64,000 nt of DNA, taken from positions 124,001-188,000 of IMG/VR virus record IMGVR_UViG_3300019458_000020; one strand, written 5' to 3'. This document shows, in pieces, positions 1-64,000 of this stretch; the first letter of the stretch is position 1, and the number at the start of each line of letters is the position of its first letter. The notes beneath the pieces were generated by a model. The model was not told where the DNA came from. It ran no database searches and worked only from the letters and a program-made list of their open reading frames with translations. Made by a program: the position numbers and the translations under genes.

Positions 1-1344
1 TCTATATGCTTCGGAACCAGAATATTCAAAAATTACTCTATCTGTAGGCGCACCAACTACAGCAGTGTCTCCCCAAATACTAACGGAATATCCAAATGAA
101 TCAGTTCGAGAACTTGTATAGGATGCAGAAACTTGAGGATATACAGTGTCAAAATTTAATTGATATAGATTCAAGTCAGGATACAAAGTATATTTTAATT
201 CCCAACCAGAACCAGTTGTATATTCATAAACAAATGCTAATGATGCACTAGGTTTGAGTGAACCTATTATCATACTTCCAGTAAATGAACCTGTGGCCTT
301 ATTTAATTCAATAGAATGACCAAAGTAATCACGAGTACCTATTCCCAATACAGAACTTCCACTAATAACTTGCTGTAACGACCAACTAGCATCATTACCG
401 AATGGTCCTCCACTCTTCTTATACATGTAAACGGCGCCAAACTGATTAAGTTCGTAAATTGAGCCGATGGCTAACCACTCATCGTTTATAGATACCGAAT
501 ATCCGAATGAACCTGTTAATGTTGGATTTGGATTTTGTATTGTTACCAAATATGGATTGGTAGAAACTATTCCACTTACTCTAATATTCGGAGCAACATT
601 TGAGTCGGTATTAAGAGATGCCGTAACTATATATCCGATAGTAGTAGAATCAGAGGTTATAGTGAACACCACATTTCCACCATCACTGGTAACAGGAGTA
701 ATTTGCAATTTCTGATATGGATTGGATGATGTAATAAATCTACCTTCCAATAAAGCGAATCCAAATCCTTGTCCTCCGGGAACAAATGCGGTAATATTTG
801 CTACAGTGGCCGAAGACGTTGTTACGGAAGTTATGAATGGATTAGAAGTGACAGCAAATGGGTCAAGATTTAATTTAGCTAAATCAAATAAGCTCACTTC
901 TCCTGAACCACTAAATACAAACGATGCCGTGTCAATCAAAATTTCACTTCTAAAGTATCTATTTCCTACTGCTAACAAATTTCTATTTAAATCAATTGCA
1001 TGACCATAATCATCTTCTGATGCAGTGAAATATGTTCCGGGGTCGATAATAATATCTAAATCGGATGTAAGAGGAACCGTTCCGGTTAATTCGGTATGAA
1101 GAATTTGGTCGGTTTCCGTGGTCAACCAAACAAATTCTGCAGCAGAAATAGGTCTATAAATCGTTGTTTTTAAATCGTGACTATCTCTATTAAGATTATA
1201 TCTAAAAACTTCCAAAGAGCCTGTTTGAGATAAACTTGCTGAGGCTGCTAACCATCGAACGGTTGCCGGATTTCCTACCACAGCCCATCGGTCGTAACAT
1301 GTAACGGTCGAACCGTATCCTTCATTATGTATGTTCGATATCAT
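1..1344 (-). CDS. FG-GAP/beta-propeller-like repeat virion protein, 3'-truncated by window edge
   Basis: Manually translated open frame from ATG at 1344 (MISNIHNEGYGSTV...). Repeated blades such as EDDYGHAIDLNRNLLAVG, EWLAIGS...FGAVYMY and YFGHSIEL. Absent from the ORF track because its stop lies outside the window. Confidence 0.6.
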   Translation of the reverse strand, partial: MISNIHNEGYGSTVTCYDRWAVVGNPATVRWLAASASLSQTGSLEVFRYNLNRDSHDLKTTIYRPISAAEFVWLTTETDQILHTELTGTVPLTSDLDIIIDPGTYFTASEDDYGHAIDLNRNLLAVGNRYFRSEILIDTASFVFSGSGEVSLFDLAKLNLDPFAVTSNPFITSVTTSSATVANITAFVPGGQGFGFALLEGRFITSSNPYQKLQITPVTSDGGNVVFTITSDSTTIGYIVTASLNTDSNVAPNIRVSGIVSTNPYLVTIQNPNPTLTGSFGYSVSINDEWLAIGSIYELNQFGAVYMYKKSGGPFGNDASWSLQQVISGSSVLGIGTRDYFGHSIELNKATGSFTGSMIIGSLKPSASLAFVYEYTTGSGWELKYTLYPDLNLYQLNFDTVYPQVSASYTSSRTDSFGYSVSIWGDTAVVGAPTDRVIFEYSGSEAYR

Positions 1345-1402
1345 TCTATAAAATAAGTAGTATTTTTATTGGTTTGTTGGTTGTTATAATTGATATTCGT
1401 GG

Positions 1403-2797
1403 TTAATTTTCGTCTTCCCATAACACAGTCCAGCCACGGCCTTGAAGAGTTGCAATATTGGCTAAATCTTGTGCTGTCTCATTTTGGTCAAATGGTGTCA
1501 ATTGACCACGTACTACCACCAATCCGTTATTTACTCCATTATCTACCAATTGTTGTAAAATATCTCCTACATCCGTTGGACTAAAATTGTCAAATTCAAT
1601 ACTTATTTCATTAATTAATGGAGGTAATAATAGTGGACCGGTCAATCCACTGTTATTATTTAATGATAATACTAATAAATTAGTTAAGGTATGAACATCT
1701 GTAATAGAAGTAATTCCTTGGGATACTAGACTTACTGATGTCACACTTTCTGAATCAGTAGCATTTGCATAAAAATAATCCAAATCTCCAGAAAAGGGCC
1801 CAGCCACACCTTCAAACCACGTTATTATACCAGAGTCCGGTTCATAAGCAAAAGTAAAATTGCCTGGTTCGCTCGGAGTAAAATCAATAGATTGACTTGC
1901 ATAAGCAGAAATACCAAAAGTATTAAATGCATATACACGATAAAAATTGATAGTTTGTTCCGGCGTTGTATCAATATAAGTTCCAGTAGAACCACTGGGT
2001 CGAAGAGATAATAATTGATAATTTGTTTGATCTCCGATGCTTCGTTGAACGCCAAAGCCTTCTAATCTAATTCCTGGGCCTGAAGGCATATATGACCAAG
2101 ATAAGATGGCACTACCAGAAGAAACACTCAAACTGATTGGGGCATCTGGAACAGAAAAGTTAAAATAATTTGCACAAGTATTTATACTGCCAGAAACAAA
2201 TTCGTTAGTGAAATCCCCAACTTCCTGTTGTTTAGAAAACAAATCACTACCTGCAAAAAGATTATTATGTCCATCGTCAAATATGGCATAAGAATTATCC
2301 AAAGAATTATCCACTAATTCTACTGTTGTTTCTTGTAATTTTTCTCCAAATACTCTAGTCGGAATATGAAATACTTTTATTTTATCTGCCAAAAATTTAC
2401 TGGTCATAGATTTAGGAAAATCTATATTTTCTAATCCATAAATTTTTGTTGGGTCAGAATAATGATTATAAAACATTAATTTTGTTTGACTGTAAATTAC
2501 CCTTTTAAATGTTCCATCGGGATTCATAGGTTCTAAATCAGGATAGAAAATTCCTTTTCTATCTAAACCTTCTTGAATAACTGCTCGATCATTCGTTTGT
2601 TGTTCGAGAGCAATTAAGCAATCAGTATTTATTATTGGCAATCCACTACCATCTCCATAATCTGCATATTCTAATATAACTCCTTCATCCGCCTCAGTTA
2701 AGAGTAAATCATCGTTTTCTACGTTAGATAACGTTCTATCTTTGAACGTCAAAAACGGAGAAACGTATGTATTACTTTTCTTTAGCGATTTTAACAT
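1403..2797 (-). CDS. Virion-associated protein: conserved N-terminal domain, Fn3-like domain and short LRR-like C-terminus
   Basis: N-terminus paralogous to 3903-4892. Fn3-like LSWS...GFGVQRS...YIDTT...YRVYAFNTFG. LRR-like GITSITDVHTLTNLLVLSLNNN. Confidence 0.55.
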   Translation of the reverse strand: MLKSLKKSNTYVSPFLTFKDRTLSNVENDDLLLTEADEGVILEYADYGDGSGLPIINTDCLIALEQQTNDRAVIQEGLDRKGIFYPDLEPMNPDGTFKRVIYSQTKLMFYNHYSDPTKIYGLENIDFPKSMTSKFLADKIKVFHIPTRVFGEKLQETTVELVDNSLDNSYAIFDDGHNNLFAGSDLFSKQQEVGDFTNEFVSGSINTCANYFNFSVPDAPISLSVSSGSAILSWSYMPSGPGIRLEGFGVQRSIGDQTNYQLLSLRPSGSTGTYIDTTPEQTINFYRVYAFNTFGISAYASQSIDFTPSEPGNFTFAYEPDSGIITWFEGVAGPFSGDLDYFYANATDSESVTSVSLVSQGITSITDVHTLTNLLVLSLNNNSGLTGPLLLPPLINEISIEFDNFSPTDVGDILQQLVDNGVNNGLVVVRGQLTPFDQNETAQDLANIATLQGRGWTVLWEDEN

Positions 2798-2800
2798 AGT

Positions 2801-3937
2801 TTAATAAATTTTTCTAACGGCGAACGCGGCTAATTCTAGGGAAGAAGAATGTTGCCAGGAAAAATTAAATGTATCCAATTTACCATTCGATTGCTCAAAA
2901 GCAAATTGAGTCATTTGTGTTACGCCTCCTGCTCCGGATGGATTTATTATTCCTACAGAAAATCCACCTAATGTGGCTCCGGTTGGATTATCACCAACGG
3001 CATCCAATATTTGTGATTTTGCCATACTATATTCAACGCTTCCGGTATCAGACATTCTGAAAGATTGATTATAATTGACACTGGCCGAATCATTAACATA
3101 TAATACTCTAGCCATTTCAATCATTAATAATGAATAGAATCCAAGTCCCTGATTTCCAACTAAGGTTGATGCTGCCAATTTATTTCCAGCCGTCCCAGCT
3201 CCACTCCCTCTATCTGTAACAGTAGTTCCTCGTTTTGTACAAAAACGTGGAGCAGGATTAATATTGTAATTACCTGACCCACTTGGATTCGTTGCACTTC
3301 CAGAAGCAAAACTTCCAGATGACCATGTTGCAGTATTTGGTGACGCACCGTTATCACCCCATTGCCATCCGAAAAAGTTATCACAAGTTGCACTAGCAAC
3401 CATATTGGTTGTTCCTGAACAAATTCCAATTTTACCATCGACCGTCATTTGAGATGCGGTATTATTAACTCTCATCATGACACCTATGATTAATCGATTC
3501 CATGCATCACCAAAAGGCAACCGGCGGCCAAATTGGGCACCATTCGACAAAGCAAGACATTTACCAATATTTTGTCCTCTATCAAAACTTCTAGTAATAA
3601 TACTTGAGCCGGTAGAACATACTCCGACCGAAGTCCAACCGAATCCTCCATTCAAAGAAGTTATGGTTCCCATAGGATAAGATTCAAAATCATCCCACGC
3701 CCATCCCTTATTATATTTTCTAAATAATTCCGAAGCAAAACTCGCTGTAGAGGATACTAAACTAGCAGTTACGGCCACCCTACTTGCACTAGTATCCAAA
3801 AGTATCATATCAAAATTGATTATCGCAGAACCAGACCGTAAGGAATTTCCTGTTCCGTCATCGCCGGTTGAACCTGAATTTATTAGTAGAACATTCATAA
3901 TTTTATATATTGTCGAAAGTGAAAACGGTGCTATCAA
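2801..3937 (-). CDS. Ser/Gly/Thr-rich putative virion/tail protein (start probably near 3898)
   Basis: 378-aa ORF. Shares WDDFESY..G...GGFGW and FGRRLPFGDAWNRL motifs with 41519-43642. Confidence 0.5.
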   Translation of the reverse strand: MIAPFSLSTIYKIMNVLLINSGSTGDDGTGNSLRSGSAIINFDMILLDTSASRVAVTASLVSSTASFASELFRKYNKGWAWDDFESYPMGTITSLNGGFGWTSVGVCSTGSSIITRSFDRGQNIGKCLALSNGAQFGRRLPFGDAWNRLIIGVMMRVNNTASQMTVDGKIGICSGTTNMVASATCDNFFGWQWGDNGASPNTATWSSGSFASGSATNPSGSGNYNINPAPRFCTKRGTTVTDRGSGAGTAGNKLAASTLVGNQGLGFYSLLMIEMARVLYVNDSASVNYNQSFRMSDTGSVEYSMAKSQILDAVGDNPTGATLGGFSVGIINPSGAGGVTQMTQFAFEQSNGKLDTFNFSWQHSSSLELAAFAVRKIY

Positions 3938-4892
3938 ACGTTATAATGGTACTATCAAACGTAGGATTTTGAGTTATTATAATACTAGCAGTATTACTAT
4001 ATGAAGATGTGCCGAATGTATTGAAAGCAGCAACTCTATACCAATAGGTACTGCCTGTTACTACAGACGTGTCGTGAGAACCGGTAATGTTTGTACCAAC
4101 AATAATATGTGGTATATATGTTGAACCAGAATCCACAGACCGTTCTATTACGAAACCATCTTCATTAATTGATGTATCTACCCAAGTTATTAATACATCA
4201 CTAATACTAACTTGAAATAGACTTAAACTTATTGGGGCAGAAGGAACAGAAAAATCAAAATAATTTGAACAGTTATTAATGCTTCCTGTAGCAAATTCGT
4301 TTGTAAACTCTCCTATTTCCTGAACCCTAGAAAAAATATTTGTTCCCGCAAAAAGATTATTGTGACCATCATCAACAATATCGTAATTGTTATCTATTGA
4401 GTTGTCAGTAATATGAACCGAATTTTCAAGAATCTTTTCTCCCAACACACGAGGAACCACATCAAAAATTCTCATTTTATCTGTGATGAATTTTATTGTC
4501 TTAGAATTAGGAAAATCGATATTTTCCATTCCCCATAATTGGGCGGGATTTTTATAATTATTATAGAATAGAGTCTTGATTTGAGAATAGACGACTCTTT
4601 TAAATGTCCCATCTTGATTTACTGGTTCATCATCAGGATAGAATATTCCGGTTCGTTTCTGACCCTCTCGAAATTTTAATTTATCATCCTCTTGTTGTTC
4701 AAGAGCAATCAAACATTCGGTATTCAGTTCTGGTAATCCACTTCCATTACCATAATCTACATACTCCATTAAAATGCCTTCATCGGCTTCGGTCAAAACC
4801 AAGTCATCATTAATAACATTCGACAACTGCCAATCTTTGGTAGTTGTGAACGGTACAGTATTTATCTGATACTTTTTAAGTGACTTAATCAT
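3903..4892 (-). CDS. Virion-associated protein with Fn3-like domain (paralogue of 1403-2797)
   Basis: LITWVDTSINEDGFVIERS...YWYRVAAFNTFGTSSYSN is a typical Fn3 signature. N-terminal ~210 aa clearly similar to 1403-2797. Confidence 0.6.
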   Translation of the reverse strand: MIKSLKKYQINTVPFTTTKDWQLSNVINDDLVLTEADEGILMEYVDYGNGSGLPELNTECLIALEQQEDDKLKFREGQKRTGIFYPDDEPVNQDGTFKRVVYSQIKTLFYNNYKNPAQLWGMENIDFPNSKTIKFITDKMRIFDVVPRVLGEKILENSVHITDNSIDNNYDIVDDGHNNLFAGTNIFSRVQEIGEFTNEFATGSINNCSNYFDFSVPSAPISLSLFQVSISDVLITWVDTSINEDGFVIERSVDSGSTYIPHIIVGTNITGSHDTSVVTGSTYWYRVAAFNTFGTSSYSNTASIIITQNPTFDSTIITFDSTVFTFDNI

Positions 4893-4907
4893 CTTATAGA
4901 ATAAATA

Positions 4908-5742
4908 TTACTCTGTTAGGGTATTTAAAATAATCATTGGGTCTTTCTTTATATCCGATTCCCACAATCGTATAACTTTATAACCTTTCTTTTTTGCTAT
5001 ATCTTCTTTTAATTTGTCATTATCTTTTATTTCATTTACATATTTATAATAATGTTTTTTCTTTGGATTACCGTGCCAATAATCTCCATCAACTTCAATA
5101 ATAATTGGTTTGTTTTTGATTTTAAAATCATAAGATTTACAAACGCCGGTGTCATTTATAAAAAACTGAAAAAACATATTCTATTCCAGCAGAATCTAAA
5201 GCGTTTGCTACTATTTTTTCTAATTTATTCATTTTACGATGAGAAAATATTTTCTGTATTGTTTCTAGTGTATGAGTTTTTCCGTACATTGGGTTTTTAT
5301 TACCCAACAAAGACCCATTTTTCTTTTTTGTTAGTATTGCCTTATCTTTTACTTCTTTTTTATGCATAGGATTATTTTTTCCTTGAATAGATGGAACCTC
5401 TCTACCAAGATTAGAAATAGATATTTTTTGTTTTGTTTCTTCAGAAAGGGTTGTTCCATATCTGATAGAATTTTCTCCCGTCCACGTTTTTCTTAATTCC
5501 GTCAAACACTTTGTAGAACAAGTAGGTTGTTTATGTGACTTGGAATAAGACCTACAAATATTTTCACACATTACACATTTTACCCAATTAAACTGTTCAA
5601 ATTCTTTTAGATTTTCCTTTACATAATCTAAAAAATTAATAGAATGATGTGATTTTAAATGAATCGAAATAACTTTTGGATGAATAGGGAAGTGACAATA
5701 TTTACAAATGAGATGATTCATATCTAATAAATATGAATCCAC
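4908..5742 (-). pseudogene. Frameshifted DUF559/Vsr-like PD-(D/E)xK homing endonuclease with Zn-finger and NUMOD3-like repeats
   Basis: ORF 5152-5742 ends ...GIEYVFSVFYK* and ORF 4908-5177 continues FQFFIN..YDFKI..IEVDGDYWHG. Removing one base from the A6 run at 5169-5174 fuses them (EYVFQFFIN). Confidence 0.75.
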
Positions 5743-5781
5743 TATCTGAACAAAATTCCTAAATCACCTATAATTAGTGTA

Positions 5782-6942
5782 TTAAAAGTCTATCCTGACC
5801 TTAATTAGAAGTTCATTAGAAAAATCTTTCAAAGCTGGACGACTCAACTTAGCCACAGCCACCAATTCGTTGTTTTCGTTGTAAAGACCTATGGATGTTA
5901 TATATGTTCTTGGATCTGATATAAAATCCTCATTTCTTATTGTTCCCTTAGCATGAATATTATCTTCGGTTCCATCGAACACATAAGTTGGGTTATTTGA
6001 ATAATTGAAATCTCGGTTCTTGACACGAACGAAATAGTGCCGAGCAGGAACAAATTCCGTTTTTCTGACTTTGAAAAGTTGGCCGGAATTATTTAATGAC
6101 CAGAAAAATGCCTCATGGTTGGCCGTCGTTTGAATGGTTTGGTTAGCAACTTGAATTGCAGCGATGCTTCCTGTATTGTAATTAGCAAAACATACACTCA
6201 CACCACCATTAGAACCACTGATGTTATTTAATCCTACCAATTGATTAATCTTTGCAGCATTAAAGACAACTACGCCATCGGCTGGATAAAACAATCCTAT
6301 ACCTTGATATGAAGGTAAAACATCTGTTGGGTCATTAATAGAACCAGTAATCAGATTATATACCGCAGATTGTTGAGTAAGGAATGGAGAATCGTCTCGG
6401 AAAGTAAAATTGCCGTTAGAACCTGTAAGAGATATTTCAAGAATACCTTCATCAACTCTATCCTTCATCTTGTAAGATGAAAAGGATATTACAAAAATGT
6501 CATCGGCATTTACCGTTTCACTTGAACTTCCGGTTTTAAAGCTAAATTTACCATCTGTATCTGCTGTTCCTAACAAAAGATTTTTGTATTGAGTATAGAT
6601 AGTTTTCGTAGGAAATACCTTGATACTACCCGTATCCAAATTGAATGAACCACTTCCTAAATTCCCATAAAAATGACCATAAGAAATAGAAAAATATGGA
6701 TCATTGTTTGCTTTATAGGTGGTATCAGGAAAAACATCTACATAAAACATTGTTCTACGAACATCATAAATAGATGAACCGAACGAAGGTGATGGAGTAA
6801 CAGATGATTGCGTCAGAGAAAAGAAATTATCGACAAGGCTGCTGGCACTCCAGTTGGTGAACCCACCTGGCCAAAACCCACTAGCAACTCTGTTCGTCTT
6901 GCCAGCAACAATATCTGTCGTTTCAAATGCTTTGAATATCAT
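5782..6942 (-). CDS. Putative baseplate/tail structural protein
   Basis: C-terminal YITSIGLYNENNELVAVAKLSRP resembles tail-collar/baseplate motifs; lies in the structural module. Confidence 0.55.
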   Translation of the reverse strand: MIFKAFETTDIVAGKTNRVASGFWPGGFTNWSASSLVDNFFSLTQSSVTPSPSFGSSIYDVRRTMFYVDVFPDTTYKANNDPYFSISYGHFYGNLGSGSFNLDTGSIKVFPTKTIYTQYKNLLLGTADTDGKFSFKTGSSSETVNADDIFVISFSSYKMKDRVDEGILEISLTGSNGNFTFRDDSPFLTQQSAVYNLITGSINDPTDVLPSYQGIGLFYPADGVVVFNAAKINQLVGLNNISGSNGGVSVCFANYNTGSIAAIQVANQTIQTTANHEAFFWSLNNSGQLFKVRKTEFVPARHYFVRVKNRDFNYSNNPTYVFDGTEDNIHAKGTIRNEDFISDPRTYITSIGLYNENNELVAVAKLSRPALKDFSNELLIKVRIDF

Positions 6943-6952
6943 AAACTATACC

Positions 6953-7597
6953 TTATACCGTATTTGTAGGAACCACGACCGTCACTTCAATGCTGATGCT
7001 TCCTCCGCTTTCATTTCCAATAATAGTGAGTGTGGTGCTGGTCGTTTTTCCTAAGCTGCTGTTTGGTAAAAATCTAAATTTTCTACCTACCACTACTTGA
7101 GCGCTAGTCGTATTAATATCTCCTGCGAAAGTAGGAATCGTACTAGAAACCGAGTTAATAGAATTGGATTCTTCGACAACCAATACACCGACATTTTTAT
7201 TTCCAAGAATTGCCGTATAACCCAAACTAAGGTTATATGCTGGATTGGTACTAGGAGAAATAATAATGTCTCCCGTGAAGTCTCTGGAAACAGAAATTTT
7301 ATCTTGAGCGATAGAAATAACCGGAATAGATGTTACACCTTGATTCAATGTAACCAGTTTGTATTTCATGACCTGCGTTTCGTCCGAAACGGGTTCGAAA
7401 ACCGGAGTATTTCTGATAGCAATGTCATAAAATGCGCTACCGTTAGGATGATTTGGTTGGTAAAGAGTGTAATCAATTTCATCGTCAGCCAATGCAAACG
7501 ACGTGATGTTCAAATTTCCATTTTTTGCCAGCAATTCACGTCCTTTTTTGGTAAGAATTGCATCTACAGTGATGGTCTGGTTATCGATATAGCTCAT
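6953..7597 (-). CDS. Putative tail-collar/baseplate-associated structural protein
   Basis: N-terminal AILTKKGRELLAK...FALADDE resembles tail-fibre-attachment N-termini; structural context. Confidence 0.5.
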   Translation of the reverse strand: MSYIDNQTITVDAILTKKGRELLAKNGNLNITSFALADDEIDYTLYQPNHPNGSAFYDIAIRNTPVFEPVSDETQVMKYKLVTLNQGVTSIPVISIAQDKISVSRDFTGDIIISPSTNPAYNLSLGYTAILGNKNVGVLVVEESNSINSVSSTIPTFAGDINTTSAQVVVGRKFRFLPNSSLGKTTSTTLTIIGNESGGSISIEVTVVVPTNTV

Positions 7598-7598
7598 G

Positions 7599-8375
7599 TT
7601 ATTTCACTCCCATTTTTATTAGTAATCGGGCCATAGATGGTGGTGTCACGCCATACTTAAATGCCAATTTTCTCTGATTCATACTACCAGATAAATATAA
7701 TGATTTTATATTTTCGTATTCACTCTTTGGTACTTTGCCTTTTTTATATCGTCCCTCAAGAATGGCATTTCTGACTCCTATACGTATTTTTTGTAGTTCC
7801 GATTCATCAAATTTTTTGGGGTTTAAGAGTTTGCCCTTAGAAATGTTTTGTCCATGTTCCTTTGGATAAATTCTACCATCGTTCATTTTTTGTGCTTTTA
7901 CTATGCCAGTATAGACGAATTTGGGTCTATTTTTAAACTTTTTAATGGTTTCGGATGTATGTCTTCGACCCTTCCTATCAACGGACATTTGTATTTTCTG
8001 TTCTTCGGTCCAACGTGGAACGCCTTTTTGTGTATCAGAAATTTTCCGTTTAACTTCTTCGGACCTCTTTTCTCCTGGACTAACAGGACAAGTCGCCGAG
8101 GAACGAATGTTGTAACACTCTTCTTTTCCAACCCACATATCCAATTCTTTTTGTTCTTCGATTAAAAGTTTCGTCTCTTCACATAGTCTATAAATTTGAA
8201 ACATGAAATTTTGTTCACCATAAAGATTCCACGCATTCTGTAAATGTGGGTTGACGTGTTGGTTTCTATTCAAATCAAAAACATGGGCATACCATCTACG
8301 AGAAAAGTCATTGGTAGAACCAATATAGAATTTTCCATTCAGTTTGTTAATTATTTTATATAAGCCCTGGTTCAT
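7599..8375 (-). CDS. GIY-YIG homing endonuclease with NUMOD3-like repeats
   Basis: GLYKIINKLNGKFYIGST...RRW..H; RSEEVKRKIS and HTSETIKK repeats. Confidence 0.85.
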   Translation of the reverse strand: MNQGLYKIINKLNGKFYIGSTNDFSRRWYAHVFDLNRNQHVNPHLQNAWNLYGEQNFMFQIYRLCEETKLLIEEQKELDMWVGKEECYNIRSSATCPVSPGEKRSEEVKRKISDTQKGVPRWTEEQKIQMSVDRKGRRHTSETIKKFKNRPKFVYTGIVKAQKMNDGRIYPKEHGQNISKGKLLNPKKFDESELQKIRIGVRNAILEGRYKKGKVPKSEYENIKSLYLSGSMNQRKLAFKYGVTPPSMARLLIKMGVK

Positions 8376-8559
8376 TGTTAAGTATAAAATTTTTTCTTTC
8401 GAGTGTGAGTATAGTCTTCATATTCTCTTTTAATCTTAACTTATAAATTCCCGTTCGTGTTTGTGTGATTGTCATAATCATAAATTTCTCCCATACAAAA
8501 TGCTGATTTACCGATATGTTCTCCAATTAATATTGTAACTGTTAAATCAGTGGGATTCA

Positions 8560-11500
8560 TTATTGTTCCAGAACGTTGTCCGAGTTAACGATATTTACAT
8601 TGTTTACGTTGATTGTTTGAACAGGGAACGTTCCGTCATCAATACCATCTAATCCAATTGTGGTAGAAATAGTCTGTCTTCCCTTCACATATACGGAGCT
8701 GGAACCTTCTGAGGCAGCCGCTGAAGAATACTTGTCAGGAGTGAATTGTTGTCTCTTATGGATGTAATGGTTTCTTGGATAACCACTCACAATTTCAAAA
8801 AATGTATTATTATCAATTGGTACCAAATCAAATTGAGATGGGTCGAAAACATTGATGTTAATTGCCATCAACACATTAATCGTCTGATCAGGTGTATTTT
8901 TGAATGTGTTGATGCTATGGGTATATTGAAAACCAAAGAATGTAGGTGATGGGTCATTTACACCTGATGGGTCATTAGTCTTCATATAAACCATTCTATC
9001 CATGAATGGCTGGTCAACAGTAATATATTTATACAAATAGATAGAATTGGAAATATACGTGTTATCTGACATGACGTTGGAGTGTGTATATGGACCGACT
9101 AATTCGTATATATTTTTCTTTTCCCAAACTTTTAATAAATAGAAGGATTGGTTGACCTGTGGCGTGTCACCATTTTTCCTTCTACTTAATGAACCGTTTA
9201 TTACGTTACTGGAAGTAACTTCTGGATGTAAACAATTTTCATAATCAGGATACGTAGTAAATTGTATAGAATCATAAAAATCAGGAACTTGATTACCGTC
9301 CCAGTTTCTTGGAAATTCTCTGATAGGATTATTAATATAAGTCAAATCCAAAACCTTATTGTAGCTTGGAGGAAGACTATTTAATAATGTTTGTGACGAT
9401 TCCGAAAAATTAGTATTGAAATTTGCCCATTCCAAAGACATCGAAAGACGAGAAGCTCTTTCGGATACCCGTGTAGTATTAGCTTCAAATGTCAATGACC
9501 TAGCTACTGAAGATGTTATTGGTCGAGACTGATACTTTGGACGTTCCAACAACGTCGGTTCAACAACCACTCCAGCGACGATATTAGCACGGGCCGGAAT
9601 GGTATTCTTTATTGCTGAAAATACCGATTTATCAAAAAAGAATTTGTAAACCGTTATTAATTCGTTAAACAAAGTCTTTTTATTACCAAAGGCATGATAT
9701 TCCGAATTTTTATTCTTTAAGTTAGGATACCTATCACGATAAATATCTTCCGGGTCACCAATTATGTCGATGACTCCGGTACTTCCAATATATCTTGACA
9801 TGTCTTTATTCTTAGAATCTTGTGGATCTATGAATAATCCAAGTAAATTAGAATCGGGTGTAACTAAAGCATTAGGTAATGTGGTTGACCGTTCATTTAC
9901 ATCTAATCTAGCATCTAAATTCAATTCAATTTTTGTTATCTTATCATTCTTGAATTTATTTGGGCCATATTTTGATATATCTAATCCATTTTGAATTAAC
10001 AACTCTCGGAAACTAAATGGATAAGCAGAATCAGTCAAATATACACAACTGGATGAATCAAAAGAAGAAGTCCAATTTGGATCAATAATTCTCTGAAAAT
10101 TGAATGCCGTTAGTTGTGCAGAACCGCTTGGTAAATTTGTCCTCCATCGGTTATTTGTTATATCCACCGATGCAGAATAAAGTGAAGGAATCAATGAACT
10201 ACTCAAACTCTGACTCGAATAGAAATTAGGCAATGCATAATATGAAGAGCGATTATCTACCCACAATGAAGACGAGCCACTTAAATTAAAATACAACAAT
10301 TGTGGATAATCCCAAGATAATCTTACCCACAAGTGTTGATTAGCAATCGAACCACTGTAACTGTAAGAATTAAAATCATTGACGTGATTGTTGAAATCTA
10401 CGTCTGAAATAGGTTCATCCCATAACTGAACCTTATCTAGTGTTCCATTAAATTGATTTCCGGTCGGAAAGTATCCGTTACCTGTCTTGAATATACCGGG
10501 GTTAGAAAATACTCGGTTGTTGCCTGCTTCCATTATGATACTAGAGGTTGAGCAAAATATTTTTCTTCCATTTTCATTTCTCTGAACATACAAATCGTAT
10601 CTCAACGGGACGGCGTTTACATCCTCACTATTTTCAAATCTTTCAATTGGATTATTTCTTCGTAACATTACACTGAATACGTCACCATTGAATATTGGCA
10701 ATACACTACTAGTGATAGTTTGTCCGTTGGAGCCGGAACCCATCTCAAATATTATTTCTCCAAGAAATTCGCCGGCAACCTTCTTAAATCCTATTGCCCA
10801 AGAATGTGAAGGAAATTGATTATACGAATATGGATATTTGGTAAATAAAGGATTAAATTTTTGTTCAATGTAACCTTCTGGATTTTCTATTGAAAACTTA
10901 AACTCAACTGTTTCAATGTTATTTGGAAATGGGCCCTGAATATGGTCATTATTTCCGGAATACTTGGTCATGAAAACCTTTTCATCAACCACATACGTCT
11001 GTTTGAATTCTTCTGTAAAGTCTATTCCTCCAAATTCTCTAATACTTAATAAATTCGATGGAATTCCATAACAAGATAATAAGAATCTTACACATTCTTC
11101 CGAACCTTTTGTTTTGTATATTCCCGGAAGACTGATAAGAATTCTATTCCAAATTGTTCTCAATCTTTCTTCTGCTGATATGGCATTATATGTCGATGAG
11201 TCGAGACTATTTAGATAAACCTCATCCACATTCAAATCAGCCAAAACGTCATCAACATTCCATCCATAAGAAGTCAATATTTCTTGTAAAGTTTTCGTTG
11301 GGAGACTGGATGTAAGTTCGTTTTGAACCTGTCTTTCAATTGGGACGGAAGATATATAAGAATAGATGTTATCAAAATGATGGCCAGTCATCGATAAGAA
11401 TGTTAAATATTCATCGTTGTTTTCATCTAATTTGATAAAATCGGGTGTATTATTTATTAAACTGTCTCTATTCGATTTGTCATATTCTGCGGCTAATTCG

Positions 11501-13212
11501 TCTTGGTCTTCTACATAACTTGCACTCACAAAAGTTGCCGAACTTGTAGAATATTGATAAAATCCTTGTTTAAAAAGGTAAGACTCAAAACCATCAAAAG
11601 AATCTACTACTTCATCTATTTGAGTGGTTAATAGGTCTTTGTTATTCTGATAATATGGATAAACAGTAGAAGACGAAAGTGAATTTAAATACGAGATTTC
11701 TAATGATGCCAATGAACCACTGAATGTGTAATATTGTTTTATCTTATTTTTGAAAACATTTAGTCGGTCTGATATAGAAGAAAATACTATGAAGTTTGAA
11801 AAATCCGAATAATCAATATTCAACCTTGCAAGACGTTGATTAATGGTTATATCATGTGATATCTGTAAATTTGATTGTTCCAAATCTTCTATTGCAAATT
11901 GTTGATTGGTATTTTCTCTGTTTGTAAGAGTCTTATCCAAATTAAAATTTGCTGGAGAAATTTTTACTGTCCTGTATTTTGTTGGATTTCTTAATATTGC
12001 AGTGAAGACATAAGGAACCATGCTGAAGTTGGATACCCAACATGTATTTTTTTCTGCAATATCAGATGGCAATTCCGATGCTAACTTTATGACTAATGTT
12101 AATGGGTCGGTAGGTTCAACTCTTTCATCCAAGAAATCATGAACTAATATAGGAAAGTATCGGTTATTTCCAAAATTTAATACGTTCTTAAAGAAAGAAA
12201 GATATTTAATTCGATACGTTTCTTCGATTGGTTTTACTACATTTTCATAGAAATGAAGAACGAAAAATTCGTAAACAAACCGTCTGGCTCCTTTATAGTC
12301 ATCACCTTGTTGAACACTAAATTGACCGAATCTTTGATCTAATCTTCTATTTGTAAACTCTTTGAATTTATCTTCAATGGAAGTAAAATCCGAAATAGAG
12401 TTGTAATTCGTTAACAAATAATTGTTGAAATACGTTCTTATACCTTGAATTCTTAAAATTCTAGTAGGTTCGGAACCATCTAAAATTTCTTCTTCAGATA
12501 GACTGGTGTATTTGATAAAATCTTCATACACATTTCTAAGAAAGGTTAATACCGAACCATCATCAGGTAAAAAGAAAATAAACTTTAAAAATTCGATTTC
12601 ATCTTCATACTGGTCTTTTACTCTTTGATAAATTTGGTCGTATGGACATTGTTTCACCGCAGATATCAAAACCGGAGAAACATCGCTAACCGGAAATTTC
12701 TTTTGACAGAATGCACTATATTGAATAGAAGTTTCTTTAGATGGAACCAATTTAATTTCTTTTCGTGAAGGAGAAATTTGTTTGATAGAAAGAGTATTAG
12801 TTGAATCACCGGCCATGAACCGATTAAAAACATACGATACCTTATAACTTCCATCCATTATACCAATCGAATGTAAGTGATTAATTGGATTTACTAAAAT
12901 TCTATCATTCTTATAGGTTAAGAATTGATTTTGTAATTCTTGATACGAGAAAGTTTGAACTCGGTCTAAATCGTCAATATAACTTAATGTTACATCTTTG
13001 TAAATTTTCTTATTTTCTACTACACCCCAGGATACAAGAGAATCGTCTTGTGTGTTGTATGTAGAAATTTCGATGGTATCATTTGGAGAAAAACCGAACC
13101 ACAAATCACCCACATTGCTTCGAAATAATAAAGGAGTATCCGTCTCGCTCAGATAAGACCCTGAGAAGATGCTCCCCGTTACATTTCCTAAAACTTGGTA
13201 TGGTAGAGACAT
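8560..13212 (-). CDS. Large (1550 aa) putative baseplate wedge/tail structural protein with LamG-like region
   Basis: YKTKGSEECVRFLLSCYGIP resembles baseplate wedge proteins. FNGTLDKVQLWDEPIS is a LamG/concanavalin-like motif. Neighbours gp6/gp25-like genes. Confidence 0.5.
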   Translation of the reverse strand: MSLPYQVLGNVTGSIFSGSYLSETDTPLLFRSNVGDLWFGFSPNDTIEISTYNTQDDSLVSWGVVENKKIYKDVTLSYIDDLDRVQTFSYQELQNQFLTYKNDRILVNPINHLHSIGIMDGSYKVSYVFNRFMAGDSTNTLSIKQISPSRKEIKLVPSKETSIQYSAFCQKKFPVSDVSPVLISAVKQCPYDQIYQRVKDQYEDEIEFLKFIFFLPDDGSVLTFLRNVYEDFIKYTSLSEEEILDGSEPTRILRIQGIRTYFNNYLLTNYNSISDFTSIEDKFKEFTNRRLDQRFGQFSVQQGDDYKGARRFVYEFFVLHFYENVVKPIEETYRIKYLSFFKNVLNFGNNRYFPILVHDFLDERVEPTDPLTLVIKLASELPSDIAEKNTCWVSNFSMVPYVFTAILRNPTKYRTVKISPANFNLDKTLTNRENTNQQFAIEDLEQSNLQISHDITINQRLARLNIDYSDFSNFIVFSSISDRLNVFKNKIKQYYTFSGSLASLEISYLNSLSSSTVYPYYQNNKDLLTTQIDEVVDSFDGFESYLFKQGFYQYSTSSATFVSASYVEDQDELAAEYDKSNRDSLINNTPDFIKLDENNDEYLTFLSMTGHHFDNIYSYISSVPIERQVQNELTSSLPTKTLQEILTSYGWNVDDVLADLNVDEVYLNSLDSSTYNAISAEERLRTIWNRILISLPGIYKTKGSEECVRFLLSCYGIPSNLLSIREFGGIDFTEEFKQTYVVDEKVFMTKYSGNNDHIQGPFPNNIETVEFKFSIENPEGYIEQKFNPLFTKYPYSYNQFPSHSWAIGFKKVAGEFLGEIIFEMGSGSNGQTITSSVLPIFNGDVFSVMLRRNNPIERFENSEDVNAVPLRYDLYVQRNENGRKIFCSTSSIIMEAGNNRVFSNPGIFKTGNGYFPTGNQFNGTLDKVQLWDEPISDVDFNNHVNDFNSYSYSGSIANQHLWVRLSWDYPQLLYFNLSGSSSLWVDNRSSYYALPNFYSSQSLSSSLIPSLYSASVDITNNRWRTNLPSGSAQLTAFNFQRIIDPNWTSSFDSSSCVYLTDSAYPFSFRELLIQNGLDISKYGPNKFKNDKITKIELNLDARLDVNERSTTLPNALVTPDSNLLGLFIDPQDSKNKDMSRYIGSTGVIDIIGDPEDIYRDRYPNLKNKNSEYHAFGNKKTLFNELITVYKFFFDKSVFSAIKNTIPARANIVAGVVVEPTLLERPKYQSRPITSSVARSLTFEANTTRVSERASRLSMSLEWANFNTNFSESSQTLLNSLPPSYNKVLDLTYINNPIREFPRNWDGNQVPDFYDSIQFTTYPDYENCLHPEVTSSNVINGSLSRRKNGDTPQVNQSFYLLKVWEKKNIYELVGPYTHSNVMSDNTYISNSIYLYKYITVDQPFMDRMVYMKTNDPSGVNDPSPTFFGFQYTHSINTFKNTPDQTINVLMAININVFDPSQFDLVPIDNNTFFEIVSGYPRNHYIHKRQQFTPDKYSSAAASEGSSSVYVKGRQTISTTIGLDGIDDGTFPVQTINVNNVNIVNSDNVLEQ

Positions 13213-13214
13213 GA

Positions 13215-13679
13215 TTATTGAATAGTGTCAATGATATCTTTTGGTAAATATGGAAAATCCGGCTCGAAATCGGATTCCGTTTTTCCTTGTCCCAAGGATA
13301 TTCTCAATTCCAAAATAATATCTTTTATGGCCACTGCATCTGCCGTGTTTCCATTTTGTTCGCTTGTTTGAATTATCGAATCCAATTGAGTTCTTAGTGA
13401 TTCGTTTTCTTTCTTTATATTGTCCAACTCTATTTGAGTTTCTACTGCTGATTGTGCGGCTGCTTCTTCCACAGGCTTAACAAACTCTACAAATTCGGTA
13501 TTATAAAAAGTTTTCACTTTATTTTCATTATAAATCGCATTTCTTAGGTTAAATAATACATAATGTTCTTGAAATATGGATGAAGAGGGATTTAGAATGA
13601 CGTTACCAATTTCATCGAACTTATAGTCAAAAGTTCCATGAAAAACAAAGTCATTAATTTGTTCGGAAAAATCTATCAT
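13215..13679 (-). CDS. Hypothetical coiled-coil protein
   Basis: 154-aa ORF with heptad segment ELDNIKKENESLRTQLD. Confidence 0.6.
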   Translation of the reverse strand: MIDFSEQINDFVFHGTFDYKFDEIGNVILNPSSSIFQEHYVLFNLRNAIYNENKVKTFYNTEFVEFVKPVEEAAAQSAVETQIELDNIKKENESLRTQLDSIIQTSEQNGNTADAVAIKDIILELRISLGQGKTESDFEPDFPYLPKDIIDTIQ

Positions 13680-13760
13680 ATTATTTTATAAATATCAAAA
13701 TACCGATAAATTTGGATTAGTTTCTACATTATACAAACGACTTTCTTTTTCATAATCTTT

Positions 13761-13866
13761 GTGGCGGGGAAACCCCTATCCCTTTAGGGTAGGGGGAGGA
13801 ACCGCCACCAATACATATTGTCAAACTCTGGCAAGCACCGACCCTTTAGGGTCGTGTGTATTTGAC
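13761..13866 (-). mobile_element. Miniature IS200/IS605-family-like element (two end hairpins, no transposase or nuclease)
   Basis: Minus strand reads GTCAAATACACACGACCCTAAAGGGTCGGTGCTTG, a ~20-nt spacer, then GTGGCGGTTCCTCCCCCTACCCTAAAGGGATAGGGGTTTCCCCGCCAC. These GC-rich CTAAAG-loop hairpins are typical of IS200/IS605 subterminal ends. Confidence 0.7.
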
Positions 13867-13867
13867 A

Positions 13868-15970
13868 TTATCTCACTACTTTAAAAGTATTACCGTTGTC
13901 AAAAGTATAAACAGAAGAAGACATCTCGGTTTTTATTAATATTTTAAAATATCTTTCCTGTGGAAGACCGCTCGTATCTAATAAGAAATAATTTCCATTC
14001 AAATCACAACTTAATTTTGTATTGTTGTCAAAATCAATTATGAATCTTTCTGTCAAATTATCCTGTATTGCATAATATGACGATGTAGGCAAATAACTTG
14101 CCGTTATAAATTGTGAAAATTGTGTCAGTCTTTGAAAATTCTTCAATACAAATTCCGATTTAGCAAATACATCCACTCTTATAATATTACCACTTCTTAC
14201 TTCTGGTTTTAAATTCTGAATAGTAATTGTAAATGGATTGTGGAATTCAACCGGACGTAAACTACTTGAACCAATAATTGATGACGTAGTTGCGGAACTC
14301 GTCGAATATGACCCTGTTAAGCTGCCGGTTATAAATCTTCCCGGAAATATTCCGCCTTGTAGAACACCAGTAAATTGTCCACCGTTATATATTCCAACTA
14401 CACTGGAATCAAATAGACTTCCCGATAAAATCACACTCACTTGATTAGATGGATTTGAACTTCCACTTAATCTACTTCCACTCAATAAGAAACTGCCTGT
14501 AGTAACTATATTGAAAGAGCCTGTTCCATTAATACTTCCGGTAAAATATCTTCCTGCTAATTTTCCGGATAAAAATGTTCCTTCGATGGATTGTGTCACT
14601 GCACTTCCTGTTACTCTTCCATCAACTAGAGATCCACTTAACACAGTATCATAGAATACACCTTGAATACTTCCGGTCAAATTTGTTCCACTAATGTATG
14701 CCGATGAAGTGAATGACCCTGTTAAACTAGCTGATAATGGAGTGAATAGAATTTGTCCATCAGTGAAAAACGACAAGATACTTCCTGAAGCAACATATTG
14801 TTGAACACTAGAAGTATAAGTGCTTCCTGTAGTAAATGTTTGGTCGTCCCAACCGACATCCAAACGAGGAATGTAAATAGTATTAGTATCCTTACTAAAG
14901 AAAAATAATCCCATTTCAGAACCGGTAGATTCAAATTCATCACTACTTAATAACAAAAATCCTTCGTTTGCAAAACTTCCTGATAACCATCCATATACTA
15001 TTCTACTAACATCCATGTCAATGTCAGATGTTTGATAATTAAAGGATTGACTACATACCGATTGAGTGTACCAATTACCACCACCACGAGCAAACGATTC
15101 AGTGGCTTGTGAAGGATTGGATATAAAGTTGATAATATCGGTTCTTGACGACGTAATTGAATACCATCTTGACCCACTTACATAATCTCTAAAATTCCAA
15201 CTTGCACCTTTTATGTCCCCACCATCGTAAAAATATCCTCTACCCATTTCCCAACTTTGGCTAATAGGCAAGGCGTAGATTGTATAAGGTATAGGAAGAT
15301 TTTCTTCCCTAACCACATCAATTTTCAATCTAAAAGATGGACTTTCTATATCACCGGAAGCAATAGATGTTGAAATGGCAGTGATGTCAAATTTGACCAA
15401 CGAACGATTCAAAAACTTTCTTTGGTCAATGGATGTATTTGGAATATTTTTTACATCTATTCCATCTATAGAGCCTGAAATTATGGCTCCAGTAGAACCG
15501 GAGATGATTCCGTTGAATACCGAGAAAAATCCAGCGGTAGTAATCAACGAACCTGACACCACACCGATTAAATCGGTTGATACGATACTTCCACTAAAAT
15601 TTATTAAGCTTCCTGTGTGATTGTTGCTTGATGCTGGAGAGCCTGTTGCCCATCCATTATAACTTCCTGTGAAATTTCCAGAAAAATATGATGCAGTAAA
15701 TGCATTAGAACCGCTTTTTACTAAGGTTCCTGATACAAATGATGTCATTCCTGACAATGAACCAGAAACGATAGTGCCTGTAAAGTTATCAACCGGAAAG
15801 TTATTGACAACTACGTTGTCATAAAAGAAAGTTTTAGTCGAATTACGTGTTCTTATTTCTTGAACATTGGTTCCGATACGCAACATTTCATCCAAACCGA
15901 AATTTCGATTAACATAATCGAATCTATCGGTCAAGAACGTGTCTTTACTTGGAAAAATAATGTGATGCAT
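13868..15970 (-). CDS. Virion structural protein with DNRLRE-like domain interrupted by GS-rich repeats
   Basis: KDTFL...NFGLDEMLRIG...RSLVKFDITAIS...WEMGRG...W; long S/G/T-rich SGS repeats. Confidence 0.5.
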   Translation of the reverse strand: MHHIIFPSKDTFLTDRFDYVNRNFGLDEMLRIGTNVQEIRTRNSTKTFFYDNVVVNNFPVDNFTGTIVSGSLSGMTSFVSGTLVKSGSNAFTASYFSGNFTGSYNGWATGSPASSNNHTGSLINFSGSIVSTDLIGVVSGSLITTAGFFSVFNGIISGSTGAIISGSIDGIDVKNIPNTSIDQRKFLNRSLVKFDITAISTSIASGDIESPSFRLKIDVVREENLPIPYTIYALPISQSWEMGRGYFYDGGDIKGASWNFRDYVSGSRWYSITSSRTDIINFISNPSQATESFARGGGNWYTQSVCSQSFNYQTSDIDMDVSRIVYGWLSGSFANEGFLLLSSDEFESTGSEMGLFFFSKDTNTIYIPRLDVGWDDQTFTTGSTYTSSVQQYVASGSILSFFTDGQILFTPLSASLTGSFTSSAYISGTNLTGSIQGVFYDTVLSGSLVDGRVTGSAVTQSIEGTFLSGKLAGRYFTGSINGTGSFNIVTTGSFLLSGSRLSGSSNPSNQVSVILSGSLFDSSVVGIYNGGQFTGVLQGGIFPGRFITGSLTGSYSTSSATTSSIIGSSSLRPVEFHNPFTITIQNLKPEVRSGNIIRVDVFAKSEFVLKNFQRLTQFSQFITASYLPTSSYYAIQDNLTERFIIDFDNNTKLSCDLNGNYFLLDTSGLPQERYFKILIKTEMSSSVYTFDNGNTFKVVR

Positions 15971-15971
15971 A

Positions 15972-17957
15972 TTAAATTATAGACCCCTTAATATCTTTAT
16001 CTGGAAACTTTACTTCAAATATCGATGGGTCCAGAGAAGGATATATAATGTCATTCTGAGTGGCAGCCAATATATCGTATTCTACTTCCGAATAATCTTC
16101 GCCGTTTGTAGTAAGAGGGGTTAGATTCTTAATTTTTAACGAGGCAACTGATTGTACTCCTTCAACCTTTGCAATTTCCAATCTAAGTTGACTCAAATTG
16201 ATTGGTTGAGAAAATTCCCAACTATCGATATCAAAAAATTCCTTCACTACTGCTAGAACATTTCCTAATACTTCCTTTTTGTTGTATCCTTTGAATACAG
16301 TAATAGAAAATTCTACACCAATGTTGATTACATATCCATCTATTACATTGATTCCATCCGTTAACATTCTAAATTGTCGCAAATATGTTAGTATGTTGTT
16401 TACTAACGCTTCATTGGCTGGTGTAAGATTTTTATTTTCGTCATACGACAAAACATAAACATTGATAGAAAATGGATTTCCTCTATCATAAGTGATTTTT
16501 CGGAAGAAATTCTGAGTATTATCGTTGTTTATTGTTGCTTGATTCATCTCATTGACTGTTCCAGATAAGACTTGATTTACATTTACATCAAGACTGTTAT
16601 ATGGTATAATTTGAGCCTTTGCTATACTTCCATATTTAGGAGGCATAGCATATAATCTTGTTAAATAATCTGTTTGAGTAATGGTTCGGTTCTGTGCTGC
16701 AAAGGATGCTAATGCATTTTGTCTAATTTCCTCTACGGATTCCGGTCCTTTTCCTCCAGTTGTTGCATCAGGATTATTCACTCTCAGAGAAGTTTGAACG
16801 GTATTTAATAAATCCGACTCTTCAGGAGTCAACCCTTCAACCGAATTATCGATTGTTAAAGATTCGACATTAATTACCGAATTAGATGGGGAGTTTGACT
16901 CAATTCCGCCGCCGACAGTATAAGTTACAGTGATGGTTGTTTCAGATGGAGCCAATCCATAAGTATCATTCTTCAAAAAGTTAGATGGGTCTAGTGAAAC
17001 ATTTACACTGTTTAGATTGGATAATCCAACACCTACTTGTTCGGAACTTAAATTAATAATTTCATCGGTGGTACTGTTAATTCCTGCACCAAACTCAAGA
17101 TACGTCTGATTATCTGCATTAACATTCACTACGAATCTCCGAGACGTTCTCAAATATTTCAGAATTGTAGGAACGGTGGCTTTATATTGAGCAAGTGTTC
17201 CTTCGAATGATTCATTGTTTGGAGCACCGTAAAGAACTAATTCTTGAGCCAAGAAATCAACCTCATACCACTTGTTATTATCCGAATCCCGAACGTCTAT
17301 AATCTCCAAAACGTTTTCTTCATCCAAAAATAACTTTAAGAATGATTGAGCTTGTCCAACAGGAAAAGTTTTTGTTACAACTTTTCCAGATTTTATATTG
17401 GCTGTTTTTTTAAGTAAGAAAAACGTTGGAACGCCGGTCGAATCTCTGGAATAAACGGATAATTCTCTCTTAGAAAGGGGAGTATCTACAGCGAAATTGA
17501 TGGGTTCGGTTGTTAAAAATGATGTACCTACGTTATTAGAAACTTGCATACCTTCTCTGATATTCAAAGCAAATTTCTCGTCAGGAATATACTCCCCACC
17601 ATCGATTGTAGATGGAATAAGTTGAAAAACTTCAATTTTTCCGGTCGATCCACGAACAGGCTTTGTAACGTGACCCATAAATCTAGCCAATGGAATAATA
17701 TTTTTTCTTTCTTGGGTGTTAGCTATCAATCCTTCTTTGAAGTTATAATCGGTATAATAAGAAAGAACATCACCGACGTATGACGCCATTTCAATGAACA
17801 TCATACCTGGGTTAGCATCTGAAAAATCCTTATAAGTATTTGGAAAATAATACTTAGCAAAATTTATAAGTCCTTCTTTAAATTGAGAGAAGTCTCGATT
17901 TAAATACCTAACATCTCGACTATTAGGTTGAAATAATTTATTCGTATTCGTTGACAT
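15972..17957 (-). CDS. Baseplate wedge subunit, T4 gp6-like
   Basis: RDFSQFKEGLINF...YKDFSDANPGMMFIEMASYVGDVLSYY and GGKGPESVEEIRQNA..FAAQNRTIT..DY motifs. Confidence 0.85.
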   Translation of the reverse strand: MSTNTNKLFQPNSRDVRYLNRDFSQFKEGLINFAKYYFPNTYKDFSDANPGMMFIEMASYVGDVLSYYTDYNFKEGLIANTQERKNIIPLARFMGHVTKPVRGSTGKIEVFQLIPSTIDGGEYIPDEKFALNIREGMQVSNNVGTSFLTTEPINFAVDTPLSKRELSVYSRDSTGVPTFFLLKKTANIKSGKVVTKTFPVGQAQSFLKLFLDEENVLEIIDVRDSDNNKWYEVDFLAQELVLYGAPNNESFEGTLAQYKATVPTILKYLRTSRRFVVNVNADNQTYLEFGAGINSTTDEIINLSSEQVGVGLSNLNSVNVSLDPSNFLKNDTYGLAPSETTITVTYTVGGGIESNSPSNSVINVESLTIDNSVEGLTPEESDLLNTVQTSLRVNNPDATTGGKGPESVEEIRQNALASFAAQNRTITQTDYLTRLYAMPPKYGSIAKAQIIPYNSLDVNVNQVLSGTVNEMNQATINNDNTQNFFRKITYDRGNPFSINVYVLSYDENKNLTPANEALVNNILTYLRQFRMLTDGINVIDGYVINIGVEFSITVFKGYNKKEVLGNVLAVVKEFFDIDSWEFSQPINLSQLRLEIAKVEGVQSVASLKIKNLTPLTTNGEDYSEVEYDILAATQNDIIYPSLDPSIFEVKFPDKDIKGSII

Positions 17958-17958
17958 A

Positions 17959-18378
17959 TTATGTTGTCGTGTCTATTACTACCGTCACAGTATCCTTCTG
18001 TTTAGTAAGATTCAGCATAAAATCGACCTTTACGCTTAATCTATAAATATCGATATCATCTTGTCTTTCTTCATTTTTCAATAATGTAGGGGTTACATTG
18101 ATGACAGATACATTTGGAATCCATTGGGCAATGTCTTCTTTTATAATATTGGAAGCAATTTCTGGTAATATTTCCACATTTTGTTCAAAAACCAAAGAAT
18201 GAAGTCTTGAACCAAAGGTAGGCTGCATTCTACGTTCTCCGGGACGAGTATTTAGTAAATTATAAATATTAGAACGAACTTGAGTAATGGTATCAAATGA
18301 TTGTTCAAAATAACCATTATTCCCATCACGTATGGGCAATGTTATTCCTACAGGTTCTTTTAATGGTTTTGATGCCAT
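17959..18378 (-). CDS. Baseplate wedge subunit, gp25/GPW family
   Basis: NIYNLLNTRPGERRMQPTFGS.L signature. Confidence 0.9.
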   Translation of the reverse strand: MASKPLKEPVGITLPIRDGNNGYFEQSFDTITQVRSNIYNLLNTRPGERRMQPTFGSRLHSLVFEQNVEILPEIASNIIKEDIAQWIPNVSVINVTPTLLKNEERQDDIDIYRLSVKVDFMLNLTKQKDTVTVVIDTTT

Positions 18379-18384
18379 ATTGCG

Positions 18385-18990
18385 TTATCCCATCGTTACT
18401 CCGGGAACCATACCACTTCCACCATTTTTCTGTACTTCTTCGACTTTATTAAGAAGTTTTCTATAATCTTTCTTAAATACACTTTTTAATACATCAGGAA
18501 CGGCACCAGGAATTTCAGTAACCGAAGGCGGAACGGAATCGGTGACACCTACCATTGTTTTTAAATAATCTATTTTTGTTTCTGGACGTTTAGGTTGACC
18601 AGCTTCAAATGAAGTCTCAGTATCATTTACTCCGATTTTATCAAATCTTACTAAATCCTCATAATTAACCGATTCATCTCTTGGAATTCTTATACCCGAC
18701 GCAGCAGTTTCTTGTAAAACACTATCTAATGCCGGGTTTCCGGTATTTATTTTAACCGGAGTTCTAGCCACAACCGGTTGTTCTACAACTTCTTCTAAGG
18801 TTTCTTGTCTTTCTTTTTTGGTGATTTTACTAGCTGTTTCAGATAATACATCTCCTTTTGATAAAATAAGTTCAGCGATTACATTACCCATTGCTTTAGT
18901 CACTTCTTCTTTAACCAATTCTCTAACGGAACGGTTAACTTCTTCTTTTACAACCATTTTTATAAGTTTTGCTAATTCTTTAGTATTCAT
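18385..18990 (-). CDS. Hypothetical protein
   Basis: 201-aa ORF in the baseplate operon; no recognisable motif. Confidence 0.6.
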   Translation of the reverse strand: MNTKELAKLIKMVVKEEVNRSVRELVKEEVTKAMGNVIAELILSKGDVLSETASKITKKERQETLEEVVEQPVVARTPVKINTGNPALDSVLQETAASGIRIPRDESVNYEDLVRFDKIGVNDTETSFEAGQPKRPETKIDYLKTMVGVTDSVPPSVTEIPGAVPDVLKSVFKKDYRKLLNKVEEVQKNGGSGMVPGVTMG

Positions 18991-18993
18991 ATA

Positions 18994-20637
18994 TTATCTT
19001 TTACTTCTGCCTTTCCAACCACCAGGAACTCCTGTTCCGCTCGATACATTTATTTTTGTTGGCGCATTCAAGGTAGGAATATTCCCACCATCCGCACCTG
19101 GAGCAAAACCTCCACCTGTAATAAATACTCTCCGACTTAACAGAGTTTCAAGTTTCTCTCTCATAACTATGAGTTTAGCTACCTCAACAGGCGTTTGAGT
19201 TTTATCTGGTTTAGCTTGTCCGGCATCTGGGTGTTTGTGTTTGTACCAATGTGTGTGTTTTATTAACCAATCACACAAATCATATAACCAATTGACCGTC
19301 GTTTGTCCTAACAATGCCGGTTCATCCGTTACATCCGGTGAACCAAGATATATTACAGGAGAATTTATGACAGTTTTTGTATTGGTTGTTAAAATTATTT
19401 GATTATGAGCATCAACGGTATATTCATCATCTGTTACTACAGCATATCTCTTTTTAGAAAAGTGAAACGTTTCTCCCCTTTTTGAAGATACAATTACTCT
19501 ATCTGAATTCAATACTATCTGATCTCCATTTAGTATTGGATATGTAAATTTGGTTGGACCATTAAAAACGCCTTGTTCTTCGGAACCATTTCCCCACATT
19601 TTCTTTAAACAGTTAGTGACAAATCCACTAATAGTTGTACCAGATGTAATATGAATTGAACTTCCGTCGTTGTTTATATCTTCGGAGACATACCCACCAA
19701 CATTTTTTTCTTCTATTGTTCCCATTACAGGAGGAACATTTTCATATACTCTTGTTGATTTTCCTGGTTCTGTTAACGGTCGTTGACGATTACGAATTAA
19801 TATCATTGGATTTCCACCACCAGCTTCGTAAATTTTACCGTCAATATTTTTGTATTTTAAGCCAGACCCTTTATAATCTGCGTATCCACTGAAATTATCA
19901 TCATGTCCACGATCATTTAAACGATTATCATCGTATGCACCAAATCTAATAGATTGACCAAATCTACTTTCAACTATTAAATCTCCTTCTCTTCTCTTCA
20001 AACTCCTAATTCGATGATTCAGTATAAAATATCTTCCGGCTGCCCCATTAAATCCAGGTCCACCATCAACTCTTGTTCTTGATTCTGGCCCAATAAAATC
20101 AACATAACTGTTTCTTTTAATATCTCCCTCTATCGTTTCTCTGTTTCCCTTTTGTTGATTACTGGAAGGGTCAACGTATCCGCCGTTATTTAATTCTACT
20201 TGAAAATCTACGTTGTTATTAGGAAAATTATTTAGATTAATCTTTCTGGTATAGAAAAATTTTTCCAGATGTCTTATTACTCCCACTACTTCATTAACAA
20301 CAGGATATTCTGTCACATTAGATTCTAAGGGAAGTGCCCACACCAATTCTTCTTTTTCTACAGACCTATTAGAATGAAGTAATCGAATTTGAACTCTACC
20401 TACCCAAGACAAATCAATATCTTGTTCACTTGGTTTTTTTCCATTAATAGATGGCGGCCATACATCCAAATCAATGAGATTATTTTTTAATTTTGGATGA
20501 GTAGAATCTAAAATAACATCTAATACGACTGCCGGCTCAATTTCATAAAATTCAGCTTGTTGAAATGCCGTCGGATTATTACCCCCAAAATTATCCAAAG
20601 AAGCATCTGATGTAGTTCCTGTTCGTTTCCAATACAT
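18994..20637 (-). CDS. Putative baseplate central spike/hub (gp5/gpV-like)
   Basis: N-terminal OB-like GRVQIRL...WALPL..YPVVNEVV, GDLIVESRFGQSIRFG, beta-helix-like C-terminal repeats and a HTHWYKHKHP metal-tip motif. Confidence 0.6.
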   Translation of the reverse strand: MYWKRTGTTSDASLDNFGGNNPTAFQQAEFYEIEPAVVLDVILDSTHPKLKNNLIDLDVWPPSINGKKPSEQDIDLSWVGRVQIRLLHSNRSVEKEELVWALPLESNVTEYPVVNEVVGVIRHLEKFFYTRKINLNNFPNNNVDFQVELNNGGYVDPSSNQQKGNRETIEGDIKRNSYVDFIGPESRTRVDGGPGFNGAAGRYFILNHRIRSLKRREGDLIVESRFGQSIRFGAYDDNRLNDRGHDDNFSGYADYKGSGLKYKNIDGKIYEAGGGNPMILIRNRQRPLTEPGKSTRVYENVPPVMGTIEEKNVGGYVSEDINNDGSSIHITSGTTISGFVTNCLKKMWGNGSEEQGVFNGPTKFTYPILNGDQIVLNSDRVIVSSKRGETFHFSKKRYAVVTDDEYTVDAHNQIILTTNTKTVINSPVIYLGSPDVTDEPALLGQTTVNWLYDLCDWLIKHTHWYKHKHPDAGQAKPDKTQTPVEVAKLIVMREKLETLLSRRVFITGGGFAPGADGGNIPTLNAPTKINVSSGTGVPGGWKGRSKR

Positions 20638-20638
20638 G

Positions 20639-21058
20639 TTAATCTTTTTTAATGGATTTTATAGATATCGATGTAGCTTCTTGTTCTTTTTTCAAATCGG
20701 TGACAGAAGTTTCTACTTCTTTCATAATTTGATTTCGTTCTTCATCGGTTAACCACGATGAACCTTGTGGACCTTCGGTTTCTACTTTAGAAGACACCAA
20801 TCTTTGTATGATTGCGGCTAATTTTACAAGATGGTCATCGTTGTGAATACCCGCATCCAAGTATTGCTTAATAAGAGGAACTATCATCATTGCGTCGTTT
20901 GTGGTTTTTATAAGGGGACGCAATTCAGTAACTAAGGCATCAATCTGTGACTTCGTTTCATTTTGATTAGTAACGATGTCTTTACACAAGTCCTCGAAAG
21001 TCTTGCCGTCAAATATTTGAAACTTCATGTCCATACCTATAAATAGGTAGAAACGCAA
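20639..21058 (-). CDS. Hypothetical protein (start probably 21034, MDMKFQIFDG)
   Basis: ORF track; the TATTTAT motif lies just upstream of the 21034 ATG. Confidence 0.6.
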   Translation of the reverse strand: MRFYLFIGMDMKFQIFDGKTFEDLCKDIVTNQNETKSQIDALVTELRPLIKTTNDAMMIVPLIKQYLDAGIHNDDHLVKLAAIIQRLVSSKVETEGPQGSSWLTDEERNQIMKEVETSVTDLKKEQEATSISIKSIKKD

Positions 21059-21826
21059 TTAGTTTGAAGTCATTATAATAATATTTGTCCTCTTCTTTTT
21101 TCTATTTTTCCACAGATTTTCTCTGTGTTCTTTACTTTTAGGTTGATTTTTAAGTTTATTACTGATTTTCAATCTTCGGCTTATTTCAATCTCTTCTTTG
21201 GATATTCCTAGACTCCATCCTTTAACGGATTTTCTTTTTCCACTTATCATATAATGTACTGCGGAGGAATCCAGATTATATTTTTTCCTTAAATCATATT
21301 GTGTACATTCTTCAACCAAATTTAATTTGGCATTTATAAACTTGTATAATTGGTCGTCGTATCGAGCATTATTACTTCCAGTATGGGCTAATCGGTTTTT
21401 ATGTTTTTGTTCCTCGGTCTTAGGTGTACCGAACATATAAGACCTGTCTCCTTTTAAGGCGTAACTTTGTCTTTTTCTGGTTTTTTCTGACCGGAATGAA
21501 TTCCCACACCAACTCATTAAATAATTACATAGATTATCTATTCCATAGAAATCAATACATGCAGTTTCTAATGCCAACGATTCTAATTCCTCCATGTCTT
21601 CTTTTACTTTTTCGTATATAATGTGGTCACCAGAATCTATGATATTTTTGATTCTATAAAACAAGTCATAATTGGTTTTATTTGGGATTTTATTTAATAG
21701 AACATCCTTTTCGTGTTTATACATTCTACTTCCACAACCTTTACCAACATAAAAAACAGAACTATCCTTAGAATCCAATAACAAATATGTGTAATATTTA
21801 TTACTTTTCGATGTGGACATAACCAT
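21059..21826 (-). CDS. GIY-YIG (LEM-3-like) homing endonuclease with NUMOD3-like repeats
   Basis: YTYLLLD....VFYVGKGCGSRMYKH; KTEEQKHK and KSKEHRENL repeats. Confidence 0.8.
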   Translation of the reverse strand: MVMSTSKSNKYYTYLLLDSKDSSVFYVGKGCGSRMYKHEKDVLLNKIPNKTNYDLFYRIKNIIDSGDHIIYEKVKEDMEELESLALETACIDFYGIDNLCNYLMSWCGNSFRSEKTRKRQSYALKGDRSYMFGTPKTEEQKHKNRLAHTGSNNARYDDQLYKFINAKLNLVEECTQYDLRKKYNLDSSAVHYMISGKRKSVKGWSLGISKEEIEISRRLKISNKLKNQPKSKEHRENLWKNRKKKRTNIIIMTSN

Positions 21827-21832
21827 TTTACA

Positions 21833-22699
21833 TTATGATTTTATATAATTGTTAACGTTGACTTTTCCTTCATTCATATAAGACATAGAAACAGTATTTT
21901 GATATTGTTTCATTTTATTTATGACTTTTGTTATCTGCTGTGTTTTACACTCGGCAATTTCTCGTATGTAAAGATACAATGCTTTCTTATTATAAGCTTC
22001 TATTCGGTCGGAATTTCTAAAGAGTTCTATAACCGCGTTAGCAATATCTAAATCTCTTTGTTTGGTGAATATTTTGTTAACATTATTTTCCCAAAATTTT
22101 ACCATTAAATTCATGAATTCTGTATTCTCAGAATTTTTATAGTGTTTGTCTTCACTTTGAAGTTGGACGGTATTTTCATCCTTTTCTTCACTAATATCTA
22201 CGTGTTGATTGAATCTTTTATAATTTCCATTGTTCAGAGCAATAAGATAATGTTTTGCAACCACTGAAAAATAAGAATATGCTTTGCTTCCCTTGTTAGC
22301 ATCGAATTTATGTAACACAGACACTAAAAATCCTACGACATCTTTTTGTACATCAATTGGACTCGTATCAAAATAAGTAAATTTGAAAGTGTTAAATACA
22401 TTTTCTACCAATTTTTCGAACGCATATTTAATCTTCTCATTATAAATTGTATTTCTTTTTTCTTGGTCCTGTTCAAGATTATAATCGATGATAGCTTGTT
22501 CGGTTTCAGAAGTAAAATACATTTTATTGACTGAAGGTTTCTTTTCCTTTTCTACTGAAACAACAGGAGCAGTTTCTACGGTTGGAACTTTTTCAACTTT
22601 CTTTTCCACTACAGGAGTCAATCGCATTGATTTCTTTGAATGTTTCTTAACCTTCACGGATTTTAATTTCTTAGGCTTCATTTTCGACGTTTTTTTCAT
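21833..22699 (-). CDS. Phage sigma factor, T4 gp55-like (late transcription)
   Basis: YF...EQAIIDY...YAFEKLVEN...KFDANKGSKAYSYFSVVAKHY is a region-2-like motif of gp55-type sigma factors; Lys-rich N-terminal extension. Confidence 0.65.
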   Translation of the reverse strand: MKKTSKMKPKKLKSVKVKKHSKKSMRLTPVVEKKVEKVPTVETAPVVSVEKEKKPSVNKMYFTSETEQAIIDYNLEQDQEKRNTIYNEKIKYAFEKLVENVFNTFKFTYFDTSPIDVQKDVVGFLVSVLHKFDANKGSKAYSYFSVVAKHYLIALNNGNYKRFNQHVDISEEKDENTVQLQSEDKHYKNSENTEFMNLMVKFWENNVNKIFTKQRDLDIANAVIELFRNSDRIEAYNKKALYLYIREIAECKTQQITKVINKMKQYQNTVSMSYMNEGKVNVNNYIKS

Positions 22700-22991
22700 T
22701 TTGTTCTCCTTCTTCGGTTTCCAATCCTTGAGTTCGAATGTTTAGTCGTTCTATGAGTTCTAACATTTGTTGAAATATGACACCAACATCGTCATCCTTT
22801 TCAAACATTTGTTTCTTGTCTATTTCTTTTATATTTTGGTAGGTAGATAGAACGTCTTCAGAAAATTCTAGTATCCATCGTTCATATAACTCGGCCTTCA
22901 GCATTTGCCATTGGCCAGCTTTAAATAAATAAACATTCAATACTAAAGAAACAATCAATAGTACAGACAAAACAACAATTGTTAAAATCAT
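22671..22991 (-). CDS. Hypothetical membrane-anchored coiled-coil protein
   Basis: N-terminal hydrophobic helix MILTIVVLSVLLIVSLVLNVYLF. Confidence 0.6.
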   Translation of the reverse strand: MILTIVVLSVLLIVSLVLNVYLFKAGQWQMLKAELYERWILEFSEDVLSTYQNIKEIDKKQMFEKDDDVGVIFQQMLELIERLNIRTQGLETEEGEQNEKNVENEA

Positions 22992-22994
22992 ATA

Positions 22995-23132
22995 TTACTC
23001 ATCCACTTCATCGATAGGATTTTCGAGATACTCTTGAAGATAATCTAACGCTTCTTCAACACCATCCCAGTCTTCCGATCTTTTGGCATCCTTGAGTAAT
23101 TTTACTAAGTAATTAATATCAGATTGATTCAT
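22995..23132 (-). CDS. Small acidic hypothetical protein (45 aa)
   Basis: Manually read MNQSDINYLVKLLKDAKRSEDWDGVEEALDYLQEYLENPIDEVDE*; abuts the next gene. Confidence 0.5.
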   Translation of the reverse strand: MNQSDINYLVKLLKDAKRSEDWDGVEEALDYLQEYLENPIDEVDE

Positions 23133-23264
23133 GTTGGCTAAAATTTATTTCTATAACCAGACACATACATAGTAATATTTTTTCAATTCTGCCTTTAATA
23201 TTTGAAGTTACTATTAAAATGTACTTCTGGCAAGTACAATTAATAATTATAATTCATAATGTTT

Positions 23265-24272
23265 TTATTTAAAATAACCTTTAGCAAAAGTATCATAGTG
23301 ACCAGCGGAAGTAGATGGCGTGGCTGGTGGTTGTTCAGGTGCCGGAACGGGGGCAGGTGGTTCGACTGAAACAGGCTCTATTTTCTCTTGTATAATTTCT
23401 TTTACAGGCGGAGTCTCTGGTATAATTACATTTTTTGTAGTAGATGCGATTGGTAAGTCGTGAACAGAATCATCCTCTTTTCTATAAACTGACACGTTAT
23501 AAGCAAGTATTAAACATATAGCTAATGGGTCAAATACAACAATAATCATTAAAATGAACCATCTAGCAACAGAATCCAATGATATACCCAAAGCGTCGGC
23601 CACGAATTTAAAAGTTTGTATATCTTTCTTCTCAGAAGAACCCAATTTCATTTCATTGATTTTGCCATCTATTTTTATTAATTCGTCTGTTGCTCTGTTG
23701 ATTCTTCCGTTCTCATCTTTTATATTAATTTCAGTCTGTTGAATAATTTCTGCCGTTTGTTCCTGAATCTGTCTAAGTAATATCGGATTTCTATTAATAG
23801 TTGAATTCGTCAATACTTCACTCAGACGTGATTCCTGCATCGAACGTAATTTATTTAATTCTTCTATTCTAGTTTTGGCTGATTGGATTATACTCTCCTG
23901 ATTCGGTTTTTGTGCAACGAGTAATTCTATTCTTTCTTGAGAAACCTTGAACTCAATAGATGATTTTTGATATGCTGAAGAAAGATATCCAAATATTCCT
24001 AACGATGTTATTATCATTAAGAGAATAACCGATGCACAGAGATATGATTTCAAAAGTGTTTTGGTTTTTGTCCAGTATCTATAAAGATATGTTGTCGCAA
24101 CTATTTTTCCTATTTCTAATACTGATGCCATGACCATAGATGCAATAGCTGCTCCCGCAAACAGTGTGCCTACTCCATAAACCGAAAACGCAGCGGCACA
24201 TAATGCAATTAATAATGATGTACATCCCAATATAAATGGAAATTTTTTCATTGATAACAATATGTTTTTCAT
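23265..24272 (-). CDS. Multi-pass membrane protein with central coiled coil
   Basis: Three N-terminal TM helices, a coiled coil, C-terminal TM WFILMIIVVFDPLAICLILAY and a Pro-rich tail. Confidence 0.65.
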   Translation of the reverse strand: MKNILLSMKKFPFILGCTSLLIALCAAAFSVYGVGTLFAGAAIASMVMASVLEIGKIVATTYLYRYWTKTKTLLKSYLCASVILLMIITSLGIFGYLSSAYQKSSIEFKVSQERIELLVAQKPNQESIIQSAKTRIEELNKLRSMQESRLSEVLTNSTINRNPILLRQIQEQTAEIIQQTEINIKDENGRINRATDELIKIDGKINEMKLGSSEKKDIQTFKFVADALGISLDSVARWFILMIIVVFDPLAICLILAYNVSVYRKEDDSVHDLPIASTTKNVIIPETPPVKEIIQEKIEPVSVEPPAPVPAPEQPPATPSTSAGHYDTFAKGYFK

Positions 24273-24280
24273 AAATTATT

Positions 24281-25771
24281 TTAAGCAAATGGTATCCACG
24301 AACTTGATATATCTGTTCTAATAGGAACGGAAGATAGAGGAAATCCTTGAACAATAACCGATACCGTAAAGAAATTGGCTATAGCCGGCAAACTGACTGT
24401 AGTTGCATAGACTACATCCCCAACGGATAATCCTGATGTAGATGCTGAAAAGCTCGCACTCAAATATCTTGACCCGGACCAGAAATTACAAGATGCCGAT
24501 ACGTATCCTGCCGACAATGCACCTGCAGTCACCGAAAAAGGAAGAATATAATTTCTTCCGTGATTACCATTTTTATTTCCATGAAAATTATATACCGCAC
24601 CTACGTGATTCATTGACGATGTTGGAGCAACCATAATTCCCTGAACAACCTCTTTATCAGAATGAATGATAGCTTTTAATGATTCGCTAGCAGGATATAA
24701 CCATTTTTCATATTGATTATTATCTATCGATGCACTGAAATTTTCTGGAAGAAGATAAAGTCCTGTAGCTTGTCCAACATCTGTACTACTATCATTTCTG
24801 TGTGCTCTATCGGATAATAGTATCGTATCTCCCAAACTAGGTGGAATATACATTCTATTGACCACCCACATAATATAACTTCCTGCAGCAACATTATCTT
24901 TCTTGAACATTAAGTTGTGACAATAATTATGAACAAATGTTATGGCATTGTCCGTACCATTTACTGATCTATATCCTTGAAATAATTTATAGTCATCCGC
25001 AGTTCCTAATCTATCATTATATGAAGCCGTTCTATATATTCCAGGTGCAGAAGACTCGGTTATAGGCAACCATCTTACTTCTACGGTTGTAAATCCAACT
25101 GGAGGACTAGTTCCATCACATCCTAAAACAGCTCTCATAAAAACTACTATATCTGTGTCGTTTTCTGTTACAATAATAGGGACGCCTCTTTCTGTTGGAT
25201 CCGTCCAGCCCCACCTAGAACTTGTAAATCCACTTGCAGTAAATGGACCAAAAACTTGTTGAAAATTAATATCCGTTTCTGCCAAATTAATATATGATGC
25301 GGTGATTGCTAAATCCGACTCAAGTGTATAAGTTGATACAGGTGCGGAAGGAGTAAATAAAGCATAAGAAGTAGAAAATACATTACTTGTACTTATTGCC
25401 AATTGAGCAAATGACGCTGTATCTACTAGAGACGCTGTTATAGATGTTAATGCAAACCCACCCCCCAATGTATTTGATGAAGATATTGCAAATGATGCTG
25501 TACCGTTTGTTGGAGTTGTATTGTTTATAAATAATCCAACAGATGAAGTAAATACCGAACTAGCTGTAGCAACAAATGATGAAGATACAGAAAATAATGA
25601 AGAACTTGCCCAACTACCGGATGCAAACGAACCACTCAGAGATGTCCAATTATTAAATGTAAATATTGTAGCTTTTTTGGAAGTCAATGATCCACTATCC
25701 ACAACATACAAGAAATCATTTCCTGTTGATGAGGTTATAGAGGCCGTTAGTTGTGATATCGTCGTTGGCAT
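24281..25771 (-). CDS. Tail fibre/receptor-binding-like protein (paralogue 1 of 3)
   Basis: N-terminal ISQL..GNDFLYVVDSG, ASYA/ASFA repeats and FGPFTASG..WGWTDP..GVPI shared with neighbours. Confidence 0.55.
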   Translation of the reverse strand: MPTTISQLTASITSSTGNDFLYVVDSGSLTSKKATIFTFNNWTSLSGSFASGSWASSSLFSVSSSFVATASSVFTSSVGLFINNTTPTNGTASFAISSSNTLGGGFALTSITASLVDTASFAQLAISTSNVFSTSYALFTPSAPVSTYTLESDLAITASYINLAETDINFQQVFGPFTASGFTSSRWGWTDPTERGVPIIVTENDTDIVVFMRAVLGCDGTSPPVGFTTVEVRWLPITESSAPGIYRTASYNDRLGTADDYKLFQGYRSVNGTDNAITFVHNYCHNLMFKKDNVAAGSYIMWVVNRMYIPPSLGDTILLSDRAHRNDSSTDVGQATGLYLLPENFSASIDNNQYEKWLYPASESLKAIIHSDKEVVQGIMVAPTSSMNHVGAVYNFHGNKNGNHGRNYILPFSVTAGALSAGYVSASCNFWSGSRYLSASFSASTSGLSVGDVVYATTVSLPAIANFFTVSVIVQGFPLSSVPIRTDISSSWIPFA

Positions 25772-25774
25772 AAA

Positions 25775-27259
25775 TTATGGATTTCCTATAATTACAAATG
25801 AACAACTCTCATTCGTGCGTATAGGTACAGGAGACAAAGGTATTCCACTCACTACGACGGATGTAGTCCATCTATTTGCTACGGCTGGTAATCCATCCAT
25901 GAAAGCAACTGCAACATCTCCTAAAGATAATCCGGTTGTTGGAATACTTGCTGAAGCACTATGGCTAGCCGATAAAACATTAGAACCAGACATATACATA
26001 AATGATGCTGAACAAAATCCTAAACTTAAAGATTGACTATTGACTAAAAACGGAAATGCATATACTCTTCCGAATCTCCCGGCGTGCCTTCCACCAATCA
26101 AATTATTGTTTGATACAGATGACGTAGAAGCAAACATAATTCCTTGTTGAACTTCTTTATCAGCATAAATTAATGTACGAACGGAACCACTTGTATATTG
26201 AATCCATTGATGCAATGAATGGTCAGGAGTTTCATTTGGTAGGGCAGTATCTACTAATACATCCGGAAAAGATTCTCTGAACATACCACTTTCTAATGGA
26301 ACTTCGATTTCTTGTGCATTAGAATCTTCTGGAGAATCAACACGATATCCTTTATTTTCTATCCAAAGAATATGATTTCCTCTATTCAGTGTTTTTCTAA
26401 AATATAATTTTACAGAATCGGCGACTAAACGATTAACGTCATTTAAACATGGCATCAAAGGAACATAATCTTCCGAAGAATCTAATGATTCAGTATATGG
26501 CGAACGAGGAAAAATATAATCGCCAGCAGAAGAAGTAATATTTCTAAATCTGGCTTCAATCGTGTTAATTGAAAAATAACCACCTTCTCTATTATCTCCA
26601 CGTCCACTAATTTTAACTGTTATATCAAATAATACATTTGTTCCATCGTTTAATACCATAATAGGAACACCTTGAAATAATGGGTCTGTCCAAGACCAAG
26701 GAGAACCAGAATGAGCACTTGAAGTAAATGGTCCATACCAAAGTGGAATTCCTTGAGCTAAATCTAAATTAATATATGATGCAGTTTGTGCGTGCTTGGT
26801 ATAATTTGTAGTTGATGCGGTGATTGTATTTTTTGTTACTTGAGAGAATGAAGAAGATACAACATTGCTTGCTGTTTTTGCTAATTGAACGAACGATGCA
26901 GTATTTGCTAGAAATGAACTATTTGCTCGGTCTATTACGGAACCTGTTCTAGCATACGATGAAGTAATTGCCCACCATACTGTACCGTTATTATCCGTGC
27001 CATTATAATATAAAAATAATCCTACTCCTGCATTTATTGCATAACTGGCGGATGGGTTAAAGGATGTGGTGACAGCAGTAAATGATCTACTTACCCAACT
27101 TGCACTTAATGCCGAACCACTGTTTTGAAACCATGTATTAAATGCAGATAAAGACGTTCGGAATGTTTGCATTACCGAACCACTATCAACTACAACGATA
27201 AAATCGTTGGATGATATATTTACTATTTCATTTAGTTCGCTGACTTTTATATTTGCCAT
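25775..27259 (-). CDS. Tail fibre/receptor-binding-like protein (paralogue 2 of 3)
   Basis: MANIKVSEL..NDFIVVVDSG; YGPFTSS..WSWTDP..GVPI; ADKEVQQGIMFA. Confidence 0.55.
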   Translation of the reverse strand: MANIKVSELNEIVNISSNDFIVVVDSGSVMQTFRTSLSAFNTWFQNSGSALSASWVSRSFTAVTTSFNPSASYAINAGVGLFLYYNGTDNNGTVWWAITSSYARTGSVIDRANSSFLANTASFVQLAKTASNVVSSSFSQVTKNTITASTTNYTKHAQTASYINLDLAQGIPLWYGPFTSSAHSGSPWSWTDPLFQGVPIMVLNDGTNVLFDITVKISGRGDNREGGYFSINTIEARFRNITSSAGDYIFPRSPYTESLDSSEDYVPLMPCLNDVNRLVADSVKLYFRKTLNRGNHILWIENKGYRVDSPEDSNAQEIEVPLESGMFRESFPDVLVDTALPNETPDHSLHQWIQYTSGSVRTLIYADKEVQQGIMFASTSSVSNNNLIGGRHAGRFGRVYAFPFLVNSQSLSLGFCSASFMYMSGSNVLSASHSASASIPTTGLSLGDVAVAFMDGLPAVANRWTTSVVVSGIPLSPVPIRTNESCSFVIIGNP

Positions 27260-27262
27260 AAA

Positions 27263-28747
27263 TTACGTTGCTACCCAAGAACTACTTACATCTGTTCGAA
27301 TTGGTATTTGTGATAGTAATGCTCCTTGTGTAACAGATAATACTTTCCAATTTGTAGCCACACTCGGAATCGACCCTAAATATGCTACGACCATTGCATT
27401 TTCTGTCGAACCAGCAGACGCTGAAAAACTTGCTGTATAAATAGATGATGCACTTGTATAGGTAAATGATGCTCTACAATTTCCATTAGAAATTGCTCCA
27501 GCAGTAACTAAAAATGGTAAAGCATAAACTCTCCCAAATGACCCGGCAAACAATCTTCCTATAAAATCGTATCGTGGAGACGGACTGCTTCTAAATGAAA
27601 TTGACGCCGTTGGTGCAAACATAATTCCTTGTTTTACTTCATTGTTGGCGTAAACAAGAGCCTTTACAGAACCACTGGTAGGCCATATCCAACATTCCAA
27701 CTCTTCATCACTAGAAATAGATGGTGCTTGGTCATAAAGATAATATTGAGATGGTATGGCATCACCACTACCATTATAATATGCTCGATCGGTGACAATA
27801 TTTCCGATAGTTTTATTTGATATAAATGCTTTTCTCGTTACTCTCGAATAAAACCATAAAATATAACTACCTCTTTTTACTCCGGTTTTTTTAAATGTGC
27901 TTGTTAGTGTATGATTATACGAAAAATAAGAAGGACTCCAACTCATTATATACTGAAAATCGTCCGACGTTCCTACTACTTCCGATGTAGATGGAATATC
28001 ATATACTCCAACGTTTGTAGATGCTGAGATGGGTTTCAATCTTACCTGTAACGTATGTAATCCACCACTACTATCTGCATCATTCATTATATTGCATGTC
28101 GCCATTATTGTTATGTCTGTATCATCATGTAATACACAAATAGGAATTCCTCGTTCTATTGGATCCGTCCATCCCCATTTTGAACCAGAGTAACCACTTG
28201 CTGTAAATGGTCCATACCACTTAGGAATATTTGTTGAAAAAGTGCCCAAGTTAATATACGAAGCAGTTTCGGCAAAAGATGAAGTTTTAACGAATGAAGC
28301 AGTTTGTGCTAATAAGGTCAATAAAGAAAATGATGATGATAACACAAAACTTGCACTATTAGCATTTATTGCTAAAGATGCACTAGTTGCAATAGATGCA
28401 CTGACCGCATTAATAGCAACTGAACTTGTGTGTGCCCACGATGAAGATACGGCATTAGATGCTGTACCATTGAATCCACCATCATATTTTAAAAATTCTA
28501 TAAATGAGGATGTTTTTGCATAACTTGCCGACGGAATATAAGAAGCCGACGTGGAGTTTATAGCAAATTGAGCTAAACTTGCAGATAATACCGAACCACT
28601 CAGAGAAAAGAATCCATCATTTAAAGATTGAACCGATACTCTAAATGTTGTTAAAGAAGGCGCAGACCCGCTTTGAACAATTACTAAAAGGTCATCCCCA
28701 GTAATTGTTGTTAATGTCGCTAATTGACTTATTCTTATCTGAGCCAT
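27263..28747 (-). CDS. Tail fibre/receptor-binding-like protein (paralogue 3 of 3)
   Basis: MAQIRISQL..GDDLLVIVQSG; YGPFTASG..WGWTDP..GIPI; C-terminal PIRTDVSSSW. Confidence 0.55.
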   Translation of the reverse strand: MAQIRISQLATLTTITGDDLLVIVQSGSAPSLTTFRVSVQSLNDGFFSLSGSVLSASLAQFAINSTSASYIPSASYAKTSSFIEFLKYDGGFNGTASNAVSSSWAHTSSVAINAVSASIATSASLAINANSASFVLSSSFSLLTLLAQTASFVKTSSFAETASYINLGTFSTNIPKWYGPFTASGYSGSKWGWTDPIERGIPICVLHDDTDITIMATCNIMNDADSSGGLHTLQVRLKPISASTNVGVYDIPSTSEVVGTSDDFQYIMSWSPSYFSYNHTLTSTFKKTGVKRGSYILWFYSRVTRKAFISNKTIGNIVTDRAYYNGSGDAIPSQYYLYDQAPSISSDEELECWIWPTSGSVKALVYANNEVKQGIMFAPTASISFRSSPSPRYDFIGRLFAGSFGRVYALPFLVTAGAISNGNCRASFTYTSASSIYTASFSASAGSTENAMVVAYLGSIPSVATNWKVLSVTQGALLSQIPIRTDVSSSWVAT

Positions 28748-28764
28748 ACATAATTATTCATTCA

Positions 28765-30537
28765 TTAAATATACAATGGAATGTATGCGATTGTTCCTCC
28801 AACGTTCACCTGCATCCATCCTGAAGCCGTCGTCTGTAATGTTGGGCCTGTTGAAGAACTTTGTATTAATCTTAACATAGATGATGTCACTGCTTGACTA
28901 GCGGTACCATACAATGATGCCGATACAATACCTTCAAAGTAATTAATGTTATCAGCGCCTAATTGATAAATACCAAATTGATTTGCTGCTATAGATGCAG
29001 AATTTCTATTCAAATACAATCCGTATGAAGCCGAATTAGCAGTGATTGGGTCACTATAGAATGATGAACCACTTACTATAACACCACCACCACGATTTCT
29101 CAAAAGAGATCTAAAACCATAAGCATTCAATACTGTAGCAACACTAGAACCTGGGAATAGTGTATCAAAATTAGAATAGAAACTGACCGATGCTGTTACG
29201 CTACAGCTACTAGCAAATGTTGGTGTATAGGTAATTCCGGATGCAGTTGGATAAGTTTTTAATCCTGTAAGAGTATTGTATGCATTAATTGTAGTGATGT
29301 CATTTGTTATTTCGACTGTATTACCTACACCGACAACAGTTCCAATCGTCATTGCTTTAGCATCAGTATAACTTCCGGTTGTTCCGGCAGTAGATGTATC
29401 GGTTTCTATAAACAAAGTTCTTGGTAACAATGATTGAGAATTTTTCATCGTTATCTGATGAAAAGAATCAGGAGAAATAACACCAAGACCAATTCTTCCT
29501 GTGGAGTTGATAGTTGCCCATCGGTTTTGATTCGTTTTTATTGTGAAAGCATTACTATCATCCGTTCCAATGGTCGCTATTGCTCCAAAAGAATTACCGT
29601 TTTGTAAGAAAGCATTGGAATCCGAAGTAAGTTTACTTGCAGATACGGCATAAGATGAACTGAACGATGCAGAGGCCCACGATGCCGATGTTGCAGCAAA
29701 TGACCTAGATGCCCATGAGGCCGAAGTCGCAAAATCAGCAACAACAGCAAATACTGTATAAGAAGACGTGACGTTTATTTGAGAAAAAGATGCACTTCTG
29801 GCAAATAGAGCAAAGGATGAAGACAATGCATAAGACGAAGAAATTGCTAACGATGCGGTTCCATTTGGTGTTATTCCATCATAATTTAAAAAGTCTGCGG
29901 ACAAAGCCAGGGTTGCCACGTCAGAAGTATCGGAATCAAGAGCATGAAGTGCCTCATAAGCCCATGATGCAGTAGCAAATGATGCCGAACCTACAGCTGG
30001 ATTAAAATATGATGCAGTTACAGAATTAACTGCATTAGCAGCCTGAATAGCATAGGAAGCGGTTCCATTTCCTGTACCAGTGTAAATCAAAAATGAAGAA
30101 CTAAAAGCGTTTCTTGCCGTTGAAGCAGTCATTGCAAATGAAGCGGTTCCATTTGATGTTCCTGGAGTAAATACTAAAAATGATGCACTCGTTGCAAGTC
30201 CTGGAGTTGCCGCACCAATTACAAATGATGCAGTAACAGCAAATGATGCAGTTGTTGCTAATGGAGTAGTTAAAGCAAAACTAGCAGTCCTTGAAGTAAT
30301 TCCGTGAGATGCACTAGGAATTAAGCCGACATTATTTGGATCTATGTAAGAAGCTGTAGCAGCGGTTGTTGCAGTGGTGGCATTAAAACTTCCACTAGCT
30401 ACAATATAAGATAACAATTGACCGGCTTGAAGTTTCTTTGATTCTCTGGCACTCGAATCGACTATTAATAATAAATCGTTCGATGATACTTCTCCGGCAG
30501 TAAGTTCTACAAGTTGTGATACTCTTTTATTGGACAT
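28765..30537 (-). CDS. Tail fibre-like protein with extensive ATSASYA repeats
   Basis: MSNKRVSQLVEL..NDLLLIVDS N-terminus shared with the three neighbours; C-terminal region is different. Confidence 0.55.
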   Translation of the reverse strand: MSNKRVSQLVELTAGEVSSNDLLLIVDSSARESKKLQAGQLLSYIVASGSFNATTATTAATASYIDPNNVGLIPSASHGITSRTASFALTTPLATTASFAVTASFVIGAATPGLATSASFLVFTPGTSNGTASFAMTASTARNAFSSSFLIYTGTGNGTASYAIQAANAVNSVTASYFNPAVGSASFATASWAYEALHALDSDTSDVATLALSADFLNYDGITPNGTASLAISSSYALSSSFALFARSASFSQINVTSSYTVFAVVADFATSASWASRSFAATSASWASASFSSSYAVSASKLTSDSNAFLQNGNSFGAIATIGTDDSNAFTIKTNQNRWATINSTGRIGLGVISPDSFHQITMKNSQSLLPRTLFIETDTSTAGTTGSYTDAKAMTIGTVVGVGNTVEITNDITTINAYNTLTGLKTYPTASGITYTPTFASSCSVTASVSFYSNFDTLFPGSSVATVLNAYGFRSLLRNRGGGVIVSGSSFYSDPITANSASYGLYLNRNSASIAANQFGIYQLGADNINYFEGIVSASLYGTASQAVTSSMLRLIQSSSTGPTLQTTASGWMQVNVGGTIAYIPLYI

Positions 30538-30592
30538 AGTTATATCCTCTACTCCAATAAATATGTATGGGTTAAAATAACAGGACGAATAA

Positions 30593-31327
30593 TTACTTTA
30601 CCGAAGTCTTTCTGAGTCTATTTATTATAAATTGAACCAATCCACTACGTACAATATCCTCTTCCGTAAAGATAAAGGTTTTGATTCCTTGTGATTGACT
30701 TTCCTCATCATTGAATTTGTTCATCAACTTTGTGAATCCGCTTTTATCTCTTATATCCGATTGGTCCGGATCTCCCAAAACAAATACCTTACTAAATTCA
30801 CCAATACGAGTAATTAAGGTAGTTAATTCCTTTTCGGTAAGATTTTGAGCCTCGTCAGCGATAATAACTTTAGCATTCCAGTTCAATCCTCTTAAAAATC
30901 CAACAGGAACAGCAGTAATTCTATTATCCTTCATTAATTTATCAATATCTCCCTTTGGTAATAATTCTATTAATTTATCCAATAGAGGTTGAATGTATGG
31001 TGCCATTTTTTCGTCTGCTTCTCCTGGCAAGAATCCTAACTTGGAATCCGAACTCTCTACGGCACTTCTGATGTATATTAAGTCACTCACTCTTTTTTCG
31101 TTCATCATCATCAATGATACTAGAACGGAAAGATATGTTTTTGATGTACCTGCTGGACCGGAAACAAACATTAATTTTGTAGATTTATCCAACGCCATTT
31201 CCATGAACTTTTCTTGAATCGGTTTTAATTCCCTACGAAATATATTTAATGAATCATTAAGTTTATTCCTCTGTGGGATTACAGGACTGTTGTCCCGAAC
31301 TTCTCTGTTCTTTTTGTTCTTTTTCAT
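30593..31327 (-). CDS. phoH: PhoH-family ATPase
   Basis: GPAGTSKT Walker A; RSAVE...LGFLPG; GFLRG..W; IIADEAQN; GDPDQSD. Confidence 0.95.
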   Translation of the reverse strand: MKKNKKNREVRDNSPVIPQRNKLNDSLNIFRRELKPIQEKFMEMALDKSTKLMFVSGPAGTSKTYLSVLVSLMMMNEKRVSDLIYIRSAVESSDSKLGFLPGEADEKMAPYIQPLLDKLIELLPKGDIDKLMKDNRITAVPVGFLRGLNWNAKVIIADEAQNLTEKELTTLITRIGEFSKVFVLGDPDQSDIRDKSGFTKLMNKFNDEESQSQGIKTFIFTEEDIVRSGLVQFIINRLRKTSVK

Positions 31328-31646
31328 TATGGTTTGAGGTTTCCTTGAGAATGTTTTGTAATGTCACGACCCTTTTACAAAGTTCATACAATTCTTTATC
31401 CATGTAGAATTTGTATATATTATTTAAATTTGATAAATAATCTTTGGTGGATAGTGTGATTACAAACTTGGAATCTTTAAACTGAAAAACTTCAACTATT
31501 GGTAAGTTGTTTTCGATTGCAAATTGTATCGAATTAATAGTATGTTCCATCATCGGAACCTTATTACTCTTTACGAAGGACAATAATTCTGTATTTGCTG
31601 TTGGAAGAACATACTTAGCTAATCCTTTGGTGTTCTTATTAGCCAT
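31263..31646 (-). CDS. Hypothetical protein
   Basis: 127-aa ORF preceded by the ATATTTAT motif. Confidence 0.6.
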   Translation of the reverse strand: MANKNTKGLAKYVLPTANTELLSFVKSNKVPMMEHTINSIQFAIENNLPIVEVFQFKDSKFVITLSTKDYLSNLNNIYKFYMDKELYELCKRVVTLQNILKETSNHNEKEQKEQRSSGQQSCNPTEE

Positions 31647-31754
31647 AATTTTGTTGTACTAATAAATATTCCCAACAAATCCGATTGTTTAAAAAATAAA
31701 GCGTGCGTGGAAAGGAACACACCCTTATTATTTAACTAAAACGTATGAATGGAT

Positions 31755-32108
31755 TTACACACCAAATTCACGTAATTTTTGTTCAGCTAATCGTTCCCAT
31801 CTACGAACGGTGCTGGCAGAAGCATTCTTATAAGCTTTTCCAATGTCAAGAATAGACTTTATTTCATCAGTACTAGAAGCATTTTGTATTCTATCCTTTA
31901 TACTTTTCGATTCGTATTTATTGGGTCTTAACCAAGCTCTCTTTGGAACATAGAATGTGGGAACCGTTCCATACTTCATATATCGGTTCGACTCAATATT
32001 GACTTGTCTATTAATTTCGTCAATTTCTTGAGAAAGAGTATTCACACCTTCTGGTAATGGAGAATTATTTACCGCATTGGTGCTAAGGATTTCGTTTGAA
32101 TTATTCAT
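31755..32108 (-). CDS. Hypothetical protein
   Basis: ORF track; co-oriented operon. Confidence 0.55.
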   Translation of the reverse strand: MNNSNEILSTNAVNNSPLPEGVNTLSQEIDEINRQVNIESNRYMKYGTVPTFYVPKRAWLRPNKYESKSIKDRIQNASSTDEIKSILDIGKAYKNASASTVRRWERLAEQKLREFGV

Positions 32109-32114
32109 AACAAT

Positions 32115-32387
32115 TTACCAGATTCGATGAAGTTTTTTATTGAACGGTACAATTTCTACCTTTGTACCGTCTGGATGTTTATCTACAACTCTTTGCCAAA
32201 AATCCTTTTCTGTATAAGCGGCTGAGTCAATAACCACACCATTAACTGTGGTTTCGAGAGAATATTCTTTATCTGATACTCTATGTCCTCCACGAGTAAC
32301 AACATATTTTTCAGGTTGTTCCTCGGATATATTAGTTGCCGGATTCGGAACCACATCCGGAACAGTCTTCTTTGATGGTTTCGCCAT
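32115..32387 (-). CDS. Hypothetical protein
   Basis: ORF track; co-oriented operon. Confidence 0.55.
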   Translation of the reverse strand: MAKPSKKTVPDVVPNPATNISEEQPEKYVVTRGGHRVSDKEYSLETTVNGVVIDSAAYTEKDFWQRVVDKHPDGTKVEIVPFNKKLHRIW

Positions 32388-32390
32388 AAG

Positions 32391-32744
32391 TTATTTAGAC
32401 TTTTTTTGTTTTATTTGAGTTGTAATGAAATTAGCTAATTCTTTTGCTTTGTCATCGTTGATTATTACCATATCCGACCAAGGGTTTCCGGTTTTAATAA
32501 TATTCCAACACCATCGAATTCGTTCACGCCAACAAAGAGGACGATGACTACCCATAGTTTGCCAAACAGAAACCTCAAAACTTTTATTCGGCCCATCGAC
32601 CACTCTACAAACTTCAAGAATTTCACACCCACCATCACATTTAACATAATGTGACTTTGTAGTAAACTCGATGGGAGAAAATTTTATTTCTACGGTTTTC
32701 ATCTTTGGTATATTTACTATTCTCTTATTCTTCCGATTTGTCAA
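32391..32744 (-). CDS. Hypothetical protein
   Basis: ORF track; co-oriented operon. Confidence 0.55.
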   Translation of the reverse strand: MTNRKNKRIVNIPKMKTVEIKFSPIEFTTKSHYVKCDGGCEILEVCRVVDGPNKSFEVSVWQTMGSHRPLCWRERIRWCWNIIKTGNPWSDMVIINDDKAKELANFITTQIKQKKSK

Positions 32745-33216
32745 CTTCTAATTCCTGCTTAAAGTGATGAAACCGTTTTGTGCCGCCTTCGGGATGAATA
32801 GCAACGGAATCGTAATAAAATGCTTGAACTTGACCAAATGCTTCATTCCACACTCTCACTCCACCCAAAGGATACGATGGTTCTCCTATTTGATGATAGG
32901 AATAAAGATACATTTTATAAAAATCCGGATATCGAGCAACTAATACTCTTATTCCGATTGGAGTAGTAATATCAATTTTTTGATTATCTTTTACACCAAT
33001 AAAAACTTTATGAGTCGTTCCACTGTTTGAAAAGGTTTTTTCAACTCTATCGTAATAACTTTTTTCTTCTTCTGGTGTCTTGGGTTTTCTTCCTCGTTTT
33101 TTGGTATCAACGACTGGTTCTTCATTTAATTCCTCGGAAATCATTGATTTAAAGTCGTCAGTATTTTCTACGACGCCAGAAGATTTTTTTGTTGTTACGC
33201 TTTTCTTTTTCGACAT
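32725..33216 (-). CDS. Hypothetical protein
   Basis: ORF track; first gene after the sigma70-like promoter at 33226-33254. Confidence 0.6.
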   Translation of the reverse strand: MSKKKSVTTKKSSGVVENTDDFKSMISEELNEEPVVDTKKRGRKPKTPEEEKSYYDRVEKTFSNSGTTHKVFIGVKDNQKIDITTPIGIRVLVARYPDFYKMYLYSYHQIGEPSYPLGGVRVWNEAFGQVQAFYYDSVAIHPEGGTKRFHHFKQELEVDKSEE

Positions 33217-33225
33217 ATATGTTAT

Positions 33226-33254
33226 ATTGTAACATGGTTTAGATGTATTGTCAA
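33226..33254 (-). promoter_or_regulatory. Sigma70-like promoter TTGACA-17-TACAAT
   Basis: Direct read of both hexamers and the spacing. Confidence 0.75.
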
Positions 33255-33278
33255 GATGAATGATATTTATTAATTACC

Positions 33279-34637
33279 ATGAAATTATCAAAAATAGCAT
33301 CGCAAGTCATTAAGGAGAATGATGTTAAGTTGGATAGTTTGTCACAGGAGTTTGAAGTTTCTGAACCAACATTAGAGTCTCTAAAGGATGCCGTAGATAA
33401 ATTAAATGTCAAGGCAGCAAAATGGAAAGTTCCTCCACTGAAAATAGATGTGGTCAGCGAAAGAACCGAAAATACCACCGAAAAATCACCTTGGGGAGAC
33501 GATGAAGTAGTCGGCATAACCAAATTTCTAACCATCAAAATCGTTGGTGATGTTCCGAGAGTAGATGGATTTGAATTCGTTGGTAAAATAGAACATACCC
33601 CAACAGGAGAAAATATCTTAAATATTGCTCCCGGTTCGCCCGTCAAGAATCTTCCAGAATTATACAGAAATATCAAAGGCAAATGTGATGTCTGTCAATC
33701 GAATCGAGAAAGATTTAATACCTTCGTTTTACAATTGGAAAAAGAAAGCGAAAAGTTTCCTGACAAAAAAGCCGGAGACTTGATTCAGGTAGGAAGTGGT
33801 TGTTTGAAGAGATTTTTACCAAACATGAGTGTTGATTCTTTGGTAAATTATGCAAAAATGTTGTCTGGAATTCGTTTAATGAAGGATGAAGAACCTAAAG
33901 ATTCATTACGTGGAGATAAAAGTGCACCAGACCAATACAAAAATCATATACCAACGGATATTTTATTGAAATATGTGATTTTGGCATACGTTGGTACCGG
34001 AAAATTTGTATCAAAAAAGAAAGTAGATATCGCCAGCGGCGAAATTTCTACTGCTGAAGAAGCATTAAAGATGATGTTTGATAAGGATAGAGAAGAAAAT
34101 AACATTGTTAAAAGGTTGAAGGCGAATCCTCATTTATTAGACCACGCTAAGGATTTAGAAGGGAAGGTTAAAACGTGGATGGAGGCTACTAATTTTAACG
34201 ATTTTAGTAAAAGTAATCCTATTTTTTCTGACTATTACCACAACATAAACATTTTATCTAAATCACCAACTATTAACACTCGTAACGTCGGATATTTTGC
34301 GAGTATCTTATCAACTTATTTAAGAAATAATAAACCATCGAATGAAAAAACCGAAGATTCGGAAAAAACATTCGTGGGAAGAATCGGAGAAAGAATTAAC
34401 TTTCATGGAAAACTTTTAAGTATGAAGTCCTTTCCCAGTAAATTTGGATCTAACGTAACTTTGTATAAATTTGAAAATCTTGATGGTAACAGAATTGATT
34501 GGTGGTCTTCTCTCGACCCCGGATTCATTCAGGGAGAAATTTATTCTCTTTCTGGATTAGTTAAAGAACATAAAATCGACGGATATACGAAACTTCCGAC
34601 TACGATGGTCAAAAATGTCAAAATCAACAAAATGTAA
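33279..34637 (+). CDS. Hypothetical protein with CxxC and putative C-terminal OB-fold-like domain
   Basis: 452-aa plus-strand ORF; CDVC...R.; C-terminal FVGRIGERI...LYKFENLDGNRIDWWSS. Confidence 0.6.
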   Translation: MKLSKIASQVIKENDVKLDSLSQEFEVSEPTLESLKDAVDKLNVKAAKWKVPPLKIDVVSERTENTTEKSPWGDDEVVGITKFLTIKIVGDVPRVDGFEFVGKIEHTPTGENILNIAPGSPVKNLPELYRNIKGKCDVCQSNRERFNTFVLQLEKESEKFPDKKAGDLIQVGSGCLKRFLPNMSVDSLVNYAKMLSGIRLMKDEEPKDSLRGDKSAPDQYKNHIPTDILLKYVILAYVGTGKFVSKKKVDIASGEISTAEEALKMMFDKDREENNIVKRLKANPHLLDHAKDLEGKVKTWMEATNFNDFSKSNPIFSDYYHNINILSKSPTINTRNVGYFASILSTYLRNNKPSNEKTEDSEKTFVGRIGERINFHGKLLSMKSFPSKFGSNVTLYKFENLDGNRIDWWSSLDPGFIQGEIYSLSGLVKEHKIDGYTKLPTTMVKNVKINKM

Positions 34638-34722
34638 GAATGCCTTAACTCGTAGTGAACAAATAAAACTACATTATGGATGTTTATTGCGTCTTATTAA
34701 AGAACAATCTATTCCTAAAAAG

Positions 34723-34762
34723 AAAAAACCCGTTGGAATTTTGTTCCAACGGGCGTTTTTTT
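34723..34762. terminator. Bidirectional intrinsic terminator
   Basis: AAAAAA CCCGTTGGAA TTTTG TTCCAACGGG CG TTTTTT between convergent genes. Confidence 0.85.
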
Positions 34763-34774
34763 GTTTAAAAGGAA

Positions 34775-35491
34775 TTATACGTGCTCTACTTCTCCCTTAA
34801 CATCTCTATAATACCATTGGTCATATTCGGCACGACATGAAGTATAATCTGCTTGATGAATTACTCTTGGTAAGTTAGTTCTCAAATAATGGTCAGGATT
34901 ATATTGTTTCAAATATCTCTCTGCCGCTTCATTATACATTCCATCTGCTAACTTAATGCCAAGATATTCTTTCCAAGACATCGGAATTCCATTCTTCTGA
35001 AGAATGAAAACTGCACGGTCAGTAACTTCCATATATTGAATATTAGAATTCAACTTATAAAGTTCTCCCTTTCTTGCTTTCCAATCTTGGTCTTGTTGAA
35101 CATAGTATTCTCCTTGTTCCAAGTCTCCTAATTTTCCTAAATCATGATGCATGGCAGCAAAAACCATTTCTTCGTCGGTAAAATCAATGACACAACCCGC
35201 CATTTCAAATAGTTTTTTACATCCAAATGAAAGTTTAATAACGTGCATGATATGAATCAAATATCCGCCTGGTTGAGCCAAATGGAAGTGTTCACACACA
35301 GAAGCCGGAGACATCAATGCAGTCATTCCGTATTCTTCCGGTGAATAAAGTTTCAGAAGTTTTTTTCGTCTATCACCGGTAAAAGATGATTTTACACAGT
35401 CAATAAATTCTTCATAGTTTTGTTGAAGTTCTACTTCCGTTAATACAGGTTTTTCAATCATACACACATTATAATATGACATCAAATACAA
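34775..35491 (-). CDS. HD-domain phosphohydrolase, YhaM/Cbf1-like (no OB fold)
   Basis: H..QPGGYLIHIMHV; AAMHHDLGKLG; IHQADY. Confidence 0.8.
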   Translation of the reverse strand: MYLMSYYNVCMIEKPVLTEVELQQNYEEFIDCVKSSFTGDRRKKLLKLYSPEEYGMTALMSPASVCEHFHLAQPGGYLIHIMHVIKLSFGCKKLFEMAGCVIDFTDEEMVFAAMHHDLGKLGDLEQGEYYVQQDQDWKARKGELYKLNSNIQYMEVTDRAVFILQKNGIPMSWKEYLGIKLADGMYNEAAERYLKQYNPDHYLRTNLPRVIHQADYTSCRAEYDQWYYRDVKGEVEHV

Positions 35492-36078
35492 TTCAAATTA
35501 TAATAAATCTGTTACCTTCTTTTATTTATATTTATTTCATTATGAGTAACAACAATTCGCCATTTGGTCATTATAATGCTTGGAGATCGGGCCCTGCCCA
35601 TCGTTCTGAAATCGACGAAGAAGAAGCGTTGATGCAGAGAATTATTCAAGAGCAGGTTGCTGCTCAAAACGCCGCTGCTGCGGCAGCAGCAGCCGCTGGG
35701 GCTGGAGGAACTCCACCATACAGATTTTTTAATCCTGTTGCTCCTATTGCTCCTACGGCAACGTCAGCATCGCAAGTCAGCGGAACCTTGTCTGTAAGAA
35801 TTGCGTGGACAAGTGCAGATAATGACGGAGAAGGATTTGTATTACAACGTTCAACAAATAATGGAACTTCGTGGAATACATTACCCTCGACGGGTTCAAT
35901 TACAACAGGCTCATTTGCTGCTGGAACAGTTGTAACATACCTCGATAAGACTGTATTTACGCCAAGTACTTCTTCTTATAGAATTTTCGCTGTTAAATTG
36001 AACGTCGCTACGCCTTCTAGTTCGAGCTTCAGCGTTTCATCCAGCGTATTTGTATTAAGTGGTTCTATCGTTCCATAA
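35476..36078 (+). CDS. Fn3-like domain protein with poly-Ala linker (start probably 35542)
   Basis: IAWTS...GFVLQRS....W...YLD.....YRIFA Fn3 pattern; QNAAAAAAAAAGAGG. Confidence 0.55.
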   Translation: MTSNTIQIIINLLPSFIYIYFIMSNNNSPFGHYNAWRSGPAHRSEIDEEEALMQRIIQEQVAAQNAAAAAAAAAGAGGTPPYRFFNPVAPIAPTATSASQVSGTLSVRIAWTSADNDGEGFVLQRSTNNGTSWNTLPSTGSITTGSFAAGTVVTYLDKTVFTPSTSSYRIFAVKLNVATPSSSSFSVSSSVFVLSGSIVP

Positions 36079-36092
36079 TTAAATTATTGCAC

Positions 36093-36125
36093 AAAAAAGA
36101 GCCGGATTTTATTCCGGCTCTTTTT
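36093..36125. terminator. Bidirectional intrinsic terminator closing the tRNA island
   Basis: AAAAAA GAGCCGGA TTTTAT TCCGGCTC TTTTT. Confidence 0.85.
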
Positions 36126-36136
36126 GTTTTATAAAT

Positions 36137-36223
36137 TGGCGGATGGTGTAGGTCCCGCCCCCAAGACCCGTAGGCCCCATCTGATTTCGAATCAGTGATG
36201 AACACTCATTCATTTCACCATCC
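36137..36223 (-). tRNA. trnS: tRNA-Ser(CGA), atypical T-loop GGCGGGA
   Basis: Anticodon loop TT-CGA-AA, long variable arm, encoded CCA. Confidence 0.8.
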
Positions 36224-36229
36224 GTAAAG

Positions 36230-36317
36230 TGGCGGAGAGTAGAGGGATCGAACCCCTGCATCCCGAAGGATGGCCACAGATTTCCAATCTGGCTCATTGC
36301 CACTCTGACAACTCTCC
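36230..36317 (-). tRNA. trnS: tRNA-Ser(GGA)
   Basis: TT-GGA-AA loop, long variable arm, TTCGATC T-loop, CCA. Confidence 0.92.
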
Positions 36318-36496
36318 AATGGTGACGAAACTTATTACCTACTCCGAATCACGTCGTAGTGCGCATGTTCTGCTTTAGGTCAGCATCTACCTATACGATC
36401 TTCGATTGAACTAAACAATCTACTTATTACTCGTATTTACACCGTTAGTATAAAATACAGCGGCGATTGATATTAGGCGTCCATCACCTACGGATA

Positions 36497-36525
36497 AATA
36501 TATCACCAAAGAGAAAAATTGTCAA
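36497..36525 (-). promoter_or_regulatory. Sigma70-like promoter TTGACA-17-TATATT
   Basis: Direct read; drives the 36320-36490 leader and two Ser tRNAs. Confidence 0.7.
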
Positions 36526-36530
36526 TAAAA

Positions 36531-36890
36531 TTAACGAAACCAAAGTGATTCTTCTGGATTTAACTTACCGTCTTTGAATCTCTTTTCCCAGTCTATAGAT
36601 TTTTCTCCTAAAGCGAGTGATTCCATTATATGATGTTTGATTCGAAGACTTTTCTTATAGATAATTCTTTCTGCTTCAGATAGATATTCTTCTACACAAA
36701 CCTTACATTCATTAAAATCTTTTGCGTCTTGGTCATTAATACAAACATCGCACCCTCCGCCGTTACAAGAACCATTATGACATTCAGGACAAATGATTAT
36801 GGCAATGTCACACAGGTCACACCACACAATAGGATATTTTCCTCTCCACTTTTCAAGAAATGGGTCAACGATTAATTGATTGTTATTCAT
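36531..36890 (-). CDS. Hypothetical Cys-rich protein
   Basis: CDLC, CPEC..GSCNGGGCDVC motifs. Confidence 0.6.
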   Translation of the reverse strand: MNNNQLIVDPFLEKWRGKYPIVWCDLCDIAIIICPECHNGSCNGGGCDVCINDQDAKDFNECKVCVEEYLSEAERIIYKKSLRIKHHIMESLALGEKSIDWEKRFKDGKLNPEESLWFR

Positions 36891-37117
36891 TTTATGCCTA
36901 ATGCTTTTCTTTCTTGTAATATTCTCTGATGTTCACGATTACAATTGTCATGATGGGCTTTTAATCCACTTATTTTTGCACACACAATACACTCATATCC
37001 TGTATCCGAATCTCCACCAGCCCAGCCAGGATAATATATACAGTTTTCTTTTAAAGTCAGTTGACCACATTTCATACATGTGGCAGACTTGAACCAATTA
37101 ATAATTCGTTTAATCAT
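36887..37117 (-). CDS. Hypothetical Zn-ribbon protein
   Basis: CMKC...CIVC. Confidence 0.55.
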   Translation of the reverse strand: MIKRIINWFKSATCMKCGQLTLKENCIYYPGWAGGDSDTGYECIVCAKISGLKAHHDNCNREHQRILQERKALGIK

Positions 37118-37124
37118 ATTTTTA

Positions 37125-38207
37125 TCATTGTTTATAATCTACGTTTAAAATTTTGACCGATAGTTGTCTTCCAAGAACAGAAGAATAACGTGGTTTACAC
37201 GGTCGAAGAACGATTCCCTCTCCGTTATTTTTTCCATACTTAAAATTATTAGCAATTTCCTGTAGTCGTGCTACATTCCAAGTTTCATCTAAAATAAAAC
37301 AGTCTCCAATTTGGTCAACTGTTGGAATATCCAATATTGCACAAGTCAACACAATTTGTCCCCAATCGAGCCATGCGCCATTGTCCAAATCACGAATATT
37401 GAATACACGGAATGATTTTTCCGATATTTCCATTTTGTTTCCCTGAATGGTTGGTCCAACGGCCTCGGCCTGAATTGCAATATTTCGATTGAACTTGGTC
37501 AGTTTCTCAACCAAATTTAACTTATTCACGATTGACCAAAACCCCGTTCCTTCTTTTTGTTCTAGTTTTCGGCTACAAACACGAACCTTTCCATCTTGAT
37601 AAATGATAGTACAAGAACTACCATCGGCCTTGCCTGTGATATAACACAAATCGCCACGAAGTTCATTCAATACTTCATCACCATAATTTAATAGATTGTG
37701 TTCATCCGTCATTGGTATAAGATTTGTTGGAAAATTACCTACTGCTTCAGAACTAATTGGTTCTGGCTTTTCGTATTTGATGATACCAAGAATTTCAGTA
37801 ACGTCGTCGCCCTCCTTTAGATTAGCGATGTTTTTTTCAACTTGAAATACCTCATTACCAATTTCTTTTGAATTTTTAAGAAGAATATCACACGGACATA
37901 CCAATCCCTGAGATGGTGCCCCTTTGAATCTACAATTCCAGATCCGATACTTTTGACGTTCCAAAAAAGAAAAAAATGGATTGGTAGAAGGAACAATGGT
38001 GTCAATAGTAATAAAAACAACCAAATCACCTTCTTTGAATTCGCCTTTCTTGATAACGACCGGCCATTCTTTGATTTTGGCTACCTCTAATCTTTCAACC
38101 TCTTTATTAGGATGTGGTTGAATCAAGTGGATTCTTTGAATTGTTGCTAAATTTTTCATTAGATGTATAAAATTTCGTCGGTTTTTACTAAAAAATATTG
38201 ATAACAA
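37125..38207 (-). CDS. RNA ligase, DRB0094 (Rnl2-like) family; start probably MKNLATIQ
   Basis: LATIQRI...PHP..ERLEVAKI..W.VVIKKGEFKEGDLVVF; motif I ITGKADGSS; AEAVG..IQGN; GEGIVLRP; VKILN. Confidence 0.88.
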   Translation of the reverse strand: MLSIFFSKNRRNFIHLMKNLATIQRIHLIQPHPNKEVERLEVAKIKEWPVVIKKGEFKEGDLVVFITIDTIVPSTNPFFSFLERQKYRIWNCRFKGAPSQGLVCPCDILLKNSKEIGNEVFQVEKNIANLKEGDDVTEILGIIKYEKPEPISSEAVGNFPTNLIPMTDEHNLLNYGDEVLNELRGDLCYITGKADGSSCTIIYQDGKVRVCSRKLEQKEGTGFWSIVNKLNLVEKLTKFNRNIAIQAEAVGPTIQGNKMEISEKSFRVFNIRDLDNGAWLDWGQIVLTCAILDIPTVDQIGDCFILDETWNVARLQEIANNFKYGKNNGEGIVLRPCKPRYSSVLGRQLSVKILNVDYKQ

Positions 38208-38351
38208 GACCCACCATCTCGTCTCACATACGACATGCCGTTACAAAAGTGACAAACGAGTTCTAAAGAATGAGTTTTCCATTTTATTTGTTTCATGGGG
38301 ATTAATATACGAGATTTTTAGAAAAAGTCAAGAAGTTATGAGGAAGAAAAT

Positions 38352-38425
38352 TGGCTGGGGATGATGGAGTTGAACCACCGTCTTTCGATTCAGAGCCGAT
38401 TATAATACCGTTATACTAATCCCCA
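38352..38425 (-). tRNA. trnQ: tRNA-Gln(CTG)
   Basis: CT-CTG-AA loop; TGGGGAT acceptor; CCA. Confidence 0.9.
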
Positions 38426-38430
38426 ATAAA

Positions 38431-38586
38431 TTATGGCCAGTTGGTTACGTTAAACCAAGCCCGGCAACCTTGTCCATCGAATGTAGAATATCCTTCGATC
38501 CATCTTTGTTCTACTGGTTTCGGTTCCGCCACCTTAACCGTCTTTTTCTTGGACCTAATAACCTTGGATTTCTTTTTCGATTTCAT
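38431..38586 (-). CDS. Small basic hypothetical protein (51 aa)
   Basis: Manually read MKSKKKSKVIRSKKKTVKVAEPKPVEQRWIEGYSTFDGQGCRAWFNVTNWP*. Confidence 0.45.
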   Translation of the reverse strand: MKSKKKSKVIRSKKKTVKVAEPKPVEQRWIEGYSTFDGQGCRAWFNVTNWP

Positions 38587-38815
38587 AAAATTGGTGTTCC
38601 GTTTGGGAATTCAACCCATAGTTTCTTAATCCATTCAATTTCTTTGGATTCAAACACTCACGTAACTTCATGAAGGCGACAAACTCTTCAATCCACCACC
38701 CAAATACACGCTCTATGAACACCATCAGATTGTCATCCCTACTATGTTCGACAGCAGTGCATCCAGCAAGACCATATTGGTTTGGTGGTTTTTGTTTGTG
38801 TTTCCTTTGAAACAA
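38555..38815 (-). CDS. Hypothetical protein
   Basis: ORF track; co-oriented. Confidence 0.4.
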   Translation of the reverse strand: MFQRKHKQKPPNQYGLAGCTAVEHSRDDNLMVFIERVFGWWIEEFVAFMKLRECLNPKKLNGLRNYGLNSQTEHQFYEIEKEIQGY

Positions 38816-39100
38816 CCTAACACTAAAATCGTGAGAGTAGTTACCTACTCCCGAGCACCCCCTATGGTGCGCCGTTCCTGAGAGGCGTCGGAGGTTTATT
38901 AAAAAATTACAAGATGCCAGATTTACTCTTATCTGAGTGTAGAGTTTACAACTAACAACGTTGGATGACTTTTATTGTAACATCACCTACAACCTACCAT
39001 CGGTAGGATTTATGTGCCTCTCGGCTTTTCTTTTATAATAGTTTGCTGCTGTAACAGCATCTTATTTCATAATAATAATGTCATACATTACCATTACAAA

Positions 39101-39190
39101 TGGTTGCGGAGCGTTGGAGTTACACCAACCATAGAGACTTTCATCTCCCACCTTATGAGGGTGGCCAGCATCTTCCGGCTTGTGCCCGCG
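39101..39190 (-). tRNA. trnM: Atypical tRNA-Met(CAT): C1.A72 mismatch, bulged acceptor, long variable arm
   Basis: CCACC CTCATAA GGTGG anticodon arm; GAGATGAAAGTCTC extra arm; TGTAACT T-loop; CCA. Confidence 0.75.
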
Positions 39191-39208
39191 AAATCAAAGA
39201 ACAAAAAT

Positions 39209-39284
39209 TGGTAGCGGATAAAAGAATCGCACTTTTCTAAAAATGCTTATGAGACATTCCAGTTCACTAGAACTGTAATCCGCA
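39209..39284 (-). tRNA. trnM: tRNA-Met(CAT)
   Basis: AATGT CTCATAA GCATT; 1:72 mismatch; TGCGATT T-loop; CCA. Confidence 0.8.
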
Positions 39285-39302
39285 GTAAATTCATCTATAA
39301 AT

Positions 39303-39331
39303 ATAATACACTCGAACAAATCGATTGTCAA
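39303..39331 (-). promoter_or_regulatory. Sigma70-like promoter TTGACA-17-TATTAT
   Basis: Direct read; immediately upstream of two Met tRNAs. Confidence 0.7.
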
Positions 39332-39780
39332 ATCAAATTCCAGAGAGTTTTTAAAGATTCATCTGGTGTTTGACGGGTAGTGTTGATAGGTATAAAATTC
39401 TCCAAAGGTTCTTCGAACTCTTTGCAGTGGAAGGATTCACGGCCACGAACTTCGTTAGTATAAACATAAATTTCTTTTATACCAAATTGAGATTTCTTGA
39501 ATTTTTCTCTAACTTCTCTATAAGGATTTACTGTTGAAATGATGACACAAATACCTTGGTTATTAATATGTCTTACTAAATTTTGAAGTATTTCAGTTTG
39601 TTGAATTCTATATTCTTTGGTAAAATTTTCCTTATTGTAAGAATTACCAAATATTGTTCTAAGGTCGTCTCCATCGAGATGAAGAATCGTATCAGACCCT
39701 AACGCTTCGAATGCGTTTTTTAATTTTTTAGCTAATGTGGTCTTTCCACAACCAGGCTGACCTATGAACCAATATATCAT
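39328..39780 (-). CDS. cysC: Adenylyl-sulfate kinase (CysC)-like P-loop kinase
   Basis: IYWFIGQPGCGKTTLA; LDGDDLR; ISTVNPYREVR; FEEP. Confidence 0.75.
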   Translation of the reverse strand: MIYWFIGQPGCGKTTLAKKLKNAFEALGSDTILHLDGDDLRTIFGNSYNKENFTKEYRIQQTEILQNLVRHINNQGICVIISTVNPYREVREKFKKSQFGIKEIYVYTNEVRGRESFHCKEFEEPLENFIPINTTRQTPDESLKTLWNLI

Positions 39781-39804
39781 AAAATAATTGTTGATGTTTC
39801 TTTT

Positions 39805-40368
39805 TTATTTTTTTACAAAATCGATTTTATTCCAATCATCCATTCTTGCACTTAATCCATCACAAAGATGCAAAATCCAAGCAACTTTTGTGTTCGGAGA
39901 AACCGGACTTCCCCATTCTCTATGTCCGTGGTGAGCTAAAATTGCATGTAAAACCGAGTCGTGATATTTTGATTTTACTTCGGGGAAAGATTCTACAGCG
40001 TGACTCCACATTAAAGCCGAACGAGAGATATGATGAATCATTCGTTTATGAACTGTAGGGCCCCAAACGTTAAAATCTTTCTTTTCATAATCATGAATTT
40101 TTCCAACATCATGATACAAAGCAGCAAGAAACAATTCCACGTCATCTACATCTTTTAGCTTTAAAGTTTCTTTGGTAGAAAAACAAAGACGAATAACTTC
40201 TAATGTGTGTTCGGATAATCCATTATCACGATAATGATGATGGTCTGATTTTGCACTTCCCGACCATGTTTGGGGTCGATGGTCATGTAATACATGATGT
40301 ATTAAACTAATAACATCACTTGAAAAGTGAAATGTTTTTGCTAAGTCGTATATTTCATCTACAAACAT
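39805..40368 (-). CDS. HD-domain phosphohydrolase, YhaM/Cbf1-like (no OB fold)
   Basis: HHHY..GLSEHTLEV; LYHDVGKI; ILAHHG..EWGSPV.P; LHLCD.LSA. Start reset to 40368 because the longer ORF overlaps tRNA-Ala. Confidence 0.85.
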   Translation of the reverse strand: MFVDEIYDLAKTFHFSSDVISLIHHVLHDHRPQTWSGSAKSDHHHYRDNGLSEHTLEVIRLCFSTKETLKLKDVDDVELFLAALYHDVGKIHDYEKKDFNVWGPTVHKRMIHHISRSALMWSHAVESFPEVKSKYHDSVLHAILAHHGHREWGSPVSPNTKVAWILHLCDGLSARMDDWNKIDFVKK

Positions 40369-40380
40369 AAAATCAAATCT

Positions 40381-40454
40381 TGGTGGAGCCAAAGAGAATT
40401 GAACCCTTATCTATTCATTGCGAATGAATCATCCTCCCGTTGAACGATGACCCC
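40381..40454 (-). tRNA. trnA: tRNA-Ala(CGC)
   Basis: TT-CGC-AA loop; G3.U70 present; CCA. Confidence 0.92.
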
Positions 40455-40457
40455 ACA

Positions 40458-40748
40458 TTGATAAACTAAAAGTATAGCCGCGGTTCTGTTATTTCAATCA
40501 AACATTTATCTCAGATTTTCATCTGGTTTCTTACTAATAGAAACTGCTCCAACCTTGTCTTGATACCGAATAACTCACATTCTCAGACTTTTTAGGATTG
40601 CTGCGGATTTGTGGTAATAACGCAATTCAACTCTTTATAGACTCGGCCCGGACTCCGAATTGCTCCCAAACAACGAGTTAAGCAGCCACGAACTTCCTCT
40701 AATCACAGGTTTTACTGTGACCAGCGTTTGATTCTTTTAATCAATCAA
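40458..40748 (-). ncRNA. rnpB: Ribonuclease P RNA (compact bacterial-type)
   Basis: CR-I GAGGAAGUUCGUGG and CR-V AACAGAACCGCGGCUAUA form P4 with the bulged U. Also P2 AAUCAAAC/GUUUGAUU, P3 UGGUCACAG/CUGUGAUUA, P5 CUGC/GCAG, P18-like CAGAU-GAAA-AUCUG followed by AGAUAAAUG, and a terminal P1. Confidence 0.85.
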
Positions 40749-40932
40749 AATTACAAAGAACTTTATCTGTTCATCCATTTACAATAAACGGCTATAGGCC
40801 AAAATAGTAAATGAATAAAAAAACTACAAATCATAACATACCACGTCTTATCAAAACGATAAGTTTCATACATGGCAAATATACACCATAACATACCAAA
40901 AGTCAAATAGATTAATAATAAGTTCATAAAAT

Positions 40933-41007
40933 TGGAGCCTCAGGAGGGAGTCGAACCCTCTTTTCTTCATTACCAATGAAGTGTAATAGCCGTTATACTA
41001 CAGAGGC
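40933..41007 (-). tRNA. trnT: tRNA-Thr(GGT)
   Basis: TT-GGT-AA; GCC/GGC acceptor; CCA. Confidence 0.92.
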
Positions 41008-41013
41008 TTAAAA

Positions 41014-41268
41014 TTATTCGGATTTTTCTCCGAATCGTTGCACACCTTTTACGGTAGCTAATCCCAACGTTAAAGTAACGACATTCGTTGGAATGTCAAC
41101 TAATTCTTTTTTTCTAATACAAGTAATTGTCCACAATAAACACAAAATTACTATCCAAAGAGATAACACCATTCTAATAGTAGAAAATCCTCCTGTATTA
41201 TCTTCGAGAAAGGTCCACCACTTTACTTTTTGTTCAGTATCCGTTGAAGCTTCTTTTATGTCACTCAT
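41014..41268 (-). CDS. Small two-TM membrane protein (holin-like)
   Basis: GGFSTIRMVLSLWIVILCLLW...VVTLTLGLATVKGVQRF. Confidence 0.5.
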   Translation of the reverse strand: MSDIKEASTDTEQKVKWWTFLEDNTGGFSTIRMVLSLWIVILCLLWTITCIRKKELVDIPTNVVTLTLGLATVKGVQRFGEKSE

Positions 41269-41269
41269 A

Positions 41270-41434
41270 TTATTTAAGTATTTTCAAGACTAATTTTGAT
41301 TTTTTGAGTTTATTTTGTGTTTTTTCAAATTCTTCCTTACTCACATTCTTTTTAAAATTGTCACTATTTAAACGTTTTTCCAAAAAGGAAATATAATCTT
41401 CCTCATGTTTAATACGCTTTTCTTTTTCATTCAT
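41270..41434 (-). CDS. Small basic hypothetical protein (54 aa)
   Basis: Manually read MNEKEKRIKHEEDYISFLEKRL...KILK*. Confidence 0.45.
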   Translation of the reverse strand: MNEKEKRIKHEEDYISFLEKRLNSDNFKKNVSKEEFEKTQNKLKKSKLVLKILK

Positions 41435-41440
41435 AAATTT

Positions 41441-41518
41441 TGGTGGTCGTGGTGAGATTCGAACTCACACTGTCAACGTTCTCAACGTTGTGCCTGCTGC
41501 CAGTTGGGCTACACGACC
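41441..41518 (-). tRNA. trnL: tRNA-Leu(GAG) with short (5-nt) variable loop
   Basis: CAACG TTGAGAA CGTTG ACAGT; CCA. Confidence 0.88.
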
Positions 41519-42394
41519 TTAACTAATCTTAACAACATGTAAATCTCTTATAGCTAATTTCGCATTAACATTGCTACATGTCCAATAAAAATTAACGGTA
41601 TTCAATATTCCTAAAGTAGTTTCTAACATTGACCTCACTGTAGTTCCGGACTGTCCTCCCAAATTAATACTTGAAGTAGTATCTACAAACCATTTTTGCC
41701 ATGTAGTTTGAGGACTTCCTTGACCAGAAAATAATCCTGGAAATACTGTGACAGATTGAAGACCTGCTAAAAATATGCCGCGAGGAATATTAAATTCCGA
41801 ACCTGTTGCCGTTCCACCAACAACATCTCTCCATGCTACAACACTCATTGAATAATTATTCGTTCCTCCCTTTTTAATTTCTACTCCATGACATTTCCAA
41901 GGATATCCAGCTAAACTAGCCGATGGGTGAGACGGTGAATAAACAGTATCATATCTTGGTACGTATGTTGTTGTTCCTGAACCACCAACGAATGACCCTG
42001 TAATGACTGTTTGTGTCCATTGATTTGAAGTCCATGCTTGTGTACTTCCGGTCGGCACAGTGGTTCCAGCTTGTACTCTTGTGAGAGTTACACTTTCGGA
42101 ATTACTTGGGTCAGCAACAATTGATAAACCCATACAATGTGCATCGCCAGCCACCTTGTAACCTCTATTTTGACTAGAAATTCCTGCAAAATATTTAAAA
42201 TTTGTGAGACTTTCACTAAAATTTGTGCCAACGATTGTTTCTCTCCAATACATTCTAATGTGATTCCAACTAGCAGAATCAGGAATAGTAAACATTCTAT
42301 AAAATTGTTCTCCGGGGTCTAACAAGAGAACGTCAACCGACGAACTTACAGAATTCGTTAATTCGTTCATTGCAAATAATGTAGTAACTCTCAT
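41519..42394 (-). CDS. Ser/Thr/Gly-rich putative virion protein (related to 2801-3937)
   Basis: FYRMF..P.SASWNHI...W; beta-rich; VNFYW. Confidence 0.5.
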   Translation of the reverse strand: MRVTTLFAMNELTNSVSSSVDVLLLDPGEQFYRMFTIPDSASWNHIRMYWRETIVGTNFSESLTNFKYFAGISSQNRGYKVAGDAHCMGLSIVADPSNSESVTLTRVQAGTTVPTGSTQAWTSNQWTQTVITGSFVGGSGTTTYVPRYDTVYSPSHPSASLAGYPWKCHGVEIKKGGTNNYSMSVVAWRDVVGGTATGSEFNIPRGIFLAGLQSVTVFPGLFSGQGSPQTTWQKWFVDTTSSINLGGQSGTTVRSMLETTLGILNTVNFYWTCSNVNAKLAIRDLHVVKIS

Positions 42395-42397
42395 ATC

Positions 42398-43225
42398 TTA
42401 AATAAATTTCATAACAAAATCGCTCACGTCCAGTGTTTCATAATATCGTGGCCAAGAGATAAATGCTCCGTCAAAATATCCGTTTGACGACCTACTAAGA
42501 GGCAGAGAATTTACCGAAGACGATGCATATCCTCTTGATATTAAAAATCCTGCTGCTGCTTCCCACGTCGAAAAATTCATTGTACTTGCCAAATATACAG
42601 AGGAAGATACATCACTAATAGAATCGGCCGTTTGTGGTGCTAAACATTGAAATGTCCACAAATCAGGAACTACGCTTCCTGTTCTCATTCTCACTATAAA
42701 CATATTCCTACTACCTTGTGGATAAGGAGTTACTGGAATTTTTTCCACAAATCCAGTACCATCCAGTTGAGAAGAACTATGACTTCCTGTTACCATTACT
42801 CTGATTGTGAACCTATTTTGAATATATGATTCCGTTATCGATGAACCAATACTTTGTGTTTGTTGCATCGACCAAGTATTTTCTCCGAATTGATTCTGAG
42901 CAGAAAATCCTACGGCAGCATAATGTTGTGGCTGTGCAGAACTACTAACACTTCCCGTTTGTCCAAATACAAACCCATCCGTTCTACAAACTCCTGCTAA
43001 AAATCTTGTAAAATCATTAGGAAATCCATTTGAATTGACTCTATTCCAGTTCCAAGCAGTAGTTATTCTCCATCTAAAACCGATCCACACTTCATTCCAT
43101 GAACCACTAGGAAAGAGAGAATCATTAAATTTTCTGACTAAAACCGATTGACCACATTTTAGGTAGGTATCATCAATAGAATTAACGGTTCTAGTATTTA
43201 CAGACGTAATGGATGAAGTAATCAT
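42398..43225 (-). CDS. Ser/Thr/Gly-rich putative virion protein (related to 2801-3937)
   Basis: LVRKF...SGSWNEVWIGFRWRI; FLAGVC..DGFVFG; DGAFISW. Confidence 0.5.
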   Translation of the reverse strand: MITSSITSVNTRTVNSIDDTYLKCGQSVLVRKFNDSLFPSGSWNEVWIGFRWRITTAWNWNRVNSNGFPNDFTRFLAGVCRTDGFVFGQTGSVSSSAQPQHYAAVGFSAQNQFGENTWSMQQTQSIGSSITESYIQNRFTIRVMVTGSHSSSQLDGTGFVEKIPVTPYPQGSRNMFIVRMRTGSVVPDLWTFQCLAPQTADSISDVSSSVYLASTMNFSTWEAAAGFLISRGYASSSVNSLPLSRSSNGYFDGAFISWPRYYETLDVSDFVMKFI

Positions 43226-43228
43226 ATA

Positions 43229-43642
43229 TTAATTTCCTCCCAGCGATTCTCCCCAACCCCAACCACCAAATGTTCCAACAGGATTACTTCCACTGCCATA
43301 AAAACTAAAATCATCTACGGCGATAATTAAAGGAAAATCTTCATTGGATGTAGGAATTCTGATTTGCCAAGCCGATTCCCAACCATATCCTCGGTTTGCT
43401 GGATCGGAACCAGATGTGTAAGCCTGAAAAGTATCGTATGGTCCGCCAACGTATGTAGAACCACTTAAATCGATTAATGAATCATCAATTACAGGAGCGG
43501 AACCTGTTTCTACTGAAGATGTTCCGGCACTAGCAACGTCACCGCCTGCCATTGCACCAGCATCATTAAAATCAGAATAACTAGGTATATTTACAAGATA
43601 CCTTTTCCCGTTCTGGATCTTTACCATTCGTATCACGAACAA
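43229..43642 (-). CDS. Small protein with two D-F-x-x-Y-x-SGS...G-x-GW motifs
   Basis: YDTFQAYTSGS...GYGW and DDFSFYGSGS...GGWGW; the same motif occurs in 2801-3937. Confidence 0.5.
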   Translation of the reverse strand: MFVIRMVKIQNGKRYLVNIPSYSDFNDAGAMAGGDVASAGTSSVETGSAPVIDDSLIDLSGSTYVGGPYDTFQAYTSGSDPANRGYGWESAWQIRIPTSNEDFPLIIAVDDFSFYGSGSNPVGTFGGWGWGESLGGN

Positions 43643-43682
43643 TACATATAAGAAGTGAAACGATTTGGAGTTTAAAAAAAAG

Positions 43683-43757
43683 TGGTACGGGTAGAAGGAT
43701 TTGAACCTCCGGCCTTTTCCGTGTAAAGGAACTGCTCTTCCACTGAGCTATACCCGC
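43683..43757 (-). tRNA. trnV: tRNA-Val(TAC)
   Basis: TT-TAC-AC; canonical arms; CCA. Confidence 0.93.
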
Positions 43758-43763
43758 ATAAAA

Positions 43764-43841
43764 TGGTCGGAAAGACAGGATTCGAACCTGCGACATCTTG
43801 CTCCCAAAGCAAGCGCTCTAGCCAAGCTGAGCTACTTTCCG
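43764..43841 (-). tRNA. trnP: tRNA-Pro(TGG)
   Basis: TT-TGG-GA; CGG acceptor; CCA. Confidence 0.93.
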
Positions 43842-43850
43842 ATATTAATA

Positions 43851-43879
43851 ACTATAGTTGGGTTACACGTAAATGTCAA
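43851..43879 (-). promoter_or_regulatory. Sigma70-like promoter TTGACA-17-TATAGT
   Basis: Direct read; just upstream of tRNA-Pro. Confidence 0.75.
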
Positions 43880-43992
43880 TCAAACATTTTTACTTGCCTT
43901 GTACTTTGGCAAACGCACTCACTCTCCATCATTCTTATTGGTGATCAATCCAATAGTTGTTCAGCATCGTGAGCCTGCTGACTATAGTTAAA

Positions 43993-44727
43993 TTAGAAAA
44001 AGTTTTTAGGAAATTTATGTGTTCTAGCGTAACGAAGAATAGTTAATCGAAATTTTTCCTTATCCTTTTCTTCTACTTGACCACAACCACAAGCGACTTC
44101 AGCATTAGACCAAGAATTAGATTCTAAAGAATTTCCATTATATTTCTTATCACGATAAATTTGTTCTCCATATTGAACAACCAATTTTTCGTCGAATCCA
44201 AGCGAACGTCTTCCTTCATTTTTTCTTTTTCTTGAAAGAGTTTGAAATCGTTTGATACGAGCTTCATAAGACCGGCATGTATCAAGAAGAGTATTGATTG
44301 TTTTTTCCTTTTCTTGACATTCTACACAACGATTCTTATAAATTTCTTTACAATCCTTACAATCCGCCGTTGGTGGGCGAATCGCTTTATATGTTGGGTG
44401 TTTCTGACACGTATTTATGTGCTCCTCGTCATTCAATTCATGAAGATTCTTCACCAAGACTTGTAACCATTGTTCATCTTCTTTAGAAATCGGTGCATCG
44501 GATAAGTATGTTACTCCGTATGGAACATTTTCACCACGTTTCCATGTATCCAAAACCATTTTACGAAATTTTGGTTTGACCTTCTTTAAATCTTTTTGTT
44601 GTAAACATTTTTTAACTGTAGTCGTGTCAGTATGACTATCCAACACTTCTTCCAAATGTTTTTTAGCATCCTCCATCCGATTCAATGCAAGTTGAATGTA
44701 ACCTTTATTCAAATCTACGTTTTTCAT
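43993..44727 (-). CDS. Hypothetical protein
   Basis: 244-aa ORF with C/H-rich segment C.KHPTY..IRPP...C..C. Confidence 0.6.
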   Translation of the reverse strand: MKNVDLNKGYIQLALNRMEDAKKHLEEVLDSHTDTTTVKKCLQQKDLKKVKPKFRKMVLDTWKRGENVPYGVTYLSDAPISKEDEQWLQVLVKNLHELNDEEHINTCQKHPTYKAIRPPTADCKDCKEIYKNRCVECQEKEKTINTLLDTCRSYEARIKRFQTLSRKRKNEGRRSLGFDEKLVVQYGEQIYRDKKYNGNSLESNSWSNAEVACGCGQVEEKDKEKFRLTILRYARTHKFPKNFF

Positions 44728-44990
44728 AATCTATTTTTTGGAAAATGTGTGTAAAATAATACAACTAACCAAGACAATCCTTCTACACCATAAACCGCAG
44801 CAATAATTGGGTCAAATCCGTGACTTAAAAATAAGTAACAATACAATAATATTACTCCCATGAATATTGGCCAAGAAGTAAGTTTTGGAATATAGGTGAA
44901 TCCCTGTTTCATTGCTTGAACAGCACTAGGTATTCCGGCCACAGCGAAACAACCACCCCCTAAAATTCCTAGTATAGATATTGTATTCAT
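44724..44990 (-). CDS. PQ-loop/SemiSWEET-like three-TM membrane protein
   Basis: LGILGGGCFAVAGIPSAVQAMK (PQ-like P-S), three hydrophobic segments. Confidence 0.55.
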   Translation of the reverse strand: MNTISILGILGGGCFAVAGIPSAVQAMKQGFTYIPKLTSWPIFMGVILLYCYLFLSHGFDPIIAAVYGVEGLSWLVVLFYTHFPKNRL

Positions 44991-44994
44991 AATT

Positions 44995-45465
44995 TCACCA
45001 CGTAAATTCTACGTATGTTAGATTTTCCATCCAACTACAATATTCAATACTATTACTTTCACTGTAGAGATATTCACCCATATTATCAGTCTTCATTCCT
45101 TTAACGAAGATTCTTGGAGAGAATTTTTTAAGTTCATCAACAATGGCTTTCATGTGTATAACATTGTCAGTAGAATATTCAGAGAGAAATGTCTTGTTGA
45201 ACTTCCCTCTATTATAAACGTTGCCGGTGAAATCTTTAGGATTATGGTAAAGACAAATTCGGTATCTATTTCTTCCTCTTCTAGCTGCCTCTTTGATTTG
45301 ATCCACATAAAACGAAACATCTTTCAGTTCTTTGATTTGTTCTCTCCTTGCGTTTCGTTCTTTAACTAAAGATTCTTTTTTCTTCTTAATAAGATTTAAT
45401 GTGATTCGTTTCTTGGAAGACGCGGTCAGATCTTGAATATCATTTAAGTTTGGTATTGTTTTCAT
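44995..45465 (-). CDS. Hypothetical protein
   Basis: ORF track; co-oriented. Confidence 0.6.
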   Translation of the reverse strand: MKTIPNLNDIQDLTASSKKRITLNLIKKKKESLVKERNARREQIKELKDVSFYVDQIKEAARRGRNRYRICLYHNPKDFTGNVYNRGKFNKTFLSEYSTDNVIHMKAIVDELKKFSPRIFVKGMKTDNMGEYLYSESNSIEYCSWMENLTYVEFTW

Positions 45466-45920
45466 ACTAAATCTTTCAATATGTCAGATAATTCTTCTTC
45501 TAAATCCACATATCTTTGAAATTCGTATTCACCGAAACCAAAACGTCGTTCTCTATCATCAGAAGACAGTGACAGACCGGGGGTTTTCAAAACTGCTCGC
45601 TGAGAATAATATTCTTCCTCAGGCGATTCATCAGAACCTCTCCACGTTCCGAACCAATCATCATATTTTAGAGAAAATACGAATATATCATTATGACCAT
45701 CTTTTCTTTTAATAGACACAACTCCCTTATTTACAGTGAGTGTTCCTAGTTTTACTGGTTGACCGTCAAGAGGAGATAAAATCTTGTTGATTGCGTGGCG
45801 AATTCGTTTTTCAAGTTCATTTCTACTTTTTTGAATTCGTTTCGACCTATTACGTTCTTCATCCATTGCATCTTGTTCCTTTTTGGATTTTTCTTTGGCT
45901 TTATCGAGAATGCTTTTCAT
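45462..45920 (-). CDS. Hypothetical protein
   Basis: ORF track; co-oriented. Confidence 0.6.
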   Translation of the reverse strand: MKSILDKAKEKSKKEQDAMDEERNRSKRIQKSRNELEKRIRHAINKILSPLDGQPVKLGTLTVNKGVVSIKRKDGHNDIFVFSLKYDDWFGTWRGSDESPEEEYYSQRAVLKTPGLSLSSDDRERRFGFGEYEFQRYVDLEEELSDILKDLV

Positions 45921-45965
45921 GTCCAGAAGATAATATAGAAATAGGGAAGGTCAAATTATAAAAAG

Positions 45966-46039
45966 TGGTGGGCAATAATGGATTCGAGCCAGTTTCTTGA
46001 GTATGTGACACTCACGTTTTGCCATTAAACTAATTGCCC
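45966..46039 (-). tRNA. trnV: tRNA-Val(CAC)
   Basis: TGAGT GTCACAT ACTCA; CCA. Confidence 0.82.
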
Positions 46040-46148
46040 ATGATTGTTGTGACGGAATTCCGTTATGTCACCGTCTCCTGCCTCGAATCTTATTAGACTT
46101 GCTATGGAACCGTGCTATTTTACGTCTTTTACACTAAACAACAAATTA

Positions 46149-46496
46149 TTAACATTTCAAACCATCGAAGTCATCCATTGCTTTCCAAAAAAGTTTTACG
46201 GATTCTTCGGTTTGATGTTTATCGATATATGCCGACCAACAATAATAACAATCATTATTGGGAGGATTTATCATATCATATTCATTATGTTTTTGGCAAT
46301 GAGCATTTTCACGTCGTAATCTTTTACAAGTTTCAAATTGTTGATGAACTTCTTCAGGAGTAGGTGGAGGAAGTTTTCTAAGAGCTTCCATTCTTTCAAT
46401 ATACCATTGTGGAGGTCCAATAACCTTTTTATCATCAAACATCGTATGGATTTCTCTTCCGTCTTCGGTGAATTCTCTTGGTTTTTGTTCACTCAT
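46149..46496 (-). CDS. Hypothetical protein (start reset to MSEQKPREF)
   Basis: The longer ORF overlaps tRNA-Ser(GCT); C..H and CYYC motifs. Confidence 0.5.
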   Translation of the reverse strand: MSEQKPREFTEDGREIHTMFDDKKVIGPPQWYIERMEALRKLPPPTPEEVHQQFETCKRLRRENAHCQKHNEYDMINPPNNDCYYCWSAYIDKHQTEESVKLFWKAMDDFDGLKC

Positions 46497-46508
46497 AACA
46501 TTAAAAAG

Positions 46509-46599
46509 TGGCGGAAGGCAGAGGTCCCGACCCTCAAGCTCAATTAAGGCTCCCACAGTTTAGCAAACTGGTCCGGTTCCCCGACACGGTTTACCTTCC
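46509..46599 (-). tRNA. trnS: tRNA-Ser(GCT), T-loop GTCGGGA
   Basis: TT-GCT-AA; long variable arm; CCA. Confidence 0.85.
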
Positions 46600-46604
46600 A
46601 TAAA

Positions 46605-46707
46605 TTTTGTTACCTACCGAGATTTGAACCTCGCCCAATGTTCGACGACATTATTTTTATACCGTTACTCTTCCCTTCGGAGTCTTTACGGGCCCTTATC
46701 GGTAACA
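46605..46707 (-). ncRNA. tRNA-like structured element (T-loop, 6-nt pseudo-anticodon loop, non-tRNA closing stem)
   Basis: TGTTACC/GGTAACA closing stem; AATGT-CGTCGA-ACATT; CGAG-GTTCAAAT-CTCG. Confidence 0.45.
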
Positions 46708-46713
46708 TTAAAA

Positions 46714-46801
46714 TGGCGGAAGAGTGAGGTCCCGCCCCTCACACCCGAAGGTGCATACTGATTTCAAGTCAGTTCCGGCACGCTTGTCCGGTTACTCTTC
46801 C
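46714..46801 (-). tRNA. trnS: tRNA-Ser(TGA), T-loop GGCGGGA
   Basis: CT-TGA-AA; long variable arm; CCA. Confidence 0.85.
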
Positions 46802-47049
46802 ATAGGACCGTATGGTCCAAAAAAATCTTTAGCAAAATTAACACCAAAACTACTCTTTGTCAATCCACCTTCTGGAGAAATAGCAATTAAATCGAATGGA
46901 AGATGTTCGGATAGAGGCAAAGCAATCTTTACATCTTTCTCAGTTAAGTCGGCAATGATCTGAGTCAATCCGATATCTCCTTTATCCTTAGTAATTACGT
47001 TCTTCACAAATTCAAAATCCAGAAATTTCCCAAGCATTATACAAACCAT
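46792..47049 (-). pseudogene. Truncated PD-(D/E)xK homing-endonuclease fragment (PDDEXK_5/I-Ssp6803I-like N-terminus)
   Basis: TKDKGDIG..IIADL......PLSEHLPFDLI; lacks the downstream Q-x-K catalytic motif. Confidence 0.55.
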
Positions 47050-47172
47050 CCATTGATTCTTGTTCTGCTTGTCTTATTTCATCAAGTTCTTCTTCCGACA
47101 TATTACATCGGCAAGAACCGTGTTCAAATCCACAATCATTACAAATAATTGGAGACTCAACATAAAAATCAC

Positions 47173-47370
47173 TCATAATTTTACCAAATTTCCATTACAG
47201 AGTTCATACAACCAAGGAACTCCATCGTTTGTCTTTCCTGACGGTAAATATGCTTTATGTTTATAATAAATTTTACCACAAGTTTCACAAACACAATCAC
47301 CGGAAGTTCTATATGACTTCAATATTCTTTCATCTTCTTCTGGTGTCAACTCTTCAAAATTATCCATCAT
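47173..47370 (-). CDS. Small Cys-containing hypothetical protein
   Basis: CVCETCGK...LCNG; ATATTTAT motif upstream. Confidence 0.55.
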   Translation of the reverse strand: MMDNFEELTPEEDERILKSYRTSGDCVCETCGKIYYKHKAYLPSGKTNDGVPWLYELCNGNLVKL

Positions 47371-47490
47371 AGATAAATATCAATTAAAAACCATTTTACA
47401 AACACAGTTGATACACAAAATCCAGAAAATTGATAAAACAATCAAAACTAATGCGATGCTCATTCCGATTATAAAATTTCTCATGACTTA

Positions 47491-47519
47491 ATTATAATCT
47501 TGATTCATCCGTTTGTCAA
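47491..47519 (-). promoter_or_regulatory. Consensus sigma70 promoter TTGACA-17-TATAAT
   Basis: Direct read. Confidence 0.85.
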
Positions 47520-47851
47520 CTTCCTATTTTTATACTGTCTTCTCTGGCTTGGTCAATTGATGAATTAATTAACATATAAAGATTGACAGGGTGGAAACCA
47601 TCCAACCAAGTCTTGCCGCCACTTATATGGAATTGTTCTGCGCTCCAGTGATGAACTTCACAAAGAGTTATGCCGTTTGATAAAACGTAACCACCATTAG
47701 GCATTTCTTTACGGTCTGTAATGTGATGGGCATCCAAATTTTCGGTCTTACCACATATTATACATTTATGGCCGTCTCTTTTGAAGACTGCCTTATTAAA
47801 CTTCTTTCGAAGTTCTTTATGTAGTTGTTTGTTTGACATACTCCATCTCAA
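47516..47851 (-). CDS. HNH endonuclease
   Basis: VFKRDGHKCIICG...LDAHHI...NGITLCEVHH. Confidence 0.85.
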   Translation of the reverse strand: MRWSMSNKQLHKELRKKFNKAVFKRDGHKCIICGKTENLDAHHITDRKEMPNGGYVLSNGITLCEVHHWSAEQFHISGGKTWLDGFHPVNLYMLINSSIDQAREDSIKIGS

Positions 47852-47997
47852 ATTCTTTCATTTTTTCTAAAACCATCTTTTCAGGCAATCCAACCAAGGA
47901 CATCATTTGTTCGTATGATACAATAGACATCCAAGGATGATATTTGGCAAATGCCGGTCTAAGGTTTTTATAATATTTCTCTTCGTTACTCATAAAT

Positions 47998-48073
47998 TGG
48001 TGCTCCCAGTAGGATTCGAACCTACAACCTTCTCGTTAGGACCGAGATGTTCCTCCAATTGAACTATGAGAGC
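47998..48073 (-). tRNA. trnR: tRNA-Arg(CCT)
   Basis: TCTCG GTCCTAA CGAGA; CCA. Confidence 0.88.
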
Positions 48074-48204
48074 ATTTTCAGTAACAGTTTAGCTTTTGTT
48101 TAACTGGTGTAATCTCCGTGTGTCAACCTCTGTTACCCGATAGTAAACTTTTCCTTCCTACTTCATTACGCTTCAGTCGGCCATATTTTGAACTACCGTT
48201 GAAA

Positions 48205-49071
48205 TTATTGAACAAACATTCCACACGATGCTTTAACATCAAATCCAACACGAGGAATAACTTGAACTTTTGTATTAAATAAAAATCTATTTTGAATCAT
48301 TCGAATATTTCGTTCAATGACATTTGCTGAACTTTCTTTTCCCTGTTCTGCTGAAGCTGGATTGTAACGGACCAAATTAAATTCGCAAACAAGGTCATGT
48401 AAATGAATAGCATTACAAATGTTATCAATGTCTTCCTCAGAATCGTTTTCTCCAGCAATAAACGGAAAATGTATTTTCACAACCTTTTTTGAAAAATCTT
48501 GATATTCTCGGAGCATTTCCAATGCTATATATGGTTCCATTGCTGATGGCATCCATTTCTTTCTCCACGCCGGGTTTGTTGAATATAATGAGTAATAAAT
48601 CGTAGGAGTGACATAGTTAAAAATCTTATTCAATGGTTTATTCAATGTCATTGGCATAATAGTTGATACATTGAATTTGGCAGGAAGACCTTCATCTTTA
48701 GCAATCTGACCAAGTTTGGAGAGTAATTCATCTCCATGATTCAAAATGGTGTCGTTTGCTAAAGCTTCACCCCGAGCCATAAAATTATAATGCATGTATT
48801 TAGCAGGTTTCTTTTGCTTTCTGTAATGCTTGAATACTTGAATGGCTTGTGCCATGAAATCATTATGACTGGAATCAACGAAAGAAGTCTGACCCGTTGC
48901 GGTCAAGTGACAGAATGCACACCCTCGATTACATCCGGTTTGAGAAGAAAGATAAGCAATGAAATAATCATCCGTTTTACGGACAAATCTTGATTCAAGA
49001 AACCCAACTAATTGTTCTTCAACAAAATTGACAGAAGAATCTATCTGGGAATTTAATTGATTGATAGTCAT
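48205..49071 (-). CDS. RlmN/Cfr-like radical-SAM RNA methyltransferase lacking the N-terminal domain
   Basis: LSSQTGCNRGCAFC; FMARGEA (cf. MGMGEP); GENDS; NLVRYNP; DVKASCGM (cf. DIxAACGQL). Confidence 0.8.
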   Translation of the reverse strand: MTINQLNSQIDSSVNFVEEQLVGFLESRFVRKTDDYFIAYLSSQTGCNRGCAFCHLTATGQTSFVDSSHNDFMAQAIQVFKHYRKQKKPAKYMHYNFMARGEALANDTILNHGDELLSKLGQIAKDEGLPAKFNVSTIMPMTLNKPLNKIFNYVTPTIYYSLYSTNPAWRKKWMPSAMEPYIALEMLREYQDFSKKVVKIHFPFIAGENDSEEDIDNICNAIHLHDLVCEFNLVRYNPASAEQGKESSANVIERNIRMIQNRFLFNTKVQVIPRVGFDVKASCGMFVQ

Positions 49072-49077
49072 CCTTAT

Positions 49078-49106
49078 ATTCTACCTTATAAATACTTTTT
49101 TGTCAA
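49078..49106 (-). promoter_or_regulatory. Sigma70-like promoter TTGACA-17-TAGAAT
   Basis: Direct read; upstream of the RlmN-like gene. Confidence 0.75.
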
Positions 49107-49116
49107 AGTAATAAAA

Positions 49117-49192
49117 TGGAGCCAGTTTCGGGAGTCGAACCCGATACGGAAATAAAACCGTGTCACCGTAGGTTTTAGCGTCACCAGACTCC
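49117..49192 (-). pseudogene. tRNA-like 3' half (T-arm plus CCA) without canonical D/anticodon arms
   Basis: TCGGG TTCGACT CCCGA AACTGGCTCCA. Confidence 0.5.
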
Positions 49193-49389
49193 CCCCTCCA
49201 GTCTTTTTCTTAACCTTTTTATATTGGATGTTTGGGGTGAAATGTCTATTTGTTTAAGAATTTGAGCGTAGGATATAGAGTCATTAACCAATCGTTTTAA
49301 TTCTTCTTTATTTATCTGGTAAATTTTCCCATTCATATCAATACATATATTCATATCGATAAAAACTTCGGAGGAGTTTATTCAAATAC

Positions 49390-49467
49390 TGGCGCTCACG
49401 GTAGGATTCGAACCTACATAATCCTGATTAGAAGTCAGGTGCCTGTTCCATTTCGAGCCACGGGAGC
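49390..49467 (-). tRNA. trnR: tRNA-Arg(TCT)
   Basis: CCTGA CTTCTAA TCAGG; CCA. Confidence 0.92.
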
Positions 49468-49524
49468 ATTAAATTTTTTCGGAGCAACTCTTTCGAATCA
49501 CTCCATCGTCTTTCGACGAGAAGA

Positions 49525-49605
49525 TGGTCACGGTCCGTGGACTTAAACCACGTAATTGCCGGCTCCATGAGATGCCGGTGACTCGTAAACTTTGTCTTAA
49601 CCGCG
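49525..49605 (-). tRNA. Atypical tRNA-Met-like (CAT) with extended, bulged anticodon stem
   Basis: CGCGGTT/GACCGTG acceptor, A73, CCA; CCGGC-ATCTCATGGA-GCCGG; T-arm CGTGG TTTAAGT CCACG. Confidence 0.6.
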
Positions 49606-49611
49606 ATAAAA

Positions 49612-49812
49612 TTACTTACCCTTACCACTCAATTCCTTCGTTAATTCAGCAAGTCTTTGAGTTTTCATACTTCTTTGTTCCGAAGTAAGTTCCTTGTCTG
49701 ACAAACGACGATTGAGACGGTTCAATCTATTTCTCTTTTTTCCTAAAATGTGTGCATCATTCATAATATTTGATTGTATAATTTTTAAATAACATTGTAT
49801 TGTTTTGCCCAT
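49612..49812 (-). CDS. Small basic hypothetical protein
   Basis: ORF track. Confidence 0.4.
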   Translation of the reverse strand: MGKTIQCYLKIIQSNIMNDAHILGKKRNRLNRLNRRLSDKELTSEQRSMKTQRLAELTKELSGKGK

Positions 49813-50366
49813 TTTCTAATTGAATTATCAGTTACTCCATAAATTCTTGAAATAGATAATATAGAATTTTCCTTTATTAACTTAATCAATTCTTTTTTAG
49901 ATGGTCTTTCACACTTTCTGTAACTCATATCTCTACAATTAGTAGAACAAAACTTTTGTTTACCTCTGGCATCAAAATCCTTTTTACAATGTCCACAAAT
50001 CTTCATATTCTTCTGAGTAATATGTATTTTATTTTTCCACGGAATAGTAGATATAATTAAATCTCTTCCACCGTATTCTTCTACATCTTTAAGAAATTGT
50101 TCATTTTCATAATCAGAATGATGTATTGAATGACAATTAGAACATAATAAATCACATTTTTCTACTTCTTTCCAATATTTTTCCCAGTTTGTTGTTACCA
50201 TATTAGATATACCAAATTCTTTTCCCCTCGGGTCTCTATGATGAAAATCGAAGGCCGCTATGTTTCCACTCCAACCACAATTTTTACATTTTCCACCTTT
50301 AAGCCTGACAGCTTCTCTTTTTAATCTAAACCTTCTTATTTTTGTTAAATATGCTTGTTTTGTCAT
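49785..50366 (-). CDS. HNH endonuclease with Zn-ribbon and HTH tail
   Basis: KGGKCKNCG...FDFHHRDP...EVEKCDLLCSNCH..HH. Confidence 0.88.
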   Translation of the reverse strand: MTKQAYLTKIRRFRLKREAVRLKGGKCKNCGWSGNIAAFDFHHRDPRGKEFGISNMVTTNWEKYWKEVEKCDLLCSNCHSIHHSDYENEQFLKDVEEYGGRDLIISTIPWKNKIHITQKNMKICGHCKKDFDARGKQKFCSTNCRDMSYRKCERPSKKELIKLIKENSILSISRIYGVTDNSIRKWAKQYNVI

Positions 50367-50422
50367 ACCAATACATATTGGTAATCACATCATGATTATT
50401 ACTTTATACAAGGGTTCAAAAT

Positions 50423-50496
50423 TGGTGCTCAGAGCCAGAATCGCACTGGCAAAACACACTTATCGGGTGTGCAGTTTACTATTAACTTATCCGAGC
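50423..50496 (-). tRNA. trnI: tRNA-Ile(GAT), T-loop TGCGATT
   Basis: CACAC CCGATAA GTGTG; CCA. Confidence 0.82.
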
Positions 50497-50503
50497 AAAA
50501 AAT

Positions 50504-50577
50504 TGGAGCCGAATGTCGGTACTGCCCCGACGCATTTAGTTTACGAAACTAACAGGCTGCTTTTACATCAATTCGGC
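50504..50577 (-). tRNA. trnT: tRNA-Thr(CGT), T-loop GGCAGTA
   Basis: TTAGT TTCGTAA ACTAA; CCA. Confidence 0.82.
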
Positions 50578-50624
50578 AAAATTTTAAAACATTTTATAAT
50601 CCTTACGAAGATATTTATAATTAT

Positions 50625-51185
50625 ATGATTTCTCTAATAATTTTGATTCTCATATCCATCGTTTATCTTTCATTTTTCGAATGGACTCTACATCGTTATG
50701 TCATGCATCGTCCGTTTTGGTTAACGAATTATCCATTCAAACATCATGTTCAAATTCATCATCATATTTTCAATGTCGATGAAACATATCATCTTATAAA
50801 CGAAAAGGATAAATTCACAATTCCTATGGCATGGTGGAACGGACCAGTATTGATATCCATTGCATCACTTCCATTCTTATTAATAAGTTTGTTAACAGGA
50901 TTATGGAGTGTATTCTTTACATTTTCCATTGTTGGATATTTGTATTATGCAACCTATGAATATATTCATTGGTGTATGCATCTTCCAAAAAATAGAAACG
51001 TTGAACGTTCTGGATTATTCTTTCGTTTGAACGGCCATCATTTACTTCATCATCGTTACATGCACAAGAACTTTAATGTTGTATGTCCTATAGCAGACTT
51101 TTGCTTGGGAACGTTATTATTACGTTCAAAAGTTAAGTTTGCTCAAGCTAGAGGAAATTCTGTTCCAGACGTTCAACCCAAGTAA
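50625..51185 (+). CDS. Fatty-acid hydroxylase/sterol desaturase superfamily membrane protein
   Basis: His boxes EWTLHRYVMH, HHVQIHHH, EYIHWCMH, HHLLHH; TM segments. Confidence 0.85.
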   Translation: MISLIILILISIVYLSFFEWTLHRYVMHRPFWLTNYPFKHHVQIHHHIFNVDETYHLINEKDKFTIPMAWWNGPVLISIASLPFLLISLLTGLWSVFFTFSIVGYLYYATYEYIHWCMHLPKNRNVERSGLFFRLNGHHLLHHRYMHKNFNVVCPIADFCLGTLLLRSKVKFAQARGNSVPDVQPK

Positions 51186-51192
51186 ATTAATT

Positions 51193-51288
51193 CGATAAAT
51201 TGAGGGATTCGAACCCCAGTTGTGACCAACAACATTTCTCATCAGCTACTAACTGACTTTGCCATGACTTGTACTTCATCATTTATCG
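51193..51288 (-). ncRNA. Expanded tRNA-like cloverleaf without CCA (loop TT-AGT-AG)
   Basis: CGATAAAT/ATTTATCG stem; three internal hairpins; GGGG TTCGAAT CCCT T-arm. Confidence 0.5.
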
Positions 51289-51292
51289 AAAT

Positions 51293-51368
51293 TGGCAGCC
51301 CCATTCGGAGTCGAACCGAATTCTACAGATTGAGAATCTATAATCCTTTCCTATTAGACGATGGGGCC
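51293..51368 (-). tRNA. trnE: tRNA-Glu(CTC)
   Basis: TT-CTC-AA; CCA. Confidence 0.88.
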
Positions 51369-51373
51369 TTAAA

Positions 51374-51832
51374 TTACGAAACGACTTCTTTTAATTCTGC
51401 AATCAATTCACTCTTATCGAAGAAAATATTCGTTGCAAATTGATACATTACATCCCATCGTTCAGGTTCTTTATCAAAGAGAATGTATCCCCTTTTTCCT
51501 TGACCTAACATATAACCTAATTCCAAATGTCCGGATTTTCCAGCAGGCATATAAAGAACGCCAATGGATAATCTATCAATGTGATGTTTGTCAAATTCAA
51601 ATACATGCTTTCCAGCATAATTGTTGAGAGCTTGTTTGTATGTACTTCCTCTCAATTTTTCATAGTCTCTCCAGTAATCGTCAGCTTTTGGGCCGGGTGA
51701 AAACCAATCATCGAATATTTCGATGTTAAGATGTTCTCGAAGTTCTTTCGCCAACATAGGAACGTTTTCGTTTCTTAGGCTTCCAATTAGATAAATTCCG
51801 TTTTCGGTAGATTTTGCTTTTGTGGTATTCAT
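51374..51832 (-). CDS. Nucleoside 2-deoxyribosyltransferase-like protein
   Basis: IYLIGS..N; FD...ID; PAGKSGHLELGYM.GQGK. Confidence 0.7.
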   Translation of the reverse strand: MNTTKAKSTENGIYLIGSLRNENVPMLAKELREHLNIEIFDDWFSPGPKADDYWRDYEKLRGSTYKQALNNYAGKHVFEFDKHHIDRLSIGVLYMPAGKSGHLELGYMLGQGKRGYILFDKEPERWDVMYQFATNIFFDKSELIAELKEVVS

Positions 51833-51903
51833 AATTTTTCTGTTTTAAACAACGAATATTATGAATCTACCTCGATAAGAGGAATGTATCAATTTATTTT
51901 AAA

Positions 51904-51979
51904 TGGTAGTCACATCCGGACTCGAACCGGAAACTTAACCTTCGTAGGGTTTTATGATATCCAATTTCACCATGCGACC
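51904..51979 (-). tRNA. trnR: tRNA-Arg(ACG)
   Basis: CT-ACG-AA; CCA. Confidence 0.9.
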
Positions 51980-52077
51980 ATAAAAATCTGGCATCTCCTT
52001 TCAGATTGTCAATCTTCGGATCTGAGGGTTGGAACCCCTGCTTCCTGACGGAACGATTTGCCGTTTGTTTCACAAAT

Positions 52078-52154
52078 TGGAGCAACATGTGGGTAACGCT
52101 CCCACTCGGTATTCTGCTTGGAAGGCAGACGCCTCACTTCTCGGCCAATGTTGC
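52078..52154 (-). tRNA. trnG: tRNA-Gly(TCC), T-loop AGCGTTA
   Basis: TCTGC CTTCCAA GCAGA; CCA. Confidence 0.85.
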
Positions 52155-52163
52155 AATTTAAAA

Positions 52164-52242
52164 TGGTATCGGTAGGGGGAGTCGAACCCACCATGTCTTC
52201 TGGTTGAAAGCCAGATGTGTTAGCCAATTACACCATACCGAC
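52164..52242 (-). tRNA. trnE: tRNA-Glu(TTC)
   Basis: TCTGG CTTTCAA CCAGA; CCA. Confidence 0.9.
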
Positions 52243-52250
52243 ATAAAATT

Positions 52251-53015
52251 TTATTCTTTTGAAACATCGAATGTTTCATTGAAAGTTTTTATGGCATTTT
52301 TATACCCGGCCTTCGATTCATCGAATTTGTCGGCAGTATATTGCCAATTCCAATATAAATCTTTTGGAGTTTGGAATCCATAAAAATGATGAACTTGTTT
52401 TTGGGTTTCCAAAACATCTTTTCCGTTCCAATTCTGTCCAATCAAAATCATTCCGGAGTCAATATCCTTTAGAAGATTCGATTCGCCTAATGTTGAGTGA
52501 CGATTTTCTAACCAACAGAGTCTTTCAATTAATTTTTGATAAATGCTGTTTGTCTGTCCCCAACGAACAGAGACAAAAAATACTATTGCATCCGATTCAA
52601 ATAAAGGTTTTGAAATTTTCCAAAGTTCATCGGACTTATTATTGATATTACACCAACATCTATGATGTCCGGAAGGATTTTTTTCTTTATCTTTTAATAC
52701 AGAATCTTTAGTTCCACAGTGATTTCCATATTTACTTGAAACATTTCCTTCACAAACAAAAATACTTAACTTGCTTACATCAATAAATTGAGATTTGTCT
52801 TTTCCTAATCGTTCATGAACTAATTTAGCCAATTTAGTAGATTTGGCTTCATCATCTTTATGTCCTTCAAATCTATTAGATGTTGAAATCAACAAAACTT
52901 GTTTTTTGTTTTTGAGATAATCGATGGTTTTTTCCAAAAGAAGTGAATTCTTTTCTGCATCTTTATCACTGGATGCTAGTTTTCTTTCTATTAATAGGTC
53001 TTTTAGAAAAATCAT
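52251..53015 (-). CDS. Flavodoxin-like / NADPH-dependent FMN reductase family protein
   Basis: VLLISTSNR..S.KL; I..CEGNVS; DELWKI...LFESDAIVF..SVRWG...KLIERL. Confidence 0.75.
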   Translation of the reverse strand: MIFLKDLLIERKLASSDKDAEKNSLLLEKTIDYLKNKKQVLLISTSNRFEGHKDDEAKSTKLAKLVHERLGKDKSQFIDVSKLSIFVCEGNVSSKYGNHCGTKDSVLKDKEKNPSGHHRCWCNINNKSDELWKISKPLFESDAIVFFVSVRWGQTNSIYQKLIERLCWLENRHSTLGESNLLKDIDSGMILIGQNWNGKDVLETQKQVHHFYGFQTPKDLYWNWQYTADKFDESKAGYKNAIKTFNETFDVSKE

Positions 53016-53059
53016 ACAGATATAAATATCAAACAGATTTTATAATTATTGATTTAAAT

Positions 53060-53134
53060 TGGCCCGGACAGTCGGTAACGCTCCGACCTATATGGGGTTT
53101 CAATCTATCACTAATCTATCTCAGTTATGTCCTG
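53060..53134 (-). tRNA. trnF: Degenerate tRNA-Phe(GAA) (mismatched anticodon stem)
   Basis: TT-GAA-AC loop; two A.C mismatches in the stem; AGCGTTA T-loop; CCA. Confidence 0.55.
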
Positions 53135-53138
53135 AAAA

Positions 53139-53214
53139 TGGTCCCCATACCCGGATTCGAACCGGGCTCTCTCGGTCTTCATCCGAGGGCTATCACCAGA
53201 TTAGCTAAATGGGG
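53139..53214 (-). tRNA. trnF: tRNA-Phe(GAA)
   Basis: CTCGG ATGAAGA CCGAG; CCA. Confidence 0.8.
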
Positions 53215-53223
53215 ATAATTAAA

Positions 53224-53298
53224 TGGCGAACGTGAAGGGAATCGAACCCTCCTAATCGCAGAGACAGTGCGATCGATGACCCAGCCTCTTCCACGTCC
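53224..53298 (-). tRNA. trnD: tRNA-Asp(GTC)
   Basis: TCGCA CTGTCTC TGCGA; G73; CCA. Confidence 0.85.
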
Positions 53299-53410
53299 AT
53301 TAAATTAAATTTCTGGATTTCACAAAGAGTAATTAAACGTAGTACTCCATCTAATTACTGGTTCCGCACGTTGGCGTCTATCAGGTTCTTGTAGTATTAC
53401 CTTACTTCAT

Positions 53411-53481
53411 CAACTCTTTGGAATCGAACCAAATCCTCAACGGCAAATCGTTGACCAATGCTACCATTACACTATTAATTG
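53411..53481 (-). pseudogene. Pseudo-tRNA (D- and T-arms intact, 6-nt anticodon loop, decayed acceptor)
   Basis: TAGTGTAATGGTAGCAT; CAACG ATTTGC CGTTG; TTTGG TTCGATT CCAAA; no CCA. Confidence 0.6.
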
Positions 53482-53681
53482 CCTTCGGTATAATACACAA
53501 TAAAAATCATCCCAGAGTATCGTTGCAACTAGCTTTAAGAAAGTCGAATTTGACACCGTTACAAGTCGCCATTCAAAAGGAGTAATGAATGTCTGAACAG
53601 AGTTTAGCTCCACGTTCTCCGGGGGAAAATTTACAAGGATTTCACTACGATTCTAATGATCACTCGAATCTTAATATTCCA

Positions 53682-53756
53682 TAACAACGACCGGAGTTGC
53701 ACTCGGTACTGTCGGCACTGGGCCGATATGCTTACTACATTACACCACAGTTGTTA
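53682..53756 (-). pseudogene. Pseudo-tRNA (Trp/Leu-like, collapsed anticodon loop)
   Basis: TCGGC CCAGT GCCGA; TGCAACT T-loop; no CCA. Confidence 0.55.
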
Positions 53757-53775
53757 ATGTCTATCTTGTATAAAT

Positions 53776-53850
53776 TGGAGGCCCGTGTTGGAATCGAACC
53801 AACATATATCGTTTTGCAGACGACCGCTTGGGCCACTCAGCCAACGAGCC
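53776..53850 (-). tRNA. trnC: tRNA-Cys(GCA)
   Basis: CT-GCA-AA; U73; CCA. Confidence 0.93.
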
Positions 53851-53857
53851 TTAAAAA

Positions 53858-53931
53858 TGGCGAGCGTAAACGGTTCTGCCCCGTTGCATTCCGATAGACA
53901 GTCGGATAGGCTTCTATTACATCATACGCCC
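53858..53931 (-). tRNA. trnD: tRNA-Asp(GTC), T-loop GGCAGAA
   Basis: TCCGA CTGTCTA TCGGA; CCA. Confidence 0.82.
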
Positions 53932-54246
53932 GTTATTATAAATTTTATCTATAAGATATTTGAACCGTTCCACAGTGAAATCCCACTTCATTAAATTGAC
54001 ATGTTTATGAAGCCATTGAACATTCTCTCTGGTATATCCCTTAGAACTATCAATTCTATCCATCGAGTCGGTTCTATCAAACTTATGAACTTTTGAACTA
54101 AATTGTATGGGTTCTCCGGATAATGCACACTTTCTATCTTGTTTTAAGAAGAGATTCCACAAAAATTTTGTATCAAGGTTTTTGGAAAAAGGAATATTGA
54201 CACAATATATTCTTTTAAATTGATTAATTTTTTCTTTATTGTTCAA
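53917..54246 (-). CDS. His-Me finger (HNH-like) endonuclease, possibly N-terminally truncated
   Basis: KQDRKCALSG...SMDRIDSSKGY...NVQWLHKHVNLMK. Confidence 0.7.
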   Translation of the reverse strand: MNNKEKINQFKRIYCVNIPFSKNLDTKFLWNLFLKQDRKCALSGEPIQFSSKVHKFDRTDSMDRIDSSKGYTRENVQWLHKHVNLMKWDFTVERFKYLIDKIYNNGRMM

Positions 54247-54282
54247 GTGTGACTTGAACTATTCATCTGAATCTAAACAAAA

Positions 54283-54361
54283 TGGTGCGTGTGGAAGGAC
54301 TTTCACCGACACTCTTTCCTCCATTACAGGGAGGCGCCTCTTATATTTGGGCTACACACGG
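54283..54361 (-). tRNA. trnY: Atypical tRNA-Tyr(GTA), short variable loop, weak T-stem
   Basis: CCTCC CTGTAAT GGAGG; TGAAAGT T-loop; CCA. Confidence 0.65.
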
Positions 54362-54506
54362 CATAAATTTCATTTTCACATCGTATCGTCAGACGATTCA
54401 ATGTGAAAACGTAAAAATCCGTCAAGGCTGCTAGTATTCAGCAATATTAACCAAATACTTGCCTTATTTAAAGTGTCCTACACTCACCTTGAGTTTTACG
54501 TAAAAT

Positions 54507-54580
54507 TGGTAGGAGAGGCCGGTTACGCTCCAGCGCCAAGACTTTGTAAGAGTCCCAATCTACTATTAATATACTCCCCC
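54507..54580 (-). tRNA. trnV: tRNA-Val(TAC), T-loop AGCGTAA
   Basis: GGACT CTTACAA AGTCT; CCA. Confidence 0.8.
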
Positions 54581-54589
54581 ATTGAAAAC

Positions 54590-54654
54590 AAGAATCAGAA
54601 ATGACTCCATATCTCATACGACTATCAGGAACTAAACCTGTTCCACTGATTCTT
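54590..54654 (-). repeat. Repeated structured element, copy A (YGGAA-hairpin-TAGTCGTATGAG-N5-GAGTCAT)
   Basis: Closing stem AAGAATCAG/CTGATTCTT; same core as 56791-56849. Confidence 0.7.
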
Positions 54655-54662
54655 TAACAAAT

Positions 54663-54740
54663 TGGTAGCACCTGACGGATTCGAACCCTCACTATCTAGT
54701 TTCTGAGACTAGCGACTCCTACCAGTTGGTCTAAGGTGCC
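54663..54740 (-). tRNA. trnL: tRNA-Leu(CAG), short variable loop
   Basis: CTAGT CTCAGAA ACTAG ATAGT; CCA. Confidence 0.88.
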
Positions 54741-54747
54741 ATGAAAT

Positions 54748-54832
54748 TGGTAGTCGTGGTCCGATTCGAACGGGCAAAGAATACTACATTTTGAGTGTAG
54801 CGGTTGTTCCAGTTTCCCTTATCCACACGACC
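54748..54832 (-). tRNA. trnL: tRNA-Leu(CAA), enlarged D-loop, 8-nt variable loop
   Basis: CTACA CTCAAAA TGTAG; CCA. Confidence 0.8.
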
Positions 54833-54900
54833 ATAATGTTCAGGATATTGACTATGTACACGAATACGTGAACATGACTGGTTTCCTGAACATGAAAAAT

Positions 54901-54978
54901 TGGTACCTGCAGTGGGATTCGAACCTACACTACACAAATTTTAAGTTTGTTGACTGCTTCCAATTGGTCTATACAGGC
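54901..54978 (-). tRNA. trnL: tRNA-Leu(TAA), short variable loop
   Basis: ACAAA CTTAAAA TTTGT GTAGT; CCA. Confidence 0.88.
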
Positions 54979-54985
54979 ATTAAAT

Positions 54986-55071
54986 TGGTCCCCCATGTAG
55001 GTATCGATCCTACCCTGCCCGTAGGCGTTTGTTTTACAGACAAACCTTCGTCCTTAGAAGTATAATGAGGG
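54986..55071 (-). tRNA. trnY: tRNA-Tyr(GTA), T-loop ATCGATA
   Basis: TTTGT CTGTAAA ACAAA; GCCTACGGGC variable arm; CCA. Confidence 0.85.
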
Positions 55072-55072
55072 G

Positions 55073-55264
55073 TTAACCTCTGCATTTTTTACAGAGAAAT
55101 TGTTTTCCATTAAATTCCATAAAATCTTTTCCATCATGTTCATTAATGATTGGTTTGTAATCATGACAACAATCACATTCTTCAACGAGTGAATAATTGG
55201 CATAATATATGAATTCCGCGTCGGTCAAACCTTCTGCTAATTTTTCGTGTGTGTTTATTATCAT
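55073..55264 (-). CDS. Small Zn-ribbon hypothetical protein
   Basis: CDCC...CKKC. Confidence 0.5.
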   Translation of the reverse strand: MIINTHEKLAEGLTDAEFIYYANYSLVEECDCCHDYKPIINEHDGKDFMEFNGKQFLCKKCRG

Positions 55265-55464
55265 AAATCGGCGCCGTTGAATCTTATTTCAGAATCGTCT
55301 CCTTCTTTTATTATCTATGGATGAGCCACAATCACCACAGACTCACAGACATGGAGCAATAACTATGTCCACCTTACAACGAGCAGTGACGCCCTAATTG
55401 CTATATGCTTACGATTGATTACGTAATACCGTAAAGGCCCAGAAACATAGTCCACGGCATAAAT

Positions 55465-55554
55465 TGGTGCGCCGGGTGGGATTTGAACCCACAGTGGAGG
55501 ATTTCCCTCATTAGGTTAAAAGCCTAATAGTTTCAGCCGTTTACTTACCGACAT
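55465..55554 (-). tRNA. trnK: tRNA-Lys(TTT) with long variable arm
   Basis: TTAGG CTTTTAA CCTAA; GAGG-GAAAT-CCTC extra arm; CCA. Confidence 0.82.
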
Positions 55555-55953
55555 GAAAAAACTGACTGGCCCACAAGATAGCAGGCACTTAGGTTGACTC
55601 ACGAATTGTCTTAACCTGTCTTAGAAATGATAATTACGGGTAAAGGCATTTCACCTTTACATCTTCTCTATTAAATGAAATATGCATCTTCCAAATAACT
55701 TTGATTTACTATCCACCATCATCCGGCGGGACTCGAACCCAGCTGTTATTCCGGCGCAATGCGGAACGGCACTCCCTTAGCCATCGGAGCTTTTAGGATA
55801 ACATGACTCTCTTGCATCACCATCAACACTATCATTTTTTAAATTGGTCAACATCATCACCGCCTGAGAGCATGAACCTTATACGGTCTAAGAGGGTCAC
55901 TGACATGCCTCGAATGTTACTCATACTACTTCTGCCGCAGCTGTTGACTAAAT

Positions 55954-56028
55954 TGGTCAGGTAGATGGGACTTGCACCCATACAGTTTCCTTCACAGGGA
56001 AAGATGCTACTATTACATCACGTACCTG
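55954..56028 (-). tRNA. trnH: tRNA-His(GTG) lacking G-1:C73
   Basis: TTTCC CTGTGAA GGAAA; A73 with T encoded at -1; TGCAAGT T-loop; CCA. Confidence 0.8.
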
Positions 56029-56388
56029 ATTTAAGATAAAAATGATATGGGTCGATACCTGACATGAATCTCCACCATCCTAAGATGGATATTTAATGAG
56101 TGAGTCATTTCTTAGATTACCATATCCTACTCGTAACTGCGTAGTTTATCCTAAAAATACAAGATACCGTTTTGGTTTGTTCATTAGACAAGTTTTTTTG
56201 GTTGCTGTTTGGTATCTTAAATCTTTATAGTTTCAAACCAATAATTTAAATTTTCAATTTCTTTTTTCTTAACTATTAAAAGTTTTTTTGGAAATTGTTT
56301 CCATTTTGCATCATCTTTAGGAGTTTGATACCCCTTTACTTCAATGTATATTTCTAGTAGAGCAAACAATTGATTTTTCTTAGGAATT

Positions 56389-56465
56389 TGGTGGTAGATG
56401 CAGGATTCGAACCTGCTACCTCAATCTTATCAAGATTTTGCTCTACCATGATGAGCTAATCTACC
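56389..56465 (-). tRNA. trnI: tRNA-Ile(GAT)
   Basis: TT-GAT-AA; canonical; CCA. Confidence 0.92.
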
Positions 56466-56601
56466 ATTAAAATTGCCGGTTACTCTCTCCCGGAAGTCAT
56501 ACCACTTTCCTTTGAATCGCCACGGCGACTTTTTTCACCGAATGTTTAGGAACTGACAGCACCCCCGTCACAAACATTGATTGGTTGTAGGTATCACAAA
56601 T

Positions 56602-56676
56602 TGGTGGAGCCACGGGGAATCGAACCCCGATCTATGGATTGCAAATCTACCGTATTACCATTATACAGATGACCCC
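56602..56676 (-). tRNA. trnA: tRNA-Ala(TGC)
   Basis: TT-TGC-AA; G3.U70; CCA. Confidence 0.9.
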
Positions 56677-56710
56677 ATGAAAAATTGGCTGTTCATATAT
56701 GAACAATAAA

Positions 56711-56787
56711 TGGTTGGGTAGGGGAGAATCGAACTCCCGACCTCTACAATGTCAATGTAGCATTCTTCCGTGCTGAACTACCACCCA
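56711..56787 (-). tRNA. trnV: tRNA-Val(GAC)
   Basis: CTACA TTGACAT TGTAG; CCA. Confidence 0.9.
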
Positions 56788-56790
56788 ATA

Positions 56791-56849
56791 AATGACAACA
56801 TGACTCTATCACTCATACGACTAGCGGGAATGAACCCGTTCCGGTCATT
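56791..56849 (-). repeat. Repeated structured element, copy B
   Basis: AATGAC CGGAA CGGG TTCATT CCCG C TAGTCGTATGAG TGATA GAGTCAT GTT GTCATT. Confidence 0.7.
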
Positions 56850-56856
56850 TTTAAAC

Positions 56857-56932
56857 TGGCTCCCTCTGATGGAATCGAACCACCGCTTTCAGGTTCAAAG
56901 CCTGAGTTGCTGCCATTACAAACCAAGAGGGA
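56857..56932 (-). tRNA. trnQ: tRNA-Gln(TTG)
   Basis: TCAGG CTTTGAA CCTGA; CCA. Confidence 0.9.
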
Positions 56933-57100
56933 ATAAATTAATGTTCTGAGATTTCACAAACGTTCCATCCTACTTTGCTAGCAATTTTGGATGTCTTTTC
57001 AGTAAACCGTCGGCACCATCATCTCCGGAGCGAAACCCGGTGTTCTTTATTTAAACTATTCAGTCCTTGAGACTGACGATGTTCTCCTGGTTATTTAAAA

Positions 57101-57191
57101 TGGTCGGAGTGGTGGGATTCGAACCCACAAGGTCATAAAAGACGCCGAGTTCCAAGCTCGGGTGGCTACCAAGTTACCTCCCTACACTCTG
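57101..57191 (-). tRNA. trnP: tRNA-Pro(TGG) with long variable arm and enlarged D-loop
   Basis: CCGAG CTTGGAA CTCGG; GTC-TTTTAT-GAC extra arm; CCA. Confidence 0.75.
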
Positions 57192-57198
57192 AAAAATC

Positions 57199-57276
57199 TG
57201 GTCTCCCCGGTCGGATTTGAACCGACATTATTCTTGACCCCAAATCAAGTGCCATACCAAGTTAGGCGACGAAGAG
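57199..57276 (-). tRNA. trnP: tRNA-Pro(TGG)
   Basis: CTTGA TTTGGGG TCAAG; CCA. Confidence 0.8.
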
Positions 57277-57286
57277 AATTAAAAAT

Positions 57287-57447
57287 TGGCTCCAGCATCG
57301 GGACTCGAACCCAAACTAACAGCTATAAGGCCGTCGTGCTGCCTACTAGAAATGCGGAATCTCAACGGTTACTACATCATTTTTATTACGTATTCAAAAC
57401 GCCTTCATCCGTTTACTACACCCGACTAGCAATTACACTATACCGGA
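57287..57447 (-). tRNA. Interrupted tRNA (Asn/Gln-like body) with ~87-nt D-loop insertion and 6-nt anticodon loop
   Basis: TCCGGTA/TGCTGGA-G-CCA acceptor; GTGTAATT[insert]GGCAGCAC; ACGGC CTTATA GCTGT; TTGGG TTCGAGT CCCGA. Confidence 0.65.
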
Positions 57448-57456
57448 ATTTAAAAT

Positions 57457-57530
57457 TGGCTGGGACGGCTCGAATCGCACGAGCATCATGCGGGTAACAG
57501 CCGCAGGTCCTACTGTTGAACGACATCCCA
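57457..57530 (-). tRNA. trnN: tRNA-Asn(GTT), T-loop TGCGATT
   Basis: TGCGG CTGTTAC CCGCA; CCA. Confidence 0.85.
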
Positions 57531-57531
57531 A

Positions 57532-57963
57532 TTAAATTGTAATTAATCCTGCATGAACTTCTCCGTGACAATTCGAACACAGAAGAGAACATTTATTTAC
57601 TTCTTTCTTTAAGGATTCAAAAGATTTTGATTTTGAAGTAATTCCAAAACTTTTCTGTTTAGGATCACGATGATGGAAAATTAGACTGGCCATACATCGG
57701 CTGTAACCACATTTTTCACATTTACCTCCTTTATATGTTACTAATCTAATTTTTATTTTACGTCTCCACGTCACCACTTTTCCGCTTCTTCGTTGTCTTC
57801 TTTCTTCATCAGATAATCTAGCTCTACGAACATGAAGAACTTTAATTAATGTTCTTTTACACCAGCCAAACTTTTTGGTAATATCATCTAAAGTATTACC
57901 TTTATTGTAAAAAGATTGGAGAATTTTTATTTCGTTTTCAGTAGGTGGTACACTTCTTTTCAT
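57532..57963 (-). CDS. HNH endonuclease with N-terminal HTH (paralogue of 49785-50366)
   Basis: YKGGKCEKCGY...FHHRDP...KEVNKCSLLCSNCHGEVH. Confidence 0.88.
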   Translation of the reverse strand: MKRSVPPTENEIKILQSFYNKGNTLDDITKKFGWCKRTLIKVLHVRRARLSDEERRQRRSGKVVTWRRKIKIRLVTYKGGKCEKCGYSRCMASLIFHHRDPKQKSFGITSKSKSFESLKKEVNKCSLLCSNCHGEVHAGLITI

Positions 57964-58005
57964 TTATCTAATATACCACAAAAGTTGATTAAATCAACTA
58001 GAAAT

Positions 58006-58093
58006 TGGCTCCAGGAGATGGATTCGAACCACCGGCGGGCTATTCACCTACAGATTAACAGTCTGTCGTCTGCTACCACTCGACTACCCTGGA
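58006..58093 (-). tRNA. trnN: tRNA-Asn(GTT) with long variable region
   Basis: ACAGA CTGTTAA TCTGT; 16-nt extra region; TCC/GGA-G-CCA. Confidence 0.85.
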
Positions 58094-58106
58094 ATAAAAA
58101 ATTGAA

Positions 58107-58169
58107 TTGATGGAATAGGAATTGAACCTATATGTCGGGGCCCCAACGTTTACCAAAATCACCCATCAA
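58107..58169 (-). pseudogene. Anticodon-less tRNA-like element
   Basis: TTGATGG/CCATCAA stem; ATAGG TTCAATT CCTAT; anticodon arm collapsed to GTTGG-GGCC-CCGAC. Confidence 0.5.
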
Positions 58170-58248
58170 ATTTAATGGAGGTAGCGATCCTAATATGGGG
58201 ACTAATCAAACGGACTATATTCCATACTCACGCTGATTCCTCTAAAAT

Positions 58249-58337
58249 TGGTGGTGCCGGTGGGAGTCGAACCCACGGTGGATTATTAATCGTCGGATTA
58301 AAAGTCCGGTGCTTTCGGCCTCTAAGCAAACGACACC
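58249..58337 (-). tRNA. trnK: tRNA-Lys(TTT) with long variable arm
   Basis: CCGGA CTTTTAA TCCGA; GATT-AAT-AATC extra arm; CCA. Confidence 0.85.
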
Positions 58338-58351
58338 ATTAATTAAAAAAT

Positions 58352-58430
58352 TGGTGCGCCGAGTGGGAGTTGAACCCACACGAATATTCCGATTAAGAGT
58401 CGGATGCCCGTCCACTGTAGCTTTCGACGC
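58352..58430 (-). tRNA. trnK: tRNA-Lys(CTT)
   Basis: TCCGA CTCTTAA TCGGA; CCA. Confidence 0.88.
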
Positions 58431-58436
58431 GTAAAT

Positions 58437-58522
58437 TGGTGTTATTAGGAGAATTGAACTCGTATCAAGATCAACCTTCGTAGAAGGATGCCATACCGTC
58501 CGGCATTACGATACAAACAACA
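58437..58522 (-). ncRNA. tRNA-like element with CCA end and non-canonical internal arms
   Basis: TGTTGTT/AATAACA-CCA; ATGCC-GGACGGTAT-GGCAT; CCTT-CTACG-AAGG; GAG TTCAATT CTC. Confidence 0.5.
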
Positions 58523-58529
58523 TATAAAT

Positions 58530-58606
58530 TGGTACCCCAGGTAGGAATTGCACCCACTATTCTCTACGTTCGAAGCGTAGCATGATTCTATTATCACCAC
58601 TGAGGC
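58530..58606 (-). tRNA. trnR: tRNA-Arg(TCG), T-loop TGCAATT
   Basis: CTACG CTTCGAA CGTAG; CCA. Confidence 0.85.
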
Positions 58607-58619
58607 ATTATACTAAAAA

Positions 58620-58694
58620 TGGAGCCTGTTGTCGGAATCGAACCGACTCTTCAGCTTTACAAGGGCCGAGTGCTACCGTTATCACCAAACAGGC
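58620..58694 (-). tRNA. trnT: tRNA-Thr(TGT)
   Basis: CT-TGT-AA; GCC/GGC acceptor; CCA. Confidence 0.88.
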
Positions 58695-58703
58695 ATTAAA
58701 AAT

Positions 58704-58777
58704 TGGCAAGCGCCGTCAGAATCGAACTGACATCTTTCGTTTTGGAGACGAAGGTAATACCATTATACAAGACGCCT
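58704..58777 (-). tRNA. trnW: tRNA-Trp(CCA)
   Basis: TTCGT CTCCAAA ACGAA; G73; CCA. Confidence 0.92.
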
Positions 58778-59204
58778 AATAATAAAAAAATTTCCGAGAA
58801 GAAATTTCTAAATAATCTTCTCCTATCAACCCCTTCGCTTTTAATAACGAAGTTAATTCCAAAAGGTTCATGTTTACCATTTTTGCTACACGTTTCAAAC
58901 AACGTCTTCTAAGACGTTTTCGATAACGAAAATCTTCTTTTTTAGACTCTTCATTCTTTTCTTTGTCTAATTTTAGATGAATCTTTTTATGACATCCACG
59001 ACAAAGAACAATTAAATCTCTTAATGAGACATCATACAAATTTTTATATCTTTTATGATGAACATCTAAAACATGAATAGAATTACATCTTTGACAACAA
59101 GGATTGTATAGAAATTTTTTCTTCTTTAATTCTTTCCAATGGTCGCTTTTAAGATAATCATTTCTATAATACTCTCGTTTGTCGTTAATTTTCTTCATTG
59201 ACAA
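58776..59204 (-). CDS. HNH endonuclease
   Basis: YLKSDHWKE...CQRC...LDVHHKRY...LIVLCRGCHKKIH. Confidence 0.85.
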   Translation of the reverse strand: MSMKKINDKREYYRNDYLKSDHWKELKKKKFLYNPCCQRCNSIHVLDVHHKRYKNLYDVSLRDLIVLCRGCHKKIHLKLDKEKNEESKKEDFRYRKRLRRRCLKRVAKMVNMNLLELTSLLKAKGLIGEDYLEISSRKFFYY

Positions 59205-59402
59205 TAATATATAACAAAATTCTATTTTGTCAATGAATCAATTACGTTCCTATATCGTGGGAACTCTCACGCTTGACCTATCGTTGGTGATATCAGTTCC
59301 GCGCTCTCGACTGCCTGATACCGGCCCTACAGCTTTTACTGTTCCGCCTCTACGCCTCATTCCATGAGGATTTTTAACTAACTATCTAACAAATCTTTCC
59401 AA

Positions 59403-59436
59403 CAAAAAACCACCGAACTTTTCAGTTTCGGTGGTT
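59403..59436 (-). terminator. Intrinsic terminator of the putative attenuator
   Basis: AACCACCGAA ACTGAAAAG TTCGGTGGTT TTTTG. Confidence 0.8.
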
Positions 59437-59460
59437 GTCAAATCGTAATATTCTTTCTGG

Positions 59461-59601
59461 TTACGTTTGGCAACCTCCGATAGCATAATTTCTTGGTTGA
59501 CGATTATGCCATAGGCAGCCTTTCTCTGCCTTCGAATCAAACGGGAGGCAGCTTCCGGCTGTCAATACCGTCGATTTAATCTGTTCAAATGATAATTTCA
59601 T
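59461..59601 (-). CDS. Putative leader peptide (46 aa)
   Basis: MKLSFEQIKSTVLTAGSCLPFDSKAEKGCLWHNRQPRNYAIGGCQT*, starting ~10 nt after the promoter -10 box and ending 24 nt before the terminator. Confidence 0.55.
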   Translation of the reverse strand: MKLSFEQIKSTVLTAGSCLPFDSKAEKGCLWHNRQPRNYAIGGCQT

Positions 59602-59611
59602 GTTACCTATA

Positions 59612-59639
59612 AGTATATCTCAACTTTTCTTTTTGTCAA
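59612..59639 (-). promoter_or_regulatory. Sigma70-like promoter TTGACA-16-TATACT heading the dense tRNA array
   Basis: Direct read. Confidence 0.7.
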
Positions 59640-59847
59640 ATCTTTTTTAACTTTTTCAGTGATATCCGATTATACGGTCGTCACTATGAATCACATTACC
59701 ATTCTTCTTTTCGATTGGCAAATCTTTTTTGACATTGTTTGTATCATCCACCAAATCAACACGAAACGACTCCTTATTCAACCAACCTGCCAACGTACCA
59801 TCTTCGTAAAATAATGGAATTCTGTCATTCATTGTCTTATATCCATG

Positions 59848-60459
59848 TTATTTACCTTGTTTCTTGAAGAGATCATCTTTACTTCTCTTCTTCAATTCTT
59901 TAGAAACTTGATTTTTGAATTCTAAAAAGGTAACAGGCTCAAATTCATCGGTATCTAAATGAACGAATCCTAACATTTTACCTGTTTCATCATAAACTGC
60001 TGGCATTTTTGCCACCAAACCATCAAATTTTCGAAGAACTTTCTTACTACAATTGATATCTATCAACATATCTCTGACCGAACTATATCTTTTACCAGTC
60101 GATTTTGGTTCAACATAAGATTTCGTTTTTTCCGGAATAACTTTCAACGCTTCTTCAGCATATTGAACCACGAAATCCACATCGAATCCTTTTAGTGACT
60201 TTCTTGCACAATTAGAATTCAATAACCAAACACATCTTTGAAGTGCATCCCGCATACGGTCTTTAGGAGGTAAAGTTGGAACAACTCCTGTTTCAATAAA
60301 ATCATTCAATTGTAATTCTTGAAGATGTTTTCTCTTTTCAACTTCTTTTAACAATTTTTCTTTAGATGTTTTATCTAAATATTTTTTCAATTTACGTTTC
60401 ATCGATTTTACGTTCGGCTTTTTCATAATTAAACTCTCGTTTTGTAACTTCGTATCCAT
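59848..60459 (-). CDS. Hypothetical protein
   Basis: ORF track. Confidence 0.55.
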   Translation of the reverse strand: MDTKLQNESLIMKKPNVKSMKRKLKKYLDKTSKEKLLKEVEKRKHLQELQLNDFIETGVVPTLPPKDRMRDALQRCVWLLNSNCARKSLKGFDVDFVVQYAEEALKVIPEKTKSYVEPKSTGKRYSSVRDMLIDINCSKKVLRKFDGLVAKMPAVYDETGKMLGFVHLDTDEFEPVTFLEFKNQVSKELKKRSKDDLFKKQGK

Positions 60460-60475
60460 TACCTAAATAAATCAT

Positions 60476-60814
60476 TTATCCCATTCCAAAAGAAATCACA
60501 CCCAACATTGATTTTGGTTCAAGACAAGGAACCCACTTATTTAATTCATAATCTCGTTTGAACCACCATTCCGTTTGTTTTTCTTTATCTCTACAGCCAG
60601 GATATAATCCTTCGGTAAATCTTTCAATTACTAAATGACTATAATAGCCAAACTCATTTAAATCGCCCCAATCTTCCTCAACGCACTGTTTGGCTTTTTT
60701 CAAACTGAAAAAGAATCCGACACACCTATCTCTATATTCTCTGAAATCAACTTCGTCAAGTCTTGTTGCACGTTTTGTTATATTCAAAGTCGTAATAGTA
60801 TAAATTTCTTCCAT
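60476..60814 (-). CDS. Hypothetical protein
   Basis: ORF track; RCVGFF...A.......D..E..YY...IE...EG.Y pattern. Confidence 0.6.
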   Translation of the reverse strand: MEEIYTITTLNITKRATRLDEVDFREYRDRCVGFFFSLKKAKQCVEEDWGDLNEFGYYSHLVIERFTEGLYPGCRDKEKQTEWWFKRDYELNKWVPCLEPKSMLGVISFGMG

Positions 60815-60816
60815 AT

Positions 60817-61065
60817 TTAAAAGTGTTTTTTAATCAATTTAACAAGTTCATTTCGGAATTTTCGGGGATTTTTCAATGAAGCAATAGGATAGCAATCGTA
60901 TTTAACTTGTCCGGCAAAAAAATTATGTTCTACCCATTTTACATCTCTAAAATGGATGCCACAAGAATCGATGGAAATAACCACACGTTTTTTCCCTTTA
61001 ACACGTCTAAGAATTTCTTTATTGGACGATTTGGTTTTAATTGCCATACGATTAGAATATACCAT
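60817..61065 (-). CDS. Hypothetical protein
   Basis: ORF track. Confidence 0.5.
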   Translation of the reverse strand: MVYSNRMAIKTKSSNKEILRRVKGKKRVVISIDSCGIHFRDVKWVEHNFFAGQVKYDCYPIASLKNPRKFRNELVKLIKKHF

Positions 61066-61178
61066 TCATTACATTTCCTGGCAACCCATCATTCATCATA
61101 AATCTATCGTCTTGTAATCCATATCCGTGTGTGCCTATTATTTCATTACGACGTTCTTTTCGCCGACTTTTTTTGGAT

Positions 61179-61436
61179 TTATTCTTCATTGAGATTGTGT
61201 CTTTTTTCTTTTTCACTTTGTTTTATTATTTTAACAATCTCTTTGGAAGAAATCAGTTGACATTTATTGGTGATTTCTTCTATCCTTCTTTTAGGAATGT
61301 CGTAGTGATTTTTATGAAACCAACAACGGCAGATATCAAGCTCGTCGGCCATTTTATGTAGATTTTCTTTGGAATAAGGAAGACATATTAAATGTCGTTT
61401 CGTATCACAGAGAAATTTCATACATCCTCCAACCAA
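61179..61436 (-). CDS. DUF4031-like small protein
   Basis: HLI.....ENLHKMADELDI.R.WFH..HYDIP. Confidence 0.65.
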   Translation of the reverse strand: MVGGCMKFLCDTKRHLICLPYSKENLHKMADELDICRCWFHKNHYDIPKRRIEEITNKCQLISSKEIVKIIKQSEKEKRHNLNEE

Positions 61437-61627
61437 TCAACCGGCACGACATCATTCATTTGAACATCCACCAGTTTCGGACTCATGGTGGCTCGTTTTT
61501 CCATCCAAATGATTCCAACCCACGTTTTATTTTTATAAAATTGGGTAGTGGTTATTATTTGAGGGTCTTTATCAGGCCAAACACAACGATACGTTTGATT
61601 AATCTTTACAGATTTGGTTGGATTCAT
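61418..61627 (-). CDS. Hypothetical protein
   Basis: ORF track. Confidence 0.45.
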   Translation of the reverse strand: MNPTKSVKINQTYRCVWPDKDPQIITTTQFYKNKTWVGIIWMEKRATMSPKLVDVQMNDVVPVDWLEDV

Positions 61628-61737
61628 GGCATCAAGTTACATGTTCTCACCAAGATAGCTATCAGAAGTAATGAAGCAATCCAAATTATACTAGAAAGAA
61701 TACATTCTTTTAGGCTCATATTATAACTTATTAAAAA

Positions 61738-61812
61738 TGGTAGCTGTAGAGAGAATCGAACTCGTCATTTTGTCCTTATGAGAGACCTGTCTTACCATTG
61801 GACGATACAGCC
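61738..61812 (-). tRNA. trnM: tRNA-Met(CAT), elongator-like (Met or Ile2)
   Basis: CT-CAT-AA; GGCTGTA/TACAGCT; CCA. Confidence 0.88.
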
Positions 61813-61823
61813 ATTCATGTATA

Positions 61824-61852
61824 ATTATACTACATCATAAAGAAAATGTCAA
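61824..61852 (-). promoter_or_regulatory. Consensus sigma70 promoter TTGACA-17-TATAAT
   Basis: Direct read; immediately upstream of tRNA-Met. Confidence 0.85.
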
Positions 61853-61884
61853 AAGAAATTTTGAAAATTCTTTCTCTACAAACT

Positions 61885-62480
61885 CTTTATTCACTTATCC
61901 TCAATGACATAGGGAGTGTATCCCGATTTCTTAATACACTCTATTTTGATTCTATCTCTATTCTGAACTTGTTCTACGGAGTGATTGTGTTTTATTTTTT
62001 AAAATGCCATACACCGTTCCACAATACAGTAACTTTTATATCATCGACAATTATATATGCATCCCATCCATCAAACATTCTTTCATTTGTTTTTACGGAT
62101 TGAAATCGATTTAGACATAAATTTGCAAATTGTATTTCGTTTAGGCTTCTTTTTATATTCTTTTGTTTTTCTACAGAAATTCTTCCTCCTAAACTCACTC
62201 TATGAATCTTACACGATTTACTACAACACCGCCTTCTTTTTTTGGAATGAAATATTTTTGAACAATGATTACAAATTTTTTTCGAAGAACTTCTTTTAAA
62301 TATTCCATCCGCCCATTGTTTTCGTGTTCTATCCGAACAGTTCTTTCGGTTGGATGAAGACTTATTATCATTTACAGAACATTGAATTTTACAATAAAAT
62401 TTTTTCTATAATTTCTTTTTTAGATAATTGTATCTCTTTAATGAAGATAAAAAATTAGCTTTACAAAATGAACATTTTAA
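61885..62480 (-). pseudogene. Degenerate Zn-finger plus PD-(D/E)xK (DUF559-like) endonuclease
   Basis: Fragments KRSLNEIQFANLC..GWDA..II...LWNGVWHFK, then out-of-frame HSVEQVQNRDRIK..GYTPYVIED; upstream C..C...CCS.SC fragments in shifting frames. Confidence 0.55.
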
Positions 62481-62502
62481 AGTTACAAGTGTTATCACAC
62501 AT

Positions 62503-62748
62503 TTATACTCTATCAACTTCTGGAGTCTCGTCTTTGAATTCTACAATACTCTGACATTCTTGAATATATCTTCTTCTAATACGATTATTTGAACAATCAC
62601 AATGGTCTTCTGGACTCCAAAAATTATTCATATTACATCCATCGGCGTGAGGATTTTTATTCATAAATTCTCTAGCTAAACTTAATAGTTCTTCTGTAAC
62701 AATATATTTTTTCATAATTCTTCGAGATAAAATCCAGCCGAAGGCCAA
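62503..62748 (-). CDS. Hypothetical protein
   Basis: ORF track. Confidence 0.45.
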   Translation of the reverse strand: MAFGWILSRRIMKKYIVTEELLSLAREFMNKNPHADGCNMNNFWSPEDHCDCSNNRIRRRYIQECQSIVEFKDETPEVDRV

Positions 62749-62825
62749 GTTTTAAAATTAACTATAGCATTTTGACGGTCCGTTTCACTCATAATCATTG
62801 TAGGGAAAATGGATACACATATTCC

Positions 62826-63284
62826 TTACCTAATAGATACCATTTTGACCACTCCATTTTTCATTCTCATGAATACAGGCAAAGCCTTATATCCTTCCAA
62901 TACACTAGAATTTTTATCCACTCTTGCTAAAGAATTCACCAATTCTTTTAAATCATTTAGACGCATTTGTGATTCCATATATTTGTTCATTTTTTCGGAT
63001 ACGAGAAATATTTTCTCCATGTGAGTCAATTGTTTAATCTGATGTTCTCTTTTCATGGCTTCCGACTTTGTAGGAAATTCTTCTTGATACAATAATACAA
63101 CAGGCAACCTTCCTCGTGTATATTTTGCCCCTTTGCCAGCATTATGTTTCAAAACTCTGGCATCAACGTCATTTGTGTATCCGGTATATAATGTATTATC
63201 CGAACAAATGACTATATAAACGTAAAATTTCGTTCTTATCTGAATACGATTTTTACGATTTTGGTTGCGTCGTCGGTTGTCCAT
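62826..63284 (-). CDS. GIY-YIG nuclease, UPF0213/YhbQ-like
   Basis: [47 protein letters not shown]....SEAMKRE..IK. Confidence 0.88.
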
Positions 63285-63430
63285 GTATTACTTTCTGGAA
63301 TGTAATTAGAAAACTTTAATAAATATGGTTCCATTGTTCGGCTTAATTCACACGTACCTTCATGGGGAGTAATAGAAACCATACCATCTATTATGGTCTT
63401 CATGTGATTTAATTTTTCTGTTTCATTCAT
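63236..63430 (-). CDS. Hypothetical protein
   Basis: ORF track. Confidence 0.4.
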
Positions 63431-63693
63431 AATTTTCTTACTTTATTCAACCATTTATTGAAATTATCGTCGTATTCTCCCAATTTACAATTAGGTTCTG
63501 GCTTCAAATTCTCACCGTTCAATAAATACTTATAAACTTCGTGAAAAAATTCCGCACCAAATCTTGTAGAAAAAATAAAAGGAGACTGAAATCTAATATA
63601 AAATTCTCTCTTTAATTTTACGTAATCGACTGCATATTGTTGTGATTGTGACAACAATTTCATGGCATCAGAACAAAATATTATATCATTCAT
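63427..63693 (-). CDS. Hypothetical protein
   Basis: ORF track. Confidence 0.5.
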   Translation of the reverse strand: MNDIIFCSDAMKLLSQSQQYAVDYVKLKREFYIRFQSPFIFSTRFGAEFFHEVYKYLLNGENLKPEPNCKLGEYDDNFNKWLNKVRKL

Positions 63694-63934
63694 TGGAATT
63701 TTTATTTAATGAATCTACCATGAATTTTAAAAATGGTAAAGTATTCATATCTACTGCACCATCTCTTTCTAATACTACTCCTTCTCCTAAATTCCAAGGA
63801 TGTCCTTCACGACTCATTAAATTTGACCAAATTCCCATCCTTTTAACCGATTCTTGCCATTCTTCTTTTGAATAAATAAAATTTCTTTTGAATAGTTGCC
63901 ACGTTAATGGGTCTTTTTCTTCCCACCTACTCAA
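63686..63934 (-). CDS. Hypothetical protein
   Basis: ORF track. Confidence 0.5.
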   Translation of the reverse strand: MSRWEEKDPLTWQLFKRNFIYSKEEWQESVKRMGIWSNLMSREGHPWNLGEGVVLERDGAVDMNTLPFLKFMVDSLNKNSNE

Positions 63935-64000
63935 TTCTATAAAGTATAGTGGTTTATCATCACTATCTTTATATTCCGGATAAATTTCAAATGTATGTCT

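What the first reader, a model, noticed from the sequence alone, without database searches (positions are those of the whole stretch)
36137..58606. Coordinated A18/G55 elbow replacement in about a dozen tRNAs
Seen: tRNAs with G at position 55 (T-loops GGCGGGA, TGCGATT, GGCAGTA, AGCGTTA, AGCGTAA, TGCAAGT, TGCAATT, TGTAACT) consistently show AG instead of the invariant GG in the D-loop. Examples: Ser-CGA, Ser-TGA, Met 39101 and 39209, Ile 50423, Thr-CGT, Gly, Asp 53858, Val 54507, His, Asn 57457, Arg-TCG. tRNAs keeping U55 keep GG (e.g. Ser-GCT). Position 54/58 also varies together (A54/U58, G54/G58). Established: G18.Psi55 and T54.A58 lock the elbow and are TrmA/TruB substrates. Inference: this is compensatory, selected architecture rather than decay, possibly to bypass host modification needs or evade elbow-reading nucleases and sensors.
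Basis: partly seen in the sequence, partly recalled or inferred. Interest (0 to 1): 0.65.

Follow-up and report, generated by a model that had tools for sequence, protein, structure and literature searches.

The report
Phage tRNAs with swapped elbow pair
About a quarter of the roughly 55 tRNA genes of this 250-kb phage replace the supposedly universal G18·U55 contact that locks the tRNA elbow with an A18·G55 pair. The same coordinated swap recurs in many other phage and mobile tRNA arrays and in the initiator tRNA of CPR bacteria, so it is a working alternative tRNA design, not decay.

Summary
A cloverleaf scan that ignores loop sequence, plus a covariance model, finds 12 well-formed window tRNAs and one atypical initiator-like Met with A18-G19 in the D-loop and G55 in the T-loop. 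Two more lie elsewhere in the genome. Every tRNA with U55 keeps GG: 14 versus 38 with no discordant case (Fisher p = 6e-13).

A54/U58 and G54/G58 occur only alongside G55. The 19-56 pair stays complementary: G-C in the window, A-U in some relatives.

These are not pseudogenes. Stems and the encoded CCA are intact, and seven are the phage's only tRNA for their anticodon; Gly and His have no other.

They are not one paralogous lineage either. Syntenic orthologues in related phages are canonical for Met and Ser-CGA.

The same architecture appears in over 100 viral contigs, in dense tRNA arrays of Verrucomicrobiota genomes, and in CPR initiator tRNAs. UGNRA with an intercalated adenine is the standard T-loop solution outside tRNA.

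Such tRNAs cannot carry Ψ55 or Gm18. Whether that helps them evade or bypass host factors is untested. I found no description of this variant in the literature searched.

The parts
36137..36223 (-). tRNA-Ser(CGA), alternative elbow: D-loop ATGAGTGT (A18 G19), T-loop GGCGGGA (G54 G55 C56 G57 G58), long variable arm, encoded CCA
   Evidence: Syntenic orthologues in L092, G001 and G002 are canonical. Missed by ARAGORN default and by Rfam.
39101..39190 (-). Initiator-like tRNA-Met(CAT): C1xA72 mismatch, bulged acceptor stem, long variable arm, D-loop region CGGAAGATG, T-loop TGTAACT (G55, U56; A18 A19 inferred)
   Evidence: manual parse. Conserved in L092 (TGTGACT) and L101 (TGTAACT). Atypical, cloverleaf score 18.4.
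39209..39284 (-). tRNA-Met(CAT), U1xU72: D-loop TCTAGTGA, T-loop TGCGATT
   Evidence: The syntenic L092 orthologue has TCTGGGA and TTCGATT.
46714..46801 (-). tRNA-Ser(TGA): D-loop ACAAGCGTG, T-loop GGCGGGA
   Evidence: Found by ARAGORN only at a relaxed threshold.
50423..50496 (-). tRNA-Ile(GAT): D-loop AATAGTA, T-loop TGCGATT, C33
50504..50577 (-). tRNA-Thr(CGT): D-loop AAAAGCA, T-loop GGCAGTA (G54/G58)
   Evidence: The G001 orthologue is 90% identical in the body but has AGCGTTA (A54/U58).
52078..52154 (-). tRNA-Gly(TCC): D-loop AGAAGTG, T-loop AGCGTTA (A54/U58). The only Gly tRNA of the phage.
53060..53134 (-). tRNA-Phe(GAA)-like: D-loop AGATAGAT, T-loop AGCGTTA, weak anticodon stem (3/5 pairs)
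   Evidence: Alternative-elbow Phe tRNAs also occur in G001, G002 and G003.
53858..53931 (-). tRNA-Asp(GTC): D-loop AATAGAA, T-loop GGCAGAA
54507..54580 (-). tRNA-Val(TAC): D-loop AATAGTA, T-loop AGCGTAA
55954..56028 (-). tRNA-His(GTG): D-loop (T)AATAGTA, T-loop TGCAAGT. The only His tRNA of the phage.
57457..57530 (-). tRNA-Asn(GTT): D-loop AACAGTA, T-loop TGCGATT
58530..58606 (-). tRNA-Arg(TCG): D-loop TAATAGAA, T-loop TGCAATT
53682..53755 (-). Degenerate copy of an alternative-elbow tRNA: 6-nt T-loop TGCAAC, no CCA. Probable pseudogene.
54283..54361 (-). Tyr(GTA)-like gene: T-loop TGAAAGT (G55 A56), D-loop AAATATAAG (A18 U19 possible), weak T-stem (3/5 pairs)
   Evidence: Rfam 28 bits, just under the gathering score.
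36230..61812 (-). The surrounding array of about 35 canonical tRNA genes (GG in the D-loop, U55-C56 in the T-loop), all on the same strand and all encoding CCA. Examples: Ser-GGA 36230-36317, Trp 58704-58777, Met 61738-61812.
37125..40392 (-). Protein genes inside the array: RNA ligase (37125-38207), P-loop kinase (39328-39780), HD phosphohydrolase (39805-40392). A tRNA-repair-like set.
62826..63284 (-). GIY-YIG endonuclease gene next to the array
   Evidence: PF01541, E = 1e-19

Best explanation
These are functional tRNA genes whose elbow is built differently.

In ordinary tRNA, G18 slots into the gap between T-loop residues 57 and 58 and bonds to U/Ψ55. Here an adenine takes position 18 and a guanine takes position 55.

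This is the 'UGNRA T-loop plus intercalated adenine' arrangement. [quoted passage not shown] There the adenine fills the 4/5 gap and hydrogen-bonds to the sugar edge of the G at loop position 2.

G19-C56, the exposed platform that the ribosome and RNase P stack on, and R57 are kept, so the outer face of the elbow is unchanged. In this G55 background the 54-58 closing pair can also be A·U or G·G.

Both members of the 18/55 pair must change together (strong epistasis), which explains the near-total absence of intermediates.

What is shown: the covariation, the structural integrity of the genes, the orthologue switches and the wide distribution.

What is inferred: the 3D geometry, and the biochemical consequence that these tRNAs cannot receive Ψ55 (TruB), Gm18 (TrmH) or, with A54/G54, m5U54 (TrmA).

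Why the state is common in mobile tRNA sets is unresolved. I lean slightly towards an advantage of being independent of, or invisible to, host factors that read the canonical T-loop. Nearly neutral fixation in redundant tRNA sets is almost as likely.
For: - Perfect 18/55 association in the genome: 14/0/0/38, p = 5.7e-13. Across five related genomes: 28/3/1/123, p = 2e-26.
- Over 1,500 further tRNAs around the pattern hits: 473 with no GG and G55, and 977 with GG and U55, against 27 with GG and G55 and 53 with no GG and U55.
- 19-56 is always complementary: 147 G-C and 6 A-U.
- Cloverleaf pairing is 95.4% with massive covariation on 115 aligned tRNAs.
- Every well-formed variant tRNA encodes CCA. 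Seven alternative anticodons have no canonical copy, and Gly and His have no other tRNA.
- Syntenic orthologues switch both positions: Met in the window versus L092; Ser-CGA in the window versus L092, G001 and G002.
- Thr-CGT orthologues 90% identical in the body swap G54/G58 for A54/U58.
- Alternative tRNAs do not cluster. The elbow state needs 24 changes on a body-sequence tree (shuffled mean 27). Alt-alt identity is 0.34 versus 0.36 for alt-canonical.
- A CPR genome's only initiator-type tRNA-Met carries AATAGTA/TGCAAAT while its 36 other tRNAs are canonical. The same tRNA appears in 28 of the pattern hits, most from CPR genomes.
- Structural precedent: PMC3664808, bioRxiv 10.1101/2022.12.26.521914, PMC4810234.
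Against: - No structure, expression, aminoacylation or modification data exist for any of these tRNAs. Only DNA runs from cave metagenomes hold the sequence.
- The A18·G55 geometry is inferred by analogy. A54·U58 and G54·G58 closing pairs have no precedent in the papers I read.
- Some window copies are clearly degenerate (53682-53755, 54283-54361, and the weak anticodon stem of 53060-53134), so part of the set may be decaying.
- The array holds many other oddities: long variable arms, missing D-stems, C33. These could indicate generally relaxed constraint.
- The experimentally studied Anabaena tRNA array is almost entirely canonical, with 1 variant among the tRNAs ARAGORN finds in the operon. 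The variant is therefore not a general property of mobile arrays.
Confidence: 0.8

Rival explanations
1. Adaptive orthogonality. The A18·G55 elbow is selected in phages and mobile arrays because it removes the U54-U55 and G18 substrates. The tRNAs then no longer depend on host TruB, TrmA or TrmH, and are not recognised by host or competitor nucleases or sensors that read the canonical T-loop.
For: - The variant is concentrated in mobile, supernumerary sets. In Verrucomicrobiae genome G006, all dispersed housekeeping tRNAs recovered are canonical, while two dense arrays are almost entirely G55 tRNAs lacking GG.
- Whole arrays of 12-14 variant tRNAs exist in viral and bacterial loci.
- The direction of change for Ser-CGA in this phage lineage is canonical to variant, with three outgroups.
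- tRNA-repair-like genes (RNA ligase, kinase, HD) sit inside the array, suggesting conflict over tRNA.
- PMC8421152 proposes that array tRNAs may buffer toxin RNases.
- From memory, not checked here: a Burkholderia CdiA-CT toxin is reported to cleave tRNA between positions 54 and 55.
Against: - No nuclease, sensor or modification dependence was tested or identified. The host is unknown.
- About three quarters of the phage's own tRNAs keep the canonical elbow, including duplicates of the variant ones.
- CPR initiator tRNAs carry the variant in a chromosomal, non-mobile context.
Confidence: 0.4
2. Nearly neutral alternative state. A18·G55 is roughly as good as G18·U55. It is reached occasionally through a deleterious intermediate, mostly in redundant, fast-evolving tRNA sets where purifying selection is weaker. 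It then persists because going back needs two changes again.
For: - The variant is scattered over many amino-acid identities without clustering.
- It coexists with canonical duplicates.
- The same arrays show other elbow variants (A19-U56, C55) and many structural oddities.
- Intermediates are rare but present: 4 of 155.
Against: - Near-complete conversion of some arrays is hard to obtain by rare neutral double changes.
- Absence from the housekeeping tRNAs recovered in the genomes examined, apart from the CPR initiator, implies the two states are not equivalent in all contexts.
Confidence: 0.35
3. Decay. The A18/G55 genes are pseudogenes or non-translational tRNA-like elements, and the correlation is a by-product of loss of constraint.
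For: - Low scores with standard finders. ARAGORN at default finds 3 of 13. Rfam finds 5 at its gathering threshold and a sixth at 34 bits in the E-value search.
- Two degenerate copies and one weak anticodon stem in the window.
Against: - Random decay would not produce a perfect two-site association, keep 19-56 complementary, or keep 20-22 of 21 stem pairs and the CCA.
- Seven are the phage's only tRNA for their anticodon.
- They are conserved across related phages with compensatory stem changes.
- An essential CPR initiator tRNA has the same elbow.
Confidence: 0.04
4. Phylogenetic artefact. All variant tRNAs descend from one variant ancestor by duplication and anticodon change, so the 18/55 correlation is a single event counted many times.
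For: - Shared loop words among different identities: TGCGATT in Met, Ile and Asn; GGCGGGA in both Ser tRNAs.
- The two Ser tRNAs are each other's near relatives, with 62% body identity.
Against: - Stem identity between variant tRNAs of different amino acids (0.34) is no higher than between variant and canonical tRNAs (0.36).
- 24 changes of state are needed on the body tree, against a shuffled mean of 27.
- The nearest relatives of Met, Ser-TGA, Leu-TAG and Arg-TCG are same-anticodon tRNAs with other elbow states.
- Syntenic orthologue switches.
Confidence: 0.05

Closest known systems
Canonical tRNA elbow (G18·Ψ55, G19-C56, T54·A58)
   Same: Same cloverleaf, same 7-nt T-loop, same G53-C61, G19-C56 and R57, and the same position for the intercalating D-loop base. 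Most are still recognisable as tRNA by Rfam RF00005 at reduced scores.
   Different: The intercalating base is A, not G, and loop position 2 is G, not U. 54/58 can be A/U or G/G. Ψ55 and Gm18 are chemically impossible, and so is m5U54 in the A54/G54 forms. Recent reviews call U55 and G18 conserved or universal (PMC7912444, PMC4810234).
[quoted passage not shown]
   Same: G at loop position 2, a purine at position 4, and a U·A closing pair in 7 of the 13 window genes. In those RNAs an adenine fills the 4/5 gap and bonds to the sugar edge of the position-2 G (PMC3664808; bioRxiv 10.1101/2022.12.26.521914). That preprint notes that tRNA is the exception in having U at position 2.
   Different: Here the motif sits in a tRNA and the adenine comes from the D-loop. 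Position 3 still makes the tRNA-specific Watson-Crick pair with residue 19. The A·U and G·G closing pairs are not part of the described consensus. The geometry is inferred, not solved.
Other natural elbow variants: A54·A58 in the eukaryotic initiator tRNA and in eukaryotic tRNA-Ala
   Same: Identity-specific departures from the T54·A58 pair that covary with other tertiary positions (PMC7566577).
   Different: Those keep G18 and U55. They are confined to particular eukaryotic tRNAs, not spread over 13 or more identities in one genome.
Phage tRNA clusters and bacterial long tRNA arrays (L-arrays)
   Same: A dense same-strand array of about 50 tRNA genes interspersed with small ORFs, with a homing-type endonuclease (GIY-YIG) beside it. 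It is supernumerary and horizontally mobile (PMC8421152, PMC4758250, PMC6409571).
   Different: The array papers read do not mention elbow architecture. The best-studied array, the Anabaena trn operon, is almost entirely canonical, with 1 G55 gene.
Mitochondrial tRNAs with reduced D/T loops
   Same: They lack the G18G19 and TΨC signatures.
   Different: Mitochondrial tRNAs lose the elbow interaction. Here loop sizes, G19-C56 and covariation show the elbow is kept and rebuilt.

Membership tests
tRNA (Rfam RF00005 / cloverleaf tRNA gene) | Four-arm cloverleaf with 7/4/5/5 bp stems | tested here: met
   19-22 of 21 possible pairs in the 12 well-formed variant genes. 95.4% of cells paired on 115 aligned tRNAs, with 0/500 shuffles as high.
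tRNA (Rfam RF00005 / cloverleaf tRNA gene) | 7-nt anticodon loop with U33 and purine 37 | tested here: met
   Met in all except Ile 50423-50496, which has C33.
tRNA (Rfam RF00005 / cloverleaf tRNA gene) | Score at or above the Rfam gathering threshold (29 bits) | tested here: inconclusive
   Asn 47.6, Gly 43.3, His 42.7, Arg 41.0, Val 39.7 and Asp 34.4 bits pass. Ile, Met 39209, Thr-CGT, both Ser, the initiator-like Met and the Phe-like gene are not reported even at E <= 1. They score 26-72 bits with a model built from window tRNAs.
tRNA (Rfam RF00005 / cloverleaf tRNA gene) | Invariant G18 G19 in the D-loop and U54 U55 C56 in the T-loop | tested here: not met
   A18 and G55 in all 13. 54 is A or G in 7 of them. 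56 is U in the initiator-like Met. This is the finding itself.
tRNA (Rfam RF00005 / cloverleaf tRNA gene) | Expressed, processed and aminoacylated | not testable with these tools
   Only DNA contigs of two cave-metagenome runs hold the sequence.
T-loop motif of the UGNRA + intercalated A type | G at loop position 2 and purine at position 4 | tested here: met
   All 13: N-G-C/U-R-N.
T-loop motif of the UGNRA + intercalated A type | U (or Y/A) at position 1 pairing with A at position 5 | tested here: inconclusive
   U54/A58 in Met, initiator-like Met, Ile, His, Asn and Arg. A54/U58 in Gly, Phe-like and Val. G54/G58 in both Ser, Thr and Asp.
T-loop motif of the UGNRA + intercalated A type | An adenine intercalated between positions 4 and 5 and bonded to the position-2 G | not testable with these tools
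   By sequence, A occupies the D-loop position that G18 holds in canonical tRNA, unambiguously so in 7-nt D-loops. The 3D contact is inferred from PMC3664808 and the preprint.
Mobile long tRNA array (phage cluster / L-array) | At least 20 tRNA genes at high density on one strand | tested here: met
   About 50 tRNA or tRNA-like genes on the minus strand between 36.1 and 61.8 kb.
Mobile long tRNA array (phage cluster / L-array) | Associated homing endonuclease / evidence of horizontal spread | tested here: met
   GIY-YIG gene at 62826-63284. Related arrays occur in several viral contigs with different gene content.
tRNA pseudogenes | Broken stems, lost CCA, no conservation, redundancy | tested here: not met
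   Not met for the 12 well-formed genes. Met for 53682-53755 and probably for 54283-54361.

The most novel reading that the evidence does not exclude
A18·G55 tRNAs form a widespread, so far unrecognised class of Ψ55-less 'orthogonal-elbow' tRNAs. On this reading, mobile elements (phages, tRNA arrays) keep them because they work on the ribosome while escaping host enzymes, toxins or sensors that read the canonical T-loop. Their systematic under-detection by standard tRNA finders would mean phage tRNA repertoires are larger than annotated.
Probability: 0.3. Interest if true: 0.85.

Novelty: new variant of a known kind. Interest (0 to 1): 0.72.

Why it matters
G18, U55 (as Ψ55) and T54 are textbook invariants of tRNA. 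They are the substrates of TrmH, TruB and TrmA, and they feed into the scoring of tRNA gene finders.

A natural, recurrent, coordinated replacement matters for four reasons:
- It shows the tRNA elbow has a second stable solution, the one that other structured RNAs use.
- It offers a natural experiment on what Ψ55, m5U54 and Gm18, and the chaperone roles of their enzymes, are actually for.
- It implies that annotation pipelines miss a sizeable share of phage and array tRNAs. In this window, 4 of 13 were found by neither ARAGORN at default nor Rfam.
- It gives a concrete handle for testing whether mobile elements build tRNAs that are orthogonal to host tRNA-directed defence or quality control.

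The presence of the same elbow in the CPR initiator tRNA suggests it may also tune interactions specific to initiation.

Tried and rejected
- The in-array 254-aa gene (52251-53015) was used to fetch relatives. It gave 206 homologues, but all 80 loci fetched are tRNA-free and non-syntenic contigs, so it was useless for this question.
- megablast of 10 kb against the phage collection gave only tRNA-Pro hits.
- MAFFT alignment of all tRNAs misaligned the D-arm. I replaced it with a gapless 8-sequence seed and a covariance model.
- The CM alignment still misplaces G18 in D-loops with two or more alpha residues (TG/UC artefacts). The statistics therefore rest on my own 3'-anchored cloverleaf parse and on the register-free 7-nt D-loop subset.
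- The count of structure pairs cannot score A·G or G·G as pairs. It is informative only for the stems, 19-56 and U54·A58 versus A54·U58.
- The Anabaena PCC 7120 trn operon was checked as a possible experimental proxy. Only one of its tRNAs (Glu-CTC) has the variant elbow, and the paper does not say whether that one is among the 23 detected as aminoacylated.
- Sequencing runs: only two DNA contig sets from cave metagenomes, no RNA. There are no differences at elbow positions.
- The host was not identified. The Verrucomicrobiota lead rests only on shared tRNA architecture.
- Literature searches for A18 with G55 in tRNA found nothing relevant. Subscription literature is not covered.

Full report
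**Setting.** The window is bases 124,001-188,000 of a single 250,813-bp virus record with 35.8% G+C. It carries a baseplate wedge gene and an RNA ligase. Its sequence is held by two cave-metagenome runs, with 0 and 2 differences over 5.7 kb and none at elbow positions.

ARAGORN at default finds 32 tRNA genes in the window, all on the minus strand between 36.2 and 58.8 kb, and 41 in the genome. Rfam adds several more. All well-formed genes encode the 3' CCA.

**Checking the observation without circularity.** tRNA finders reward GG in the D-loop and TTC in the T-loop, so I made two independent censuses.

- The first is a script that looks only for CCA preceded by a cloverleaf: 7-bp acceptor, 4-bp D, 5-bp anticodon and 5-bp T stems, and a 7-nt T-loop of any sequence. 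Shuffled genomes give 1-3 hits. In the real genome, hits scoring below 20 lie outside the tRNA regions and lack tRNA-like loops, while real tRNAs score 20-22.
- The second is a covariance model built from a gapless seed of four canonical and four variant window tRNAs, run with filters off.

They add a Phe-like gene (53060-53134) and two degenerate copies.

In the whole genome, 14 well-formed tRNAs have A18 and G55, 38 have G18 and U55, and none is mixed (Fisher p = 5.7e-13).

Where the D-loop has 7 nucleotides, the register is unambiguous because positions 18 and 19 are the 4th and 5th loop bases. In that subset, 51 tRNAs from this and four related genomes, the counts are GG/UC 35, AG/GC 14, AA/GU 1 and GA/UU 1.

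The 54/58 claim also holds. A54/U58 and G54/G58 occur only together with G55: U/A 11, G/G 10 and A/U 8 in the G55 class, against U/A 118, C/A 2 and A/A 2 in the U55 class.

Two details of the finding are wrong. The canonical Ser is Ser-GGA, not Ser-GCT. No RNase P RNA is detectable in the genome.

**Not decay.**
- The variant genes keep 19-22 of 21 stem pairs and the encoded CCA.
- On 115 aligned tRNAs of this phage clade, 95.4% of stem cells pair, with strong covariation (0 of 500 shuffles as high).
- Seven variant anticodons have no canonical copy in the phage: Gly-TCC, His-GTG, Leu-TAG, Arg-TCG, Ser-CGA, Ser-TGA and Thr-CGT. Without the variant genes the phage would lack Gly and His tRNAs; with them it covers all 20 amino acids.
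- Decay does happen. 53682-53755 has lost CCA and one T-loop base, and 54283-54361 has a weak T-stem. These are exceptions.

**Not one lineage counted many times.** The RNA ligase inside the array led to relatives.

- The closest relative, L092 (73% amino-acid identity), is syntenic: Met, initiator-like Met, Ala, Gln-CTG, RNA ligase, Ser-GGA, Ser-CGA.
- Its Met is the orthologue of window Met 39209-39284 but reads TCTGGGA / TTCGATT where the window reads TCTAGTGA / TGCGATT.
- Its Ser-CGA, and the syntenic Ser-CGA of two further relatives (G001, G002), are canonical, while the window's has GAGTG / GGCGGGA. That change is therefore derived in this phage's lineage.
- The Thr-CGT genes of the window and G001 are 90% identical outside the loops, yet have GGCAGTA versus AGCGTTA. 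That is a G54·G58 to A54·U58 exchange.
- Window Arg-TCG (A18 G19 / G55 C56) is closest to a G002 Arg-TCG with G18 A19 / U55 U56.

Across 155 tRNAs, the elbow state needs 24 changes on a tree built from stems and anticodon loops only, for 29 variant tRNAs and a shuffled mean of 27. Amino-acid identity is recovered far better on the same tree. Stem identity between variant tRNAs of different amino acids (0.34) is no higher than between variant and canonical ones (0.36).

The tree has only 50 columns and is weak. The synteny cases do not depend on it.

**The elbow as a whole covaries in this clade.**
- G001 has a Cys tRNA with AAAAATA / TGTAAAT (A18 A19, G55 U56).
- G002 has several tRNAs with G18 A19 / U55 U56.
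- 19-56 is complementary in every case parsed: 147 G-C and 6 A-U.
- G003 has four tRNAs with G18 and C55.
- Only 4 of 155 tRNAs look like 18/55 intermediates, and all four have ambiguous D-loop registers.

**Breadth.** I scanned for a deliberately narrow pattern: D-loop AATAGTA, Y33, R37, G53-UGCRA, C61 and CCA at fixed spacing. It matches once in the window and in none of 100 shuffled windows.

Of the 81 matches parsed, 63 have 18 or more of 21 stem pairs, giving 47 distinct sequences and 18 anticodons.

Three groups stand out:
- An initiator-type tRNA-Met of Patescibacteria/CPR (Saccharibacteria, WWE3, Nomurabacteria and others).
- tRNA-Asn, Gln and His of Verrucomicrobiota.
- A Nostoc family with CTA, AGT or ATT anticodons.

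Two follow-ups sharpen this.

- In a complete Verrucomicrobiae chromosome (G006), every dispersed housekeeping tRNA recovered is canonical. Two paralogous dense arrays, at 346-361 kb and 2,433-2,435 kb, consist almost entirely of G55 tRNAs without GG. Some there have 56 changed as well.
- In a roughly 0.9-Mb Nomurabacteria genome (G007), 36 tRNAs are canonical. The only exception is the one tRNA-Met with an A1xC72 mismatch, the initiator hallmark, which reads AATAGTA / TGCAAAT. An essential single-copy tRNA with this elbow is the best available evidence that the design works in translation.

Around the pattern hits, ARAGORN finds whole arrays with up to 14 variant tRNAs. Over roughly 1,500 tRNAs the association holds: 473 with no GG and G55, 977 with GG and U55, 27 with GG and G55, and 53 with no GG and U55. 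The loci were selected for one variant tRNA each, so these counts show association, not prevalence.

The experimentally studied Anabaena trn operon is almost wholly canonical, with one G55 gene. The variant is therefore frequent in some mobile arrays but not a defining trait of them.

**How it most likely works.** In tRNA, the T-loop is a pentaloop motif closed by U54·A58. [quoted passage not shown]

Outside tRNA the same motif has a different consensus.
- In FMN and cobalamin riboswitches it is UGNRA (88.7%). [quoted passage not shown] The authors note that tRNA differs in having U at position 2 (bioRxiv 10.1101/2022.12.26.521914).
- In the double T-loop modules of the L1 stalk, RNase P and T-box Stem I, the conserved UG..A and AG..A loops each receive the other's adenine in the 4/5 gap. 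That adenine is paired trans Watson-Crick/sugar-edge with the position-2 G (PMC3664808).

The window's UGCRA loops with A at position 18 are this general solution transplanted into tRNA. G19-C56 and R57 are kept. The exposed platform used by the L1 stalk, RNase P and T-boxes is therefore unchanged.

This explains why 18 and 55 must change together and why intermediates are rare. The geometry is inferred, not observed. The A54·U58 and G54·G58 closures are outside the described consensus.

**Consequences and motive.** By established enzymology, G55 cannot become Ψ55 (TruB), A18 cannot become Gm18 (TrmH), and A54 or G54 cannot become m5U54 (TrmA).

Whether that is the point of the change is open. 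For an adaptive reading:
- the concentration in mobile, supernumerary sets;
- near-complete conversion of some arrays;
- the canonical-to-variant direction for Ser-CGA;
- a tRNA-repair-like gene trio (RNA ligase, P-loop kinase, HD phosphohydrolase) inside the array, and a GIY-YIG endonuclease beside it.

Against it:
- three quarters of the phage's tRNAs stay canonical;
- the CPR initiator case is not mobile;
- the arrays show many other oddities that suggest looser constraint.

I put the adaptive reading at about 0.4 and a nearly neutral alternative state at about 0.35.

**Comparison with what is known, and novelty.** Reviews of the elbow and of T-loop modification treat G18 and U55 as conserved or universal and mention only A54·A58 as a variant. 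Papers on phage tRNA clusters and bacterial tRNA arrays that I read do not discuss elbow architecture.

Full-text searches for A18 with G55 in tRNA returned nothing relevant. The library excludes most subscription journals, so prior description cannot be excluded.

I file this as a new variant of a known kind: tRNA genes, in a known kind of phage tRNA array, with an apparently undescribed and widely recurrent alternative tertiary pair.

There is a practical corollary. ARAGORN at default found 3 of the 13 window genes and Rfam 6. Ser-CGA, Thr-CGT, the initiator-like Met and the Phe-like gene were found by neither. Ser-TGA appeared only with ARAGORN at a relaxed threshold.

Noticed in passing
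window 55465-55554, 58249-58337, 58006-58093, 57101-57191, 39101-39190: tRNAs that are normally class I (Lys-TTT twice, Asn-GTT, Pro-TGG, initiator-like Met) carry long, base-paired variable arms like class II tRNAs. More distant relatives have long-arm Ile-TAT and Met (L094-L100).
   Followed up: partly
window 58107-58168, 53417-53474, 58438-58522, 57287-57359, 54751-54832, 53225-53298: tRNA-like remnants or oddities. One has an acceptor and T arm but a GGGGCCCC hairpin in place of the anticodon arm. One has a T and D arm without an acceptor. One has a 6-nt anticodon loop. A Leu-CAA has a roughly 17-nt D-loop. An Asp lacks a D-stem.
   Followed up: partly
window 50423-50496: The variant tRNA-Ile(GAT) has C33 instead of the near-universal U33 (anticodon loop CCGATAA).
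   Followed up: no
window 37125-40392 and 48205-49071: RNA ligase, P-loop kinase (APS-kinase/Zeta-like) and HD phosphohydrolase genes lie among the tRNA genes, resembling a tRNA repair set. A radical SAM gene lies further along the array.
   Followed up: partly
window 62826-63284: A GIY-YIG endonuclease gene lies just beyond the array, as seen for homing endonucleases next to other phage tRNA clusters.
   Followed up: no
genome 194949-195024 (outside window; L008:7053-7125): A well-formed canonical tRNA with anticodon CTA (reads UAG). This is a possible amber suppressor or a sign of stop-codon reassignment late in infection. I did not test the code.
   Followed up: no
genome about 197,242-197,649 (L008:9343-9750): The phage encodes a tmRNA (Rfam 107 bits). 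Its tRNA-like domain has a canonical T-loop (TTCAACT).
   Followed up: partly
window 52251-53015: A 254-aa protein with no Pfam hit has 206 homologues at 65-73% identity in viral contigs. The 80 loci fetched are otherwise unrelated and carry no tRNAs nearby, so this looks like a widely exchanged phage gene of unknown function.
   Followed up: partly
L111 (G003, 344-kb viral contig) 2888-3652: The tRNAs of this relative lack an encoded CCA. Four have G18 with C55 (T-loops TCCGAAT and TCCGAGT), another departure from U55.
   Followed up: no
L109 (G002) 1735-1805, 1816-1888, 5296-5367, 17355-17426: tRNAs with G18 A19 in the D-loop and U55 U56 in the T-loop. The 19-56 Watson-Crick pair has switched from G-C to A-U.
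   Followed up: partly
L269, L280, L285, L288, L341, L344 (Nostoc genomes): A conserved Nostoc tRNA-like family (TACATAC...AATAGTA...TGCGATT...ACCA) with CTA, AGT or ATT anticodons and the A18/G55 elbow.
   Followed up: no
G006 (Verrucomicrobiae chromosome OY969416.1) 346-361 kb and 2,433.4-2,435.4 kb: Two paralogous dense arrays of variant-elbow tRNAs with the same gene order (His, Thr-CGT, Phe, Ile, Asn, Arg, Pro, Asp ... Gly). Whether they lie in prophages or other mobile elements was not examined.
   Followed up: partly
window 57088-57170 (+): Relaxed ARAGORN calls a tRNA-Arg on the plus strand, antisense to tRNA-Pro 57101-57191. This is a mirror-image false positive.
   Followed up: yes

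Follow-up and report, generated by a model that had tools for sequence, protein, structure and literature searches.

A likely RNase P RNA gene of bacterial type A descent, with a reduced specificity domain, in the tRNA array of a jumbo myovirus-like phage

Introduction

RNase P RNA is not known to be encoded outside cells and organelles, and two 2024 reviews are silent on any such case. The sequence-only reading of the locus described here had advised a search for earlier reports of viral rnpB. No account of an RNase P RNA encoded by a phage turned up in the searchable literature, which does not cover subscription-only papers, and the sole earlier viral example is the RNase P-like RNA of orthopoxviruses (camelpox), a virus-encoded RNA whose resemblance to RNase P RNA had attracted notice and which showed no cleavage of pre-tRNA in vitro (PMC3001073). 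Theta (HDV-like) ribozymes, which are phage-encoded and linked to phage tRNA genes, have been proposed to take part in tRNA maturation (PMC10879173). Among cellular RNAs, those of CPR bacteria fall below the Rfam thresholds and lack some peripheral helices, so that lowered cut-offs are needed to find them (PMC8172020). Reduced RNase P RNAs are also represented by type T and by engineered catalytic-domain RNAs; these are about 200–250 nt long, come from archaea or are man-made, and function with archaeal proteins.

Here we describe a locus which is likely to be a genuine RNase P RNA gene of bacterial type A descent, residing in a jumbo myovirus-like phage, and which is inferred to form a hybrid enzyme with host RnpA that would act on the phage pre-tRNAs. 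Its catalysis is inferred, and we have no data on activity, expression or RNA ends.

Results

Identification of the locus

The window, that is, the whole 64,000-nucleotide stretch that was analysed, is part of a phage DNA whose contig is 251 kb long in IMG/VR; in a metagenome assembly it reaches 341 kb (Ga0187893_10000017). An RNase P RNA had been proposed on its minus strand at 40458-40748, and this assignment held: the gene is 291 nt long and the coordinates correspond exactly to the first and last bases of P1. Infernal searches with the Rfam RNase P models had been suggested as a check, and they gave a significant full-length match to the bacterial type A model RF00010 at 40459-40743 (44.1 bits, E 1.9e-12, in a search of 601 nt), with an alignment spanning model positions 1-367 of 367. 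The score lies below the RF00010 gathering threshold of 100 bits, which is therefore not met. The match was not reported in a scan of the whole window or of 28.5 kb; it is lost once the scanned DNA exceeds about 1 kb, as the speed filters of Infernal remove such RNAs in long scans. A family model built in the present analysis, R1, matches 40458-40754 with 163 bits, the window sequence having been in its training set. When 40458-40748 was folded as a single sequence, P1, P3, the P17 hairpin and P18 were recovered, P3 in the minimum-free-energy structure. The quality of the match and the order of the elements at this locus are far beyond chance.

A family of related RNAs on viral DNA

At least 130 related RNAs of about 200–410 nt are present on viral contigs, 18 of which are longer than 200 kb. 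They include one in the published 484-kb huge-phage record LR756508.1, which has gone unnoticed because such RNAs fall below the Rfam cut-off and are removed by the Infernal speed filters. The RF00010 scores of relatives reach 45–58 bits, while relatives with a canonical P4 exceed the cut-off at 100.8–170.9 bits, which hints that culture collections may already hold some carriers. The lineage of the window is characterised by the P4 form GAGGAAG[U/C]UC. One exact-pattern scan of 185,579 bacterial and archaeal species, each represented by one genome, did not find this variant; its sole match was a chance occurrence within a coding region. When viral DNA was first scanned with a loose P4 pattern, 120 loci were obtained, mostly by chance, with nhmmer supporting only L027, and the family model later recovered about 10 further loci among these 120. 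Searching the GenBank phages by blastn yielded only tRNA matches with the locus itself and only bacterial contigs filed among phages with two canonical-P4 relatives. One relative, L144, whose 5' half appears chimeric, was excluded from the alignments.

The viral origin of the family was judged by the presence of virion-protein genes on the same DNA and by recurrence on viral contigs, and this criterion is met, with more than 130 IMG/VR contigs in addition to LR756508.1. Baseplate wedge and gp25 genes lie in the window and have homologues in cultured Microcystis and Flavobacterium myophages, and a portal protein gene adjoins the relative L078. The nearest cultured relative by baseplate protein, Microcystis phage Mel-JY01, has no such RNA; it carries one tRNA only and no array.

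The catalytic domain

The elements of the RNA and its immediate surroundings are listed in Table 1. The type A criteria met at the locus are a bulged-U P4 flanked by GAGGAA (J3/4) and ACAGAA (J2/4); P1, P2 and P3 at the 5' end, pairing with the 3' end; a P6 formed between J5/7 and the P17 loop, which distinguishes type A from type B; and P5, J5/15 (GCAA, its AA invariant) and P15 with an internal loop carrying GGU. The P4 consists of 5 bp, one bulged U and 3 bp, with compensated swaps, and the P4 of E. coli is of the same size (5 bp, one bulged U, 3 bp). The GGU motif, which binds the 3' CCA of tRNA, is carried by the L15 loop AGGUU and is invariant in 24 members. Indeed, the catalytic-core motifs and the L15 GGU account for exactly the columns that do not vary among these members. 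P18 is absent from some relatives.

Table 1 Elements of the RNase P RNA and flanking features in the window, in 5' to 3' order of the RNA
Feature	Position	Strand	Remarks
Possible promoter TTGACT, 17 nt, TATATT	40878-40906	-	10/12 matches; ~130 nt upstream; consensus scan only
Conserved leader AGUUCUUUG	40754-40762	-	just upstream of P1; kept in at least 12 relatives
P1 5' strand UUGAUUGAUUAAAAG	40734-40748	-	pairs with 40458-40472; 15 bp, one U-U mismatch
P2 5' strand AAUCAAAC	40726-40733	-	pairs with GUUUGAUU at 40496-40503
P3 hairpin CUGGUCACAG, loop UAAAAC, CUGUGAUUAG	40699-40724	-	high posterior probability alignment to model P3
J3/4 and P4 5' strand GAGGAAGUUCGUGG	40686-40699	-	includes bulged U; invariant in 24 members
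P5 5' strand CUGC	40682-40685	-	pairs with GCAG at 40601-40604
P6 pseudoknot 5' strand AACUC	40675-40679	-	in J5/7; pairs with GAGUU of the P17 loop, 40572-40576
Specificity-domain remnant: P7-like helix (UUUGG with CCA(C)AAA), GGGAG, one hairpin (40623-40662), joiner CGUUAUUA	40608-40670	-	
J5/15 (CAA), P15 (UCC with GGA), L15 AGGUU, P16 (GUCU with AGAC), P17 hairpin (GAAU with AUUC)	40548-40600	-	
Extra hairpin	40526-40544	-	
P18, CAGAU-GAAA-AUCUG	40512-40525	-	GAAA-capped; J18/2 directly after
J18/2 AGAUAAAUG	40503-40511	-	AGA..AAUG motif invariant
J2/4 and P4 3' strand AACAGAACCGCGGCUAUA	40473-40490	-	pairs with 40699-40686
P1 3' strand CUUUUAGUUUAUCAA	40458-40472	-	ends 3 nt before tRNA-Ala
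tRNA-Ala(CGC), encoded CCA	40381-40454	-	starts 3 nt after RNA end

The catalytic domain is complete, comprising P1-P5, the P6 pseudoknot, P15-P17, P18, J3/4, J5/15, J18/2 and J2/4; catalysis itself is inferred. The sequence-only reading had quoted conserved elements in order on the minus strand, with a P4 pairing that includes the bulged U, P1, P2, P3, P5 and a GAAA-capped P18-like hairpin, and all of these held, each quoted element lying where that reading had put it.

Covariation

Selection on the structure was assessed in two kinds of alignment. In a plain, unfitted MAFFT alignment evaluated with RNAalifold, 18 of 23 pairs keep pairing through two-sided changes. Five of the 6 pairs of P2 have changes on both sides in 5–8 sequences, the base of P3 covaries, and each pair of P5 shows 4–11 compensatory changes. 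In the model-based alignment of 29 members, 96.9% of cells are paired versus 75.4% in shuffles, and the covariation score is 0.565 versus 0.142 in shuffles, a value reached by 0 of 500 shuffles, with slid registers giving at most 0.09. Compensatory changes occur in 15 of 19 pairs. Helix by helix, P4 is 100% paired in the 29 members with 4 covarying pairs, P5 is 96.6% paired, and P15 and P16 are 93–95% paired with covariation in all 7 pairs. Furthermore, 98 additional members contain more than 12 compensated variants of P4, at positions that the search pattern had left free.

P1-P3, P6 and P17 were tested through RNAalifold and through duplexes of cognate and non-cognate strands rather than by model-based pair counting. 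Cognate P1 strands from 18 members have a mean duplex energy of -12.3 kcal/mol, compared with -4.75 for non-cognate strands, and the corresponding values for P6 are -7.47 and -5.48 kcal/mol; in both cases 0 of 5000 permutations reached the cognate value. The P6 partners of other members include AAGCA/UGCUU, AAACC/GGUUU and CUGCU/AGCAG. Base pairing is under selection, with strong covariation in P1, P2, P3, P4, P5, P6, P15 and P16.

The specificity domain

In the RF00010 alignment, about 73 nt stand in place of the roughly 140 model positions that make up P7-P14. A full specificity domain, with P7-P11, P12, P13/P14 and the J11/12-J12/13 module, is not present, only P7 and one hairpin being left. 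P7 covaries by eye (GUGG/CCAC, GAGG/CCUC, GUAG/CUAC), and the length of the hairpin in relatives varies between about 10 and 140 nt; some relatives, such as L152, retain more of the domain. The phage RNA has lost most of its specificity domain, the reader of the tRNA elbow. A compact RNA of about 290 nt with a divergent specificity domain had been predicted, and both parts were confirmed, the RNA being 291 nt and the domain reduced.

The tRNA array

The RNase P RNA gene lies among 38 tRNA genes of the window, on the same strand, and essentially all of them encode CCA. Rfam found 35 of these genes and ARAGORN alone the other 3; the sequence-only reading had counted about 49, which failed. If RNase P cuts at the 5' end of the tRNA-Ala, the RNA would keep a 3-nt tail. 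Throughout the family, nearly all members are co-oriented within tRNA arrays and often abut a tRNA; the number of co-oriented tRNAs at a locus has a median of 9 and a maximum of 36. Where a downstream tRNA was available (25 members), it starts no more than 20 nt away in 21, with a median gap of 1 nt. There is an enrichment of encoded CCA (73% versus 37%, p 2.5e-4), and divergent phages have the RNA at the same place, between the same tRNAs.

Upstream of the RNA, the conserved leader AGUUCUUUG occurs a single time on the minus strand of the window. Promoter-like sites in the region are not more numerous than in shuffles, and no convincing promoter was found directly upstream in the window. The relatives L027, L131 and L147 have TTGACA-N16/17-TATAKT directly upstream of the RNA. 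The 8-mer UAUAGCCG, located at 40796-40789 (-), 41-48 nt upstream of P1, had been proposed to inactivate the precursor. Its location was confirmed, but it occurs only in this genome and in none of 22 relatives, and 12 of 500 shuffles match its length; the inhibitor idea was rejected because the 8-mer is not conserved.

The same reading had tied the phage RNase P to tRNAs with non-standard T/D elbows. Such A18/G55 tRNAs are real in the window (8–9 of 38), and their G19 and C56 are unchanged; the G19-C56 pair is the one on which RNase P stacks in the published RNase P-tRNA structure. Most relatives' arrays contain no odd-elbow tRNAs, and a link between the RNA and these tRNAs was accordingly rejected at the level of the family.

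The window also encodes an RNA ligase, a P-loop kinase and an HD phosphohydrolase. The islands of relatives include a CCA-adding enzyme or tmRNA, and tmRNA genes lie in some arrays.

Search for RnpA

A Pfam scan of 42 ORFs revealed no RnpA in the window. In addition, a 141-sequence HMM was run against 15,940 six-frame ORFs, including those of the whole of LR756508.1, and only the E. coli control matched. The flanks of relatives likewise yielded no RnpA gene. This HMM was built from cluster representatives, a first homologue search having given only Enterobacterales, which was too narrow. It leans towards Proteobacteria, and a very divergent or entirely new phage protein could escape it; moreover, the search in the source phage covered only 64 kb of its 341-kb genome. 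The earlier statement that no RnpA gene is visible in the window held.

Discussion

Proposed function

Our results support the core of the sequence-only reading, a compact phage-encoded RNase P RNA with a reduced specificity domain, in a tRNA array and without rnpA nearby, catalysis being inferred. In the mechanism that we consider likeliest, which likewise rests on inference and not on activity data, the RNA would be co-transcribed with the tRNA array and its 3' end would be freed by RNase P cleavage at the 5' end of the tRNA-Ala 3 nt downstream. The RNA would then assemble with the RnpA protein of the host, a partner inferred because no phage rnpA is detectable, and the hybrid enzyme would trim the 5' leaders off phage pre-tRNAs. 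Recognition would proceed via the acceptor stem, pairing of the CCA with L15 and contact between protein and leader, and not via the elbow. The phage would thereby gain a capacity for tRNA maturation that is independent of host rnpB expression during infection, although no need of the phage for additional RNase P has been established. When they lack the specificity domain, bacterial RNase P RNAs are poor catalysts alone, so that function would depend on a protein partner which is itself only inferred. The RNA likely belongs to a wider island for tRNA supply and repair, again by inference.

A bolder reading holds that the RNA is an active, natural miniature ribozyme, consisting of the catalytic domain only, which takes over host RnpA and processes the phage tRNA arrays without reading the elbow. 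We lean slightly towards this reading, with catalysis once more inferred.

Alternative explanations

The RNA could be a non-catalytic decoy that soaks up host RnpA or pre-tRNAs and so throttles host tRNA maturation during takeover. In its favour, the window, the relatives' flanks and LR756508.1 yielded no phage rnpA, the specificity domain is truncated, and the sole earlier viral RNase P-like RNA, that of orthopoxviruses, is inactive in vitro (PMC3001073). However, conservation extends beyond the likely protein-binding surface to parts that serve docking and chemistry (the bulged-U P4, J5/15, the L15 GGU and the P6 pseudoknot), and the RNA goes together with tRNA arrays. Since the phage's own tRNAs, at least 38, also need RNase P, a decoy that blocked RNase P would hurt the phage. 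We regard this explanation as unlikely.

It is similarly improbable that the RNA is a retargeted RNase P acting on non-tRNA substrates, whether in processing of phage mRNAs or operons, in tmRNA maturation or on host transcripts. Some substrates of bacterial RNase P are indeed not tRNAs, the phage RNA has a reduced specificity domain, whose loss would have loosened the elbow requirement, and tmRNA genes occur within some arrays. Against this stand the location in a tRNA array, the abutting tRNA, a CCA-binding loop that has been kept and an over-representation of encoded CCA, which together indicate tRNAs as the main substrates.

A third possibility, also with little support, is a ribozyme that acts alone or with a new phage protein, independently of host RnpA; it differs from the hybrid enzyme in the partner only. 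No RnpA was found, and many proteins of unknown function are encoded in the flanks of the RNAs. However, no protein gene is conserved beside the RNA across the family, and RNAs that consist only of the catalytic domain need protein for useful rates.

Finally, a cellular origin, as a recent passenger or decaying host rnpB or as a bacterial contig misclassed as viral, can be set aside almost entirely: some canonical-P4 relatives do look like ordinary type A to Rfam, and IMG/VR includes some misclassified contigs, but more than 130 divergent copies keep pairing by compensatory change, the P4 variant was not found in the genomes of 185,579 species, phage structural genes lie on the same DNA, and the RNA occupies the same position between the same tRNAs in divergent phages.

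Implications

If the bolder reading is true, RNase P RNA would become a virus-encoded component of the translation apparatus. At about 200–290 nt, the phage RNAs would rank with the smallest natural RNase P ribozymes of bacterial type, and they would belong to a phage toolkit for tRNA synthesis and repair that keeps working under shut-off of host RNA synthesis or defence attack on host tRNAs. Were the family active, the list of translation functions carried by viruses would gain a ribozyme; dozens of independent natural "deletion mutants" would allow one to probe what the specificity domain is needed for, and very small RNase P scaffolds would become available for structural work and engineering. 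The family would then provide a testable idea for how phages with 30–60 tRNA genes mature their tRNAs. It also exposes a blind spot of annotation, since large phages other than this one, well over a hundred of them, carry such an RNA without annotation.

Comparison with known systems

With bacterial type A RNAs (RF00010; E. coli M1 RNA), the phage RNA shares the order P1-P5, P6 pseudoknot and P15-P18, as well as the motifs GAGGAA...U-bulge P4, GCAA, AGAUxAAUG, ACAGAA and the L15 GGU. It differs from them in being virus-encoded, in lying in a tRNA array without a partner rnpA gene, and in size: bacterial type A RNAs measure about 330–400 nt, whereas the phage RNA measures 200–300 nt (291 nt in the window) and has P7-P14 cut to a P7 stub and a hairpin.

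Type T RNAs of the Thermoproteaceae (Pyrobaculum) and engineered catalytic-domain RNAs likewise lack most of the specificity domain and keep the core. Unlike type T, the phage RNA most likely derives from bacterial type A and has the L15 GGU loop and P6. In a cmscan clan competition with the whole Rfam library, which we take to include a type T model, the bacterial A model came out best, except that some relatives matched the archaeal model best; no score for type T was given. The resemblance to type T is probably one of architecture and not of ancestry. RNAs of CPR bacteria, unlike the phage RNA, are the only copy in their cell, in small genomes; they retain a larger part of the specificity domain and in some cases have no GGU motif (PMC8172020).

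Among virus-encoded RNAs, that of camelpox virus shows a loose similarity of secondary structure and belongs to a eukaryotic virus, whereas the phage RNA lacks none of the core motifs, covaries strongly and lies among its presumed substrates. Theta ribozymes are small and self-cleaving and trim 3' trailers in cis, whereas the phage RNA would be a trans-acting homologue of the universal 5'-end maturase.

A type A RNase P RNA with a reduced specificity domain

On the minus strand at 40748-40458 lies a homologue of bacterial type A RNase P RNA; its catalytic domain is complete and its specificity domain reduced, and we regard its identity as an RNase P RNA as highly probable. All of the structural elements listed for it by the sequence-only reading are present at the positions assigned to them. 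When 601 nt were searched with E-value thresholds, the Rfam type A model RF00010 matched 40459-40743 over model positions 1-367 (44.1 bits, E 1.9e-12). P1, P2, P3, P4, P5, P15, J18/2 and J2/4 were aligned with high posterior probability, and the specificity domain occupied ~73 nt in place of ~140 model positions. The RNA meets all catalytic-domain criteria of RF00010; it falls short on two others, as its score is under the curated cut-off and its specificity domain is incomplete.

The score lies under the Rfam cut-off of 100, and cmscan reports the RNase P match (40459-40743, and likewise relatives L027 and L176) only for inputs of ~1 kb or less. At 28 kb and 64 kb it is dropped even in E-value mode by the speed filters of Infernal, as happened to the match at the window locus in a 28.5-kb scan. 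At gathering thresholds, a scan of the whole window returned tRNAs only, without an RNase P match. The RNA would therefore be missed by routine annotation, and no family in Rfam 15 captures its lineage at threshold.

The window P4 strands can be set in the register of E. coli P4 (5 bp, bulged U, 3 bp); relative to it, the window helix carries two G-C/C-G swaps, one change of A-U to G-C and one of G-C to U-G. E. coli has GGGUA at the position matching the window L15 loop. The gene for tRNA-Ala(CGC) begins 3 nt past the last P1 base.

Features of the window RNA, its flanks and the odd-elbow tRNA genes
Feature	Position	Strand	Sequence, pairing or remark
Upstream 8-mer	40796-40789	minus	UAUAGCCG; upstream of P1
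Conserved leader	40754-40762	minus	AGUUCUUUG; 6-14 nt upstream of P1
P1	40748-40734 with 40472-40458	minus	
P2			AAUCAAAC paired with GUUUGAUU
P3			hairpin of 10 bp
J3/4 and P4, 5' strand	40699-40686	minus	GAGGAAGUUCGUGG
P5			CUGC paired with GCAG
P6 pseudoknot			AACUC in J5/7 paired with GAGUU in P17 loop
Specificity-domain remnant			P7-like helix, then GGGAG, one hairpin, CGUUAUUA; nothing else left
J5/15			CAA
P15			UCC paired with GGA
L15 loop			AGGUU, immediately 5' of P15 3' strand
Between L15/P15 and P18			P16, P17, extra hairpin
P18	40525-40512	minus	GAAA-capped hairpin; AGAUAAAUG (J18/2) directly after
J2/4 and P4, 3' strand	40490-40473	minus	AACAGAACCGCGGCUAUA
HD-domain phosphohydrolase	39805-40392	minus	
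P-loop kinase	39328-39780	minus	APS-kinase/Zeta-like
RNA ligase	37125-38207	minus	
Odd-elbow tRNA genes	39212-39284, 50426-50496, 52081-52154, 53861-53931	minus	
Odd-elbow tRNA genes	54510-54580, 55958-56027, 57460-57530, 58533-58606	minus	

Relatives on large viral contigs

Five different sequences were retrieved from IMG/VR with a 17-mer of the P4 3' strand; the contigs that carry them include ones of 306 and 365 kb. A metagenome scan, in which the pattern comprised J18/2 and the P4 3' strand only, returned 37 stretches and recovered the genome of the window (250,813 bp in its IMG/VR record) as a 340,880-bp contig. The exact P4 5' strand GAGGAAGUUCG was absent from the search pattern, yet it was found 150-300 nt upstream in 28 of the 37 stretches. 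Combined with the IMG/VR sequences, the stretches yielded 24 unique sequences. Searched in 185,579 bacterial and archaeal species, each represented by one genome, the same pattern gave no true match.

A family covariance model trained on 13 compact members added divergent members from earlier viral loci, some with a canonical GAGGAAAGUCC P4. One member lies at ~76,007-76,236 of LR756508.1, a published, unannotated 484-kb huge phage; its score is 59.7 bits under the family model and 49 bits (E 7e-14) under RF00010. Another three specific viral scans gave 117 loci, 98 of which match the family model at 51-221 bits (80 unique sequences). At least 18 carrier contigs exceed 200 kb, the longest reaching 501 kb. 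Because three canonical-P4 members (274-288 nt) exceed the Rfam cut-off, with 100.8-170.9 bits, the family grades continuously from recognisable members to highly divergent ones. On a 488-kb viral contig (L255), the model matched twice, at 1905-2038 and 2369-2611, ~330 nt apart; one match is full-length and the other partial, a possible duplication or decaying second copy.

Selection on the RNase P fold

Purifying selection acts on the RNase P fold, including the active-site and substrate-docking helices. Across 24 members, the columns without variation are those of the catalytic-core motifs and of the L15 GGU. Applied to 18 members in a plain MAFFT alignment, RNAalifold recovers P2, P3, P5, P15 and P16, and 18 of 23 pairs stay paired through two-sided changes. 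In a model-based alignment of 29 members, tested over 19 pairs of P4, P5, P15 and P16, 96.9% of cells were paired versus 75.4% in shuffles, with double changes at 15 pairs (105 cells). The covariation score was 0.565 versus 0.142 in shuffles, none of 500 reaching it, and slid registers gave 0.09 or less.

P1 and P6 were tested without alignment because neither could be placed in the nested structure. Mean pairing of cognate strands was -12.3 kcal/mol for P1 and -7.47 kcal/mol for P6, versus -4.75 and -5.48 kcal/mol for non-cognate strands; none of 5000 permutations did as well for either helix. At the four P4 positions left free by the search pattern, more than 12 variants in the expanded set are perfectly compensated, among them GCGA/UCGC, GGGA/UCCC, AGGA/UCCU, ACGA/UCGU, AAGG/CCUU, UGGA/UCCA, CGGG/CCCG and GAGA/UCUC. 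Taken together, covariation, cognate pairing and compensated P4 variants rule out chance and pseudogene decay.

Upstream of P1, the leader is kept across much of the family (L027, L131, L132, L136, L138-L140, L151, L166 and L168) and shares AGUUC with the P4 5' strand; in several relatives it is preceded by a TTGACA-N16/17-TATAKT promoter. The upstream 8-mer, which the sequence-only reading had proposed as an inhibitor of the precursor, is present, but we reject it as a conserved regulator: it is unique to the window's genome, none of 22 relatives having it, and its length is reached in 12 of 500 shuffles. A putative 54-aa hydrophobic ORF (40763-40927, minus strand) spans the gap between tRNA-Thr and the RNA, and the best promoter-like site of the region, 40906-40878, falls within it.

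Genomic context

The window is phage DNA encoding gp25 and a baseplate wedge protein. Identity of the wedge protein is 37-42% to its counterparts in Microcystis phage Mel-JY01 and the Flavobacterium immuto phages and 39% to that in LR756508.1. In one relative, a portal gene adjoins the tRNA array. Mel-JY01 lacks the RNA and has one tRNA and no array. Three tandem window ORFs of 494-496 aa without PHROG match (24281-28747, minus strand) could be paralogous structural or tail-fibre genes.

We found 38 tRNA genes in the window, failing to reproduce the ~49 counted earlier; all lie on the strand of the RNA, with CCA encoded in essentially every one. The window and L027 share the order Ser(GGA), Gln(CUG), Ala(CGC), RNA, Leu(GAG), Val(UAC), Pro(UGG), Val(CAC). 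Across the family, the median is 9 tRNA genes per locus and the maximum 36. Among the first 34 members, a downstream tRNA lies within 20 nt in 21 of the 25 having one in the available DNA (median gap 1 nt), and six members also have an upstream tRNA that near. In the expanded set, the downstream tRNA is about as close (~20 nt) in 27 of the 68 members that have one. Encoded CCA amounted to 73% in RNA-carrying loci versus 37% in the comparison (p 2.5e-4), consistent with the retained GGU loop.

The odd tRNA elbows to which the RNA had been tied are real, occurring in 8-9 of the 38 tRNAs, with T-loops such as UGCGAUU and AGCGUAA. The two sides covary: A18 G19 replaces the usual G18 G19 in the D-loop and G55 C56 the usual U55 C56 in the T-loop. 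These tRNAs score low in Rfam or are detected by only one of two tRNA finders. The enzyme stacks on the G19-C56 pair in the published RNase P-tRNA structure. Since G19 and C56 are intact and most relatives' arrays, some with 12-15 tRNAs, contain no odd-elbow tRNA, there is no specific link between the RNA and these tRNAs.

The RNA ligase, P-loop kinase and HD-domain phosphohydrolase lie inside the array a short way downstream of the RNA and look like a module for repair of RNA or tRNA. With its listed TTG start, the HD ORF shares 12 nt with tRNA-Ala, and the true start therefore probably lies further inside. In one relative the RNA is adjoined by a tRNA nucleotidyltransferase (CCA-adding enzyme; L039:6310-8433), and the arrays of others contain tmRNA genes (L024:376-694; L176:42935-43378, in LR756508.1). 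At window 58249-58337 (minus strand), ARAGORN calls a tRNA-Lys(UUU) with a long extra arm, and Rfam gives a weak tmRNA-model match (31 bits) or a tRNA match (38.9 bits). Pfam searches of small ORFs in the window array found GIY-YIG with NUMOD3, two HNH proteins and PD-(D/E)XK/DUF559 endonuclease domains; homing endonucleases seem to be dispersed through it.

Protein subunit and proposed function

The RNA lies among co-oriented, CCA-encoding tRNA genes, and rnpA is undetectable. PF00825 matched none of 42 RnpA-sized window ORFs, and a search of 15,940 six-frame ORFs from the window, all loci obtained and complete LR756508.1 with an HMM of 141 diverse RnpA sequences found only the E. coli control (E 1.5e-54). 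The earlier statement that no RnpA gene is visible in the window held. The negative is good, not absolute, because the profile is biased to Proteobacteria and the search reached only 64 kb of the genome to which the window belongs.

In the mechanism that we propose, the window RNA would be co-transcribed with the tRNA array, its 3' end would be freed by the RNase P cut at the abutting tRNA, and it would join host RnpA. It would then cleave phage pre-tRNA leaders in trans, guided by the acceptor stem, CCA-L15 pairing and protein-leader contact. We infer, without activity data, that the RNA probably acts catalytically in tRNA maturation; that host RnpA is its partner is also an inference, towards which we only lean. 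The main rival, that the RNA is a non-catalytic decoy, is difficult to reconcile with the evidence, because the phage itself needs RNase P and the substrate-docking and active-site elements are conserved.

Comparison with known RNase P RNAs

In the literature searched, 2024 RNase P reviews included, a phage-encoded RNase P RNA is not described, although an account elsewhere is not excluded. Within that scope, the only earlier viral RNase P-like RNA is that of orthopoxviruses, which bears only a loose similarity and showed no activity in vitro (PMC3001073). For phage tRNA 3' ends, theta ribozymes are comparable in concept (PMC10879173). Thermoproteaceae type T and engineered catalytic-domain-only RNAs would resemble the window RNA in function, by analogy, whereas the window RNA descends from the bacterial lineage. 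It shares the architecture of bacterial type A RNase P RNA and differs by a natural truncation of the specificity domain.

What the first reader, a model, noticed from the sequence alone, without database searches (positions are those of the whole stretch)
41441..58337. Variable-arm class swapping: short-arm Leu/Tyr and long-arm Lys, Asn, Pro, Met
Seen: all four Leu tRNAs have only 5-8 nt variable loops and Tyr 54283 is short. Lys-TTT (55465, 58249), Asn (58006), Pro (57101) and Met (39101) carry long extra arms. Established: in bacteria long arms are normally restricted to Leu, Ser, Tyr and Sec, and Lys(UUU), Asn and Met tRNAs are classic targets of anticodon nucleases (PrrC, colicin E5, VapC). 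Inference: remodelled bodies may keep synthetase recognition while escaping defence nucleases.
Basis: partly seen in the sequence, partly recalled or inferred. Interest (0 to 1): 0.6.

Follow-up and report, generated by a model that had tools for sequence, protein, structure and literature searches.

The report
Phage tRNAs with swapped variable arms
A 250-kb cave-metagenome jumbo phage carries leucine tRNAs that lack the usual long extra arm and lysine, asparagine, proline and methionine tRNAs that have gained one. These belong to conserved tRNA families found in many phages, phiKZ among them, so the swap is real and widespread, but its purpose is untested.

Summary
Three Leu tRNAs (GAG, CAG, UAA) are solid short-arm (type I) tRNAs. 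Lys-UUU 55465, Asn 58006, Pro 57101 and Met 39101 carry real extra hairpins. Lys-UUU 58249 has only an enlarged, unstructured 16-nt loop. 'Tyr 54283' is a borderline tRNA-like gene, and a normal long-arm Tyr lies at 54986-55071. The same genome also holds two longer-arm Leu tRNAs outside the window.

None of this is unique to this phage.
- The Leu D-arm motif hit at least 119 viral contigs (GC 29-69%), always with a Leu anticodon and a short loop. It also hit chromosomes, mostly high-GC, Actinomycetota by title.
- phiKZ's annotated 89-nt tRNA-Asn is a homologue of the long-arm Asn.
- Related jumbo phages carry orthologues of the long-arm Pro, Met and Lys tRNAs with compensatory stem changes.

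The pattern follows synthetase identity rules. Ser (102/102) and Tyr (23/24) keep the arm. Leu loses it but keeps A14, A15-U48, G18G19 and A73. Arms are added mainly to tRNAs whose synthetases read the anticodon.

They are most likely functional cognate tRNAs charged by host enzymes. Escape from tRNA-cutting defences is plausible: a tRNA-repair cassette lies next to the array, and extra arms are enriched among tRNAs that read ANN codons. It is unproven. I found no paper describing the swap.

The parts
41441..41518 (-). tRNA-Leu(GAG), type I: 5-nt variable loop ACAGU, 3-bp D stem with a long D loop, A73, encoded CCA
   Evidence: ARAGORN 115.0, Rfam 57.6 bits. Aligns with 45 viral type I Leu tRNAs, and 20/20 pairs show compensatory changes.
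54663..54740 (-). tRNA-Leu(CAG), type I, variable loop AUAGU
   Evidence: ARAGORN 115.1, Rfam 49.8 bits. Partial matches (73-91% of the query at 75-85% identity) lie under annotated tRNA-Leu features in cultured Gordonia, Streptomyces and Pseudomonas phages.
54901..54978 (-). tRNA-Leu(UAA), type I, variable loop GUAGU. The genome holds the same anticodon again in an 89-nt longer-arm form outside the window.
   Evidence: ARAGORN 109.8, Rfam 48.2 bits.
54748..54832 (-). Atypical Leu(CAA) tRNA-like gene: 7-bp acceptor stem, anticodon arm, normal T arm, 8-nt variable loop, 24-nt D region with no clear stem, A73, CCA
   Evidence: Missed by ARAGORN and Rfam. Found from the CCA+ATTT motif, folded. 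Homologues in L133 and L114 show compensatory changes.
54283..54362 (-). Doubtful Tyr(GUA)-like gene without a long arm
   Evidence: Rfam 28.0 bits, below the cut-off of 29. The minimum-energy fold is not a cloverleaf, z = -0.72. No homologue in the held loci.
54986..55071 (-). tRNA-Tyr(GUA), ordinary class II with a 3-bp variable arm, and an unusual T loop AUCGAUA
   Evidence: ARAGORN 93.7 at a lowered threshold. The minimum-energy fold is a five-arm cloverleaf, z = -2.43.
55465..55554 (-). tRNA-Lys(UUU) with an extra variable arm (4-bp stem, 4 unpaired bases on its 3' side), 3-bp D stem, A73, A1xC72
   Evidence: ARAGORN 113.1, Rfam 47.9 bits. The minimum-energy fold shows the arm. A strain variant in run X2 turns U2.G71 into C2-G71.
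57101..57191 (-). tRNA-Pro(UGG) with an extra 3-bp variable arm, C1-G72, A73
   Evidence: ARAGORN 104.2; Rfam gives only a 25.6-bit tRNA-Sec match. Orthologues at L334:15941-16030 (88% identity) and L331:10998-11086 (80%) show 3 compensatory pairs and keep the arm stem.
57199..57276 (-). tRNA-Pro(UGG), ordinary short-loop copy next to the long-arm copy. A third copy lies at 43764-43841.
   Evidence: ARAGORN, Rfam 49.0 bits.
57457..57530 (-). tRNA-Asn(GUU), short-loop copy with C38 in the anticodon loop and T loop UGCGAUU
   Evidence: ARAGORN 106.7, Rfam 47.6 bits.
58006..58093 (-). tRNA-Asn(GUU) with an extra variable arm (16-nt region), 3-bp D stem, U1-A72, G73
   Evidence: ARAGORN 118.0, Rfam 52.7 bits. 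79% identical across the arm to phiKZ tRNA-Asn, which is annotated at 89 nt. The arm stem is kept with covariation in 6 sequences.
58249..58337 (-). tRNA-Lys(UUU) with an enlarged 16-nt A/U-rich variable region and no stable hairpin
   Evidence: ARAGORN 113.8, Rfam 38.9 bits. The variable region alone does not fold. The orthologue in G002 has an 11-nt unstructured region.
58352..58430 (-). tRNA-Lys(CUU) with an 8-nt variable loop
   Evidence: ARAGORN 106.2, Rfam 44.0 bits.
39101..39190 (-). CAU-anticodon tRNA (Met, fMet or Ile2 not resolved) with a 6-bp variable arm capped by GAAA, T loop UGUAACU and an unpaired 1-72 position
   Evidence: Missed by ARAGORN and Rfam. The minimum-energy fold is a five-arm cloverleaf, z = -2.11. 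Homologues in L081, L120, L114 and L159 give 9 compensatory pairs.
37125..38207 (-). RNA ligase, part of a putative tRNA healing-and-sealing cassette at the edge of the array
   Evidence: phrog_968 'RNA ligase', E = 1.3e-43.
39328..39780 (-). P-loop kinase similar to polynucleotide kinase
   Evidence: phrog_505 'polynucleotide kinase', E = 5.3e-9.
39805..40392 (-). HD-domain phosphohydrolase
   Evidence: Pfam PF01966, E = 3.8e-13.
57532..57963 (-). HNH endonuclease between the two Asn tRNAs. A second one lies at 49785-50366.
   Evidence: phrog_2255, E = 6.5e-27 and 3.3e-26.

Best explanation
These are working phage tRNA genes from conserved, horizontally spread structural families. They are not errors or pseudogenes. 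Most likely each is transcribed, trimmed to its encoded CCA end, charged by the host synthetase that matches its anticodon, and used to translate phage genes.

The change of class is possible because the variable region is not read by the synthetases concerned. LeuRS recognises the tertiary core and A73, which the short-arm Leu tRNAs keep intact. The Lys, Asn, Pro and Met enzymes mainly recognise the anticodon and the discriminator base, so a hairpin in the variable region is tolerated. Ser and Tyr tRNAs, whose enzymes use the arm, keep it.

Shown here: conservation, covariation, the identity marks and the wide distribution. Inferred: charging and use in translation.

My best guess for why these forms persist, at about 0.35 probability, is that a body shape unlike the host's makes the phage copies poor substrates for host tRNA-cutting or tRNA-modifying defences while they stay usable in translation.
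For: 1. Real genes. All carry an encoded CCA.
2. Type I Leu family. All 86 ARAGORN tRNAs carrying the motif, in the first 80 contigs analysed (GC 29-69%), have Leu anticodons and are 75-80 nt long. In a 48-sequence alignment 20/20 pairs show compensatory changes. U8, A14, A15, G19 and A73 are 48/48, U48 is 47/48 and G18 is 46/48.
3. Long-arm orthologues. Pro occurs in G003 and G002 with 3 compensatory pairs and a conserved arm. The Met family has five members with 9 compensatory pairs. The Asn family includes phiKZ's tRNA-Asn, annotated at 89 nt, and its arm stem covaries.
4. Identity logic in 1229 unique phage tRNAs. Ser is 102/102 long, Tyr 23/24 long and Leu 51/269 long. Among tRNAs expected to be class I, 36 of 830 are long.
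5. Arm geometry. The extra arms mostly have 3-4-bp stems with 3-6 unpaired bases on the 3' side. tRNA-Ser has 0-1, type II Leu has 2 and Tyr has 3.
6. Sole copies. In 37 of 46 cases the long-arm tRNA is the only copy of that anticodon seen in its locus, phiKZ included.
7. Expression of relatives. phiKZ tRNAs as a group are expressed and sediment with ribosomal fractions (PMC8545117).
8. For the defence reading. An RNA ligase, kinase and HD cassette lies beside the array. Extra arms are enriched in tRNAs with U36: 26/304 against 10/526, odds ratio 4.8, p = 1e-5. PARIS AriB cuts Lys-UUU, Thr-UGU and Asn-GUU at positions 40/41, near where the arm emerges (PMC12409363). The genome holds the same anticodon in two body forms: Leu-UAA, Asn-GUU and Pro-UGG.
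Against: - There is no expression, charging or cleavage data for this phage. Only two DNA runs hold it, and none is RNA.
- The sampled contigs were chosen for carrying type I Leu, and the enrichment test is not corrected for shared ancestry. Without Ile-UAU it weakens to an odds ratio of 2.9, p = 0.01.
- Published escapes from tRNA nucleases work through point changes in the anticodon stem-loop, not through the variable arm (PMC10264068, PMC12409363).
- Fan et al. state that E. coli LeuRS charges only type II tRNA-Leu (PMC6614811), so charging of type I Leu by an unknown low-GC host is an assumption.
- Lys, Asn and Pro synthetases are class II enzymes that approach the tRNA from the variable-loop side (my own knowledge), so an arm there could hinder charging.
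- Pro 57101 and Met 39101 fall below the Rfam threshold.
- Lys 58249 has no real arm.
Confidence: 0.6

Rival explanations
1. Neutral tolerance. Arms are gained or lost by small insertions and deletions in fast-evolving, mobile tRNA arrays. They persist only because the cognate synthetases, EF-Tu and the ribosome do not care. They bring no benefit.
For: - Extra arms appear on many different isotypes (Cys, Trp, His, Gln, Phe, Val, Arg) with varied lengths.
- Lys 58249 and its G002 orthologue have unstructured regions of different length.
- Related phages differ in which tRNAs are affected.
- HNH endonucleases lie inside the array.
Against: - The families are old and conserved across contigs with very different GC content.
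- The Leu variable loop is almost fixed as ACAGU-like, and U48 is 47/48.
- 80% of the extra regions fold as hairpins, and 11 of 36 hairpins carry a GAAA loop.
- Arm stems are kept or covary in the Pro, Asn and Met families.
- The long-arm Ile-UAU family keeps a specific loop sequence.
Confidence: 0.25
2. Decoys or inhibitors. The remodelled tRNAs are not mainly used in translation. They bind and soak up host tRNA nucleases or toxins, or they serve another non-coding role.
For: The PARIS study raises the possibility that overexpressed viral tRNAs inhibit AriB (PMC12409363). This genome has many further tRNA-like genes with aberrant T loops that look poorly suited to translation.
Against: - The main cases keep 7-nt anticodon loops with U33, cognate discriminator bases, standard T arms and CCA.
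- They are often the only phage copy of that anticodon.
Confidence: 0.08
3. Recoding or deliberate mistranslation. The long arm makes SerRS, or LeuRS or TyrRS, charge tRNAs carrying Lys, Asn or Pro anticodons, as with allo-tRNAs or nematode nev-tRNAs.
For: - SerRS and LeuRS ignore the anticodon (established; PMC7609411, PMC3333845).
- Asn 58006 has G73, and one possible fold leaves at most one unpaired base 3' of the arm, which resembles tRNA-Ser.
Against: - Discriminator bases match the anticodon identity (A73 for Lys and Pro, G73 with U1-A72 for Asn), and G2:C71 is absent.
- Most arms have 3-4-bp stems with 3-6 unpaired 3' bases, unlike tRNA-Ser.
- By homology with phiKZ, the Asn arm is followed by 4 unpaired bases.
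- The acceptor/T configuration is 7/5, not 8/4 or 9/3.
- Putting Ser at Lys, Asn and Pro codons would damage the phage's own proteins, and long ORFs read normally under the standard code.
Confidence: 0.04
4. Prediction artefacts or decaying pseudogenes.
For: Tyr 54283 scores below threshold, does not fold as a cloverleaf and has no homologue. Pro 57101 and Met 39101 are below the Rfam threshold.
Against: - Two independent programs agree on three Leu, two Lys and the Asn tRNAs.
- The sub-threshold Pro, Met and Leu-CAA genes have orthologues with compensatory changes.
- The assembly is matched without a difference by a 166-kb contig, although that contig may be from the source sample.
Confidence: 0.03

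Closest known systems
Type I tRNA-Leu(CAA) of Streptomyces coelicolor (Fan et al. 2019, PMC6614811)
   Same: It has a Leu anticodon and a 5-nt variable loop (ACAGC there, ACAGU-like here). It coexists with type II Leu tRNAs and is charged by a single LeuRS. The window's D-arm motif hits chromosomal loci that are mostly GC >= 60% (106 of 115), Actinomycetota by title, with CAA the commonest anticodon.
   Different: Here the family is phage-borne and carries all six Leu anticodons. It occurs in contigs of GC 29-69%, this one at 35.8%. In Streptomyces, C74 rather than A73 was found to matter for charging. In the phage family A73 is invariant.
tRNA-Asn of Pseudomonas phage phiKZ (PHIKZ_t02, annotated at 89 nt)
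   Same: It is 79% identical to window 58006-58093 over positions 12-74, which include the extra arm. It shares the GUU anticodon, G73 and a 3-bp D stem with a nearly identical D loop. An HNH endonuclease gene follows it.
   Different: The phiKZ arm is a 3-bp stem with a GAAA loop, while the window's has a 7-nt loop. The two HNH proteins are not detectably related. I found no paper that comments on the extra arm in phiKZ.
Phage T5 tRNA-Lys(UUU), Thr(UGU) and Asn(GUU) variants that defeat PARIS AriB (PMC11464382, PMC12409363)
   Same: They are phage copies of the same isoacceptors that differ from the host's and restore translation under tRNA-cleaving defence.
   Different: T5 escapes through point substitutions at positions 39 and 41 of the anticodon stem. 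No change of variable arm is reported. Resistance of the window's tRNAs is untested.
allo-tRNAs (Mukai et al. 2017, PMC5389517) and nematode nev-tRNAs (PMC3333845)
   Same: They are tRNAs with a long variable arm and an anticodon for an amino acid other than Leu, Ser or Tyr.
   Different: Those have Ser or Leu identity and so mistranslate or recode, and allo-tRNAs have 8/4 or 9/3 acceptor/T stems. The window's tRNAs have 7/5 stems, discriminator bases matching the anticodon, and arm geometry unlike tRNA-Ser.
Short-arm tRNA-Leu of animal mitochondria
   Same: A short variable loop on a Leu tRNA.
   Different: That tRNA is charged by a dedicated mitochondrial LeuRS in a separate compartment (PMC6614811). 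No synthetase gene of families PF00133, PF00152 or PF00587 was found in this phage record, which is 74% complete.

Membership tests
Type I (short variable loop) tRNA-Leu | Leu anticodon with a variable loop of 4-5 nt | tested here: met
   GAG, CAG and UAA tRNAs have 5-nt loops. The CAA-like gene has 8 nt.
Type I (short variable loop) tRNA-Leu | LeuRS determinants A73, U8-A14, A15-U48 and G18G19 (list in PMC6614811) | tested here: met
   All are present in the three window tRNAs. In 48 family members they are invariant, except G18 at 46/48 and U48 at 47/48.
Type I (short variable loop) tRNA-Leu | Leucylation by the host LeuRS | not testable with these tools
   The host is unknown (cave metagenome). 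This needs an aminoacylation assay.
Class II (long variable arm) tRNA architecture | Variable region of 10 nt or more that forms a stem-loop | tested here: met
   Lys 55465, Asn 58006, Pro 57101 and Met 39101 meet it. Lys 58249 meets the length (16 nt) but not the stem.
tRNA-Ser identity (SerRS substrate) | Arm with a 4-6-bp stem and 0-1 unpaired base on its 3' side, as seen in 108 phage tRNA-Ser, plus G73 and G2:C71 | tested here: not met
   Lys and Pro have A73 and 3-4 unpaired 3' bases. Asn has G73 but C2-G71, and its arm geometry is ambiguous.
allo-tRNA | 8/4 or 9/3 acceptor/T-stem configuration | tested here: not met
   ARAGORN structures show 7-bp acceptor stems and 5-bp T stems.
Nuclease-evading phage tRNA variants (T5 type) | Resistance to a defined host tRNA nuclease while still supporting translation | not testable with these tools
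   Only context is available: a repair cassette and enrichment among U36 tRNAs.
Phage tRNA healing-and-sealing system (T4 Pnkp/Rnl1 type) | RNA ligase together with a polynucleotide kinase and a phosphoesterase | tested here: inconclusive
   The RNA ligase match is strong (phrog_968, 1.3e-43). The kinase match is weak (phrog_505, 5.3e-9). An HD domain stands where T4 has its phosphatase. No activity was tested.

The most novel reading that the evidence does not exclude
Changing the variable-arm class is a general, selected counter-defence strategy of tRNA-rich phages. Phages delete the arm from Leu tRNAs and add hairpins to anticodon-read tRNAs, above all those that decode ANN codons. This makes their tRNAs structurally invisible to host nucleases and toxins that read tRNA shape, while host synthetases still charge them. 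The rule that predicts which tRNAs can be remodelled is the synthetase identity code.
Probability: 0.3. Interest if true: 0.8.

Novelty: new variant of a known kind. Interest (0 to 1): 0.6.

Why it matters
- If the remodelled tRNAs are charged as their anticodons say, then LeuRS enzymes from many bacterial phyla accept armless Leu tRNAs. Lys, Asn, Pro, Met and Ile enzymes would likewise tolerate a hairpin in the variable region. That corrects a textbook rule for phages and is useful for designing orthogonal or tagged tRNAs.
- It would add a second, structural route by which phage tRNAs may escape tRNA-targeting immunity, beyond the anticodon-loop point mutations already described.
- It can be tested in a tractable system, because phiKZ's only tRNA-Asn is of the long-arm kind.
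- For annotation, variable-arm length cannot be used to infer isotype in phage genomes. Standard tRNA finders also miss several conserved members, such as Met 39101 and Leu-CAA 54748.

Tried and rejected
- Relatives through the 254-aa protein 52251-53015. It has 206 relatives in IMG/VR, but the 80 loci fetched hold no tRNA at all, so the gene is not syntenic with the array.
- Relatives through the 203-aa protein 59848-60459: none found.
- Megablast of 41000-59000 against cultured phages: only short tRNA-Pro matches.
- ARAGORN at 80% threshold over the whole genome gave 189 calls, mostly noise. I kept only those ending in CCA with a score of 88 or more.
- Origin of the long-arm tRNAs. Body-only alignment places Asn, Lys, Met and Pro weakly nearest to short-loop tRNAs of the same amino acid, but phiKZ Asn is nearest to Ser, Leu and Tyr. 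Insertion of a hairpin versus an anticodon shift of a class II body is therefore undecided.
- A shared mobile cassette of tRNA-Asn plus HNH with phiKZ: the HNH proteins are not significantly similar, E = 0.035.
- Phage-encoded synthetases: no match to PF00133, PF00152 or PF00587. PF09334 (MetRS) was not searched.
- RNA evidence: no RNA run holds the stretch. The laid contigs show only DNA.
- A chromosomal control for arm frequencies: the bacterial loci I held contain too few non-Leu tRNAs to be useful.
- Literature: six searches and six papers read. None describes phage type I tRNA-Leu or long-arm Lys, Asn, Pro or Met tRNAs. Subscription journals are not covered.

Full report
**What the region is**

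The window is bases 124001-188000 of a single 250,813-bp viral record with GC 35.8%. CheckV rates the record 74% complete. Two cave-metagenome DNA runs hold it. Baseplate, RNA ligase and HNH genes mark it as a tailed jumbo phage.

From about 36 kb to 62 kb the minus strand carries a loose array of tRNA genes between small ORFs. ARAGORN tRNAs in the window and 41 in the genome. Rfam in the window. Every gene encodes its CCA end, and 30 of 47 are followed by ATTT or TTTT. Scanning for that motif shows about 15 more tRNA-like genes that both programs miss.

**Checking the observation**

- Leu-GAG (41441-41518), Leu-CAG (54663-54740) and Leu-UAA (54901-54978) are 75 nt plus CCA. They have 5-nt variable loops, a 3-bp D stem with a long D loop, and A73. 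Rfam scores are 48-58 bits.
- The fourth Leu (CAA, 54748-54832) is atypical, with an 8-nt loop and an odd D region. It is conserved in two other viral contigs with compensatory changes.
- Lys-UUU 55465-55554, Asn 58006-58093 and Pro 57101-57191 have extra hairpins of 3-4 bp.
- The CAU tRNA at 39101-39190 folds as a five-arm cloverleaf with a 6-bp arm capped by GAAA.
- Lys-UUU 58249-58337 has a 16-nt A/U-rich variable region that does not form a hairpin. It can instead pair with the tRNA's own anticodon loop.
- 'Tyr 54283' scores 28.0 bits against a cut-off of 29, does not fold as a cloverleaf and has no homologue in the loci I held. A normal class II Tyr lies at 54986-55071.
- Outside the window the same genome has Leu-UAG (84 nt) and Leu-UAA (89 nt) with 12- and 14-nt variable regions. 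The phage therefore holds short-loop and longer-arm Leu tRNAs, and holds the UAA anticodon in both forms.

**The short-arm Leu tRNAs belong to a large family**

- In the first 80 of these contigs, which I analysed (GC 29-69%), all 86 ARAGORN tRNAs carrying the pattern have one of the six Leu anticodons and are 75-80 nt long.
- Across 127 tRNA-bearing loci I collected 218 unique type I Leu tRNAs. The commonest variable loop is ACAGU, and 93% have A73.
- In a 48-sequence alignment all 20 helix pairs show compensatory changes. U8, A14, A15, G19 and A73 are invariant, U48 is 47/48 and G18 is 46/48.
- Those conserved bases are the LeuRS determinants listed for E. coli in PMC6614811.
- Cultured Pseudomonas, Gordonia and Streptomyces phages carry tRNA-Leu genes that match the window's Leu-CAG. 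The two in the Pseudomonas phage are annotated at 74 and 75 nt.
- In bacterial genomes the same pattern is found mostly in loci of GC 60% or more (106 of 115), Actinomycetota by title. The usual anticodon there is CAA. This matches the known chromosomal type I tRNA-Leu(CAA) of Streptomyces. The low-GC hits sit in dense tRNA arrays that look phage-derived.

**The long-arm tRNAs are also conserved**

Related jumbo phages were found through the RNA ligase, at 53-56% protein identity.
- G003 and G002 carry orthologues of the long-arm Pro, at 88% and 80% identity. They show three compensatory pairs and keep the arm stem.
- G002 has a 91-nt long-arm Asn beside a short one, and an orthologue of Lys 58249 with an 11-nt unstructured region.
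- The CAU tRNA has four homologues, including one in the closest relative, L081. Together they give nine compensatory pairs, a conserved arm and an always unpaired 1-72 position.
- The long-arm Asn is 79% identical, across the arm, to phiKZ's tRNA-Asn, which is annotated at 89 nt. In a six-member alignment the arm stem is kept with covariation.

**A survey of phage tRNAs**

The sample is 1229 unique tRNAs from 121 viral contigs.

| Group | With a variable region of 9 nt or more |
|---|---|
| Ser | 102 of 102 |
| Tyr | 23 of 24 |
| Leu (sample was chosen for type I Leu) | 51 of 269 |
| tRNAs expected to be class I | 36 of 830 (4.3%), in 26 contigs |

- The long-arm class I cases include Ile-UAU (11 of 23), Lys, Asn, Met, Thr, Pro, His and others.
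- Eighty percent of these regions fold as hairpins, and 11 of 36 hairpins have a GAAA loop.
- They are enriched among tRNAs with U36: 26/304 against 10/526, odds ratio 4.8, p = 1e-5. Without Ile-UAU the odds ratio is 2.9, p = 0.01. The test is not corrected for shared ancestry.
- Arm geometry separates the groups. The number of unpaired bases 3' of the stem is mostly 0-1 in Ser, 2 in type II Leu, 3 in Tyr, and 3-6 in the extra arms, which also have short stems.
- In 37 of 46 cases the long-arm tRNA is the only copy of its anticodon in the locus.

**How it most likely works**

The pattern follows the synthetase identity rules. The arm is kept where the enzyme uses it (Ser, Tyr). It is lost where the enzyme reads the core and A73 (Leu). 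It is added where the enzyme reads the anticodon (Lys, Asn, Pro, Met, Ile). The long-arm tRNAs keep cognate marks: A73 for Lys, C1-G72 and A73 for Pro, U1-A72 and G73 for Asn (which marks are cognate is my own knowledge).

No synthetase gene of three Pfam families was found in the record, so host enzymes must charge these tRNAs. I therefore read them as functional cognate tRNAs, with confidence 0.6. phiKZ tRNAs as a group are expressed and sediment with ribosomal fractions (PMC8545117).

**Why the forms persist is open**

- An RNA ligase, a polynucleotide-kinase-like protein and an HD phosphohydrolase lie at 37-40 kb, at the edge of the array. This recalls the T4 repair of tRNA-Lys after PrrC cleavage (my own knowledge).
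- tRNAs with U36 include the targets of PrrC and of PARIS AriB. AriB cuts at positions 40/41, next to where the arm emerges (PMC12409363).
- The genome holds several anticodons in two body forms.

Against it:
- Known escapes are point mutations in the anticodon stem-loop (PMC10264068, PMC12409363).
- No cleavage data exist for any of these tRNAs.
- The enrichment statistic is weak.

I put defence escape at about 0.35, neutral tolerance at 0.25, decoys at 0.08, recoding at 0.04 and artefact at 0.03 for the main genes.

**Novelty**

Type I tRNA-Leu is known in Streptomyces, and these phage genes are routinely annotated as tRNA-Leu or tRNA-Asn. Six literature searches and six papers read turned up no description of phage type I Leu or of long-arm Lys, Asn, Pro or Met tRNAs. 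Subscription journals were not searched. I rate the finding a new variant of a known kind, with moderate to high interest.

Noticed in passing
window 36000-62000, minus strand; e.g. 52078-52154, 53858-53931, 46714-46800, 36137-36225, 50504-50580: About 15 further tRNA-like genes end in CCA plus (A)TTT but are missed or scored low by ARAGORN and Rfam. Many have non-standard T loops (AGCGUUA, GGCAGAA, GGCGGGA). They include apparent Gly-UCC, Asp-GUC, Ser-UGA and Ser-CGA genes, and the Ser ones keep a long arm.
   Followed up: partly
window 39209-39284, 50423-50496, 55954-56028, 57457-57530, 58530-58606; genome 192038-192121: Six tRNAs have a T loop UGCRANU, with G where the universal U55 normally stands. 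The same variant occurs in 25 of 1235 tRNAs in the other viral loci.
   Followed up: partly
all tRNA genes of the genome: The encoded CCA is followed by ATTT in 22 and by TTTT in 8 of 47 tRNAs. This may be a processing or transcription signal.
   Followed up: no
genome 194949-195024 (outside the window, about 7 kb beyond its end); L332:8639-8714; L334:1814-1888: An amber-suppressor tRNA (anticodon CUA) is conserved in this phage and in both related jumbo phages. I did not check whether TAG is read as a sense codon in some genes.
   Followed up: no
L083-L089, L093, L106, L114, L159, L163, L175, L204, L207, L336:1666-1760: A phage family of 90-95-nt tRNA-Ile(UAU) has a long variable arm whose loop keeps a CUAGAUU-like sequence. 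A CAU tRNA with an extra arm often lies next to it.
   Followed up: partly
window 37125-40392: RNA ligase, a polynucleotide-kinase-like protein and an HD phosphohydrolase lie together among the first tRNAs of the array. This is a possible tRNA repair cassette.
   Followed up: partly
window 52251-53015: This 254-aa protein has over 200 relatives at 65-73% identity in IMG/VR. Their contigs show no tRNA genes nearby, so the gene travels apart from the array. It matches no Pfam family.
   Followed up: no
window 55553: The second metagenome run carries a near-identical strain. Its single difference in Lys 55465 changes U2.G71 to C2-G71 and so keeps the acceptor stem paired.
   Followed up: yes
window 58249-58337: The enlarged variable region of this Lys-UUU tRNA is complementary to its own anticodon loop. 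The minimum-energy fold pairs the two instead of forming the anticodon arm.
   Followed up: no
L331:10998-11086: The G002 orthologue of the long-arm Pro tRNA has C where the universal U33 normally stands in the anticodon loop.
   Followed up: no
window 48205-49071 and 51374-51832: A radical-SAM / Fe-S protein (phrog_27142, E = 5.5e-97) and a nucleoside deoxyribosyltransferase-like protein lie inside the tRNA array. A role in tRNA or nucleotide modification is possible.
   Followed up: no
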